Of a stretch of DNA of 64,000 bases, positions 1-64,000 are shown in pieces. Origin of the DNA: Malacoraja senta. Its lineage: Eukaryota. Numbering within the stretch: position 1 is the stretch's first letter; every line of letters begins with the position of its first letter. The translations under genes and the position numbers were made by a program. The notes beneath the pieces were generated by a model. That model made no database searches. It saw only the letters and a program-made list of their open reading frames with translations, and had not been told where the DNA came from. The DNA lies in contig CM075981.1 of the NCBI GenBank assembly GCA_038087875.1, positions 1,240,001 to 1,304,000 of the forward strand. Direction: 5' to 3'.

Positions 1-256
1 TAAAATGAAGAGCCGTGATGACAGCGATTCCGTTGAAGACTCTGCTGCAGGATCGGATGTATATAAATGTCTTTTGTCATTCTTGCGCTACAGTGTCCAT
101 GTTCTCCCAGTGACCAAAACTGCCCCCGTCCTCCATTGTGCCTTTACTCATTTCCAATAGTGTCCCAACTATTCTGCTGCGGAAATCCTCGTCCAAATAA
201 TTGTTTGCTCCAATAATCTTCTCGGTATATGTGATAAATAAATACCGTACAATACC

Positions 257-591
257 ACACGGTGGCACAGCGGTAGAATTACTGCCGTACAATTACTGCC
301 GTACAGCGCTTGCTGCCCCGGAGACCCGGGTGCGATCCCGATTACGGGTGCTGTCTGCATGGAGTTTGTGCGTTCTCCCCGTGACCGTGTGTGTTTTCGC
401 CGAGATCTTCGGTTTCCTCGCACACTCCAAAACCGTACAGGTTTCTTGGTTAATTGGCTTGGTGTAAGTATAAATTGTCCCCAGTGTGTGTAAGATAGTG
501 TTAACGTGTGGGGATCACTTGTCGGCGCGGACTTGGTGGACAGAAGGGCCTGTTTCCATGCTGTATCTGTAATCTAAACTAAAAAACTAAA
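257..591 (+). mobile_element. tRNA-derived SINE (HE1-like chondrichthyan SINE)
   Basis: A-box-like GGTGGCACAGCGG, B-box-like GGGTGCGATCCC, (CTAAA)n-type tail; near-identical copies across the window. Confidence 0.75.
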
Positions 592-821
592 TACCACACT
601 GTAATCTCCCGCTTTCCCCTCACCATCTGTTTTAGATTATTTATAGCCAGCTGCCAACATAATAATTCACACCAAGTTCCATTGAACAATCAATTTGGGG
701 ATCATTAAAATATATTGGTTCCCAGTCCCATACAGTCTGCACTACAACATTCTCATCCTCACATTCAAATATGCCAGACACCTCATCTCTCGGATTCTAT
801 CTAATGTTCTACCTAATGTTA

Positions 822-978
822 TCTCACTTTTTAAGAAAGGAGGGAGAGAGAAAGGGAATTATAAACCAGTTAGCCTGACATCGGAGGTGGGGAAGATGCA
901 GGAGTCAATTATAAAAGATGAGATGGCCGAACATTTGGATAGCAGTGACAGGATCGGTCTGAGTCCGCATGGATTTAC
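822..978 (+). mobile_element. CR1 LINE ORF2 fragment
   Basis: FKKGGREKGNYKPVSLTS..HGFT matches the 6.3-8.9 kb CR1. Confidence 0.8.
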
Positions 979-1570
979 ATAGAAACATAGAAACTTAGAA
1001 AATAGGTGCAGGAGTAGGCCATTCGGCCCTTCGAGCCTGCACCGCCATTCAATATGATCGTGGCTGATCATCCAACTCAGTATCCTGTACCTGCCTTATC
1101 TCCATACCCCCTGATCCCTTTAGCCACAAGGGCCACATCTAACTCCCTCTTAAATATAGCCAATGAACTGGTATCAACCACCCTCTGTGGCAGAGAATTC
1201 CACAGATTCACCACTCTGTGTGAAAAAAAATTTATCATCTCGGTCCTAAAAGACTTCCCCCTTATCCTCAAACTGTGACCCCTTGTTCTGGACATCCCCA
1301 ACATCGGGAACAATCTTCCTGCATCTAGCCTGTCCAACCCCTTAAGAATTTTGTAAGTTTCTATAAGATCCCCCCTCAATCTTCTAAATTCTAGCGAGTA
1401 CAAGCCGAGTCTATCCAGTCTTTCTTCATATGAAAGTCCTGCCATCCCAGGAATCAGTCTGGTGAACCTTCTCTGTACTCCCGCTATGGCAAGAATGTCT
1501 TTCCTCAGATTAGGAGACCAAAACTGTACGCAATACTCCAGGTGTGGTCTCACCAAGGCTCTGTACAACT
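979..1570 (-). mobile_element. CR1 LINE 3' end
   Basis: YRALVRPHLEYCVQFWSP..RLRGDLIETYKI..NLWNSLP; (GTTTCTAT)n-type tail at about 979-1000. Confidence 0.9.
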
Positions 1571-1761
1571 CGTCCTTGATTCTGCTGCTGGCCTTGCCAA
1601 GGCAACGTGAGGTACAAATGGAGTGAAGGAAGGAAGGTTGGTTTGTGTGATTACCATCAATCAGCGAAATTAGTTTCAGTCTTATTTGTTAAAAATAACC
1701 AAGGGTATGTTGTGATGTAAGGTCTCAGACATCAGCTGGTCCTTTGTGCTTTTTTGACTAG

Positions 1762-1769
1762 ACTTCCTG
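1762..1769 (-). promoter_or_regulatory. ETS-type motif (CAGGAAGT) about 110 bp upstream of gene 1 ATG
   Basis: ACTTCCTG on + strand; same motif at 36274-36281 upstream of gene 3. Confidence 0.35.
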
Positions 1770-1879
1770 CTGCCTTCTTCCTCATTTTTATTCCATTTAT
1801 AATGTAAGTGGTTTTGTTAACTTTGAGGACAAAGAGCTGAGCGACAAACAGGTGTTACCCGGTCTCTACGAATCAAACA

Positions 1880-1916
1880 ATGTGGGTTCCGATTCTTGTC
1901 ATTTGTTCCTTGCCCG
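1880..1916 (+). CDS. Gene 1 leader (signal peptide) exon MWVPILVICSLP(G)
   Basis: ATG..CCC G|GTGAGT, phase 1; homologous to leader exons at 20715, 36373 and 51169. Confidence 0.85.
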
Positions 1917-4900
1917 GTGAGTAATAAACACAGTGAGATACTTCGATATTCAATGTTCTTTTGCGCCGTTTCCGCGTCAGAGATGGTTTTAAAATGCTAG
2001 TGCTTTGGACTTTAGAGATACAGCGTGGACACAGACCCTTGGGCCCACCGCGCCGACCAGTAATCACCCCGCACACTAGCACTATCCCACACTCTAGGAG
2101 CAATTTACAGTTAACAAGAGCCAATTAACCTACAATCCCGAAGGTCTTTGGAGAGTGGGAGGAAACTGGAGCAGGCGGGTCTCAGAGAGAACTTACAAAC
2201 TTTGAATAGACAGCAGCCGTAGTCAGGATCGATCCTGGGTCTCTGGCGCTGTAAGGGACCAACTCTACCGATGCGCCAGTGTGCCGACCAAATCCCAAGA
2301 ATAGAAATTAATACCGATGATGGAGTCTTTTCCCACATTTTACTTGTTCGTTAACATTCGTTGTTCGGTAGCCCTTTCCATAAACTAGAGCACTGTCCGA
2401 TTCATCTCTACCCTACTGCGGACATTGGACTTTGTCTATGGAATTGGTGCGCTACAATGCCGAGAGCTACATTCTGCATTATATTCCTTTCCCCTCGCTT
2501 TACCTACTGTGCTTGAGTTTGGCTTGATTGTATTTATGTACAGTATTATCTGGTTAGATTGATAGCACACAAAACAAAACTTTTCGCTGTATCTCGGTGC
2601 ACGTGGCAATAATAAACCTAAACCTACCTTCCCTTTCACTGCGCCACGAATAAAGACAAATAGTCGCAAAATGATCTGTCTTAGTTTGATATGATAATGT
2701 AAAGTTCACAAGTTATAGGAGTAGAATTAGCCCATTTGGCCCATCGAGTCTACTCCGCCATTCAATCATGGCTGATCTCTGCCTCCTAATCCATTTTCAT
2801 GCCTTCTCCTCATAACCCTTGACACCCGTTCTAATTAAGGATTTTCAATCTCTGCCTTAAAAATATCCTCTCACTCGGCTTCCACAGCCCTCTGAGGCAA
2901 TGTGTTACACAGTTTAACTACCCTCTGAATAAAGCAGTTCCTTCGCACCTCCTTTTTAAAAGAGCGCCCTTTAAATCTGAGGCTATAACCTCTGGTCCTA
3001 GACTCTCCCACCAGTGGAAATATCCTTTCCACATCCACTCTCTTCATGCCTTTCATTATTCGCTAAGTTTATAACCATGATTTAGCTGCAAAAACATCTG
3101 AATGAATGGAAAATGTCCTCTTCTATAAATGGTAATATTTCTAATGCGCTCTGGCCATCGTTGAAGGAGCAGTGGAATTAACATCCCAAATCGTTAAACT
3201 GAAGAGAGTGCAGGGAAGATTCACAAGGAAGTTACCGAGACTGGAAGGCGTGCAATATAAGGAGAGGTTAGATAGGCTGGAGGCACAGCAAACTGTCGGA
3301 AACGTGAGCAAATAAATACAACTAGACGAAGTGGGACCATTTGTGTCCCATGTTCACACGGGAAGGCTGGTACTCAAACGCAATATTCCACCTCTCCACC
3401 AATTCCAATATTGCTGGGCAGTTGGGAGGGGGGGAGCGGCTTTCTGGAGCGCTAGTATGTGTGTTATGGGCCGAAGGTACTGGTTTCCGGAGGGCTAGTA
3501 TGGACATTGTGGGCCGAATGGATTGTTGGGCCTGTCAGCTCAGTCACTCAGGCCTGGTGGGCTGTCAGCTCAGTCACTCAGGCCTGGTGGGCTGGCAGCT
3601 CAGTTACTCAGGCCTGGCGGGCTGGCAGCTCAGAAACTGCCAAAAATTCTGCCCAAAACAGGTGAGGGACTCTGTGAGAGAGAAGGAGGAGAGGGTGGAG
3701 AATCAATTTTAGGCGTTGTTCATCTTTTTCTGCAGATCACAGCAATGAAGGAGGAAATTCTATCCTGGCCTGGATCTCACAGGGAGCAAATGAAAGGAGG
3801 GAGCAAAATACTGGGGTGAGGTTTAATACTTGCAGGGGGAATACTTACTGATGGGCCGTAGGGACTCCTGGGCTAGTACAGGCCTGATGGGTCGAAGGGG
3901 CTCTTTAAAAAAATCTGAGTGAAATCTCAGTGAAAGGCACTTTTTCTGTAGTTTTCCTGGCCTCGCACGGGCCTTTTGGGCCAAAATGCTACTCTGGCAT
4001 TTTGGGCAAAAGGGACTGGTTTCTCAGTTAATAGGGGCCGGAATTAGTGGTTTCAGGCAGTCCAAACAACTTATTTCATTTCATTTCCAATGGCATTGCA
4101 GTTTCACGCACAGGGCAGGCCAAGCCAAACAGCTGATTGCATTTTCACTTCATTTCCATTGCCATTGCACTTTCAAGCACAGGGCAGGCTCAATCCAAAC
4201 AGCTCATTGCATTTTCACTTCATTTCCATTGCCATTGCACTTTCAAGCACAGGGCAGGATCAAGCCAAACAGCTCATTTCATTTTCAATACTTTTCCATT
4301 GCCATTACGGGTTCAAGCACATGGCATGCTCAAGCCAAACAGCTGATTGCATTTTTCAATTCAATTCCAATGGCATTGCAGTTTCCATGCATAGGGCAGG
4401 CCAAACAACTCACTTCATTTTCATTGAGGGCTGACAAATCATTTATTCAAGTACATTGCATATTCACAGTGTTCTGTAGTTTCCCAGCTCAGTCAGAGAG
4501 TCGTGACCTCTCCCTCGCCATCTTGCAGACAGACTGAGCCACGTCCACACTTCCGGGCTTTATAGTCCCTCCCCCTCCCACTGGAAGGGGCGTGGCCTTC
4601 ATGGCGGTGATTGACAGGAGAGAGAATCTCAAGATTTTTTAAGCACTATTAAGTCTTTTATTTTTCATCGGTGGGAAAAATGCTCGGGGCCTGCGCAGCG
4701 GAGGAGGACTCTGAGTAAGATGGCCAAAACATCACAGCCATCTGTGGAAGCGTTTTTTCAAAAATCAAAGCACAGTACAAACAGGAAGTGATGAAGATGA
4801 CTCCTTTAATTATATAGATGCTAGAGGAATTCAGCTGGACGGGCTGCATCTGTGCAAAGAATGGCCAGGCGACGTTTTTGGTCGGCACCCTTCTTCTGAC

Positions 4901-7900
4901 AACTGGAAGAAGCCGACATATAACGACTAGAGGGCAGACACCTTGTGACACCTACTGTAGGTTCCGAAGAAGGGTTTCACCCGAAAAGTCACCTATTCTT
5001 TGTCGCCAGAGATGCTGCCAGATCCTCTGAGTTACTCCAGCATTTGTGTCTATCTTGGGTACAAACCAGCATCTATAGTTCCTGCCTATGCATAATTTAT
5101 CATTTCGATACTTACATTATAAACATGCATTTCTAGGTTTAACTATGTGATTTCCCTCATACGTATGCAAAGAGAGTATTCATCATTTAAGTGGTTTCAA
5201 CCGTCCTGCCGCACCAACCCATTGCTCCGCAGAGTCCCCACACCACCACATTCCACCTCCATTCCCGCGGTCTTCCAGACTGTTCGGCCTCGGGGAAAGG
5301 AGTGTGTCCTGACGACGGGTGCTGTCTTGGCGGAGTTTGCACGTTCTCCCTGCGACCGCTTGTTCCGGGTGCTTCGATTTCCACCCACACTCCAAAGACG
5401 CGCTGGTTTGTAGGTTAATTGGCATTGGCTTCTGTAAATTGTAAATTGTTCCCAGTGTATGGCATTGTGCAAGTTTCCGGGATGAACGCTGGGTGGCGCG
5501 GACATGGTGGGCAGAAGGGCCTGTTTCCGCGCTCAATCCCAAAGTCTAAAGTCTGAACATGGGTTACGACGTGGACCCTGAAAAAACGCGATGTTAATAT
5601 CGGTTTCAGGATGTATCTGATTGTATTGAATATTCCCATTCCATTCACATAGTTCATATTCGTAAGTGATGGGAGCAAGATTTTGCCATTCGGCCCATCA
5701 AGTCTACTCCGCCATTCAATCATGGCTGACTATCTCTCCCTCCCAACCCTATTCTCCTGCTTTCTCCCCATAACCCCCGACACCGGTGCTATTCAAGAAT
5801 CAACCTATCTCTGCCTTCAAAATATCAATTGACTTGGCCTCCTCAGTCTTCTGTGGAAATGAATTCCGCAGATTCATCACACTCTGACTAAAGAAATTCC
5901 ACGTCATCTCCTCCCTTTAAATCTGAGGCTATGACCTCTAGTCCTAGAATCTCCCACTCGTGGAAACATCCTCTCCACAACCACTCTGTCCAGGCCTTTC
6001 ACTATTCGATAAGTTTCAATGAGGTCCCCCCACCCCCCATTATTCTTCTAAACTCCAGCAAATAGAGGCTCAGTGCCGTCAAACATTCATCATATGTTAA
6101 CCCACTTATACCCGGGATAATTTTCGTAAACCTCCGCTGGATCAGCTGCAGAGCCAGCACATCCTTCGCAGATATGGCGCACAAAATTGCTCACAATACT
6201 CCAATTGCGGCCTGACCAGCGCCCGATAGCCTCAGCATTACATCTCTGTTTCGGTATTCTAGTCCTCTTGAAATAAGTGCGTGCATTGTGTTTGTCTTCA
6301 AAATTACCTTGGAGGATGTGGAATCGGTATGGGTAGAGCTGCGAAACACTAAGGGGCAGAAAACGCTGGTGGTTGTTGTGTACAGGCCACCTAGCAGTGG
6401 TAGTGAAGTTGGGGATGGCATCAAACAGGAAATTAGAAATGCGTGCAACAAAGGCAAAACAGTTATAATGGGTGACTTCAATCTACATATAGATTGGGTG
6501 AATCAAATTGGCAGTGGTGCTGAGGAAGAGGATTTCTTGGAATGTATGCGGGATAGTTATCTAAACCAACATGTAGAGGAACCAACGAGAGAGCAGGCTA
6601 TTCTAGACTGGGTATTGAGTAATGAGGAAGGGTTAGTTAGCAGTCTTGTTGTGTGTGCCCCCTTGGGCAAGAGTGACCATAATATGGTTGAGTTCTTCAT
6701 TAGGATGGAGAGTGACATAGTTAATTCAGAAACAACGGTTCTGAACTTAAAGAAAGGTAACTTTGAGGGTATGAGACGTGAATTGGCCAACATTGACTGG
6801 CAATTAGTTCTAAAAGGGTTGACGGTGGATATGCAATGGAAGGCATTTAAAGACTGCATGGATGAACTACACAAATTGTTCATCCCAGTTTGGCAAAAGA
6901 ATAAATCAGGGAAGGTAGTGCATCCGTGGATAACAAGGGAAATCAGGGATAGTATCAAAGCAAAAGATGATGCGTACAAATTAGCCAGAAAAAGCAGCAT
7001 ACCAGAGGACAGGGAGAAATTCAGAGACCAGCAGATGAGGACAAAGGGCTTAATTAGGAAAGGGAAAATAGATTATGAAAGAAAACTGGCAGGGAACATA
7101 AAAACTGACTGCAAAAGTTTTTATAGGTATGTGAAGAGAAAGAGATTAGTTAAAACAAATGTAGGTCCCTTGCAGTCAGAAACAGGTGAATTGATCATGG
7201 GGAACAAGGTTATGGCGGACCAATTGAATAACTACTTTGGTTCCGTCTTCACTAAGGAAGACATAAATAATCTGCCGGAAATAGCAGGGGGCCGCGGGTC
7301 AAAGGAGATGGAGGAACTGAGTGAAATCCAGGTTAGTCGGGAAGTGGTGTTGGGTAAATTGAATGGATTAAAGGCCGATAAATCACCAGGGCCAGATAGG
7401 CTGCATCCCAGAGTACTTAAGGAAGTAGCTCCAGAAATAGTGGATGCATTAGTGATAATTTTTCAAAACTCTTTAGATTCTGGAGTAGTTCCTGAGGATT
7501 GGAGGGTAGGAAACGTAACCCCACTTTTTAAGAATGGAGGGAGAGAGAAAACGGGGAATTACAGACCAGTTAGTCTAACATCGGTAGTGGGGAAACTGCT
7601 AGAGTCAGTTATTAAAGATGGGATAGCAGCACATTTGGAAAGTGGTGAAATCATTGGAAAAAGTCAGCATGGATTTACGAAAGGTAAATCGTGTCTGTCG
7701 AATCTTATAGAATTTTTCGAGGATGTAACTAGTAGAGTGGATAGGGGAGAACCAGTGGATGTGTTGTATCTGGACTTTCAGAAGGCTTTCGACAAGGTAC
7801 CACATAAGAGATTAGGATACAAACTTAAATCACACGGTATTGGGGGTTCAGTATTGATGTGGATAGAGAACTGGCTGGCAAACAGGAAGCAAAGAGTAGG

Positions 7901-10900
7901 AGTAAACGGATCCTTTTCACAATGGCAGGCAGTGACTAGTGGGGTACCGCAAGGCTCAGTGCTGGGACCCCAGCTATTTACAATTTATATTAATGAACTG
8001 GATGAGTGAATTTAAAGCAACATCTCCATGTTTACGGATGACACTAAGCTGGGGGGCAGTGTTAGCTGTGAGGAGGATGATAGGAGACTGCAAGGTGACT
8101 TGGATAGGCTGGGTGAGTGGGCAAATGTTTGGCAGATGCAGTATAATGTGGATAAATGTGAGGTTATCCACTTTGGTGGGGAAATGGGGAGATGCAGCGA
8201 GACCTGGGTGTCATGGTACACCAGTCCTTGAAAGTAGGCAGTGAAGAAAGCGAATGGTATGTTGGCTTTCATAGCAAGAGGATTTGAGTATAGGAGCAGG
8301 GAGGTTCTACTGCAGTTGCACAGGGTCTTGGTGAGACCACACCTGGAGTATTGCGTACAGTTTTGGTCTCCGAATCTGAGGAAGGACATTATAGCCATAG
8401 AGGGGGTGCAGAGAAGGTTCACCAGACTGATTCCTGGGATGTCAGGACTTTCATATGAAGAAAGACTGGATAGACTTGGCTTATACTCGCTAGAATTTAG
8501 GAGATTGAGAGGGGATCTTATAGAAACGTAGACAATTCTTATGGGGTTGGACAGGCTAGATGCAGGAAGATTGGTCCCGATGTTGGGGAAGTCCAGGACA
8601 AGGGGTCACAGCTTAAGGATAAGGGGGAAATCCTTTAAGACCGAGATGAGGAAACACTTTTTCACACAGAGAGTGGTGAATCTCTGGAACTCTCTTCCAC
8701 AGAGGGTTGTTGAGGCCAGTTCATTGGCTATATTTAAGAGGGAGTTAGATGTGGCCCTTGTGGCTAAAGTGATCAGGGGATATGGAGAGAAGGCAGGTAC
8801 GGGATACTGAGTTGGATGATCAGCCATGATCATATTGAATGGCGGTGCAGGCTCGAAGGGCCGAATGGCCTACTCCTGCACCTATTTTCTATGTATCTAT
8901 GTATCTAACATCCCCACCCCCCACCCCCATCCCTTCTTCAGTTTCAGGCGTGTTGTGGGGAGACGGATTGTTGTCGTCAGCTGTGGGAAATGCGATCACA
9001 ACCGAGTGTCATTATGATGCAAAATATGGCTCAAACACGAAGTACTGGTGCCGAGGGAAGAGACACCAGTGTTCCCTTTTAGTGGAAACAATTAAGCAAC
9101 ACGGGCGGAGGGGAAGAGTGTCAATCACAGATAACCCGGCACGAGGAATATTTACTGTGACTGTGGAGGATCTTATCTTTGAAGATAATGGATGGTACAG
9201 CTGTGGAATTACAACACCTGGCGGGGATCAGATATTCAGCACAGAGCTACGTGTGTATTACGGTACGTTTGTCACCGATAGACCTGATGTCTCCACTGAA
9301 ATGCATGATCCACGTTTACTCCGGAAAAGGTCAGGGCAGCACCGATACCCCCGAGGATCCGCAGCAGTGCAGAGACCTGCGGGCAGCGGGCGGGAGTCGG
9401 GAAACAGCACTCATGTTGCTCTCACCCAGTGCGGGCTCTGTCCCACTGATGCTCAGCACATTTCCCTGCCTGCGAACTGTATGAAATATCACCTTGTCAG
9501 AGGTTTGCATTCCGACTCAAACTAATAATCCGACAGGAACAGATCAGTGAGAAACAAGTGTTGCTCACGGTCTAAATATCTGGAGAATCATAAACAGGGA
9601 ATCAGTCCCCAGAGCTCAACAGATTGCGTTCAGTCCTCCCGGAACAGGCCAGTCCGCTCCCCGCACCCACCCCTTCAGGGATCCGTCACTCCCTCCCCAC
9701 ACCACGGTCTCTTTCACTCTCTCCCTCTGTCCCGTCAATGCGCCCCCACCCCTAGCAGCCACTGTCCACCCACCGCCCGGCAACTAGCCAGCCTCTCCCT
9801 GATGGGTCACATCACTGGGAACCGTCTCCCAGTTGCTGAGACGGATTGCAACCTTGATTTTCTCAGGGAACCATCCTCAGCGTCATCGCTGCTCACCCGT
9901 TCTAAGGCGCTGCTGTGCACTGCGAAAGCAATACATAAGGACAGGTACATCAATTGAAAAGTATTCGAGGGATATGAGCCAAATGCGGGCGGGTGGGTCT
10001 AGTGTACCTGGGACATGTTGGTCGGCATGACCAGGCGGGGCCCAAAGGGTTACCACAGTGTATGACTATGGCTCTAATAGCACACTTGGTAGTTTGGGCT
10101 GCTGGGAGGAAGCAGAGTAACAGAGAGATTTTAAACTTTGGAGATAAAGCGCTGAAACAAGCCTTTAGCCCCACCGCGCCGCCCAGCGATCTCCGCACAT
10201 TAGCACTATCCTGCACACACTCGGGACAATTTACGGTTATACCAAGCCAATAAGCTTGCAAACCTGTTCGTCTTTGGAGTGTGGGAGGAAACCGGAGCAC
10301 CCGGAGCAAACCGGTGCGGTCGCAGCGAGATCGTACAAACTCCGTACCGAGAGTACCCGTAGTGAGGATTGAGGATTAAAAGGCTGATGCTCCACCGACT
10401 GAAGTATTCAGACTCTTCACGGGTAGGGGTGGATGAGATTGTGAGATTCCAACGACGAAAGACATGGACATCCGACAGGATTTGATTTTTTTCAGGTGTA
10501 GGAAGGAACTGCGGATGTTGGTTTACACCGATGATGGACACACACACGCTGGAGTAAGTTAGCGGTCAAGCAGCATCTCTGGAGAAAAAGGATAGGTGAC
10601 GTTCGGGTCGACTGAGATTCAGGGGAGAGAGGAACTAGAGACATGAAAATGTACAATGCATGAAAGGTGTGTTGAAAGAACAAATCAAAGCCAGCCAGAT
10701 GATGATGGAGAGTTGGAGCCCACAATGATACGTTGTCGGCTGCGGATAAGGTGATAAAAAGTGGATTCAAACAGTGAAACTAAGCAGGACGACAATGAAA
10801 CTAATCGGACCGACTAGGGTGGGGGAGGGAGGGAGATAGATGAAATGCAAGGGTTTCCTCAACATATATAAATTAAAATCTATCTTTGAATTTCAGGTAT

Positions 10901-13900
10901 TCACTCAGTGTTTGATTGTCTGCTCATTTCCCACAGAATTCGTGTCTGCTCCAGTGCTTAGATTTGTATCGCCAGCAAATGTCTCCTGTCTCGGAGGCTC
11001 GGTGTCAGTGTCCTGCGAGTCCCACTCGGGATCCCTTCCCATAAACTACACCTGGTTTGAAAAGGCCCCGTCCACGGATTTAATGATCTCCAACACCACT
11101 GTACTGGACATCCATTGCCAATCCTTGCAATACGACCACCATCAATATTACTGCACAGCCGCAAATATTCAAGGGGAAACAACCGGTGAAGTGTTGGACG
11201 TGGAGACCATCTCCCTGGGAAAAGATAACTGCAGTTATGTGATGCGAATCAGTAACTCTGGTAAGTGGTGGAGCTTAGTCTTGCCGAAGGGCAAATGGCA
11301 AAGTGCCGCATAAAAGGCCGATGCACATGTTAAGCATGTCCGTGACATGGACGTTACAGAGTGAAGATGCTGGTTTGCTGGTTTACAGAGTGAAGAACTG
11401 CAGATGCTGGTTTACACCGATAATAGACACAACATGCTGGAGTAACTCAGCGGGTCAGGCAAGGAATCTCTGGAGACAAGGACTTTTCCAGTCGAGACCC
11501 TTCTTCAGACTGGGAAGCAGTTTATTTCAATGCAACCATTTGTTTTGTGCAGTACTGTCGGAGGTTGTATTTGGTGCAATATAGCTTGATTTGTTAATTA
11601 GGAAGCACAGCTGGTATAAGCTTTCAACATAAGCTTTTCATTGTACCTCGGTACATGTGACAATAAACCAAACTAAACTAAGCACCAAAGGTTACGGGGA
11701 GAGTGCAGGAGAATGGTGTTAGGGAAAAATGATCAGTCATGGTCGAACGGCGGAGGAGATGCGATCGATTGAATGTTCTAAATCTACGCCTGCGTGTTAT
11801 GGTATTATCTCGCCGTGTACTCATCTTTGCTATGTCCATTGGCTGCAATGGGTGCTGGTTCTTCAGAAATGGGCCTCCCAATGTTGACAAAGGCCAGTCG
11901 CCTGGCTGGAATATTCTCTGAAATTGGATTTGGTGTCCAGCCAAGCTGAACCCTTTAAACGCCCCCATAGCAACCCTGATCCTCGGAGATGGGAAAGAAC
12001 CAGGAATTATCAGTAAATGTGATCCACATGTATGTTGGCGGTGTCTTTCATCAGTTGCAAAAGATCAGGAAAAGCTTCGTCCCAACAGCCATCAGGCTAT
12101 AAAACTACATCCGTCAGTAAGCTCTGAACTCCGCAGACTATTATGGTTAATAATGCACTATTTTTGCTTGTTTTTATGTGCGTTNNNNNNNNNNNNNNNN
12201 NNNNNNNNNNNNNNNNNNNNNNNNNNNNNNNNNNNNNNNNNNNNNNNNNNNNNNNNNNNNNNNNNNNNNNNNNNNNNNNNNNNNNNNNNNNNNNNNNNNN
12301 NNNNNNNNNNNNNNNNNNNNNNNNNNNNNNNNNNNNNNNNNNNNNNNNNNNNNNNNNNNTGCTGGTAAAATCGAAAGTAGACACAAAATGCTGGAGAAAC
12401 TCAGCGGGTGAGGCAGCATCTATGGAGAGAAGGAATTGGCGACATTTCGGGNNNNNNNNNNNNNNNNNNNNNNNNNNNNNNNNNNNNNNNNNNNNNNNNN
12501 NNNNNNNNNNNNNNNNNNNNNNNNNNNNNNNNNNNNNNNNNNNNNNNNNNNNNNNNNNNNNNNNNNNNNNNNNNNNNNNNNNNNNNNNNTGTGTGAGCGA
12601 GTGAGTATGTGTATATCTGCAAGCACTGAACGTTTTAACTTGTTTGTTATATTGCTTACGGTGTACTATGTTTACATATTCTGTTGTGCCGCTGCTTAAG
12701 AATTCCATTGTCCTATCTGGGATATATGACAATAAAACACTCTTGACTCTCTCGATGTCATACTGAGAACCGTCATCATCTCCATGCAAGAGCCCCTGTG
12801 AGACAACTGTGCTCTCCTGCTGGACTACCAATGAAAAATGGGAAAATGAATTTAATTTTTTCCTCTCGGCAGAGTATAAATATTATTGTGGGCGCCCGAC
12901 CACGGAATCAGCATCGACACAATCTGTCAACACAGAAACGGCATCCGACATTCCCCCAGAGGAAACTATTCAACCCCGTTCTACTGAAAGGTACAATGTT
13001 CTCGCTATTGGTTTGCACATTGACACTATTTTCATGTGAGTGGAGATTGGGGTAAAATTCCCTCATTTATTCGCATGTGGATACAATTATTTTTAATCAT
13101 AGTGAATATTGGGAATTGAATATACATAATTCTCACCTGTAAGGTAAGTTTCCCACACTAACATGTTTAATGCCTTGGGCATAGCAATGGAAGGTTATGT
13201 ATTACATTAGAACGTAGCTCGTGAAAGTGAACATGTTGGCTCAGAGATTAGAATCTCCTATCAAAGATGCTGCCTGCCGGATAAGAAATTTCAAACCAGT
13301 CGTCTCCGGATCAGCGTCTGAAGAAGGCTTTCTACCGGCCACATTGATTATCAATACCCTCCAGAGATGCAGGCTGACCCGCTGAGTTTCTGCAGCATTT
13401 TGTGTCTTTCTTTTGTAAACGATTATCTTTAGTTCCTTGGATCTCCGTAATATTTACAAAGTTGGAGGGGATAATCCCTGATGGATTTGGATAATATTTA
13501 ACCTTGAAGCATCATCACCGTCATGGGTCATTTTTACACTGTTTTCGGGACTTCTTTTTTTAAATAGATTTTCACTGTACCTCGGTACACGTGACAAAAC
13601 TATACTAAACCAAAGTAAACCAAACTGCACTAAACTTGCTGTAACCAGTTCGGCGCCTGGTTTGAGTTTAGCTTAAGTTTGATTTATTGTCACGAATTTC
13701 GAGGTTCAGTGAAATAATTTTGTTGTGCGCTAACCAGTCAGCGGGAAGACAACGCATGATGACAATCGAGCCACCCACAGTGTACGGATGCCTGAAAAGG
13801 GGAATAACGTGAATAACGTTTAGTGCAGGGTAAAGCCAGTAAAGTCCGATCAAAGATTGTCTGGGGGTCTCCAATTAGGTAGATAGTAGCTGGGTCTGAA

Positions 13901-15255
13901 GAAGGGTCTCGACCCGAAGTATCGCCCATTCCTTCTTTCCATAGATGCTGTAGTTCAAGACTGCTCTCTTTCTCAAACTGCCCCTCATTTACCGCACTTC
14001 ACACATTCTGAGGTCGTGAAGTGGGCCTGCTCAATGCTAGCCATTTTTTTCTTTCAGGGATGAACCAGGACTGACTTCCTATTCTCGGTACCACAGACCC
14101 ACCTACATCATTGGGGTGGCTGTCGTTCTTCCGTTGGCGCTTGTTGCTGGTCTATTTTGGTACCTGAAACGTAAAAACAGGGGTATGTTTTTGTTTTTCT
14201 TTCATAGTTTGATGATTACGTGAACATTTGCAACATAGTGGGTTTTTTTAAGTTCTAATGAATAAGAGCCGCACGTTTGAAGTGCTCTCGTCATACTATA
14301 CGAAGCAAGGATGCTTTTACGAGTTAACAACCATTTAAAAACAAGTTTTAGTATTGAAGTGTGGAACCATGCCCTGCAGCCGAAATCAGCCCACGACGAC
14401 CATCGATACCAATCGGTCCACGCTGACCATCGATCAGCTGTCCCCACTACTTCCATGCTATTCCACTTTCTCTCCCACATCCTACATAATTTCCCCACTT
14501 CCTCATAATTCGACAGCAGATTTTTGATCAGTGAGTGGAATCAGGCTGCAGCAGGGGGTCTGGTGATTATACAAGCCTGAATGCGACTCATGGGTATTTA
14601 CTGTTCCTGTCATGGTCCTTTCAACTGTTGTATTTCCAATGTTATATTTTCCAGAATTCACGTGGAGCACATATTACAGAGATGGCAGTGGAGAAAACCA
14701 GGTAAAAGTGTAAAATGTTAATTCTTCAAATGTTTGAATATATTCGTAAGTTCATAAATTTTAATAGCAGTATTTGGCCGTTCGGTCCATCAAGTCTACT
14801 CCGTCATTCAATTACGGCTGATCGATCTTACCCTCTCAACCCCATTCTCCTCCCTTCGTCCCATAACCCCCGCCACCCGTACTGATCAAGCATCGATCAA
14901 CCTCTACCTTAAAAATATCCATTGACTTGATCTCCACAGACTTCTGTGGCAATGAATTCCAGATATCGACATGATTGGTTTGCAAGGGGTTATACCAGCT
15001 CCATCACCACTCGTTGCACTCTAGATTTAATCATCAACACAAAGCGACTCCCATCTTACTTCTTTGAACCCCATCAGCAAATTGTATACTGCACAAGTTA
15101 ATGTGTATTAATTACTTGCAATCAGAGTAATTATCAGTAAAGAATCGATCCATTGTTCTGTTTGATAATTGTTGCGTTAGAGTTTCGTTCTTCATAAATA
15201 ATTTGTATCTTTATTTTAGGAAATTGTAGCTCTGGAAGGGATTGACGATATTTGA
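1880..15255 (+). CDS. Gene 1: CD300/pIgR-like (MDIR-like) Ig-superfamily type I membrane receptor, L-V-C2-stalk-TM-cyt, 333 aa
   Basis: join(1880..1916,8948..9262,10937..11260,12873..12990,14058..14182,14655..14701,15220..15255) = 1002 nt. All introns are GT-AG, phases 1,1,1,2,1,0 are compatible, and there is no internal stop. Confidence 0.85.
2010..2285 (-). mobile_element. tRNA-derived SINE copy
   Basis: Reverse complement of the 257-591 element. Confidence 0.65.
2700..3060 (-). mobile_element. CR1 3' fragment
   Basis: ERIFPLVGESRTRGYSL..QRVVKLCNTLPQ. Confidence 0.75.
3528..3632. repeat. 30-bp minisatellite, about 3.3 copies (GGGCTGTCAGCTCAGTCACTCAGGCCTGGT)
   Basis: Direct reading; inside the Helitron. 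Confidence 0.85.
4060..4435. repeat. About 60-65-bp minisatellite, roughly 5-6 degenerate copies
   Basis: Recurrent AAGCCAAACAGCTGATTGCATTTTCA..CCATTGC..GCACAGGGCAGG; inside the Helitron. Confidence 0.85.
5660..6300 (-). mobile_element. CR1 3' fragment, head-to-head with the + strand CR1
   Basis: KTNTMHALISRGLEYRNRDVMLRL; QRRFTKIIPG. Confidence 0.8.
6301..8907 (+). mobile_element. 5'-truncated degenerate CR1 LINE (APE C-terminus + RT ORF2), in gene 1 intron 1
   Basis: APE motifs GDFN and SDH; RT motifs YLDFQKAFDKVPH, SGVPQGSVLGP, FTDD. Premature TGA at 8007-8009, later frameshifts, and a (TATGTATC)n tail. Confidence 0.95.
8948..9262 (+). CDS. Gene 1 Ig V-type exon (CD300/pIgR-like)
   Basis: tttcag acceptor, GTACGT donor, 315 nt, phase 1-1. 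Motifs ECHY..KYWC..QC..RVSITD..FTVTVEDL..EDNGWYSCG: canonical B-F cysteines plus the extra C-C' cysteine pair typical of CD300/pIgR/TREM. Confidence 0.93.
10937..11260 (+). CDS. Gene 1 Ig C2-type exon
   Basis: cccacag acceptor, GTAAGT donor, 324 nt; VSAPVL..VSCES.SGSLPINYTWF..YYCTAAN (FcR-like C2 pattern). Confidence 0.92.
12185..12359. other. Run of 175 N (unresolved or masked sequence)
   Basis: Direct reading. Confidence 0.99.
12452..12589. other. Run of 138 N (unresolved or masked sequence)
   Basis: Direct reading; flanked by GT-type dinucleotide repeat. Confidence 0.99.
12873..12990 (+). CDS. Gene 1 Ser/Thr-rich stalk exon (EYKYYCGRPTTESASTQSVNTETASDIPPEETIQPRSTER)
   Basis: Polypyrimidine tract plus cag acceptor, GTACAA donor; 118 nt, phase 1 to 2, exactly bridging C2 and TM frames. 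Confidence 0.8.
14058..14182 (+). CDS. Gene 1 transmembrane exon (..TYIIGVAVVLPLALVAGLFWYLKRKNR)
   Basis: ttttctttcag acceptor, GTATGT donor; ~20 hydrophobic residues followed by a KRKNR stop-transfer; phase 2 to 1. Confidence 0.88.
14655..14701 (+). CDS. Gene 1 cytoplasmic exon 1 (EFTWSTYYRDGSGENQ)
   Basis: ttttccag acceptor, GTAAAA donor, 47 nt, phase 1 to 0, open frame. Confidence 0.7.
15220..15255 (+). CDS. Gene 1 terminal cytoplasmic exon (EIVALEGIDDI*)
   Basis: ttattttag acceptor, phase 0, TGA at 15253-15255. Confidence 0.6.
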   Translation, partial: EIVALEGIDDI

Positions 15256-18200
15256 CACCTGCAAAGCCCAACGTGCCAGCTCGCCATGTGGCTAGCAATG
15301 TACATATAATTTTCTATGCAATAGTGATTTGAATGGAACTGGATGGCAGGGTACTTGGTTACTAACAGCAAAATGTCACCTACAGCCGACAAATGTCAAA
15401 CTAACCCTCCGCCCCACCACCCAACCTCCCTGCCACCAATTGCTACAGTGCAGTAGCTAATTACACATGGAATATAAGCTTCGTTGCTTCGTAAGAAAAC
15501 CCTTAAAGCAGGGCGTGCTCTTTTTATTTTCCCCTTGCTTCACTATTGCATTGACGTCCTTCTACCGTAGTCTAACCACATACTTTGTTAAGCGTGTTTT
15601 TTTCCAAGGAGTTCTTTCCAATTCCACCCCATCTTCCACTAGTAGCTCATTATTCGCAAATGTACTCAATTGTCGTTAACCTTCTTATTTTACATCTTTG
15701 AAAATCGCGAAAATCGTCATGTTTCTCATTCTAAAGGTTGCATTTGGAATCTTGCTGGGATTGGTCAAGAACAGCCCAAGTGAGAGGTGTTTGGGGAAAG
15801 GTGAGGTGTGAAACCGAGTGCTCGTTCCCAGTTACTCAGCTCTGATCAATTGCAAACGCACGAGTAGACACTCTGATATTGAAAGAGGCAATGGCTAAGG
15901 TAATGGTGGAATTACAGCTGCATGAATTTGAAGGGCTGAATGAAACATGTACGAGTATGGATAAAGATGGGATAATTGTTTATAAAGAACTCAGTAATGA
16001 CTGTAGGTATGTGACTAAATACATCATCAAATGGTGTCTTATCATACCAGAACCCAACAACTCAAGAAGGAAGTTACAAAATGAGCTCAGCATTTTGCGA
16101 CTCAGTGCGTCAGGCGACAGTTCTGAAGAAAATAGACCGGTGATGTTTCGGCTCGGAAGCCTTCTTCAGCCAGATAGTAGTTGGGGGGGGGGGAGAGAAA
16201 CCGAAAGCAAGTTTTTTGTTTTGATCGTCCCAATCAATAACCCGTGCCTACCTTCTCCCCATATCCCTTGATTCCACTAGCCCCTAGAGCTCTATCTAAC
16301 TCATATCTAACTAATATTGTGTCTATCGTTGGTATAAACCAGCATCTGCAGTTCATTTTTACTATACACGAAGAAGACCACGAGTTCAAGTGCTCAGAGA
16401 AGAACTCGCCAGGATCGAACCATGGCAAGACTCAGCAAGTGTGGGTGACATCTGAATCCACGAGTGTTTGCAAGTTGTGAAATAAACAAATGCAGTCATG
16501 GTTTGGAAGTTGTGAAAGAAAGCCAAAGAGTTGTGCAATTAATACAATCGTCAACCTAAATAATTAACTAATTTCGTTTGAAACTACACTTGGAAACTTG
16601 TGTTTGAACTAATCGTGATTAATAAAGTATAGACGATAGATAACGTTATTGTCGTGTGTTTTGTCATGTAATGCCTTTGCTCGACAACATATTCTCACTG
16701 AAACATATGTGTCTGAGGGCCAACATTATGGAGGTTTAAAAATCTATGAGGGGCATAGACAGGATAGATGGAATCAATTTCATTGGGCAGTCTTGAATCA
16801 GTGGGCAGATGTAAGGTCAGATAAATCTGTTTTCTACACAGAGGGTGGCAACCATCTGGAACGATCTATTAGCATTAAAGCTGTAGGAAAGATGATGTTA
16901 AGATGGAAAGAGCGCAAAGACGATTTAAGAGGATGTTGCCAGGACCAGTCAATAGACAATAGATAATAGGTGCAGGAGTAGGCCATTCGGCCATTCAAAC
17001 CAGCACCGCCATTCAACGTGATCATGGCTGATCATCCACAATCAGTACCCCGTTCCTGCCTTCTCCCCATATCCCCTGACTCCGCTATCTTCAAGAGCCC
17101 TATCTAGCTCTCTTTTGAAAGTATCCAGAGAACTGGCCTCCACCGCCCTCTGAGGCAGAAAATTCCGCAGACTCTGTGTGAAAAAACATTGAGTGCAAAG
17201 TTGAACATTGTAAGACGAGCTGTCTTTTGAATGAGTTGTTAAGTAAGGTCGTGTTTGAGCAGTTTGAATTTTGACACCAAATATCGGATTGCATTTTTTT
17301 CCTCTATCGATTCACACACGCAGTGAGGGAGTATCAAGTCTGTCCACCTTTTCTTTTATTCAATACTTTCTAATCCGGGTAGTATTCTGGTAAACAGCGT
17401 CTGCACCACCTCCAAACCCACTAATCCTCCCTGAAATGGGGTGATCAGAAATGAACTAAATTCTCCACATGTGGACTAACTAAAGTCCTACCGAGCAGTG
17501 ACATGACTTCCTCACTCATATGCTCAATGCCCCAACCAAGGAGAGCAAGCATACCGTAGGCTTTCTTTACCTCTCTATCTATTCGTGTTGGCACTTTCAG
17601 GGAGCCGTGGATAGGGAATGTTTAGAGGGACATGGGCCAAAAGTGGGCAGGTGGGACTAGTGTAGATAATGCATCTTGGTATTTATGGGCAAAGTGGGCC
17701 GATTCCCCTGTTTCCGTGCTGTATGACTCTATGACTCCCTGGACGTGGACTACTAAACGAGGGACAATAAAACAAGTAGTTTGATGCACAACCATTATAT
17801 TAATTGAGGAAGCAAAGCAATTAATCTCGCACACTCTCTTCATGCATTTAAGTCTGATTTGTACATTTTACTTGGTTCTGTGAGGCTTCAGGATAACCAA
17901 CCCAGACCTCCCACTGACCACATTATAACATTATTTAATTTTTTTTAATCCATTCAGCTAGTTGTCATAACATATCGTCAGTTACCTGGTGATATGTATG
18001 TGTGAGTATGTGTATATACACAAATACCGATTTTTTTAAATGTTATTATATTGTTTACAGTGTACTGTGTTTACACATTCTGTTGTGCTGCTGCAAGTAA
18101 GAATTGCAATGTTCTCTCTGGGACATATGACAATAAAACACCCCTGACCCTTAACTAAATAACTGTCTGAAACGTGTTACTTAAATATAAATGTCTAAAA

Positions 18201-18934
18201 TCTCAAGAGGAAGTTCACGCGACCACGCTGAGCTAGCGATCAGGATCTGGCCCGAAGGGTCTCAAATTCTCCCAGATTCCTCCACAAATGACAAGAAATA
18301 CTTGTAGATACCAAATGTCTATTCAGTGAATTTATATTGAACTATGATTGTACGGATGTTAGAGGTTATGGGGAGAAGGCAGGAGAATGGGGTTAGGAGG
18401 GAGAGATAGATCAGCCATGAAAGAATGCGGGAGTAGACTCGATGGGCCGGATGATATAATTCTACTCCTATCTCTTATTATTCTTATCATCTTATTATTG
18501 ACATTTCTGCCCATCGAAAAGCGTAAATTGGAGTCTTGGCAGGAATGGGGTTTAACAGCCTAAGTTAGAGATGCTTGGTGAAGGGTGAGATGAGGAACAG
18601 AATGTTCTCAGTTACTTATAACACAACTGAGGAAGAAGACAAAAGGAAGCAGCCAGATTGTGAAATCACCGTGAATCAGCTGATGAAGTCTGATTCGGAG
18701 GATATGAACTTCCCCCTTTAACATTTTACTAAAAAAAAAATCAGTTGGTTTGGAGATACAATGTGTCAATAGTCCCTCCGGGCCATCCAGACCACTCCGG
18801 ACCTCAACTACCTGTGCACAAGTTCCATTTTACATGCCAGGGACAATTTACAAGAAACAATTAACCTGGAAATCTCCAAGTCCTTGGAATGGGGGCAACA
18901 CCCGGAGAAAACCCACCCTGAACAAATATGGGCT

Positions 18935-19380
18935 CCACCCTTGGCGATCGCTTCGCTCAACACCTCCGCTCAACACCTCCGCTCAGTTCGCAATAACCAA
19001 CCAGATGTCCCGGTGGCTCAGCATTTCATCTCCCCCTCCCATTCCGAATCCGACCTTTCTGTCCTGGGCCTCTTCCATGGCCAGAGTGAGGCTCACTGCA
19101 AATTGGAGGAGCAGCACCTCATGTTTCGCTTGGGTAGATTATACTCCAGCGGTATGAACATTGACTTCTCCAATTTCAGGTAGTCCTTGCTTTCTCCCTC
19201 CTTCCCCTCCCCTTCCCAGCTCTCCCACAGCCTACTGTCTCCCCGTCTTCCTTTCCTTCCCCCCCCCACACACCCCTCCCACCCCCACATCAGTCTAAAG
19301 AGGGGTCTCGACCGTAAATGTCACATTCGCTCCATAGATGCTGCGGCACCCGCTGAGTTTCTCCAGCATTTTTGTCTACC
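18935..19380 (+). mobile_element. Penelope-like element 3' fragment (GIY-YIG C-terminus + terminal repeat)
   Basis: QHLRSVRNNQPDVPVAQHF..KLEEQHLMFRLG..GMNIDFSNFR. Confidence 0.8.
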
Positions 19381-20714
19381 CATTAACAACTCATCATTTT
19401 ACTGCTTTCCAGCTTACTGAAAACATGCGAGAAATAACATCTAAAAATATGTTTTGTAAATTATGATAATTCCTCTTATTTAAACTCCATCTCATGAAAA
19501 GTTTATGCCTCAGTTTCTCGTGAGTACATGTTGGTCTACAGCACTATCAAAATAAGTCAACTGTTGAGGAATAAAACGAATACTGCCTTTAAAATGGTTA
19601 GCTGCCCGAAGCAGCCAACATCTCATTTGGGGCCAAAAAGGTTCAATACTTGGTCCATTGCTTTATGCCACACCCTTAATAATTTAGACCTTAGAGATAC
19701 AGCACAGACGCAGACCCATCGGCCCACGGAGTTCGCGCCGACGAGCGATTCCCGTACACTAGAACTATCCTACATACGAGGGACAATTTACAATTGATCG
19801 ATTAACCTACAAAACCTGCACGTCTTTTGGAGTGTGGGACGAAACCGGAGCACCCGGAAAAAAATCAACACGGTCACAAGGAGAACGTACAACCTTCGTT
19901 TAGACAGCACTCGTGGTCAGGATCGAATCCGAGTCTCTGGCACTGTACAGGCAGCAACTCTACCGCCGCGCCTCTGTGCCGCTTCGAACGTGCATTAGGG
20001 GCGCGACAAAGACCTCTGCCGTTAAGGCAATGATTGGGTGAAAGGTTACAGGAGAGGAGGAATGGCCTAGACCTCAGAGGGGATGTAGATCGTCAGGACT
20101 ATGAGGCAAGAAATACACCGGAAGTGTGCGCATCAAACACGTTTCTACTCTTCTAAATGTAAACTTTTATTTACACGCCGAAGTGCACAACCCGAAACGT
20201 CACCTGTCGATTTTCTCCAGAGATGCTGCCTGCCCGCTGCGATACTCCAGCATTTTTATTTCTATCATTATTTATTAATTGTTCAATATTAATAGACTCT
20301 GAGCACAGATATAACTGCCGCTCCATCCTTACAGATATATCATACTTGCCGAAGTAATTCAGGCAGGTGCAATAACAACATTTAACGGGCCTTGGACAGG
20401 AAAAGTTTGGGGAGATATGTGTCAAACGTGGGCAAATTTGATTAACTCATGAGCATTTTGGTCTAACGCGTTGGGAAGAAGGGCTTGTTACCGTGCTGTA
20501 AGACTCTCTGATCATCTGACCCAACCATTTGTTAAATAAAACCCAGAGTCTTTCACATGACAACGTGTCGAGCTGCTGCAGGCTCGCTGTGGTTCACGAT
20601 CTGACTTTCTGTTCCCATCTTCGTTATTGCTATTAGAGAGACGCGTTTGTATCTGGGAGCTCAGAGCTGACCGACAGGCAGACAAGTGCTGGCCTTGTCA
20701 CTGTGGATAAAACA

Positions 20715-20751
20715 ATGTGGATTCCAATTCTTCTCATCTCCTCGCTGCCGG
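20715..20751 (+). CDS. Gene 2 leader exon MWIPILLISSLP(G)
   Basis: CCG G|GTGAGT; the upstream ATG of genes 3/4 (MDKT) is GTG here. Confidence 0.85.
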
Positions 20752-21365
20752 GTGAGTGAAGGTCAGATCTAGATATTCCAATAATCAATGTGAGTTGGGG
20801 TCCCGTGTACTGTTTCCACAGCAGAAATGGTTACGTATGTGTAGGCATGTAATGGGGACAATGGAACGCAATGCGTTGTGGTGTCGGCGTGTCATATATT
20901 TTAACAGGATTTTCTTTTATCCATCAAGCCTTTCATTCAGAAAAAAATGTTGTTTCATATCTCTGAGCCGCCATAATGGATTGGCAATTTAAAGGAAGTT
21001 TACCTCACAAAGTGCGGGCAACGGAAACAATATTACTTCGTGAAAGAGTCATTTATTTCATCAGTAACTTCTCTGAAATTTGTTTTTGCCTCATGTGGCT
21101 GAACCACCAAAATGGGGTGGGAGATTGCAACCTTCACTTGGTCCACCCTGTTTCGACTATTGCAATCAACCCTACGTGCACAAACAAGATCAAATAAGAA
21201 CAGGTTGACGTACAACTTTAGGCTGTGCACGCCATACGCAAGAAGAAGACCACCAAAATGGACTGGCTATTTAAAGGAAGTTTAATGTACAAAGTGCGGG
21301 CAAAGGAATCATTCTCTTCAGTGAAAAAGTAGCATTTCTAATACTCGTCTTGTTTACAGGAAGCA

Positions 21366-21375
21366 GGAAGTGAAA
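21366..21375 (+). promoter_or_regulatory. ETS-IRF composite element (GGAAGTGAAA) in gene 2 intron 1
   Basis: Exact match to the GGAAnnGAAA consensus; motif only. Confidence 0.3.
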
Positions 21376-22626
21376 CGAATGTCGCTGATATATTTTTCTT
21401 TCAAGTTCACATTGGCTTCTGTTCTGTAAAATCCAGTCGATGTGATCCTCAGATCTTGGCACAGGTCCTCGTGGGAGCTGACTGACGGACTGACTTGCTC
21501 TGACAATTAGGAGTCATTCCCTACCCACTCTTTGCCTCTGACCGTGTAGGGTTGTCGCTTCACCCACATGGCACATTAACGATTTTGCTCCCTAATTCAA
21601 ATAGATTTAATTGTTTTGTTACTGATTTTCATCGGACGAGGATCGCTGACAAGGCCAGTATTTATTGGCCTGATCTCAGTTTATGTTTTTTTCTGGACCA
21701 TTGCAGAGAAACGGTTGGGAGCTAAGCACATCGTGGGGGCTCTGCAGTCGCTTGTAAACCAGACTGGGTAAGACTGGTAGATGGGGTTGGATAATAATGT
21801 CGCGCCCTCGTGGTCACCATTGCTGCTATAGGTTTCTCAGTCCTAGAAATATTTAATACAATGGACTCCAATTCCCAATGTATTATGGTGGGAACTGAAA
21901 TAATATCTGAATTCCTTCTCTCCAGAGATGCTGCCTGTCCCACTGGGTTGCTCCAACATTTTGTGTCTACCTTCATGTCTGAAATTCCAGACTCCAAGTT
22001 AGTCATTTAAATACTGTTGTAACATGATCAAATTGCACCCTAAGGATTATTTATAGGTATAGCAGAGCAACTAAATTTGGAGCATAAACTCCAAGACAAT
22101 TGAACCAAAGAACAGAGGTTCAGACATCACCATGAAGTTCATTCTACTCTATAAAATGTGTCTACGACTGAGGTGGAAGTCAGAATGGTGGTCTCAATGA
22201 AGATGTTGAAATATTCTCTGTATTCGTCCTACTTAAACCTGTCCCAGCCCCAGAATTCCCCGCAGTCTGAGACTGAACCATTGTCTTCGCTCCATCCACC
22301 CACCCCCAACTTATCTTCATCTCTCCAATCCGTGGTCCAGTAGTGTTGAAAGGTCCGGTGGGGAGGGGAGGGGGGAGGTCATTGGGAATAGAATCTGCCC
22401 CCGGGTCGCTCTCCAGTAAGGGACCCGCTTTATTGGAATTCGTTCTCCCTTTGTCCTCAGTCAGGGCCAAGTAAACGCAGTGGCGGCGGTGCATGCCGAA
22501 GCATGGGTCCGGCCCAGTGTCGATTAAGAGATTAATGTTGGCAGCGCATCCGGCGGCACCACCAATGAAATAACAAAGTGGGGTCTTTCTGTAGGGTGAG
22601 AGGCCGTGCACCGCCTGGGATTGTCG

Positions 22627-22721
22627 AACGGCAGTCCCTGCAACCCTGCCGCGCTCCCTCAGTACCGCACTGCGACCCCAGCCCAGTTTCTGCTGAGGGA
22701 TCTGGAATGGGAAGTGAACCC
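22627..22721 (-). mobile_element. Diverged Deu-domain SINE relic upstream of V exon (also 41464-41559, 51980-52075)
   Basis: Reverse complement resembles the AmnSINE1/SacSINE1 central domain as I recall it (..CCCACTCCAG..GCAGTaCtGAGGGAGtGCtGCA..); not database-checked. Confidence 0.45.
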
Positions 22722-22928
22722 AAATTGTACTGACACGGGTACAGAACACTGACACAACTAGTACAATAACAGCACTGCCTGCACTTCAGACCGGAGACAT
22801 TGGTCGAGAAGCAATATGACACATCATGGAACGATTTAACTTTTCTTTCATGTAAGCTTCAAAATGTATCTATTTCCATTAAACAGTTCATTTGCTCTCC
22901 ATCTGAAAGTTTCTCCCCTCAGTTTCAG

Positions 22929-23243
22929 ATGCGGTTTGGGGAGAGAGGGAGGTAAGAGCTGTTGTGGGAAGAGCGATCACAATCGATTGTCACTATGCAG
23001 CAGAGTACCGCTCACACACAAAATACTGGTGCCGCATGCGGAGTCACCAATGTACAGATATGGTGGCAACAAATGGGGAACACGGACGGAGTGGAACAGT
23101 GTCCATCACAGATAACCCGGCACGAGGAATGATTACTGTGACTATGGAGGATTTTCACGTTGAAGATACAGGGAGGTACAGCTGTGGAATTACACCATTT
23201 GCCGACCATCCAGTATTTTTCTTACATCTCCAAGTATCTGATG
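22929..23243 (+). CDS. Gene 2 V-type exon
   Basis: 315 nt, AG/GT intact, DCHY..KYWC..QC..EDTGRYSCG, open frame. Confidence 0.9.
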
Positions 23244-25260
23244 GTACGTTTCCCAGCGATTGACTTGACGTCTCCACTAAAATAAATGCCTGATCCATGT
23301 TTTCTCCGGGAAGGGTCAGGGCACCACCGATATCCCGAGGCTCCGCAGGAGTGTAGAGACCTCCGGGGAGCGGGCGTGGGTTGGGAACCCCCACTCACGT
23401 TGCTCTCACACAGTCCGGGCTATGTCCCACTTAGCGGCCACCCACTTCAAGCGGGATGCTCAGCGCATTTCTCTGCCTTTGAACTGTATGAAATGTCACC
23501 CTGTTAGAGGTTTGCATTCCGACTCAAACTAAGAATCCGACAGATCAGGGAGAAACAAGTGTTGCTCGCGTCTTATTACCAGGAGAATCATAAACAGGGA
23601 ATCAGTCCCCAGAACTCAACAGACTGCGTTCAGTCCTCACTGGGCAGACCAACCCGCGTCCCGCCCCCACCTCGGGGATCAGTCACTTCCTCCCCACCCC
23701 CAGCTCTGTCTTCCTCTCTCTACCCCGTCAATGCGCCCCCACCCGCCAGCAGCCACTGTTCACACACCGCCCGGCAGCCCGGCAGCCAGCCAGCCTCTCC
23801 AACCGAACGTTTCCCCCGTGGCATGCAGAATATACTCATCTTTCGCCACATCAGCCGTCGCACACAACACATAATGCACCGACATTTTCGGCACCACCAA
23901 CGGGATCCCACAACTATATCCACCGTTTCCTGCTTTCCGAATGCACATGACGTGTTTGAACGTTGGTATCGTAGAATTGAGGCTGATTTTCAGATTAAAG
24001 GAAGTTTAAAAAAAGCTGCAGATGCTGAAAATGTAAAACAAAGACAGATGGTGCTGCTGTTTACTGGTATAGTGACAGACATGGTAGTACTGGCAGCTAG
24101 GAGGATGGAGAGACGCAGAGAAGTATAAATCTGGTTTATGGATTGTAAGGAGAAGGAGCTTTCGGAACGGGTAATTTGGGTGTTACTTTGAAGTGTAACA
24201 TCTGAGTAGGTGATATTGTCTTCATCTGTACTTCACACAGAGAGTGGTGAATGTCTGGAACTCTCTGCCACAGAATGTAGTTGAGGCCAGTTCATTGGCT
24301 ATATTTAAGAGGGAGTTGGATGTGGCCCTTGTGGCTAAAGGTATCAGGGGGTATGGAGAGAAGGCAGGTACAGGATACTGAGTTGGATGATCGGCCATGA
24401 TCTTATTGAATGGCGGTGCAGGCTCGAAGGGCCAAATGGTCTACTCCTGCACCTATTTTCTATGTTTGTATGTTTCTATGTACTGGAGTGTGTCCCTGCG
24501 ATTTCCTTCGAAACTGTACTCCTGCATACACAGTTTGATTTTGATTAGACAAATGGGCAGCTTCCTGGTTGCTTTGAAGATCCGACAGTGTTGCATAAAC
24601 GATGTTCCCTTTTACTGCTGGCAATTCCTGAAATGTGCAAGAGAAACCAATATTTGTCTGATGATTTGTCTGATTTATGGCCAATTTTAACCACCATGTC
24701 ATATGAAAGATGCTGTCAAGTTGGATAGGGCACAGAGAAGAATTACAAGGATGTTGCGATGACTTGAGGGCCTGACAGGGAGGGTTTGAGCAGTCTAGGA
24801 CTTTATTATTGGAGCGCAGGAAGATGAGGGTGATCTTATGGCAGGTACAAAATCATGCGAGGATTAGATCCATTAAATGCACAGTCTTTTGCCCAGAGTA
24901 GGGGAATCGAGAACCAGAGGACATTGTTTTAAGATGATGGGGGGGTGGGGGGGGGGAGGGGGGAGTAGTTATGGCAGGTGCTATATACTATTTGGACAGG
25001 TACATGAACACGATAATTTTAAAGGTTTAAGGGCCAAACAAGTTCAGGTGGAACTATTGTAGATTGTGCGTGTTGGTCAGCGCCGGCAAGTTAGACCGAA
25101 GGGCCTGTTTCTACGCTGTATGACTCGATGATTCTATGTAGATGGATGGGTCAGATTCCAACCTGGCGGCTCTGGCTAAGATACAGAGATGGTGAATATT
25201 GGCGAGTGTTTGATTTTCAGATGTTCACTCAGTGTCTGTCTATTTGCTCCATTCCCACAT

Positions 25261-25581
25261 AACCTGTGTCTGTTCCTGTGCTTGGATTTCTGTCACCAGC
25301 CAATGTCTCCTGCCTCGGGGGCTCAGTGACAGTGTCCTGTGAGTCGATGCGGGGATCCCTTCCGATTAGCTACAGCTGGTATGAAAAGACCCCATCTGTG
25401 GATTCAAAGATCTCAGACAACAATGCCCTGGATCTAGATTGTCAATCATTCAAACATCAGCACCTGCAATATTACTGCACAGCCTCCAATAATAATGGAT
25501 CAAAATCCAGTGAAATGGTCAACGTGTCCATCTCCAGCAGTGACGTGCCCTGCAGTTTCCTAGTGAAAATCAACGGCATTG
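25261..25581 (+). CDS. Gene 2 C2-type exon with mutated acceptor
   Basis: Open 321-nt frame homologous to 43460..43780; acceptor AG>AT; donor GTAAGT intact. Confidence 0.8.
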
Positions 25582-26649
25582 GTAAGTAGTGGAGGGAATG
25601 AGGAGAAGAAGGGGAAGTGGGGGTGGGGTGGTTCATAAGATCAAAAGTGATAGCAGCATAAATACACCATTCAATCATGCCTGATCTATCTTCCCTTCTT
25701 CACCCCATCTGCTGCCTTCTTTCCATAACCTCTGAAACCCATGCAGGTAAAATAATTAACATATCAAGGTTAAAATGATGGAATTATAGCCCATTTGTCA
25801 ATACTTGGTTGTTGGGCTCCAGAATAGATTTCCCAGTGCTGATGTAGGCCAGCTTCCTGGCTCGAACTACCTCTTATGATTACACAGCTTTAAACTAGGT
25901 TTGCCGTGACATCAGTCCAAGCACATTTACATTCCCACCACCATCTCCACATGATCCACACTCAGATATGATAAGGGATCAGAAATGTGGCCACAGTTAA
26001 CTCCTTAACGACGGTATCAGATTTGGTCCACTGTATTAAAGTTGACCATTCAGTACCATCGATAATAATCCCATTTACCAGCACCTCGTCCATTGTGGTA
26101 ATTCAGGTACATCCACCTTCTAGGTTTAAACATATTTCTTGACACCCCCGAAACATCCTGCTCCTTAACTTACGTTCTCCACTTTTACACATATCTGTCG
26201 TGCACAATTTCCCCAAAATACCCTATCTATGCTGCTCATCGATTTGCACATCTGTAGTAGATTCCCCCTTCCTCACCTGTCCTGCATGGACTTCTATAAA
26301 ACCCCTATCCAGCCCATCCCCATCACTGTAATGTTTCATGCCAAGCAACACTCCTCTCAACTGAAATTGCACCCTTTAGATTATTTTATGGATACAGGCT
26401 CTTCGGCCCACTGAGTACACACCGTCCAGCATTCACCAGTACACTAGTTCCATGGAGACAATTTACAGACCACAATTACACTGCAAACCTGCACGACCTT
26501 GGAATGCGGGAGGAATCTGGAGCTCTTGGAGAAAACATACGCGGTCACAGGGAGGAAGTACAAATTCCATACAGACAGCATCCGTAGTCAGGATCGAGCC
26601 CGGGTCTCTGGCGCTGTAAGGCAGCAACTCTACTGTTGCACCACTGTGC

Positions 26650-28160
26650 CATCTACACCTGGCGCCAGAGTTGTTACCAGCACTCCTGCTTCCTACCTGG
26701 ACTACACTTCTTCCCACCCTGCTTCCTGTAAGGACTCCAGCCCCTACTCCAAATTCCTCCGTCTCCGCCGCAACTGCACCCAGGATGAGGTGTTCCACAC
26801 CATGGCATCGGAGATATCCTCATTCTTCAGGGAACGGGGGTTTCCCTCTTCTACCATAGACGAGGCTCTCACCAGGGTCTCTTCTATGCCCCGTGAATCT
26901 GCTCTCTCTCCTCAGTGAGAGGACCACCGTAAATTGGAGGAGCAGCACCTGATATTTCGCTTGGGCAGTTTGCACCCTAGCGGTATAATAATAATAATAA
27001 TAGATTTTATTTTAAGGGCGCCTAATACCGAGGTCTCTAGGACACCTTACAATTTAAGAAACATATAAACATATAGTCAGTAAAATAAGTCATAAAGACA
27101 ACACCAATACATAAATTAAAAACAGAAATTTGATCCAAAAAAGACAACCACAAAATTCAGAAAACACAACATGAAGGGAGAGCAGCGGCAGCCAAACCGC
27201 GCCAGCTTACACTCTCCCTTCCGCCCGCCATGTTGGACATAGACTAACATAGACTAACACAGACACTTAACACTACACACAAAATCATCCCCGCACAATG
27301 ACCACCACTGTGGGGGAAGGCACAATGTCCAGTCCCCGACCCAGTTCTCCCCAGAGTCAGGCTCATCGAGGCCACCACAGTTGCCTCTACGGAGGCCCAA
27401 TGTTCCTGGCCGTCGGGAGAGTCCTCGCAGCGGCTGGAACGGCCGGTTTCCCAGCGGAGTCTATGGCACCTGAAGACGACAGGGCCGCGCCGATTTGGAG
27501 CCACGAGGCTCCCGTTGTTAAAGTCGGCGCCGGCGCCCGCAGCTGGTCGCTCCGCAGTCCCGCAGCCCGGAGGTGTTGAGCTCGGCGGTCACGGCATACC
27601 GGAGCTCCACCGCGTCGACCCAGCGCGGCGACCCAGGCAAGGCATCGCCCGCTACGCTCCCCGATAGCGCTCCAGCGCTGTGCCGCCGACCGAAGCTGAA
27701 GGTGCTGGGCGGTCCCGGTCAGGAAACGGCGCTCCATGCCCGCTGGTAGGCCACGAGGACGGGTCGACGAGGCAGCCTGGAGAAAAAGCTGCCTCACCGA
27801 CCAGGTAGGGACTAAGAATAAAATGACCCCATTCACCCCATTCTGGACACACTAAACACACTAAAAACTATTTTTAAAAAGGTGAATTAAACGGACGGCT
27901 GCTGGTTAGCAGCCGTTCCCCAACATGGCTCCTCCTCCTCGATTGAATGAGGTATGAACATTGACTTATGTATTTTCAGGTAGTCCTTGCTGTCTCCTCC
28001 CCTTGTCAGCACTCCCTCAGCCCTCTGGCTCCACCTCTTCCTTTCTTTTCCCGCCCCCACCCTCACATCAGTCTGAAGAAGGGTTTCGGCGCGTAACGTT
28101 GCCTATTTCCTTCGCTCCATAGATGCTGCCTCACCCGCTGAGTTTCTTCAGCATTTTTGC
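26650..28160 (+). mobile_element. Penelope-like fragment interrupted by an inserted element
   Basis: YLDYTSSHPASCKDSSPYSKFLRLRRNC..; PSGI/MNIDF sequence split at 26986/27956. Confidence 0.75.
26987..27950 (-). mobile_element. GC-rich non-autonomous retroposed element with (TTA)n tail
   Basis: L2-like 3' tail; apparent TSD GGTAT (26982-26986 / 27951-27955); absent from the homologous site at about 62.97 kb. Confidence 0.65.
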
Positions 28161-28328
28161 CTACCTCCTACTTGTCATGATAACATTTCCCATTTGCTAC
28201 AAATCACACTGAAGAATCATTACCCTGTATGTTAAGCCTGTCAACTTCTTACATCGGACAACCATAATCCCTTGTTCAAATGCAAGTGAAAAGCAGTGAC
28301 ACTGACATTTATTTCCTTGTTCCAACAG

Positions 28329-28377
28329 GTCATGAATATTCTTGTGAAAAATCGATAACATTCAATTACTCTGGAAG
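28329..28377 (+). CDS. Gene 2 short stalk exon (GHEYSCEKSITFNYSGR)
   Basis: tttccttgttccaacag acceptor, GTAAAC donor, 49 nt, phase 1 to 2; EYSC parallels EYKYYC of gene 1; second copy at 63326. Confidence 0.8.
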
Positions 28378-29589
28378 GTAAACCACTCTTTATCCAAATA
28401 AATTACAATGTACTAATTGCTGGCGTTTTGATTGGGAATGCTTTATTTGGGAGAAAGTTGTGCCTTCCTTTCACCGGCAATAAATGCCGTGAGAGTGTTG
28501 ATCTGCATGCACAGTGGCACAGCCTGTAGAGCCACAGCCTCACAACGCCACGAGATAGGTTCATTAGGTGAAGTCTATGTGTGGTCTGCATGTTTTGCCT
28601 TTAATTATGTTGGTTTCCTTTAAGTGCTTCAGTTTCCTCCCAGCTCTCAAAGATGTGCCAGTTGTAAATTGCCCCGTGTGTGCAGGAGAGCGGTTGAATC
28701 TGCGGGTAGGGGTGGGGCGGGGGGGGGGGGGGTTTGTTGGTGTTGGACGGTAGTGGTAGTTGATGAGAAAATCGGGAAAATAAAAATGGAATTTTCACAG
28801 GATTCGTGTGAATGTAGTTGACGGTCGGCACAGACCTAAAGGGCGAAATAGCCTGTTTCTATACTATATTTCTCTATGGGTCTTTGATCCAATGAAACTA
28901 AATATCGAAGCATAATAACATTTTGTACGTTCAGCCATGATCACATTGAATGGTGGTTTTGGTTCAAAGGGCCGAATGGCCTACCCCTGCACCTATTGTT
29001 TATTGTCTATTGTTTCAAGCCTGACACCAAATTTCAATTTATCTCTTAAATATTCTATTACAATATGTATATAAGTTACTAACCAGTTATTAGTTAACTT
29101 ATCAGAAGGTGAATTGCACTCGGTTTACATCTCATTGTGTTGTGTACATGCTTGGATGATAAGATTAAGTTCCTCCATTTGCTGCTGTTCATAGAGCGCT
29201 CCCTACAGTATTCACCAAGACTTCTCCTTCACTAACCCCACCCCATGCCGTGAGATGAATATAGTTGCCAAACCCAAGTCTTTCACTTTAGGTTTGATGT
29301 GACTTGCTCTGGTGTGGTGTTGATAGGAAAATGCATTATGAATTATGGGCTAAGACACCCCCCTTGATATCATTTGTGGCAACACCTTGCCATTGATGGG
29401 GTCATGCACCAAAAATTCGCTGGCGCAGAATGTGAGAAAACAGTCTTGAATCAGACCGAGTACTCTCTTACCCATTGAACCTTGAAACCATGCAAAAAAT
29501 TATCCCCAAATACTCCATCATAATACAGTCATGAAGTGGGAACACTTTGATATTTATCTTGTTACAATTGAAATAGATCTGGCTTTCTT

Positions 29590-31000
29590 TCTTTTTTTAA
29601 ATTTATTTATTTATTTTAAATTTTTTTAATTTTTTTTTTTACAAAGTGTAAAAATAATGTTATTGTATAATTTTCAAATATATATATTTTTTTAAATAAT
29701 ATTTTTATTAGAGGCAGGTACATATATTGAAAACATTTCATGTATATCATTCCTACATTACTAATATTATCGATTGATATTCGCGCTGCCTCTAGTAATT
29801 TTTTTTAAATATAGTTAGAAAATAAGAGAATAACAGAAAAAGAAAAAAAGGGATAATAAAGAAGAATGGAATAAATTACTAAAAGTACAACATTGGAGAT
29901 ATATTCGTACATTTTAAAATATAACTTTTCATCTAATCCTTAATTCGAGTTTCAGTCAGGTTCTCGTGCCGAACCAGTCTGTCCCTTCAAGTAGTCAATA
30001 AATGGAGACCATGTTCTGATAAATAGTTCTTGTTTGTCCATTAGGACAAATCTAATTCTTTCCAAATGTAAGGTCTCCGACATTTACATAATCCACATTT
30101 TAATTGTGGGGGTTAGAGGACCTTTCCAAAATTTTAATATTAATTTTTTTCCAGTTATAATACTATAGTCGATGAAGTTTCTTTGAGTTGTTGTAAGTGT
30201 TAGACTTTGTTCTAATATTCCTAGTATTATTAATTTTGAATCAGGATCCAATTGAGTGTTGACAACTGTAGATATTATTCTAAAAATGTCTGCCCAAAAT
30301 CTTTTGATTTTTATACAATTCGCGAATGTATGAGTTAGGTTAGCATCTAAATGTTGACATTTATCATAAATAGGGGAGATATGTGGGAAGATTCTGTTTA
30401 GTTTTGTTTTTGAATAATGTAATCTAGTAGTACTTTAAATTGTATTAGAGAGTGTCTGGCATTTAATGAACATTTATGTATATGTTGTAAACTTTCATCC
30501 CAAGTATCTTTCGTTATTGTTTATAACACCCATGTTTGCCTATATAAATCCGTCGATGGTATCTCACTAATAGGGTGTTATATATATGAGATATTAATTT
30601 TTCTGTATTAGGGTGTTTATTCAAACAGTCATCAAGGATTTCTGGATCTCTAGTTCTAAAGTTTTGAGTGTTTGCTTTAACATAATCTCTAAGTTGTAGA
30701 TATCTGAAAAAATCATTTGAGTGGAGTCCATAAGTCTGTTGTAGCTCCTGAAATGAAAGAAAGGTGCCTTTCTTATAAAGTTTTCCCATCATTTTAATTC
30801 CATAATTTTTCCATTGTATGAAACCTTTATCTAACCTAGAAGGTTTAAATGATGGGTTATTCGCGATGGGAAGAAAGAGTGATAAATTATCCAATTTTAA
30901 GGTCTTTTTTAATTGTTTCCAAATTCGCATACCACTGTATATTATCGGATTTTCCCTGAAATTTTTTTAATTCAATTTTGAGGTAGCAAACAGTATCGAA
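29590..31000 (-). mobile_element. L1/Tx1-clade LINE 3' fragment with poly(A) tail
   Basis: ORF2 C-terminal region (FFRYLQLRDY; later DKC..H..ANC zinc-knuckle-like); poly-T on + strand at about 29585-29640; absent from unit 3 at about 45.65 kb. Confidence 0.8.
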
Positions 31001-31638
31001 CCAATTTCAATACTTGTGTTGTATTTGCGTGAGGACATAAGAACATTAATAAAAGGCACGCCGTTATGAACGAACCTTTAACCGATTTTTCGAACACGAT
31101 TCCTCCATCCACACACCTACCGCGTTAATCCAAGTAATATCGAGGGTGTAAGATTAAACATTATAATTTCTAATTAATTTTTTTACTTGGCCTCATGTGT
31201 TTCCAAATTTATTGCCCCATCCCCCTTCCACCATTGGAATTAATCATTTTTTATTATTCCTGTCTGTCCATATAGATTTTATTATAATCTTCCTCTCCCG
31301 CTGTGTTTCTCCAGCATTTTGTGTCTATCTATTCTGTATTCACTGAATTCACTGCTCCACCTCATGACTTATTTCTGTCTTCTCTGAATCCATTTAATCG
31401 TGTAATCTCTCATTCCCAGTCTTGTAACAATGCTCCAGCAATGAGGTCAGCAATTGGTGATCATAAGTTCTACCCCCCAGTCCAACACCCGTTCTTTCTC
31501 CAAGCTGATCTCCATTGACTCTGCTGCTCCGCCCCGCTCCACTTCACCAATATTATGTAGCAAATAACAGGTGAATATTTCAAACATAAACCGTCTCGTT
31601 TTCTCCCATTGATTCTGTATCTCTTGCCCTTTGCCCAG

Positions 31639-31729
31639 TTACGTCTCATGGAAAGTGGGACGCTGGCTGTTCTTTCTCCTGCTTGTGATCTGGAGTATCT
31701 CAACCGCGGTGTTCACAAGAGTCTCTAAG
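31639..31729 (+). CDS. Gene 2 TM exon (YVSWKVGRWLFFLLLVIWSISTAVFTRVSK)
   Basis: ccctttgcccag acceptor, phase 2 start matching the stalk exon; hydrophobic core preceded by K and R; donor mutated GT>GA. Confidence 0.75.
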
Positions 31730-32347
31730 GAAGGTTTTATTGTCATCATGTTCATAAATTATAGGAGCAGAATTAGGCAATTCAGCCCATTATATCTAAC
31801 CCGCCCCAATCACGGCTGATCTATCCTTCCCTCTCGATCCCATTCTCCTGCCCTCTCCCCGTAACCATTGACATCCTTATTTATCAAGAATATAAATATC
31901 TCCGCCTTAAAAATATCAATTGATTTGGATGGATACAAAAATGGCGGAGTAGCTCAGCGGGACAGGCAGCATCTCCGGTGCGATTTGACTGGGCCCCCAC
32001 AGCCTCCTGTAGCAATAACATCTATAAATCCACCACCCTCTGCCCAAAGCAATTACATCTCCACGCTGAATGTAACCAAACGGTTTCCATTACTGCTTTC
32101 AAACATCCTGACCATTGATAGAAACAAAAATCGTGCACGTTTTCATATCATGAAGTTAAACCAAATATCTATGTCGATGATATCACTAGGTTTTATCAGG
32201 TTGTACGTGTGCAAGGTGGATTTCTGTGCCCGGTGTGGATTCGTTGGGGTCCATTTTCCAGGCAGCATTGTGTGGGGAATGGTCGGGTCAAATAAAGCGT
32301 CGTTCCCACTGTCAGTGAGTCTGATGACTTCACATTGTCTTTTGCAG

Positions 32348-32395
32348 AGACACGATGAATCAGAGCCTCGCCACTCGACCCACGAGTTACAATGA
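32348..32395 (+). CDS. Gene 2 short cytoplasmic exon (RHDESEPRHSTHELQ*)
   Basis: tcttttgcag acceptor, phase 0; differs from the gene 3 copy by an in-frame 9-nt indel. Confidence 0.65.
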   Translation, partial: RHDESEPRHSTHELQ

Positions 32396-32899
32396 AGACA
32401 CCTACCTTGCACCATCTTAATTTTTGTCACCTCTTCCAAGGTTTCTTTCGTCAGCTTCGAACTATTGTTTTAACCTCCGCGTGGTTTCTGCTGCTCCCGA
32501 GTTATATTCTCTGTTAACCTATATTATATGCATTCAACTTCCTGGGAAATAAATGTTTTTCATAGATTACTGAATAATAATGCAGCAGAATGCTTCTTAA
32601 TAAATGGTTGTCAATAAATGGTTTATCTAATTTGTTTTGTTTAGACTGCAACTTTAGTGATGAAGAACAGACTGCAATCAGACTGCTGGATATTCCACCT
32701 GATGCCAAACGAGAAAGGCGTTCAGGAAAGGCATTCAATTAATCTTTCACACCATGCTATCCCATCAAAACAAAATCTTGTAACGAGATTGTTCAGACGA
32801 TGAGCCTTATTTTTCTATCCACAGATGCTGACTGACGCGCTACGCACATCCAACATCTGCAGATTTGTAGCTAGATCAGATAGGTTTGGGCGGTTTGAG

Positions 32900-33390
32900 C
32901 GGCGGTGTTCAGCGAAACGATCGCCGAGCCTGCGCTTGTTCTCGCTTCCCGGCGATTGTTTCACTGAATACCTCCGCTCAGTCCGCCTAAACCTACCTGA
33001 TATCCCGCACGCTAAACACTTTAAATCCCCTTCCCATTCCCACACTGACATTTCTCTCCTGGGCATCCTCCATTGTCAGAGTGAATCCCAGCGCAAATTG
33101 GAGGAACAGCACCTCATATTTCGCTTGCGCAGCTTATACCCCAGCGGTGTGAACATTGACTTCTCTAACTTCAAGTAAACCTTGCTTTCCCATTCACCCC
33201 CCACCCCCCGTCTATATTTTATCTCTAATTTCATCACCCCCTTTGTCCCGTTTCCAAACCACGGATCCTTAACCAAGTATCTCTCTCTCCCCTGACTTCA
33301 GTCTGAAGAAGGGTATCGACCTGAAACCTCAACCATTCCTTTCATCCAGAGATGATGCGTGACCCGCTGAGTTACTGCAGCATGTTGTAC
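32900..33390 (+). mobile_element. Penelope-like 3' fragment
   Basis: EYLRSVRLNLPDIPHAKHF..KLEEQHLIFRL; paralog at 47780-48350. Confidence 0.8.
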
Positions 33391-33605
33391 AACTATGTTT
33401 TGATTAATTGTTTGAAAGATACAGCATGGATCCAAACTATTAGTCACAGCGAGTCCACGTCAACCAGCAATAAACCCTTTCACACTGGTTCTAAATCATC
33501 CCACTTTCGCGTCTTTTGAATACCGTAATATTGATAAACATTTTAATGGTTTAACGAGTTATTCATTTTGTCACCGTACAAATGAGTTAAAGGAATATAA
33601 ATAGT

Positions 33606-33929
33606 GGCCGCGGTGGCGCAACGGTAGAGTTGCTGCATTACAGCGCTTGCATCGCCGGAGACCCGGGTTCGATCCCGACTCCGGGAGCTGTCTGTCCGGA
33701 GTTTGTACGTTCTACCGTGACCGCGTGAGTTTTCTTCGAGATCTTCGGTTTCCTCCCACACTCCAAAGACGTACAGGTATGTAGGTTAATTGGCTTGCTA
33801 GAAATGTAAATTGTCACCAGTGTGTGCTGGGCAGTGTTATTGTGCGGGGATTGCTGGTCAGTGTGGACTCGTTGGGCCGAAGGGCCTGTTTCCTCGCGGT
33901 ATCTCCAAACTAAACTAAACTAAACTAAA
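33606..33929 (+). mobile_element. tRNA-derived SINE (paralog 48570-48912)
   Basis: GGTGGCGCAACGG A box, GGGTTCGATCCC B box, (CTAAA)n tail. Confidence 0.8.
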
Positions 33930-35054
33930 TTAGTGGAAAGTCTATTCTTGTACAGAACAAAATGGTTGAGTTGCAGCTTGCAAAGCAGGGGATGTGAAAC
34001 TGCAAATACATTGTGTTGCTTTCCTCAGTCTGACTTGTGACTGTAACCCCGCCCATGAAAGAACTGTGAAGGTTGTTGTTTGACAATTTTAAAAAATGGT
34101 GACCTGCAAAAACGGAGTAACCACCATAAAGTTCGGAAAGACTCAAGGATTGCTTTGGGTTAATGTCCCACTGACAAAGATAAATATTATCCACACAGTA
34201 AACGGGGGGACGAGGAGAAGAGACCAGAGGCTGCTTTGAACTCACAAACCCCCAGGTCAGGGATATCCGAGGGGTGATGAATAGCCAGATATACTTGCAG
34301 ATTCTGTGGTCACAATGATGCTCCCTGGCCCGTTCAAATGGAGATTATTAATGGTCTAATGGGAGCAACGATCTTGAATTGGAGCTTTTCCCCACTGCAA
34401 GACATCCCAAAGTGCCTCACAGATAGTGAGAGATAAACGGTCTGAGATGCCACAGATAGACATAAAATACTGCAGCGACTCAGCGGGACAGGCAGCATCA
34501 GTGGAGGGAAAGAATGGATGATATTTCGGGTCGATGACACTATTGTATTTAGTGGTGGGTACTGGCTTGCAATGTACTTTAATCTAATATGTTCAAACAG
34601 TAATTTCTTTCTTTACACTAATTTGTTCTGCAGTGCTGACACTTTGCTCGCGCTGCTGAAACAAGGACGTGTAGATTCGTATCTTTGAACCGCATCTTGC
34701 GAGCAGCTCGTTGTAACACTGTTTGCTGAACAGTGTTTGCAGAAGTCATGGGTCAATGGCGAATGAAGACAGAATTAAATTGTTTTGTTGCATCGTCGGT
34801 TACTCTCTGCAGTGTTTTTAGGTGGGCAAGTAAACAGGTAATAACTCCCGACAAAAGATCCTTTACTGCGGGTCGCCAAAGCTCAGCTAACATCAGTGGC
34901 GGACACATCAGTGTGTTACACCGACATCACGTGATGCACAACTTTGCCACAGATGTACACAACTCGAATAAACTGCACTGTTCCCCTGAAAGTAACACAT
35001 CCAGAACTATAGCCCGCAGCAGATATTAGGTTATGTTAGTATGCAACTGGTTGC

Positions 35055-35240
35055 TCACCATCCTCCAGTCCCGCCTCAAGACCCATCTCTTCACCTCTGC
35101 ATACCCTTAGTCCCATGTCCACCTCCCCTTTGCATCGCTGTCTTACTGTTCTATTTTGTTTTGTTTTTGACTCTCAATGTAAAGCGACTTTGAGTCCTTG
35201 AAAAGCGCTATATAAATAAAATGTATTATTATTATTATTA
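35055..35240 (+). mobile_element. L2 LINE 3' end
   Basis: ..CTCAAGACCCATCTCTTC..GTAAAGCGACTTTGAG..AAAAGCGCTATATAAATAAAATGTATTATTATT; absent from unit 3 at about 50.02 kb. Confidence 0.75.
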
Positions 35241-36257
35241 GAATAAATTAATCGTTGCAAGCAGTTGTACAAAGTCAGCAAATGAAATGTTCATGAACAC
35301 AACTCTGCTAATTGATTAGCTCTGTATCACAAGGACAGGTTAACAATTCAATACACCGTGCATATTCTACCATCTTTAACTTCACTAAATGTATCATTTC
35401 GCCCTTGTTTGAGTTACATTACACATGTCAGTTACATTCCACATCCCGCTTTCCCAGCTGATCTCCATCCTGTGGTAATTGTAGGCAAACTTCTTCACAG
35501 CCCACTACACCATTGATTGTCATTTTCAAACGTGAATATCATGACAATAGTGTTTCAAAGTTTGAAATAAAGTGTTGAAGCAGAGAGGAGAGGGTCAAAC
35601 TCCAATTAACCTCAGCTGATTTCAGGTGAAGAGCCCCATCTTCCTCACGCCAGCTTCATGTTTTGCCCCTTGTCACCAGTAATATGCCACAACAAAAGTT
35701 CCAATGATTATATTTTTGATCTGCCGGTCCACTTACAAAATCATCAAGAAGGAATGATCCGGAAGTGTACACATCTTAGACGTTTCTACTCTTCTAAATG
35801 TCATACTTTATCCAAAGTATCATTGTTTATATGAGGGGTCACGACCCGAAACGTCACCTATCCATTTTCTCCAGAGGTGCTGCCTGGCCCGCAGAGTTGC
35901 TCCTGCATTTTTTTGTCTATCATTATTTCCACCACTGTTTCGTGTTAACAGACTCTGAGTACAGAGATAACCGCAGCTCCATCCTTGCGGATACATCATA
36001 CATGACGAGGTGTTTGAAGCAGCTACAATAACAACATGTAACGGGCCCTTGGACAGGTCCATGGATAGGGAGGGTTTGGGGAGATATGGGACAAACGTGG
36101 GCAAATGTGACTAACTTAGATGAGCATATTGGTTTAACGAGTTGGGGAGAAGGGTCTGTTATCTGCTGTATGATTCTGTGATCATCTGACCCATCCATTT
36201 GCGAAATATAACCATGAGCCTTTCACATTACAACGTGTCGAGCTGCTACCGGCTCGC

Positions 36258-36281
36258 TGTGGTTCCTGATCTGACTTCCTG
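36258..36281. promoter_or_regulatory. RUNX (TGTGGTT) plus ETS (ACTTCCTG) proximal promoter motif pair of gene 3
   Basis: Motif match only. RUNX site kept at 20588-20594 and 51054-51060; ETS core altered in those copies. Confidence 0.4.
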
Positions 36282-36372
36282 TTCCTATCTTCCTCGTTGC
36301 TATTTGAGAGATGCGGTTGTATCTGAGAGCTCAGAGCTGAGCGACAGACAGCCAAGTGCTGGTCTTGTCACT

Positions 36373-36421
36373 ATGGATAAAACAATGTGGATTACCATTC
36401 TTCTCATCAGCTCGCTGCCCG
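36373..36421 (+). CDS. Gene 3 leader exon MDKTMWITILLISSLP(G)
   Basis: CCC G|GTGAGT, 49 nt. Confidence 0.87.
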
Positions 36422-39400
36422 GTGAGTGAAAGCCAAATCTAGATAATCCAATGATCAATGTTAGTTTGGGGGCCCGTGCACCCTTTCCACAGCGGAGATG
36501 GTTATATGTGTGTCGACATGTAATGGGGGAGATGGAACTCACTGCATTGTGGTGATGGATCTGAAATCACATTTGAGTATCTAGAATATGTTCGTAGTTT
36601 AACCACTGTTGACACATGGACCAATTGCATCCTGATGATAGTTTATAGGCATAAAATAGCGAATACATTTGGAGCAGATACTCCAAGACACCTGGACTGA
36701 AGGACAGAGGTTCCAACATCACCAGGAAGTTAATTCTCCACTTTCAAATTGTGTTTACAACTGAGGGGGAAGTTGGGATTGTGGACCCATTGTGTCATTC
36801 AAATATTACCTGCATTTGTCCAAATCAACTCTGTCGTAAACCCAACAATTCCCCGGAGTCTGATACTGAACCACTGTCCTCGCTCTATCCACCCACCCCA
36901 ACTCTCTCTCCATCCTCCCTCCAATCCGCGGCCCAGTCGTGCTGAAAAGTCCAGGGTGAGCCGGAGTCATTGGGAATAGAACCTGTCCCAGACGAGCAGC
37001 GGGACATTTTACTCCCAATTCAGTTTAGTTCATTGTCACGTGTACTGAGGTAGAGTGGAAAGCTTTTTTGTTGCGCGCTAACCAGCCAGCTGAAAGACAA
37101 TACATGATTAAAATCGATCGTCTTACAGTGCATAGATACATGACAAGGAAATGACGTTTAGTGTAAGGTGAAGCCAGCAAAGTTCGATCAACGGTAGTCC
37201 GTGGGTCATCAAAGAGGTAGATAGAAGTCCAGTACTGCTCTCTGATTGTGGTAGGATTATTCAGATGCCTAGTAACAGCTGGGAAGAAACTGTCCCCGAA
37301 TGTGGCGGTGTGCGTTTTCACGCTAGTAACGTTCTCCGGTAATGGACCTGCTTTATTGTACTGGTCCATCCTCTGTGTCCTCAGTCAGGGCTATGTAAAG
37401 GCGGTGAATGTCTTAACACGGGTCCGGCCCTGTGCCGTTTCTGGGGTGAATGTTGGCAACGCAGCAGGTGGCACTGCCAATGAAATAGCAAAGTAGGGTA
37501 TTTCTGCAGGGTGAGAGGCCGGGCACCGCCTGGGAATGTTGAAAGGCAGCTCCTGCAACACTGCTTTCTTTCATGTAATCTTTGAAATGTATCTATTTCC
37601 ATTAAACTGTTCATTTGCTCTCCATCTGAAAGTTTCTCCCCTCAGTTTCAGGTGCAGTGTGGGGAGAGACGTATGTTAGAGGAGTTGTGGGAAGAGCGAT
37701 CACAATCGATTGTAACTATGCAGCAGAGTACCGCTCACACACAAAATACTGGTGCCGTGGGTGGAGTCAGTGTACAGTTTTAGTGGAAACAAATGGGAAA
37801 CAGGGACGGAGTGGAAGAGTGTCAATCACAGATAACCCGGCACGAGGAATATTTACTGTGACGGTGGAGGATCTTCACTCTATAGATACAGGATGGTACA
37901 GCTGTGGAATTACAACATCAGCCGACCATCCAATATTTAACGTGTATCTCCAAGCATCTGAAGGTACGTTTCGCAACAATTCACTTGACGTCTTCACTTA
38001 AACTCCTGATCCATGTTTTCTCCGTGAAGGGTCAGGGCAGCACCGATTTCCCGAGGCTCCGCAGCTGTGCGGACACCTACGGGGATCGGGCGGGGGTCGG
38101 GAAACCCCACTCATGTTGCTCTCACCCATTACGGGCTCTGTCCCACTGAGGGGCCACCCACTTCAAGTGGGATATGGGGTTACCAATACTCGCAATTAAC
38201 TCAGGCGACGCGCATAATTCTTCAAGAAGTTTAAACCTTTATTTGCAAATAAAAGCTGGAGCCCTTCACTTCACCCGCCCACGTGAATGCTCAAATTTTC
38301 AAAGAAAGGATCACCTCTTTTTATAGCATGTTCAACTCTGCATGCCCCATCCCTGGTGCATTTCCATATACAATCATTTGCAGACATTCCCCTATCGTCA
38401 GCCAATCACTTGCTCCCACCTATCTCCTCCTTCCCAGTACTTTTCCACTTTGCAACAGTTATAAGTCGCATACCTCCCATTTGATAGCCTCGCCCGCCTC
38501 GTGGATTTTTGCACACAGATTTCATATACCTGTCACAACAGATTGATGCTACTTGTTTATTGCTAAGGTTGTAATATTGGCTTAGGCCTCTATATTATTG
38601 TTATCTCTAGGGGGAGAACTCTCAGCCACAGACAGGGCCCCATTTATCGTTCTGAGTTATCTCACTAATGGTGTTACACAGAGCAAATGGAATGTTATAG
38701 TTCCGATGCTGTAGACCCCAACCACTGACATCTCAGGACAGAGAAACTTTCACAAACATCTATATAAAAATATAAGAGATACAATTGATACAAAAGTCAC
38801 ATGCCTGTCACCCAAACACCTTTCCCCTCAAGGCGACCCCACTCTCCTGCACAAATTTCTTATCTCTTATCTCGACATAAGCAGGCTAATGAAACCTAGC
38901 AATAGAGCCCGAGCACAGAATCCATTATCGTTCCAGAGGCCCCTTGTTGACTTAGGCTAGTATAAACATTCATAGACCCTGACAGAGCACATGATTGTGG
39001 CATCGGGAAAGAGACCATAATCACTGTTATTTTATCTTAACAGAGACTAGTAAGCCTAATTTTCAATATTAGAGTATGAAAGATACAAAAAAGTATAAAA
39101 GATAACATATTATATATTCTCAGCACATTTCCCTGCCTCTGAACTGTATGAAATATCACCCTGTCAGAGGTTTGCATTCCCACTCAAACTAATAATCCGA
39201 CAGATCAGTGAGAAACAAGTGTTACTCGCCGTCTAAATACCCGGACAATCATAAACACATAATCAGTCCCCAGAACTCAACAGACTGCGTTCAGCCCTCC
39301 CGGGGCAGGCCAGCCCGCTTCCCGCCTCCACCTTAAGGATCAGTCACTCCCTCCCCATCCCGCGCTCTATCGGCCTTCCACTGCCCCGTCAAAGAGCCCC

Positions 39401-42400
39401 CGCCTCCAGCAGCCACCGCGCGGCAGCCCGCCAGCCTCTCCATCCGCACATTTCCCCGGTGGTAAGCAAAATAAATTCATCTTTCGCCCCATTCGCACAC
39501 AGCACATAATCCTCCTACATTTTCGTCACCTCCAATGGGATCCCACAACTAACCTCGTCGTTCCATCTCCACCGCATTCTGCTTTCCGAAGAGACAGTTT
39601 CCTCTGCAACTCCCGGGTCAACTTGTCCTTTCCCACCCTAACCACCCCTTCTCCAGGTACCTTCCCTAACAACTGCAAAAGATGCATCACCTGTCTCTAT
39701 ACCTCCTCAGTCTACTCCGTCCAATGACTCCAACAGTCTTTTCGGGAGAGGTAGAGGTTCACTTGCTTCTCCTCCAACCTCATCTCCTATATCCGCTGTT
39801 CCATGTGTGAACTCGTATATATCGGGGAGACCAGGCGCAGACTCGGCGATCGTTTCGCTGAAGAACTCCGCTCAATCTGCATCGGCCAACGTTACTTCCC
39901 GATTGCTAAACACTTTAGTTCCCCCTCCCATTCCCAAACTGACCTTTCTGTCCTGGACCTCCTCCACTGTCAGAGTGAGGCCAAACGCAAATTGGAGGAA
40001 CAGGGTTTCGCTTGGGCAGCTTACAACCCAGCGGTTTGAATATTGACTACTCTAACTTCAAGTAATACTTGCTTTACCCCTGTCTCCATCCTGCCCCCAT
40101 CCTAGTTCTCCAATTAGTTTCACTGACCTGATTAAATTTTACTGATTGTATGCCTCGTTGTCACCTTCCCTTCAGCTGACAATGATCCATTCTACATGTT
40201 CCTTCAGCATTAAACCATTGATCACGTGTTTTCACAACTTACCCTTCCATTTCTCTTCTGTCTCCCTGTCCCATGACTGTCAGGCTGAAGAAAGGTTTCG
40301 ACCCAAAACGTCACCCATACATTCTCTCGTGTGATGCTGCCTACATCGCTGAGTTACTCCAGCATTTTGTGTCTATCTTAAAGCGTATCGTAATTAGTTT
40401 CCCACAGCAAGTAATTAATTTTCCACAGTCAAGTATGCGGAGACATATAGTGGCGGTAATGGACTTCAGTGCATTGTGGTGATGGATCTGAAATCACATT
40501 TGAAAATGAAGACTGTGTTCGTTGTTTAACCACTGTTGACACATGGTCTAATTGCATCCTGATGATAGATTATAGGCATAAAATAGCGAATGAATTTGGA
40601 GCAGATACTCCAAGACAACTGGACCGAAGAACAGAGGTTCCAACATCACCAGGAAGTTAATTCTACACTTTTAAAATGTCTTTGCAACTGAGGTGGAAGT
40701 CAGGATTGTGGACAAATTATGTCAGTTCAAATATTCCCTGCATTTGTCCAACTCAACTCTGTCGCAAACCCAACAATTCCCCGAAGTCTGAGACTAACCC
40801 ACTGTCCTTGCTCTTTCCACCCACCCCGAACTCTCTCTCCATCCGCTTTCCGATCCGCGGCCCAGTCGTGCTGAAAGGTCCAGAGCGATGCGGGGTCATT
40901 GGGAATTAGAACCTGTCCCCGATGAGCAGCGGGACATTTAGCTCCCAATTCAGTTTAGTTGATCGTCACGTGTACCGAGGTACATTGAAACGTTTTTTAT
41001 GTTGCGTGCTAACCAGCCTGCAGAAAGACAATACATGAATAAAATCGATCCTCTTTCAGTGCATAGATACTTGAAAAGAAAATAACGTTTAGTGTAAAGC
41101 CAGCAAAATCCGATCAAGGGTAGTCCGAGGGTCACAAAAAGGTAGTTCAGCACTGCTCTCTGGTTGTGGTAGCATGAATCAGATGCCTGAAAACAGCTGG
41201 GGGGGAATGCCCCGAATCTGGCGGTGTGCGTTTTCATGTTCGCAACGCTCTCCAGTAAGGGCCCGCTATATTTTTACTCGCCCATCCCCTGTCCTCAGTC
41301 AGGGCGTTGTAAAGGCAGTGGCGGCGGTCAATGTCTAAATACGGATCCGGCGCAGTGTCGGTTTAGAGGAAAATGTTGGCAGCGCAGCCGGCGGCACCGC
41401 CAATTAAATAGCAAAGTGGGGTATTTCTGTAGGGTGAGAGGCCGGGCACCGCCTGGGATTATTGAAAGGCAGCTCCTGCAACAGTGCCGCGATCCCTCAG
41501 TACCGCACTGCGATCCCAGCCCAGTTTCTGCTGAGGGATCTGGAGTGGGAAGCGAACCCAAATTGTACTGACACGGGGACAGAACACTGACACAACTGGT
41601 ACAATAACAGCACTGCCTGCACTTCAGACTGGCGACATTGGCCGTGAAGCAATATGACACACCATGGAACGATTTAAGTTATCTTTCATGTAATCTTCAA
41701 AATGTTTCAATTTCAATTAAACAGATCATTTGCTCCTCATCTGAAAGTTTCACCCCTCCATTTCAGTCGCCGTGTGGGGAGAGAAGCATGTCAGAGGAGT
41801 TGCGGGAAGAGCGATCACAATCGATTGTCACTATGCAGCAGAGTACCGCTCACACATAAAATACTGGTGCCGTGGGAGGAGTCGCCAATGTACAGTATTA
41901 GTGGAAACAAATGGGCAACACGGACGGAGTGGAAGAGTGTCAATCGCAGATAACCCGGCACGAGGAATATTTACTGTGACTGTGGAGGATCTTCACTCTG
42001 GAGATACAGGATGGTACAGTTGTGGAATTACAACATCTGCCGACCATCCAATGTTTAAAGTACATTTCCAAGTATCTGACGGTACGTTTCTCAGCGATTG
42101 ACGACGTCTGCACTGAAATTCCTGATCCATGTTTTCTCGGAGAATCATAAACAGGGAATCGGTCCCCAGAACTCAACAGACTGCGTTCAGTCCTCCCGGG
42201 GCAGACCAACCCGCTTCCCGCCCCCACCTTAGGGATCAGTCACTCCCTCCCCACCCGCGCTCTCTCTCTCTCCCTCTGCCCCTTCAATGCGCCCCCACCC
42301 CCAGCAGCCACTGTCCACCAACCGCCCGACAGCCAGCCAGCGTCTCCACCCGTTGCATGCTGTGAGAACGGAGAGGTTGAGAAGTTTCTTCCCAGAGGCC

Positions 42401-45400
42401 ATTAGGACTGTAAACTCCTATCTCACCAGGGACTAACTTTGCTGTGCCATTATACTGTTTTTTTTTATTGCTGTTTTTTTTTTCCCTTTTTCCTTCCGCC
42501 CACAATATTTAATATGTAAAAGAATATGTGATTCTGTTCCATTCTGCTTATAGTTTGTTTGTTTGTTTGTTTGTTGTTTGCACAAACTACGCGAGCATTG
42601 CCACTTTTCATTTCACTGCACATCTTGTATGTGTATGTGACGAATAGACTTGACTTGACTTGACTTGACATTTCTCCGATGGTAAGCAGAATAAACTCAT
42701 CTTTCGCCCCATCAGCCGTCGCACACAGCATATAATCCTCCATCATTTTCGCCAACTCCAATAGGTTCCCACTACTAGACACATCTTTCCATCTCCACGT
42801 TTTCTGCTTCCCGAAGAGACCGTATCCTCCCATGTAAACTCGTCCTTTCCAAGCAAAACCACCCCATTCCCAGGTACCTTGCCCTGCAACTGCAGGAGAT
42901 GCTACGCCTGTCCATTGAATGGCAGTGCTGGCTCGAAGGGCCGAACGGGCTACTCTTGCACCTATTGTCGATTATCTATTGTCTATCTTATGCCTGAATC
43001 ATGCGAGGAATAGATCGGGTAAAGTCTTTTGCCCAGAGTATGGGAATCGAGAACCAGAGGATATAGTATTAAGTTAAGTGGGGAATGATTTAACAAAAAC
43101 CTGGGGTGTAACGTTTTTACACAAAGGTTGGTCGGTATATGAAACGAACTGCCCCGGAAGTAGTTATGGCAGATAATATCGCAACATTTAAGAAACATTT
43201 AGACAGCTACATGAATAGGATATGTTTAGAAGGTTAAGGGTCAAGCAAGGGCAGGTGGAACTGGTGTAGATTGGGCGTGTTGGTCAGCGCGGGCAAGTTA
43301 AACCGAAGGGCCTGTTTCTACGCTGTATGACTCTATGTAAATGGATGGGTCAGATTCCAACCTGGCGGCTCAGATACAGATACAGAGATGGTGGATATTG
43401 GCGAATGTTTGATTTTCAGATGTTCACTCAGTGTCTGACTGTTTGCTCATTTCCCACAGAACCCGTGTCTGTTCCTGTGCTTGTATTTCTATCACCAGCC
43501 AATTTCTCCTGTCTCGGTGGCTCAGTGTCAGTGTCCTGTGAGTCGGTCAGGGGATCCCTTCCCATTAGCTACAGCTGGTATGAAAATACCCCATCTATGG
43601 ATTCAAAGATCTCAGACAACAATGCCCTGGATCTACATTGTCAATACTTCAAACACCAGCACCATCAATATTATTGCAGAGCCTCAAACCAACGTGGATC
43701 AATATCCAGTGAAATGGTCAACGTATCCATCTCCAGCAGTGGCGTGTCGTGCAGTGTCCTAATGAAAATCAATGGCACTGGTAAGTATTGGAGGGGGGTG
43801 AGGTGGAGAAGGGGAAGGGGGTGGGGTAGTTCATAAGATAGCAGCAGAAATGGACCGTTCAATCATGGCTGATCTATCTTCCCTTCTTCACCCCATTATC
43901 CTGCCTTCTCCCCAACACCCCCGACACCCTGAAATCCATGCACGTTATTTAATTAACTTATCAAGGTTAAAATGATGGAATTATGGCCCATTTGTCAATA
44001 CTTGGTTGCTGGGCTCCAGAAATAGATTCCCAAGTGCTGATGTAGGGCAGCTTCCTGCCTAGAACTACCTCTTATGTTTACACAGCATTAAACTAGGTTT
44101 GCAGTGACATCAGTTCACGCACTTTCACTTTCCCGCCATCATCTCCACATAATCCACACTCAAATATGGGAAGGGATAAGGAATTATCTGTAAATGTGGC
44201 GAGAGATAACTCCTAGACGACGGTTTGCGATTTGGTCCACTGTGTTAATGTTGACCATTCAGTACCATCGATACTAATCCCTTTACCAAGCACCTCGTCC
44301 ATTGTGGCAATTCCGGTACCTCCACCTTAAGTTTAAAATATTTCTTGATACCCTTGAAACGTCCTACTCCTTAACTTAACCGTATGTTCTCCACTTTTAC
44401 ACATATCTGCCGGGCAAAATTTTCCAAAAATACCCGATATATTCTGCTCACAGTTTTGCACACCTGTAATAGATTCCCCCTTCATCACCTGTCCTGCATG
44501 GAATTTTATAAAACCCTACCCAGCCCCTCCCCATAACCGTAATGTTTCATTCCAAGCAATACATATCTCGTGAAATTGCACCCTAAAAATTAGTTTATGG
44601 ATTTAGCGCGGAAACAGGATCTTCGGCCCACTGAGTACACACCGTCCAGCAATCACATGTACACTAGTTCCATCGGGACAATTTACAGAAGCCAATTAAC
44701 CTGCAGTCATGCACAACTTTGGAATGCGGGGGGAAAGTGCTCTTGTTTCCTCCCAGCTCCCAAAGATGTACCAGTTGTAAATTGCCCCCCCCCCCCCCCG
44801 TGTACAGGAGAGCGGTTGAATCTGTGGACAATGGTTGGGGCGGGGGAGGGGGGGGGGTGTTGGACGGTAGTGGTAGTTGATGAGAAAGTGGTGAAAATAA
44901 AATGGGATTGACCCAGGATTCGTGTGAATGTAGTTGATTGTCAGCACAGACCTGAAGGGCCAAATGGCCTGTTTATATACTGTGTTTCTCTGTGGATCTT
45001 TGATCCAATGAACCCTAATTTCAGGAAGCATAGCCAGTTTTTGTACATGTTTCAAGCCTGACACCAAATATAAATTTATCTCTTAAATATTCTTTAATAA
45101 TATGTATATAACGTGCAAACCAGTTATTAGTTAACTCATCAGAAGGGGAATCGCACTGGGTTTACACCTCATTGTGTTGTGTATATGCTTGGATGATAAG
45201 AACAAGTTCCTCCATTTGCTGCTTTTCAGAGAACGCTCCCTGCAGTATTCACCAAGACTTCTCCATCACTAACCTCATCCCATGCTGTGAGATGAATATA
45301 GTTGCCAAACCCTAGTCTTGCAGTTTAGCTTTGCTGTGACTTGGTCAGTTGTGGTGCTGATAGGAAAATGCATTATGAATTATGGGCTAAGATACCCCCC

Positions 45401-47189
45401 TTGATATCTCGTGTGGCAGCACCTTGCCATTGATGGGGTCATGCACCAAATATTCGCTGGCGCAGAATATGAGAAAACAGTCCTGAATCAGACCGAATAC
45501 AGATAACTGAGTTAACTGACGTTCTCTTACACTTTGAACATTTAAACCATTTAAAAAAAATATCCATCACTGAATATTCCATCATAATATAGTCATGAAA
45601 GTGAGAACACTTTGTTATATATTTTATTACAATTGAAATAGGTCTGGCTTTCTTTCACACTCTTGTGTTATACTTGCGTTAGGAAAGAAGAACGTTAATA
45701 AAACCACGCCGTTATGACCGAACCTTTGACCGATGTTTCGAACACGATTCCTCCATCCACACACCTACCGCGTTAATCCAAGTAATATCGAGGGTATAAG
45801 ATTAAGCATTATCATTTTTAATTTATTTTATTACTTGGCCTCATCTGCTTCCATATTTATTGCCCCACTTTCCACGATTAGAAATGATCCGTTTTTATTA
45901 TTCCTGTCTATCCATATGGATTTTATTATAATCTTCCTTGCAGCTCCATTTTCTTTCTTCCTGGGTATTACACAGTTCTTTGTATCCTTCCACATCCCCA
46001 GTCTCACTCTCCAGTTACTCCCAGTCTGAAGAAAGGTCTCGACTCGAAACGTCACCCATTCCTTCTCTCCAGAGATGCTGCCTGTCCTGCTGTGTTTCTC
46101 GCGCATGTTATGTCTTTCTACTCTGTATTCACTGGATTCACAGATCCATCTCATTACTTATTTCTCTGTCTTCTCCGAATCCATTTAACCGTGTAATCTC
46201 TCATTCCCAATCTTGTAGCCGTGCTCCAGCAATGAGGTCAGTAATTGGTGATCATGTTTTGTCTCCCCCCACCCCACCTCCCAGTCCAACACCCGTTCTT
46301 TCTCCAAGCTGATCTCCATTGGCTCCGCTGCTTCGCCCCGCTCCACTTCACCAAGATTATGAAGCAAATAACAGGTAAATGTTTCAAAGATAAACCGTCT
46401 CGTTTCCTCCCATTGATTCTGTATCTCTTGTCCTTTGCCCAGTTACATCTCATGGAAAGTGGGGCGCTGGCTGTTCTTTCTCCTGCTTGTGATCTGGAGT
46501 ATCTCAACCGCGTTGTTCAAAAGAGGCTCTAAGGTAGGTTTTATTGTCATCATGTTCATAAATTATAGGAGCAGAATTAGGCCATTCAGCCCATCATATC
46601 TAATCCGTGCCAATCACGGCTGATCTATCCTTCCCTCTTGATCCAATTCTCCTGCCTGCTCCCCATAACCATTGACATCCTTAGTTATCAAGAATATGTA
46701 TATCTCCGCCTTAAAAATATCAATTGATTTGGATAGATACAAAAATGCTGGAGTAGCTCAGTGGGACAGGCAGCATCTCCGGTGTGAATTGACCTGGCCT
46801 CCACAGCGTCCTGGGGCAATGAAATGCATAGATTCACCACCCTCTGCCCAAAGCAATCCATTCTCATCGCTGAATGTATCCAAACGGTTTCCATTAATGC
46901 TTTCAAGCATCCTGTCCATTGATAGAAACAAAAACCGTGCACGTTTTCATATCCTGAAGTTAAACAAAATATCTATGTAGATGTAGCACGAGTTTTTGTC
47001 AGGTTGGACGTGTGCAGTGTGGATTTCTGTGCGCGGTATGGATTCGTTGAGCTCCATCTTCCAGACAGCATTGTGTTGGGAGTGGTCGGGTCAAATAACG
47101 CGTCGTTCACACTGTCAATGAGTCTGATGACTTTACATTTTCTTTTGCAGAGATGCGATGAATCAGAACCGCGCCACGAATTACAATGA
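36373..47189 (+). CDS. Gene 3: MDIR/CD300-like L-V-V-C2-(stalk deleted)-TM(R)-cyt
   Basis: Exons 36373..36421, 37652..37963, 41767..42081, 43460..43780, 46443..46533, 47151..47189, all with canonical splice sites. The 49-nt stalk exon is absent, so direct C2-TM splicing is out of frame. Confidence 0.7.
37652..37963 (+). CDS. Gene 3 V exon a
   Basis: 312 nt, AG/GT intact, DCNY..KYWC..QC..DTGWYSCG. Confidence 0.9.
38175..39107 (-). mobile_element. Probable solo LTR (about 930 bp) in gene 3 V-V intron
   Basis: Interrupts GTGGGAT|gCTCAGCACATTT found intact in the other post-V introns. TG..CA ends; on the minus strand CCAAT (38402-38406), TATAAAA (38319-38325) and AATAAA (38238-38243) occur in LTR order. 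No clean TSD. Confidence 0.55.
39470..40375 (+). mobile_element. Penelope-like fragment
   Basis: YIGETRRRLGDRFAEELRSI (GIY-YIG); paralog at 54660-55590. Confidence 0.8.
41767..42081 (+). CDS. Gene 3 V exon b
   Basis: 315 nt, AG/GT intact, all four Cys; no leader exon found between 38.0 and 41.7 kb. Confidence 0.9.
43460..43780 (+). CDS. Gene 3 C2 exon
   Basis: cccacag acceptor, GTAAGT donor, 321 nt; VSCESVRGSLPISYSWY..YYCRASN. Confidence 0.92.
46443..46533 (+). CDS. Gene 3 TM exon (YISWKVGRWLFFLLLVIWSISTALFKRGSK)
   Basis: cctttgcccag acceptor, AAG|GTAGGT donor, 91 nt, phase 2 to 0. Confidence 0.8.
47151..47189 (+). CDS. Gene 3 short cytoplasmic exon (RCDESEPRHELQ*)
   Basis: ttttcttttgcag acceptor, phase 0 matching the TM donor. 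Confidence 0.7.
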   Translation, partial: RCDESEPRHELQ

Positions 47190-50100
47190 AGATTCCTAGC
47201 TTGCACCACCTTAATTTTTGTCACCTCTTCTAAGATTTATTTAGTCAGCTTCGAACTATTCTTTTAACCTTTGCATGGTTTCTGCTGCTCCAGAGTCATA
47301 TTCTCTGTTAAACTATATTATATGCATTCAACTTCCTGGGAAAAAATAATGCAACAGAATGCTTCTTAATAAATGGTTGTTGTCAATAAATGGTTTATCT
47401 AATTTGTTGTGTTTAGATTGCAACTTTAGTGTTGAAGAACAGACTGCTATCAGGCTGCTGGATAATCCTCGCGTTGCCAAACATTAAAGGCGTTTAGGAA
47501 AGGCAATCAATTAATCTTTCAGACCATGCTATTCTATCAGAACAAAATTATGCAACGACATTGTTCTAAGTATCAGCCTTATTTTTCTATCCACAGATGT
47601 TGACTGACGCGTTAAGCACATCCAACATCTGCAGAACTCATTGCGGGTATGCAGTTAATTTTTAGGTAGGAAAGAACTGAAGATGCTGGTTTAAACTGAA
47701 GCTAGACATAAATTGCTGGGGTAACTCAGCGTGACAGTCGGAGATCAGGTAGGGGTAGGCAGACTGATCAAGTAGGGGTAGGCAGATTGATCGCCGAGCC
47801 TGCGCTTGTTCTCGCTTCTCGGCGATCGTTTCGCTGCACATCTCCGCATAGTCCGCCACCTGCCTGACATCCCGGTCGCTAAACACTTTAACTCCCCCTC
47901 CCATTCCCACACTGGCATTTCTGTCCCACACTGCGCATCCTCCAGTGTCAGAGTGAGTCCCAGCGCAAATTGGAGGAACAGCAACAAATATTTCGCTTGG
48001 GCAGATTACACCCCAGCGGTGGAATCATTGACTTCTCTAACTTCAAGTAACCCTTGCTTTCCCTTTCAATCCCCATCCCCCTCCTTCCCAGTTCTCCGAT
48101 CAGTCTGACAGTCTGCGACAACATTTGATCTCTAATTACTTTTTTGTTACCTTCTCCCAGCTAACAATGATCCATTCTACATTTTCTTTTGATCTGCATA
48201 CCCTTTGTCCAATTTTAACACCTTACAATTCATTTTCCAAGTAACTCCCTCTCCCCTGACTTTAGTCTGAAAAAGGTCTCGACCCGAAAAGTCACACATT
48301 CCTTTCATCCAGAGATGCTGCGTGTCCCGCTGAGTTACTCCAGCATGTTGCACAACATGTTGTCTTGATTAAGTGATTGAAAGATACAGCATGGATACAG
48401 ACCATTTGGCCCACCGAGCCCACGTCAACCAGCAATCAACCCTTTCACACGAGTTCTATATAACCCCATTTTCGCGTCTTTTGAGTACAGTAATATTGAT
48501 AAACATTTTAATGCTGCAACGAGTTATTCATTTTGTCCACCGTACAAAGGAGTTAAAGGACTATAAATAGTGGCCACGGTGGCGCAAAGGTAGAGTTGCT
48601 GCCTTTCAGCGCTTGCAGCACCGGAGACCCGGGTTCGATCCCAACTACGGGAGCTGTCAGTACGGATTTTGAACGTTTTCCCCATGACCGCGTAAGTTTT
48701 CTCCGAGACCTTAGGTTTCCTCCCACACTCTAATGACGTACAGGTGTGTAGATTAATTATAATAGGCTTGCTATAAATGTAAATTGTCCCTTGTGTGTGT
48801 AGGCTAGTGTTAATGTGTGGCGATCGCTGGTCAGTGTAGACTCTGTCGGCCGAAGGGCCTGTTTCCACGCTGAATCTCCAAATTGAACTAAAATAAAATA
48901 AAATAAACTAAACTAGTGGAAAGTATATTCTTGTGCAGGACACAATGGTTGAGTTGCAGCTTGCAAAGCGTGGGGTGTGAGACTGCAAATACATTGTGTT
49001 GCTTTCCTCAGTCTGACTTGTGACTGTAACCCCGCCCATGAGAGAACTGTGAAGGATATTGCTTGAAAATGAAAAATGGTGACCTGCAAAAACGGAGTAA
49101 CCACCATAAAGTTCGGAAAGACTCAAGGATTGCTTTGGGTAAAATGTCCCACTGCCAAAGATAAATATTCTCCACACAGTAAGCGGGGAGACGAGGAAAT
49201 GAGACCAGAGGCTACTTTGAACTCACAAACCCCCAGGTCAGGGATATCCCAGGGGTGCTGAATAGCCAGAGATACTTGCAGATTCTGTGGTCACATTGAC
49301 GCTGCCTGGCCCGTTCAAATGGAGCTTGTTAATGGTCTGATGGGAGGAATTTGAGCTTTTCCCCACTGCAGGACATCCCAAAGTGCCTCAAAGATAGTGA
49401 GAGGTAAACGGTCTGAGATGCCACAGATAGACACAAAATACTGCAGCGACTCAGCGTGATAGGCAGCATCACTGGAGGGAAAGAATGTGTGGCATTTCGG
49501 GTCGATGCCACTGTTGTTTTTAGTGGTGGGTACTGGCTTGCAATGTACTTTAATGTAATATGTTCAAACAGTAATTTATTTATTTACACTGAATTGTTCT
49601 GCAGTGCTGACACTTTGGTCACGCTGCTGAAACAAGGGTCTGCAGATTCGTATCTCTGAACCGCATCTTGCGAGCAGTTCGTTGTGACACTGTTTGCTGA
49701 GCAGTGTTTGCAGAAGTCATGAGTCAATGGCGAATGAAGACAGAATTAAATTGTTTTGCTGCATCGTCGGTTCCACTCTGCAGTGTTTTAAGTTGGGCAA
49801 GTAAACAGGAAATAGCTCTTAATACAAGATCCTTTACTGAGGGTCGCCAACGCTCAGTTAATATCAGTGGCGGATACATCAGTGTGTTATACCCATACCA
49901 CGTGATGCACAACATTGCCACTGATGTACACAACCCGAATAAACTGCACTGTTCCCCTGAAAGTACCACACCCAGAACGATAGTCCGCAGCCGATAGTAG
50001 GTTATATTATAATGCAACTAGTTGCCTGCAGAATGAAATCGTTGCAAGCAGATGTACAAAGTCAGCCAATGGAATGTACATGAACACAACTCTGATAATT

Positions 50101-51168
50101 TATTAGCTCTCTATTGCGAAGAAGACAAGTTAACAATTCAATTCACCGTGCATATTCTACCTTGCTTGAACTTCACTAAGTGTATCACTTCGCCCTTGTT
50201 TGAGTTACATTACACATGTTCTTTACATTCCACATCCCGCTTTCCCAGCTGATCTCCGTCCTGTGGTAATTCGAGACATACTTCGTCACAGTCCTCTCGA
50301 CCATTAATTTTTCATTTTCAAAACGTGAATATCATGACGGTAGTGCTTCAACGTTTGAAATGAAGAGTTGAAGCAGAGAGGAGAGGGTCTAGCTCCAATT
50401 AACCTTAGCTTATTTCAGGTGAAAAGCCCCTACTATCTAACGCCAGCTTCCTGTTTTTCCTCTTGTCAACAGTAATATGCCAAAATAAAAGTTCCAATAA
50501 TTATATTTTTGATATGCCCGTCCACTTACAAAATCATCGAAAGGGTATGATCAGGAAGTGTACACATCTTAGACGTTTCTACTCTTCTATGTGTCATATT
50601 TTATCCAAAGTATAATTGTTTACATGAAGGGTCCAGACCCGAAACATCACCTATCCATTTTCTCCAGAAGTGCTGCCTGGCCCACAGGTGCTGCTGGCCC
50701 ACATTTTTTTCTCTATCAATATTTCCACACTGTTCAGTGTTAACAGACTCTGAGTGCAGAGATAACCGCCGCTCCATCCTGACGGATACACCATACTAGA
50801 CGAAGTGGTTGAAGCAGCTGCAATAACGACATGTAACGGACACTTGGACAGGTCCATGGATAGGGAAGGTTTGGGGAGATATGGGTCAAAAGTGGGCACA
50901 TTTGACTAACTAAGATGAACACATTGGTCTCACGCATTGGGGAGAAGGGCCTGTTTCCGTGCTGTGTGACTCTGTGATCATCTGACCCAACCATTTGCGA
51001 AATATATCCCTGAGCCTTTCACACTGTAACGTGTCGAGCTGCTGCTGGCTCGCTGTGGTTCAGGGTCTGACGTCCAGTTCCCTTCTTCCTCATTGCTATT
51101 TGAGAGATGCGGTTGTATCTGAGAGCTCAAAGCTCAGCGACAGGCAGACAAGTGCTGGTTTTGTCACT

Positions 51169-51217
51169 ATGGATAAAACTATGTGGATTCGAATTCTTCT
51201 CATCTCCTCGCTACCCG
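51169..51217 (+). CDS. Gene 4 leader exon MDKTMWIRILLISSLP(G)
   Basis: CCC G|GTGAAT, 49 nt. Confidence 0.85.
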
Positions 51218-54200
51218 GTGAATGAAAGTCGGATCTAGATATTCCAATGATCAATGTAAGTTGGGGTTCCGTGCACCACTTCCACAGCACAGGTGGTTAA
51301 GTATGTGTGGACATGTAATGGGGGAAATGGAACTCAGTGCTTTGTGGTGATGGATCTGAAATCACATTTGAATATGTAGACTATGTTCGTAGTCTATATA
51401 TTCAGTGGTCTATTTGCATCACGATGATAGTTTAAATTGAGAATAGAACTGTCCCCGATGAGCAGCGGGACATTTGGCTGCCAATTCAGTATAGTATATT
51501 GTCACGTGGACCGAGGTACAGTGAAACGCTTTTTGTTGTGTGCTAACCAGCCAGCAGAAAGACAATACATGATTACAGTCGATCCTCATACAGTGCATAG
51601 ATACTTGGAAAGGAAAGTTAAAGCCAGGAAAGTCAGGTAGTCCGAGGGTCATTAAAGAGGTAGATAGGCGTTCAGCATTGCTCTCTGGTTGTTGTAGGGT
51701 GTTTCAGATGCATGATAACAGCTGGGAAGAATCTGGCGGTGTGCGTTTTTACGCTAGTAACGCTCTCCGCGAAGGGACATGCTTTATTGTAGTCCGTCCG
51801 TCCTCTGTCTTCGGCCAGGGCGTTGTAAAGGCAGTGGCGGCGGTGAATGTCTAAACACGGGTCCGGACCAGTGTCGGTTGAGAAATGAATGTTGGCAGCG
51901 CAGCCGGCGGCACTGCCAATTAAATAGTAAAGTGGGGTATTTCTGTGGGGTGAGAGGCCGGGCACCGCCTGGGATTGTTGAAAGGCAGCTCCTGCAACAC
52001 TGCCGCGCTCCCTCAGTACCGCACTGCGATCCCAGCCCAGTTTTTGCTCAGGGATCTGGAGTGGGAAGTGAACCCAAATTGTACTGACCCGGGGGCAGAA
52101 CCCTGACACAACTGGTACAATAACAGCACTGCCTGCACTTCACACCGGAGTCATTGGCCGAGAAGCAATGTGACACATCATGGAACGATTTAATCTTCAA
52201 AATGTATATGTTTCCATGAAACAGTTCATTTGCTCTCCATCTGAAATTTTCTCCCTTCAGTTTCAGGTGCATGGTGGGAAGTGAAGCATGTAAGAGGAGT
52301 TGTGGGACGAGCGCTCACAATCGATGGTCCCTATGAAGCACGGTACCGCTCAGAGACAAAATACTGGTGCCGTGGGTGGAGTCGCCGGTGTGCAGTTTTA
52401 TTGAAAACAAATGGGGTACACGGACGGAGTGGAAGCGGGTCAATCACAGATAAACCGGCACTTGGAATATTTACTGTGTGGAGGATCTTCAATATGGAGA
52501 TACAGGATGGTACAACTACGGAATTGCAACATTTTTCGAGGATCCATTGTTTCCCGTACATCTCCAAGTATCTGACGGTACGTTTCGCAGCGATTGACTT
52601 GTCGTCTCCACTGAAATGCCTGATCCATGTTTTCTCCGGGAAGGGTCAGGGCAGCACCGATATCCCGAGGCGCTGCAGCAGTGCAGAGACCTGCGGGGAG
52701 CGGGCGGGGGTCGGGAAACCCCACTCATGTTGCTCTCACCCAGTGCGGGCTCTGGCCCAATGAGCGACCACCCACTTCAAGTGGGATGCTCAGCACATTT
52801 CCCTGCCTCTGAACTGTATGAAATATCACCCTGTCGGAGGTTTGCATTCCGACTCAAACTAATAACCCGACAGATCAGTGAGAAACAAGTGTTGCTCGCA
52901 GTCTGCATACCCGGAGAATCATAAACATGGAATCAGATCCCAGAGCTCAACAGACTGCGTTCAGTCCTCCCGGGGCAGACCAGCCCGCTTCCCGCCCCCA
53001 CCTCAGGGATCAGTCACTTCTTCTCCACCCCGCTCGCTCTCTTTCCCTCTGTCCCGTCAATGCGCCCCCACCCCCAGCAGCCACTGTTCACCCACAGCCC
53101 GGCAGCCAGCCAGTCTCTCCACCCGGACATTTGCCCGGTGATAAGCAGAATAACCTCATCTTTCGCCACGTCAGCCGTCGCATACAATATTTAAACCTCA
53201 GACATTTTCGTCAACCTCCCACGGGATCCCACAACTAGCCACATCTTTCCATCTCCACCGCTTTCAGCTTACTGAAGAGACCGTTCCCTCCGCGACCCCC
53301 TGGTCTACTCGTCCCCCCCCCCCCCCCGAAGGACAGAGGTTCCAACATCACCACGAAGTTAATTCTACACTTCTAAAACGTGTTTACAACTGAGGTGGAA
53401 GTCGGGATTGTGGACTCATTATGTCAGTTCAAATATTCCCTGCATTTGTCCAACTCAACTCAATCGCAAACCCAACAATTCCTCGGAGTCTGACACTGAA
53501 CCACTGTCCTCGCTCTATCCACCCACCCCAAATCTCTCTCCATCCTCTCTCCAATCCGCGGTCCAGTCGTGCTGAATTGTCCAGGGCGAACCGGGGTCAT
53601 TGGGAATAGAACCTGTCCCCGATGAGCAGCGGAACATTTGGCTCCCAAATCAGTTTAGTTTATTGTCACGTGTACTGAGGTAGAGTGGAAAGCTTTTTTG
53701 TTGCGTGCTAACCAGACAGCAGAAAGACAATCCATGATTACAATCGATCCTGTTACAGTGCGCAGATACATGAAAAGTAAATGACGTTTAGTGTAAGGTA
53801 AAGCCATCAAAGTCTGATGAAGGGAATTCCGAGGGTCATCAAAGATGTAGATAGGCGTTCAGCACTACTCTCTGGATGTGATAGGATGATTCAGATGCAT
53901 AACAGCTGGGACGAAACTGTCCCAGAATCTAACACATCATGGAACGATTATGTTTTCTATCGTGTAATCTTCCAAATGTATCTATTTCCAGTAAACAGTT
54001 CATTTGCTCTCCATCTGAAAGTTTCTCCCCTCCATTTCAGCTACAGTGTGGGGAGAGAGGAATGTAACAGGAGTTGTGGGAAGAGCGATCACAATCGATT
54101 GTCACTATGCAGCAGAGTACCGCTCCCACACAAAATACTGGTGTAGTGGGAGGAGTCGCCAATGTACAAATATAGTGGAAACAAATGGGCAGCACGGAGG

Positions 54201-57200
54201 GAGTGGAGGAGTGTCAATCACAGATATCCCGGCACGAGGAATATTTACTGTGACTGTGGAAGTTCTTCACTCTGGAGATACAGGATGGTACAGCTGTGGA
54301 ATTACTACATCTGGCGACCATCCAATGTGTAACGTACATCTCCAAGTATCTGACGGTAGGTTTGGCAGCGATTGACTTGACGACCACTGAAAAGCCTGAT
54401 CCATGTTTTCTCCGGGAAGAATCAGGGCAGCACCGATATCCCGAGACTCCGCAGCAGTGCAGAGACCTGCGGGGAGCGGGCGGGGGTCGGAAAACCCCAC
54501 TCATGTTGCTCTCACCCAGTGCGGGCTCTGTCCCACTGAGCGGCCACACCTCAGGGATCATCACTCCCTCCCCACCCCGCGCTTTGTCTCTCTCTCCCTC
54601 TGCCCCGCCAATGCGCCCCCACCCCAGAAGCCACTGTCCACCCACCGTTGTGCACCCGGACATTTCCCCGGTGGTAAGCAGAATAAACTCATCTTTCGCC
54701 CCATCTGCCGTCGCACACAACATATAATCCCCCAAAATTTTTGCCATCTCTAGCGGAATCCCACAACTAGCCACATCTTTCCAACTCCACCGCTTTCTGC
54801 TTTCCGAAGAGACTGTTCCCTCCGCAACTCCCTGGATAACTCGTCCTCCCCGCCCCCACTCCCCCACCCACTCCCCCCTCCCCGAACCACCCCTCCCAGG
54901 TACCTTCCCCTGCAACCACAGCAGATGCAACACCTGTCCCTATATCTCCCCTCTACTCCGTCCAAGGACTCCAACAGTCTTTTCGGGTCAGTCAGAGGTT
55001 CACTTGCATCTCCTCTAACCTCACCTACTACATCCGCCCTTCCAGTTGTGAACTCCTATATATCAGCGAGGTCAAGCGCAGACTCGGCCATTGTTTCGCT
55101 GAACAACTCCGCTCAGTCTGCCTCGGCCTACGCTACTTCCCGATTGCTAAACACTTTAATTCCCCCTCTCATTCCCAAACTGACTTTTCTGTCCCAGGAC
55201 TACCTCCAGTGTCAGAGTGAGACCAAAGGCAAATTGGAGGAACTGCGCCTCATATTTCGCTTGGGCAGCATACAGCCCAGCGGTTTGAATATTGACTTCT
55301 CTAACTTCAAGTAACCCTTGCTTTACTCCGCTCCATCCCGCCCCCATGCTAGTTCTCCAATTAGATTCACTGTCCTCCTGATTATATTTTACTGATTGTA
55401 TGCCTCGTTGTCACCTTCAGCTGACAATTATCCATTCTAAAATGTCCTTGTTTTCACATCTTACCCTTCCATTTCTCTTCAGTCACACTGAACATGACTG
55501 TCAGGCTGAAGAAGGGTATCGACTCGAAACGTCACCCACTCCTTCTCTCGAGAGATGCTGCCTGCTCCGCTGAGTTACTCAAGCATTTTATGTCTCTTCA
55601 AAGCATCGTAATTTGTTTTCGCCTTTGAATTCCAAAACATTGAATTGGGGTTTTGGCACGCTGGTCTTCTTCAGTGAGAACATTCAGAACATAATTTGAG
55701 ATAATACGCCTCAGACGTGCAAATGTTGAGTCCACATTCTGGGAATTGTGTTCAGCTTTAGTCCCTCAGCTCCAAGAAAAGTGCCGTTGAGATGGACAGC
55801 GTGCAGAAAGGTTTTAGGACGACGCTGACCGGACAGGATGTGATTGACGCAGGGAGCGATTGGACAAACTCAGACTTCTTTCTTTGGTGTGGAATTGATT
55901 GAGCGAGGAACTTATAGATATGTATTAATCACGAGAAGCATGTTCATTTTCCCACGACGTGTGGGATGAGGAAGTGGAGAACAGACGTAATGGGAACTAT
56001 TTAAAGAGGGGGGAATAGTAAAGTGGCATTTAACGTAATGGCATGTTTTGTAAAGATGAGTGGCCGAAGCTGAACATAATTCGCCCAAGTTCGACCTCAG
56101 CAACATATGTACAACTGAAACATAACATCCCAACTCTGTGCTGAGGGACAACATTTTCCACACATTGGGTGATATGAGGAAGATGTTGAGGCAGTTAGAA
56201 TAACAGCAGTTAAAAATACATTTTGGACCGTTGCGTAGATTGGAATCATTGCGAGTGATAAAGGGGAAACGTGGACATATGGAAATGGTCTAGAAAGACA
56301 TGTTGGTCGGCATGAATGAGCTGTTGTGATGGGCCTCTTTCGGTTCTCTATAACTCTAACATTCTTCGGTTTCTGTGCTTCGCACACTCACAGAGATGTA
56401 GATGAGCCGGTGAGATATCAACCGGACGGTTCGGGCTGAGATAAAGGGCTGCTGAGATTTAGCAACTGTTTATTTTTTAACTGTTCATACAGGTGACTGA
56501 ATGTTTGCTCCATTCCCACAGAACCTGTTACTGTTTCTGTGCTCAGATATCTGTCAGCAGCAAATGCCTCACGTCTCGGCGGCTCAGTGTCTGTGTCCTG
56601 TGAGGCTGTCAGTGGATCCCTTCCCATCCATTACACATGGTTTGAGAAGAACGAGCATTGGGTTTCAACGATCTTGAAAAGCAATCAACTGGATCTGAGT
56701 TGTGAAATCCTCGGAGGTCAAAACCGTCAATTTTACTGCACAGCCTCAAATAAACGTGGGACAAAGTCCAGTGAAATGCTCAACGTGAAAGTCATCAAAG
56801 GAGCAGGAACGTGCAGTTATGTGACAGAAATCACCAATACAGGTGAGTGTCATTTTCCCGTGGGAATACTGTTTCACAATTCCTCTTGTGTTCTTGGAGC
56901 TGCTGCTTTTCACCTTGTTGTGATGTTCGTGGGTTTCTTGGTATTTGCAAACGGCATCATTGCAGCCACCGTGAGCTCATGGTGTGAAATGCGAGAGTTT
57001 GCTTGGGGGACTGGCAAACAATTGCCTGATGCTTTCACCTGGGAGGTGTTGAGCAATTTCAGCAAAGGAGATAAAGACCTGCACTTATCACAACAGGTTG
57101 AGTGCAATACATCAAATTGCTGCCTTCTGCCTTAAAAAAGATTTTCTGGCTGCCGCTTAAGATCTCAGAGTCAATTTGAGAAAGAGAAAGAAATGCATTC

Positions 57201-60200
57201 TGTTTGGCTCCATCATCATTTAAAACCAAGGATGTACAATTTCATGATCATGTTCATGATTTTATCTCTTTTAATTTGTGTGAATCACTGGAACTTCAGT
57301 AATCTCACAAAATTAACGTGGAATCTACTTGGACGACACTCCATCAATATAACCCTTACTTTTGTCAGATAATTTTGTATCCCAGTAGGTGTGGGAACGC
57401 TCAGATTGGAAGTCCATAAGGTAGTGTAAATGGTTTACATCAGCGAGACCAAGCGCAGCCTAGGCCAGTGCTTCTTAAACTATTTCAGTGTCATTCACCA
57501 TTGAGCCTTTATCACAAAATTGCATTCACCCTCGACTAAATGTTCTTATGTTTTTTTTTGTAATTTTCATCTTATTCTCCCTTGTGTATAATTGTTTATA
57601 CAATTTATATTGTCACATGAGCAAAAAACACAATTCACCCCAAAGTAATTTCATTCACTCTTGGGTGAACCATTCATCAGTTAAGAAGCACTGATCTAGG
57701 CCACAATTTCAATGAACACTTGTGCTTGGTCTGTCATGACCCAGAATCGCGCTTGATAGACACCCCATCCTCAACCTCCCACGCTGATACAGAGCAGCAG
57801 TACTTTGCATCATCTGCAAGATGCACTGCAGCAACTCACCAAGACTCCACCGACAGCGCCTTCCAATTGCAACAGGCTCCGTGTTCAATGCATCATTCTT
57901 CACCATTCACCCCCACATTGGCTGGGAAGCGCTTTAGAACGCCTGTGCAGATGGTGAGGGACGGTGTACAGTATCTGTCTTTCGTCGCCATCTCGGTGGA
58001 ATTCAACAGACTTAAGAAAATGATTGGGCGGACTCCCCTGTACACATTCATGTATACGATAATGTATATGTTTGTGAAAGGTTAATTTTGCTCTTCAATT
58101 TATGAAATATGTTTCCTTCAGTTTCAGGTGGACTGTGGGCAGAGAGCGAAGTAAGTGGCGTTGTGGGAAGAGCGATCTCAATCAATTGTCACTATGCAGC
58201 AGTGTACCGCTCACACATAAAATACTGGTGCACTGGGACAAGTCGTCAGTGTGCACATGTAGTGGAAACAAATGGGAATCATGGAAAGAGCAGAAGAGTG
58301 TCAATCACAGATAACCCTGCACGAGGAATATTTACTGTGACTGTGGAGGATCTTCACTCTGGAGATACAGGATGGTACAGTTGTGGAATTAGTACACCTG
58401 GCGAAGCAACATTTAAAGTACATCTCCAAGTATCTGAAGGTAGGTTTCTCAATGAGTGATTTTTTGTCTCCACTTTGGCATCCGCACAAAATATTTGGTA
58501 TGTGAGAGTCTGGTGCACAGTTCTGGTCGCCGCTTTATAAAACAAAAGATGTGAAAGGTTTGGAGAGGTTGCAGAAAAGGTTCACCCGGATATTTAGTTG
58601 TAGTTTACAAATGCAGCATGGAAACTGATCCTTTGGCTCACCGAGTCCACACCGACTAGTGATCACCGGTTACACTAGTTCTGTCATTCCACTTTCCCAT
58701 GCGCTCCCAACACACAATTGTGCAATACCGCCAATCACACACCTCATTAGTGAGGAGAAGGAGCTTTCTGACGGGCAATTTGACTGTCGCTTTGAAATGT
58801 AACATCTGAGTAGCTGACATTGTCCTCATCTGTACTGAAGTGTGTCCCTGTCGATTTCCTTCATAATTGCAGTCCTGCATACACAGTTTGATTTTGATTA
58901 GACAAACAGGCAGCATCCTTGTTGCTTTGAATGTCTGACAGTGCTGCATGAACGATGCTACCTTTTCCTGCTGGCAATTCCTGAAAGGTAAAGGAGAATC
59001 CAAGATTTTTCTGACGATTTGTCTGATTTGTGGTCAGTTTTAATCACCATGTTATAGGAAAGATGCTGTCGTTGGATAGGGTGCAGAGAAGACTTACAAG
59101 GATGTTGCGGTTAGTTGAGGGCCAGACCTTCAGGGAGGGATTGAGCTGACTGGGACTTTATTTCTTGGAGCGCAGGAAGACGAGGGATGATCTTATGGCA
59201 GGTACAATATAATGCGAGGAATAGATCGTGTAAATGCACAGGAATAGATCGTGTAAATGCACAGGAATAGATCGTGTAAATGCACATACTCTGAGTCTTT
59301 TGCCCAAAGTACGGGAATCGAGAACCAGAGGACATTGTTTTAAGATGAGGGGAAATTATTTAACAAGAACCTGGAGGCTAACGTTTTTACACAAAGGTTG
59401 GTAGGTATACGAAACAAACTGCCGACGGAAGTAGTAATGGCAGGTTTTCGCAATATTTAAGAAAAATGTGGACAGGTTCATGAATAGGATACGTTTAGAG
59501 GGTTAAGGGCCAAGCAAGTGCATGTGGAACTAGTGTAGATTGGGCGTGTTGGTCAGTGCGGGCAAGTTAGACCGAAGGGTCTGTTCCTACGCTACATGAC
59601 TCTATGACTCTATGCAGATGGATGGGTCGGTTTCCAACCTGACGGCTCTGGCTAAGGTACAGAGATGGTGGATATTTGCGAGTGTTGGATTTTCAGATGT
59701 TCACTCAGTGTCTGACTGTTTGCTCCTTTCCCACAGAACCCGTGTCTGTTCCTGTGCTTGGATTTCTGTCACCAGCCAATGAACCCTGTCTCAGCGGCTC
59801 AGTGACAGTGTCCTGTGAGTCGGTCTGGGGATCCCTTCCCATTAAGTACAGCTGGTATGAAAAGACCCCATCTGTGGATTCAAAGATCTCAGACAGCAAT
59901 GCCCTGGATCTACATTGTCAATCCTTCCAACACCAGCACCATCAATATTATTGCACGTCTTCAAATCAACATGGATTACAATCCAGTGAATTGGTCAACG
60001 TGTCCATCTCCAGCAGTGACGTGCCCTGCAGTATTCTAGCGAAAATCAATGGCACTGATAAGTAGTGGAGGGAATGAGGGGAATAAGGGGAAATGGAGGT
60101 GGGGTGGTTCATAAGATTAATGTGATAGAAGCAGAAATAGACCATTCAAATATGGCTGATCTATCTTCCGCTCTTCACCCTATTGCACTGCCTTCTCCCG

Positions 60201-63200
60201 ACACCCTGATATCCATGCACGATATTTAATTAATTTATCAAGATTAAAATGATGGAATTATGGCCCATTTGTCAATACTTGGTTGCTGGGCTCCAGAAAT
60301 AGATTTCCCAGTGCTGGTGTAGGTCAGCTTCCCGGCTAGAACTTCTTATGTTTACAAAGCTTTAAACTAGGTTCGTAGTGACATCAGTCCAAGCACTTTC
60401 ACTTTCCATCATCTCCACGTGACCGACACTCAAATATGGGAAGGGAACAGAAATTATCGGTAAATGTGGCCACAGTTAACTCCTAGAGGACTTTATCAGC
60501 TTTGGTCCACTGTGTTAATGTTAAGCTTTCAGTACCATCGATACTAATCCATTTTACCAGCCCTTCATCCACGGTCTTCTCAGAGTTGACAATTCAAGTG
60601 TCTCCACTATCTAAGTTTAAAAATACTTGTTGCTCAGATACCCTCCAAATATTCTACTCCTTAACCCAACCCTGTGTTCTCCACTTCTTCGCACATCTGC
60701 TGTACTGATTTCCCACGAAGTACCCTGTCTCCTTTATCTTACTGTCTTTATCTTTGTTACTTTATTGTCATAGTAATGGTGCATACAACGAAATTCAGGC
60801 GCACAGCAGAAATGTACAAGATAAAAATAACCATAAAATTGCATCAAAAAAGTGAGAATAATAAAAATACACATACACACAGATTCGCATACGCATACAC
60901 ATTATGCCTACGTATGCACCCGTACCAGAATATCCATTGTGCATCGAACCGATGTTTGGTAGTTCATGTTGGTTGTTTAAAAATTTAGGTCAAAGATACA
61001 GTGCGGAAACAGGGTCTACGCCGACCGGCGATCCTCGCACATTTAACACTATCCTGCACCCACTAGCGCAATTTTTCTACATTTACCATGCCAATTAACC
61101 TATAAAATGTCGTGGGTTGGTTCAGAAGATCACAAGTGATAGAAGCAGAAATGGACCCATTCAATCATGGCTGATCTATCTTCCCTTCTTCACCTCATTC
61201 TGCTGCCTTCTCCCCATAACCCCCGACACACTGAATTCCATGCACGTTATTTAAGTAACTTGTCAAGATTAAAATGATGGAATTATGGCCCATTTGTCCA
61301 TACTTGGTTGCTGTGCTCCAGAAATAGATTTCCCGGTGCTGGTGTAGGCCAGCCACCTGGCAAGATCTACCTCTTATGTTTACACAGCTTTATACTAGGT
61401 TTCCAGTGACATCAGTCCAAGCACATTCACTTTCCCACCACCATCTCCACATGATCCACACACAGATATGTCAAGGGATCAGACATTATCAGTAAATGTG
61501 GCCACAGTTAACTCCTTGAGGACGTTATCAGATTTGGTCCACTGTGTTAATGGTGACCATTCAGTAGTATCGATTCTAATCCCATTTACCAGCACCTCGT
61601 CCATTGTGGAAATTCAGGTACCTTCACCTTCTAGGATTATAATTATTTCTTGATACCCTTGAAATATCCTGCTCCTTTACGTAACCGTATGTTCTCCATT
61701 TTTACACATATCTGTCGTGCACAATTTTCCAAAAATACCCTATCTATGATGCTCACAGTTTTGCACACCTGTAATAGGTTCCCCCTTCCTCACCTATCAT
61801 GCATGGAATTTTATAAAAAACATAACCAGCCCCTCCGCATCATTGTAAAGTTTCATACCAAGCAACACTCCACTCAAGTGAAATTGCACCGTTTAGATTT
61901 GTTTATGGACACAGGCTCTTCGGCCCACTGAGTACACACCGTTCAGTATGCACCAGTACATTAGTTCCCTGGAGACAATTTACATAATCCAATTACCCTG
62001 CAAACCTGCATAATTTACATAATCCAATTACCCTGCAAACCTGCACGACCTTGGAATGCGGGGGGGGGGGGACTGGAGCACTTGGAGAAAACCCACGCGG
62101 TCACAGGGAGGAGGTACAAATTCCGTAGTCAGGATCGAACCCGTGCCCCTGTCGATGTAAGGCAGCAACTCTACTGCTGCGCCACTGTGCCGTCTACACC
62201 TGGCGCCAGAGTTGTTACCAGCACTCCTGCTTGCTATCTGGACTACACTTCTTCCCACCCTGCTTCCTGTAAGGACTCCATCCCCTACTCTCAATTCCTC
62301 CGTCGACGCCGCATCTGCACCCAGGATGAGGTGTTCCATACCAGGGCATCGGAGATGTCCTCGTTCTGCAGGGCATCGGAGATGTCCTCGTTCCCCTCTT
62401 CTACCATAGATAAGGCTCGCACCAGGGTCTCTTATATACCCCGTGACTCAGCTTTATCTCCCTATCCGCCCACTCGTAACAAGGGCAGAGTCCCCCTTGT
62501 CCTCAACTTCCAACCTACCAGCCGTCACGTACAACAAAGAATACTCGGTCATTTTCGACACCTCCAACGTGACCCCACCACTTGCCCTTGCAACCACAAG
62601 AAATGCTACACTTGTCGCTTTACCTCCCCCTTAACTCAATTCAAGAATCCAAGCAGTCTTTCCAGGTGCGGCACAGGTTCACCTGCACCTCCTCCAACCT
62701 CATCTGTTGCATCCGCGGCTCTAGATGTCAGCTGCTCTACATCGGTGAGACCAAGCGTAGGGTTCGCGATCGCTTCGCCGAGCACCTCCGCTCGGTTCGC
62801 AATATCCAACCTGAACTCCCGGGGGCTCAGCACTTGAACTCCCCCTCCCATTCCAAATCCCAACGTTCTGTCCTCGGCCTCCTCCATGGCCAGGGTGTTG
62901 GCCACCGTAAATTGGAGGAGCAGCACCTCATATTTCGCTTGGGCAGTTTTCACCCCAGCTGTATGAAAATTGACTTCTCTAATTTCAGGTAGTCCTTATT
63001 GTCTCCTCCACTTCTCAGCTCTCCCTCAGCCCTCTGGCTCCACCTCTTCCTTTATTCTTCCCCCCCCCCCCCCACCATCCTCACATCGGCCCGAAGTTGC
63101 CTACTGCCTGCGCTCCATAGATGCTGCCTCACCCGCTGAGTTTCTCCAGCGTTTTTGTCTACCCCCTGCTTGTAATGATAACATCTCCCATTTGCTACAA

Positions 63201-63374
63201 ATCACACTGAAGAATCATTACCCTGTCTGTTTAGCCAATTAACTCCTTACATCGGACAACCATACTCCCTTGTTCAACTGGAAGTGAAAGCAGTGAATCT
63301 GACTTTTATTTCCTTGTTCCAACAGGTCTTGAATATTCTTGTGAAAATTCGATAACATCCAATTACACTGCAAG
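51169..63374 (+). CDS. Gene 4 (3' part beyond window): L-pseudoV-V-C2-V-C2-stalk
   Basis: Exons 51169..51217, 52267..52577 (defective), 54041..54355, 56522..56842, 58128..58439, 59737..60057 (donor lost), 63326..63374. No second leader exon seen between 56.8 and 58.1 kb. Confidence 0.65.
52267..52577 (+). pseudogene. Gene 4 defective V pseudo-exon
   Basis: 311 nt (4-nt deletion in ACTGTG[ACTG]TGGAG gives a frameshift). First canonical Cys is Gly (DGPY); second is Tyr (WYNYG in the corrected frame). Splice sites are retained. Confidence 0.88.
54041..54355 (+). CDS. Gene 4 V exon b
   Basis: 315 nt, intact, GTAGGT donor; extra Cys in the G strand (HPMCNV). Confidence 0.9.
56522..56842 (+). CDS. 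Gene 4 C2 exon a (divergent subtype)
   Basis: cccacag acceptor, GTGAGT donor, 321 nt; VSCEAVSGSLPIHYTWF..FYCTASN..TCSYVTEITNT. Confidence 0.9.
58128..58439 (+). CDS. Gene 4 V exon c
   Basis: 312 nt, intact, NCHY..KYWC..QC..DTGWYSCG, GTAGGT donor. Confidence 0.9.
59218..59286. repeat. 23-bp tandem repeat x3 (GGAATAGATCGTGTAAATGCACA) in a CR1 remnant
   Basis: Direct reading. Confidence 0.9.
59737..60057 (+). CDS. Gene 4 C2 exon b with mutated donor
   Basis: 321 nt open frame followed by ATAAGT instead of GTAAGT; read-through ends ..GTDK* at 60065. Confidence 0.85.
62185..63165 (+). mobile_element. Penelope-like element, longest fragment (post-RT region + GIY-YIG)
   Basis: YLDYTSSHPASCKDSIPYSQFLRRRRIC; LYIGETKRRVRDRFAEHLRSVRN..KLEEQHLIFRLG. 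Confidence 0.85.
63326..63374 (+). CDS. Gene 4 short stalk exon (GLEYSCENSITSNYTAR)
   Basis: Homolog of 28329..28377 with the same acceptor and GTAAAC donor. Confidence 0.8.
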
Positions 63375-64000
63375 GTAAACCACTATTTTTGCAATGAAGT
63401 TACAACGTACTAATTGCTGGTGTTTTCATTGGAAATGCTTTATTTGCGAGAAAGTTGTGCCTTCCTTTCACTGGCATTAAATGCCGTGAGAGTATTGATC
63501 TGCATGCACAGTGGCACAGTCCGTAGAGCCGCAGCCTCACAACGCCACGACATAGGTTCATTAGGTGCTGTCTCTGTGTGGTCTGCATGTTTTGCCTTTA
63601 ATTGTGTTGGTTTCATTTAAGTGCTCCAGTTTCCTCCCAGCTCCCAAAGATGTGCCAGTTGTAAATTGCCCGGTGTGTACAGGACAGCGGTTGAATCTGT
63701 GGAAAGGGGGTGGGGCGGGGGAAGGAGGGTGTTTGACGGTGGTGGTAGTTGATGAGAAAGTGGGGAAAATAAAAAAGGGATTTACACAGGATCCGTGTGA
63801 ATGTAGTTGACTGTCGGCACAGACCTGCAGGGCCAAATGGCCTGTTTCTATACTGTGTTTCTCTATGGATCTTTGATCCAATTAAAGCAAACATTGAAGC
63901 ATAATCAAATTTTGTACGTTCCGCCATCATCACATTGAATGGCGTTGCTGGCTAAAAGGGCCAAATGGCCTACCCCTGCGCCTATTGCTTATTGTGTATT

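Follow-up and report, generated by a model that had tools for sequence, protein, structure and literature searches.

MDIRs, the modular domain immune-type receptors, are multigenic activating and inhibitory receptors, relatives of CD300, TREM, FCAR and pIgR (PMC3031540). They make up the cartilaginous-fish branch among the CD300/pIgR/TREM/FcR-like receptors. In 2006, activating forms (with a positively charged transmembrane (TM) residue), inhibitory forms (with an ITIM tail) and neutral forms were reportedly described within one multigene family, and, as far as we found in the literature, MDIRs have so far been known mainly from cDNAs.

Family identity of the four genes

We analysed a window, the whole 64-kb stretch of skate DNA, which judging from its letters very probably covers part of the skate MDIR cluster, with four head-to-tail genes encoding type I membrane receptors. 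These genes are new members of the known MDIR family and represent neither a new kind of receptor nor a new mechanism. Starting from the closest homologue, a search returned 117 proteins at E <= 0.001, among them MDIR5 and MDIR2, and 105 of the 117 came from cartilaginous fishes. The same search showed dozens of paralogues per species; here, four genes occupy 64 kb, and Amblyraja has a similar cluster. The family assignment of the preliminary description was borne out, as MDIR5 and MDIR2 of Rostroraja eglanteria (clearnose skate) were direct matches, the spliced models aligned full length, and the comparison of the assembled proteins with known families gave these two as best named relatives. 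The gene 4 model matched MDIR5 end to end (75.8% identity, 455 aa); at ∼76% identity, the two are not the same gene, gene 4 being either a paralogue or the copy of another species. The gene 2 model matched MDIR5 residues 227-501 (76.8% identity), the gene 3 model aligned full length with a Rhinoraja protein of V-V-C2-TM layout (P0001; 71.8% identity), and the gene 1 model showed 47% identity to MDIR2 over 308 aa. Exons of all four genes were joined on the basis of their phases and of proteins from other species.

Two domain types make up the ectodomains. The V domain matched Pfam V-set (E 1e-13), with pIgR and CD300f/CLM-1 as best solved structures (E 7e-21 for CD300f/CLM-1), and the C2 domain matched Pfam Ig_C17orf99/Ig_2, with FCRL5 as best solved structure. 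In domain trees, C4 grouped with MDIR5 domain 2, the C2 exons of genes 2 and 3 and C5 with domain 4, and V7 with domain 3; V subtypes a/b and C2 subtypes a/b each joined the corresponding MDIR5 domains. As expected of MDIRs, the window genes thus carry a variable number of Ig modules from distinct subfamilies (CMRF35/pIgR/TREM-like and FcR-like).

Exon chains and splice-site lesions

Using one V and one C2 exon as tblastn queries, which matched the + strand throughout, we found seven CD300/pIgR-type V exons, one of them a pseudo-exon, and five FcR-like C2 exons. Together with four leader exons on the same strand, recognized by protein and DNA homology, this agrees with the count first proposed. 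Scanning the window by regex in each of the six frames revealed no further V-like exon, and the protein and DNA homology search found no fifth leader copy in the window. AT-rich signal-peptide hits at 57.2-57.6 kb were dropped, as the generic scan that gave them (V3-V4 and C4-V7 introns) missed the true leaders used as controls. With slashes marking splice junctions, V exons (315-321 nt) have acceptor ttcag/ and donor G/gtacgt or G/gtaggt, and C2 exons (321-324 nt) have sites of the cccacag/AA ... G/gtaagt type (C4: G/gtgagt), apart from two mutated sites, the gene 2 C2 acceptor and the C5 donor. The four leader exons all end in CCG or CCCG followed by gtga, in phase 1. Ig exons had all been described as phase 1-1, which is true of the other V and C2 exons but not of pseudo-V5, where a 4-bp deletion leaves 317 nt and therefore phase 1-0.

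Gene 3 is the only gene fully intact within the window. Its spliced model is a complete 405-aa ORF with canonical splice sites at all seven exons:

36373..36421, + strand: gene 3 leader exon (protein and DNA homology, spliced model)
37646..37963, + strand: gene 3 first V exon, V3 (tblastn, splice sites)
40442..42144, + strand: duplicated cassette of upstream intron, V4 exon (41767-42081) and start of the next intron, a copy of 36515-38028
43460..43780, + strand: gene 3 C2 exon, C3 (tblastn, splice sites)
45230..45314, + strand: gene 3 stalk-B exon, ENAPCSIHQDFSITNLIPCCEMNIVAKP, phase 1-2 (tblastn to Rhinoraja P0008)
46443..46533, + strand: gene 3 Lys/Arg TM exon, canonical sites (homology, spliced model)
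47151..47189, + strand: gene 3 tail exon, RCDESEPRHELQ, then stop (spliced model)

Self-homology within the window indicates that a stalk-A exon has been deleted from gene 3, and stalk-A and stalk-B exons may be mutually exclusive in these genes.

Gene 1 shows no lesion in the part that could be followed:

1880..1916, + strand: gene 1 leader exon, MWVPILVICSLP, phase 0-1, donor gtgagt (tblastn with MDIR2, MDIR5 and P0004 leaders, context, spliced model)
8942..9262, + strand: gene 1 V exon V1, divergent CD300/pIgR-type V-set, phase 1-1 (tblastn, Pfam, splice sites)
10937..11260, + strand: gene 1 C2 exon C1, divergent FcR-like C2, phase 1-1 (tblastn, splice sites)
12185..12589, no strand: two assembly gaps (12185-12359 and 12452-12589) inside the gene 1 C1-to-stalk intron
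12873..12990, + strand: gene 1 stalk exon, EYKYYCGRPTTES..., phase 1-2 (mainly splice sites and phases)
14058..14182, + strand: gene 1 TM exon, uncharged, …PTYIIGVAVVLPLALVAGLFWYLKRKNR, phase 2-1 (homology, splice sites)

The stalk exon had weak tblastn matches to the stalks of MDIR2 and of a further homologue (P0095), with E 0.085 and 0.43. The 92-bp island between the two gaps is a dispersed repeat, and the flanking exons fit in phase without the gap, C1 ending at 11260 and the stalk starting at 12873, both in phase 1. Lying within an intron repeat and crossed by no exon, the gap is harmless to the exon chain, and an extra exon may be hidden inside it. Sensitive tblastn with 17 family tails across 11.3-20.7 kb recovered the TM exon and the stalk and no cytoplasmic tail exon for gene 1, and no intact ITIM tail was found on the + strand downstream of this gene; the window's only ITIM-type tail sequences are degenerate relics that sit in inverted orientation within introns. 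The same search gave a weak, unproven match at 15220-15270 (E 0.44), with a stop codon at the position of the ITIM tyrosine.

Genes 2 and 4 carry splice-site lesions:

20715..20751, + strand: gene 2 leader exon (protein and DNA homology, spliced model)
22923..23243, + strand: gene 2 V exon V2 (tblastn, splice sites)
25261..25581, + strand: gene 2 C2 exon, open frame, mutated acceptor (splice-site comparison)
28329..28377, + strand: gene 2 stalk-A exon, HEYSCEKSITFNYS, phase 1-2 (homology, spliced model)
31639..31729, + strand: gene 2 TM exon with Lys and Arg (SWKVGRW...) (homology, splice-site comparison)
32348..32395, + strand: gene 2 short tail exon, RHDESEPRHSTHELQ, then stop (homology)
51169..51217, + strand: gene 4 leader exon (protein and DNA homology, spliced model)
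52261..52577, + strand: pseudo-V5 exon, 317 nt, splice sites intact (tblastn, alignment)
54041..54355, + strand: gene 4 V exon V6, MDIR5 domain 1 type (domain comparison, splice sites)
56522..56842, + strand: gene 4 C2 exon C4, MDIR5 domain 2 type (domain comparison, splice sites)
58122..58439, + strand: gene 4 V exon V7, MDIR5 domain 3 type (domain comparison, splice sites)
59737..60057, + strand: gene 4 C2 exon C5, MDIR5 domain 4 type (domain comparison, splice sites)
63326..63374, + strand: gene 4 stalk-A exon, LEYSCENSITSNYTA (homology, spliced model)

The acceptor of the gene 2 C2 exon reads cccacaT/AA (AG>AT), compared with cccacaG/AA in all paralogues and Amblyraja, and its TM donor reads AAG/gaaggt (GT>GA), compared with AAG/gtaggt in gene 3 and Amblyraja. 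In gene 4, the C5 donor is mutated to G/ataagt (GT>AT), with in-phase cryptic donors after 60015 and 60030, and pseudo-V5 has lost both canonical cysteines (Cys>Gly, Cys>Tyr). V7 had been placed correctly as an exon, but not its start at 58128, since with the better acceptor at 58122 the exon reads VSGGLWAE, like MDIR5. For gene 4, the TM and tail exons fall beyond the window.

The three lesions had been missed in the earlier splice reading, which was incomplete in this respect. The layouts V-C2, V-C2, V-V-C2 and pseudoV-V-C2-V-C2 consequently hold as genomic exon order but not as four assured proteins: with three splice-site lesions, four genomic architectures are not necessarily four expressed receptors, and together with the pseudo-exon these lesions mean that some of the window genes may be pseudogenes. 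Could the cluster as a whole be largely a decaying pseudogene array without any functional receptor, its Ig exons open only through slow decay? The lesions in genes 2 and 4, the frameshift in pseudo-V5, the gene 1 tail that was not found with the 17 family tails, transposable-element insertions within introns and a dN/dS near 1 in several pairs all point this way. Yet gene 3 is complete, and across 12-20% neutral divergence all 11 Ig exons other than pseudo-V5 have retained an open frame and both canonical cysteines; the cryptic donors offer C5 an in-phase way out, and divergence is lower in V exons than in the introns beside them (V3/V4, 0.09 versus 0.18). The elevated dN/dS values (V 0.6-1.1, C2 0.4-0.96) are usual in immune receptor families. 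We consider decay of the entire array unlikely, and favour a cluster of MDIR genes of which some members may be damaged.

Module duplication and gene number

Three ∼15-kb units of the cluster (20.1-35.7, 35.7-50.5 and 50.5-64+ kb) are very probably tandem duplicates, within which intron-plus-V cassettes were copied downstream of the leader. The proposal that 40.45-41.7 kb recopies 36.5-37.65 kb, a V exon with its upstream intron, was confirmed by the intron match: 36515-37564 and 40442-41487 are 84.7% identical over 1064 bp, and 37567-38028 and 41682-42144 are 88.6% identical. Checked for assembly artefacts, gene-carrying repeats proved 70-89% identical and none was near-identical, which speaks against such artefacts; only short LINE fragments reach 92-93% among the window repeats.

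An Amblyraja locus (L001) is likewise laid out as L-V-V-C2-stalk-TM, its splice sites being canonical, and V cassettes, which are mosaics, pair across the window and Amblyraja with moderate support (0.87-0.89). At a paralogue divergence of 12-20% within the window, the V duplications would date to roughly the time of the split from Amblyraja. The preliminary description had seen a locus caught in birth-and-death evolution; the decay is indeed visible, in pseudo-V5 and the splice lesions, but the duplications are old. No order of the V-cassette duplications could be recovered, as exon, upstream and downstream trees disagree, with low support and with mosaic cassettes carrying indels. As evidence for a V-V-C2 chain we rejected one Amblyraja protein (P0043), a chimeric model assembled from the exons of two different genes, and relied instead on the Amblyraja genomic layout and on Rhinoraja P0001.

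The idea that a V-C2 module had been repeated within gene 4 was not upheld in the sense of a recent repeat at this locus. C4 and C5 are different subtypes in a layout collinear with MDIR5: C4 shows 72.7% identity to MDIR5 domain 2 and 48.7% to MDIR5 domain 4, and C4 and C5 differ by a dN of 0.39, with 73% DNA identity. The V-C2-V-C2 arrangement is common to MDIR5, Leucoraja P0015 and Rhinoraja P0008, indicating that it is an old family architecture joining two different old module subtypes.

Both multi-V layouts would be artefacts of joining neighbours if V4 (41767), V7 (58122) or both started separate genes with unrecognized leaders, giving more than four genes. The poor calibration of the generic signal-peptide scan leaves room for this, as does the precedent of a public family model (P0043) that spans two genes. 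Against it, a check for hidden leaders before V4 and V7 found only the four leader-like sequences known by protein or DNA homology, and the V4 cassette copy begins 94 bp past the gene 3 leader exon, so that no leader was copied along. Furthermore, the V4 and V7 acceptors are in phase 1 like those of internal exons, and the end-to-end match of gene 4 is to a single V-C2-V-C2 chain (MDIR5, a UniRef entry with no genomic contig), as the full-length match of gene 3 is to a single V-V-C2-TM chain (Rhinoraja P0001). Additional genes are thus very unlikely, and we retain four.

Predicted receptor forms and comparison with known receptors

In the proposed layout, ectodomains would be strings of phase 1-1 modules, CD300/pIgR-type V domains with an extra Cys pair and FcR-like C2 domains, followed by an asymmetric stalk exon (phase 1-2), a TM exon and a short tail exon. 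Genes 2 and 3 encode Lys and Arg in the TM segment and a tyrosine-free tail of 12-15 residues, and the TM segment of gene 1 is uncharged. Gene 4 is expected to share the Lys/Arg TM and short tail by homology with MDIR5, and its product would require skipping of the dead V exon. The Lys/Arg TM suggests signalling through an ITAM adaptor for genes 2 and 3, and by homology for gene 4.

A more speculative reading, which we regard as doubtful, is that the asymmetric stalk exon acts as a frame switch, yielding different products from one gene. With the stalk included, the next exon would be read as the Lys/Arg TM helix of an activating receptor; if the stalk is skipped or a different small exon comes in, the TM exon would be read in either of the other frames, one giving a 16-residue ...TSHGKWGAGCSFSCL end and hence a soluble form, the other a ...LEYLNR... 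segment. Genes 2 and 3 have both alternative frames open, and five computer-predicted proteins from four other batoids use them (Gnomon models, one of them chimeric). If true, the switch and skipping of phase 1-1 Ig exons could let one gene make membrane and soluble receptors as well as receptors of different sizes.

Overall, the window provides an exon-level map of four neighbouring MDIR genes that shows how variable domain number is encoded, namely by phase 1-1 V/C2 cassettes and by intron-plus-V duplication just past the leader, and what decay of its members looks like, namely a dead V exon and damaged splice sites. Such a map helps to annotate skate immune genes, which are automatically named pIgR-like, FCRL5 or CMRF35-like and are sometimes fused across neighbours.

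That the four genes are orthologues of true pIgR or FCRL rather than of a distinct MDIR family is suggested by the NCBI names of their relatives ('polymeric immunoglobulin receptor-like', 'Fc receptor-like protein 5', 'CMRF35-like molecule') and by the best solved structures, pIgR for V and FCRL5 for C2, but is scarcely credible, as none of the solved chains of pIgR, CD300 or FCRL matches V and C2 domains alike, V and C2 alternate, the TM carries Lys and Arg above a short tail, and the closest named relatives are MDIR5 and MDIR2. The ectodomain of pIgR, a receptor that binds and transports polymeric Ig, is all V-type; its TM is uncharged, and its cytoplasmic tail, which serves sorting, is long. 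The window genes resemble it in their V domain and in tandem domains on phase 1-1 exons, and differ in their C2 modules and, for genes 2 and 3, in the Lys/Arg TM and 12-15-aa tail. With FCRL5 they share C2 domains that match its repeats and a domain number that varies via exon-module duplication; they differ in N-terminal domains that are Pfam V-set and pIgR/CD300-like, whereas FCRL ectodomains consist of FcR-type C2 or I-type domains and are not known to include a CD300/pIgR-type V domain. Like CD300/CMRF35, the window V domain has an extra Cys pair after strand C, and putatively activating forms, with charged TM and short tail, stand beside uncharged-TM forms in one cluster; CD300 has a single V, followed by stalk, TM and tail, and no FcR-like C2, whereas every window gene has at least one C2 exon after V, with one to four alternating V/C2 domains.

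The closest likenesses are within the MDIR family. Gene 1 shares its V-C2-stalk-uncharged TM layout with MDIR2 (P0072) and inhibitory Leucoraja homologues (P0015, P0066), along with a stalk containing Y-x-C and a basic stop-transfer sequence; it differs from them in that no ITIM tail exon was found downstream on the + strand. Compared with MDIR5 (P0009), gene 4 has the extra dead upstream V exon and the mutation in its C5 donor, while the window ends before its TM and tail. Without pseudo-V5 it is collinear with MDIR5 from the leader through V, C2a, V and C2b to the EYSCE stalk, and the TM exon of genes 2 and 3 is 87-90% identical to that of MDIR5, with about 75% identity in the DESEPRH..ELQ tail.

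Exons and gene models of the cluster

In tblastn searches of the window (G+C ~45%) with one V and one C2 exon as queries, seven V-type and five C2-type matches were found, all on the forward strand, and a six-frame regular-expression scan of the window showed no Ig V signatures beyond the seven. The V exons (315-321 nt, phase 1-1) have the acceptor ttcag/ and the donor G/gtacgt or G/gtaggt (slashes mark exon borders). The C2 exons (321-324 nt, phase 1-1) use cccacag/AA ... G/gtaagt-type sites, with G/gtgagt as donor in C4; two of them have a mutated splice site (gene 2 C2 acceptor, gene 4 C5 donor). Four leader exons, identified by homology to family leaders, end in phase 1 (...CCG or CCCG/gtga..), and blastn-short detected no fifth leader copy in the window. 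Together, these searches confirm the seven V, five C2 and four leader exons counted in the preliminary description. The gene models below were spliced in silico before protein comparison.

Gene models, with V and C2-type (C) exons numbered in order
Gene 1, forward strand: leader 1880-1916, V1, C1, stalk 12873-12990, uncharged TM 14058-14182; tail not found
Gene 2, forward strand: leader 20715-20751, V2, C2, stalk A 28329-28377, Lys/Arg TM 31639-31729, tail 32348-32395
Gene 3, forward strand: leader 36373-36421, V3, V4, C3, stalk B 45230-45314, TM 46443-46533, tail 47151-47189
Gene 4, forward strand: leader 51169-51217, pseudo-V5, V6, C4, V7, C5, stalk A 63326-63374; remainder outside the window

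The gene 3 model predicts an uninterrupted ORF of 405 aa with canonical splice sites at every exon and is 71.8% identical over full length to P0001, a Rhinoraja V-V-C2-TM protein. With pseudo-V5 left out, the gene 4 model matches MDIR5 of Rostroraja eglanteria end to end (75.8% over 455 aa), and the gene 1 model is 47% identical to MDIR2 of the same species. The gene 1 stalk exon (acceptor ctctcggcag/AG, donor AAAG/gtacaa, phase 1 to 2) joins the uncharged TM exon in frame. As its product, beginning EYKYYCGRPTTES, is only weakly similar to the MDIR2 stalk (E 0.085), the assignment rests chiefly on splice sites and phases. The two N runs of the window (12185-12359 and 12452-12589) lie between C1 (end 11260, phase 1) and this stalk exon, separated by 92 bp of a dispersed repeat with many other copies in the window. 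No gene 1 exon or reading frame spans this gap, which may conceal an additional exon. Further downstream, 15220-15270 weakly matches (E 0.44) the ITIM region of an inhibitory tail (EIVALEGIDDI*HLQSP versus EMTALEGTDIYANLQQP), with a stop at the position of the ITIM tyrosine; this may be a relic of the gene 1 tail or a chance match.

Lesions, alternative exons and intronic relics

Several members of the cluster are damaged. Pseudo-V5 (52261-52577, 317 nt) carries a 4-bp deletion and substitutions of the first (TGT>GGT) and second (TGT>TAC) canonical Cys, with splice sites intact. The gene 2 C2 acceptor reads cccacaT/AA, whereas all paralogues and Amblyraja have cccacaG/AA; skipping this exon would leave the V2-stalk A join in frame. 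The gene 2 TM donor is AAG/gaaggt instead of the AAG/gtaggt of gene 3 and Amblyraja, and on our reading an alternative GT 4 bases downstream would yield a shorter, different tail. In gene 4, the C5 donor is G/ataagt where G/gtaagt is expected, and cryptic donors in phase follow 60015 and 60030. The preliminary description did not include these three splice lesions.

Gene 3 lacks stalk A owing to a ~2.1-kb deletion (the homologue of 26515-28622 is absent) and retains stalk B, of which gene 2 has a remnant (~29196-29273) with its acceptor lost. Because both types of this membrane-proximal exon are phase 1-2, they are mutually exclusive, inclusion of one ruling out the other. The Lys/Arg TM exon (31636-31729 and 46440-46533) is open in all three frames. 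It is read as ...LEYL(N/S)... in Gnomon models, Pristis P0002 and P0003 and Rhinoraja P0046, and as ...VTSHGKWGAGCSFSCL followed by a stop in the Leucoraja P0023 and Amblyraja P0043 models. The latter frame is the product expected if a phase 1-2 stalk exon is skipped. The alternative frames could represent a soluble/alternative-tail isoform switch or a model artefact.

Relics and repeats in and around the introns
24116-24693, reverse strand: inverted, degenerate ITIM-tail exon copy, gene 2 V-to-C2 intron
58753-59007, reverse strand: inverted, degenerate ITIM-tail exon copy, gene 4 V7-to-C5 intron
6288-8009, forward strand: 573-aa reverse-transcriptase-like ORF, 7-kb leader intron of gene 1, immediately 5' of V1
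976-1570 (reverse), 8314-8907 (forward) and 24232-24478 (forward): LINE 3' ends
29591-31013: ~1.4-kb segment of the gene 2 stalk-to-TM intron, missing from the gene 3 unit
39161-39220, 52831-52890 and 57720-57824: intron stretches like the N-terminal insert of Rhinoraja P0049 (...ESCFMDTPSSTSPADAEQQ...LSEVCIQTNKPTDQ)

Both inverted relics are copies of the cytoplasmic tail exon that encodes the ITIMs of inhibitory members of the family. In gene 2 the sequence is ...NIVYATL...TVYAGVQFRRKS...ITYSDV...IYTSL, interrupted by a 247-bp TE; the gene 4 copy contains a stop. The same relic occurs in the Amblyraja radiata locus L001 (20451-20679, reverse strand) at the same position and orientation, indicating that it is old, and its conservation does not exceed that of its flanks. 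By appearance, the 573-aa ORF would be a LINE. The LINE 3' ends, one of which interrupts an inverted ITIM relic, are young copies of the 3' end of this element (92-93% identical) and are dispersed in the cluster. The 1.4-kb segment is probably a TE insertion, as it holds a 138-aa ORF on the reverse strand (30514-30930). The P0049-like stretches, two of three with a stop, may be cryptic exons or intron picked up by the gene predictor.

Domain types and predicted function

The V exons match Pfam V-set (E about 1e-13), with pIgR and CD300f/CLM-1 as best solved structures, and carry an extra Cys pair (YWCRG..QC). The C2 exons hit Ig_C17orf99/Ig_2, with FCRL5 as their solved-structure match. In CD300 and pIgR, ligands are bound by V domains of this kind; we infer that the C2 domains are spacers. 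In the gene 2 and gene 3 models, a Lys/Arg TM segment is followed by a Tyr-free tail of 12-15 residues, which by analogy with other activating paired receptors would predict pairing with an ITAM adaptor. Gene 1, with its uncharged TM, could be an inhibitory or neutral form; no ITIM tail was found for gene 1. dN/dS of paralogous exon pairs is high (0.4-1.1); such values are usual in receptor families of this kind and would fit decay as well.

Age of the architectures and relation to known MDIRs

Self-comparison resolved three tandem units of ~15 kb (20.1-35.7, 35.7-50.5 and 50.5-64+ kb) with 80-88% identity. Within gene 3, 36515-37564 matches 40442-41487 (84.7%) and 37567-38028 matches 41682-42144 (88.6%), the copy beginning 94 bp past the leader exon; this intron and V homology bears out the proposed intron-plus-V duplication. 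Intron distances between V cassettes (0.13-0.18) are comparable to the between-unit distance. Amblyraja L001 has an identical L-V-V-C2-stalk-TM layout, its non-coding DNA being 85-90% identical to the window, and in the cassette tree the window pseudo-V5 groups with the second Amblyraja V (support 0.89) and V2 with another (0.87). These distances, layout and groupings show that the cluster duplications are old, not recent. The earlier birth-and-death reading stands in part: duplication and decay are seen, but the duplications are not recent and have Amblyraja counterparts.

V1 as database query returned batoid proteins, and a search seeded with P0001 retrieved 117 proteins at E <= 0.001. Cartilaginous fishes account for 105 of them, among which are two Rostroraja eglanteria entries, 'Modular domain immune-type receptor 5' (P0009) and 'receptor 2' (P0072). 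A public Amblyraja model labelled 'polymeric immunoglobulin receptor-like' (P0043; L001 10001-37787) is a fusion: its leader and first V come from one gene, the V and C2 that follow come from the next gene, 18 kb downstream, and its final exon is the TM exon in a shifted frame. Automatic annotation sometimes fuses adjacent genes of this family.

Gene 4 had been described as containing a repeated V-C2 module. However, its two modules belong to distinct subtypes: C4 matches MDIR5 domain 2 at 72.7% identity and domain 4 at 48.7%, C5 is the other way round (79% to domain 4, 55% to domain 2), and V7 clusters with MDIR5 domain 3. MDIR5 has the V-C2-V-C2 layout too, as do Leucoraja P0015 and Rhinoraja P0008; together with the single-chain MDIR5 protein, this argues against a hidden leader before V7 (V58128). 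The layout of gene 4 is an architecture conserved in the family. All four architectures of the window have counterparts in other elasmobranchs, and the named MDIR5 and MDIR2 among the matches, with the closeness of gene 4 to MDIR5, uphold the initial family assignment: the window genes are additional members of the known MDIR family.
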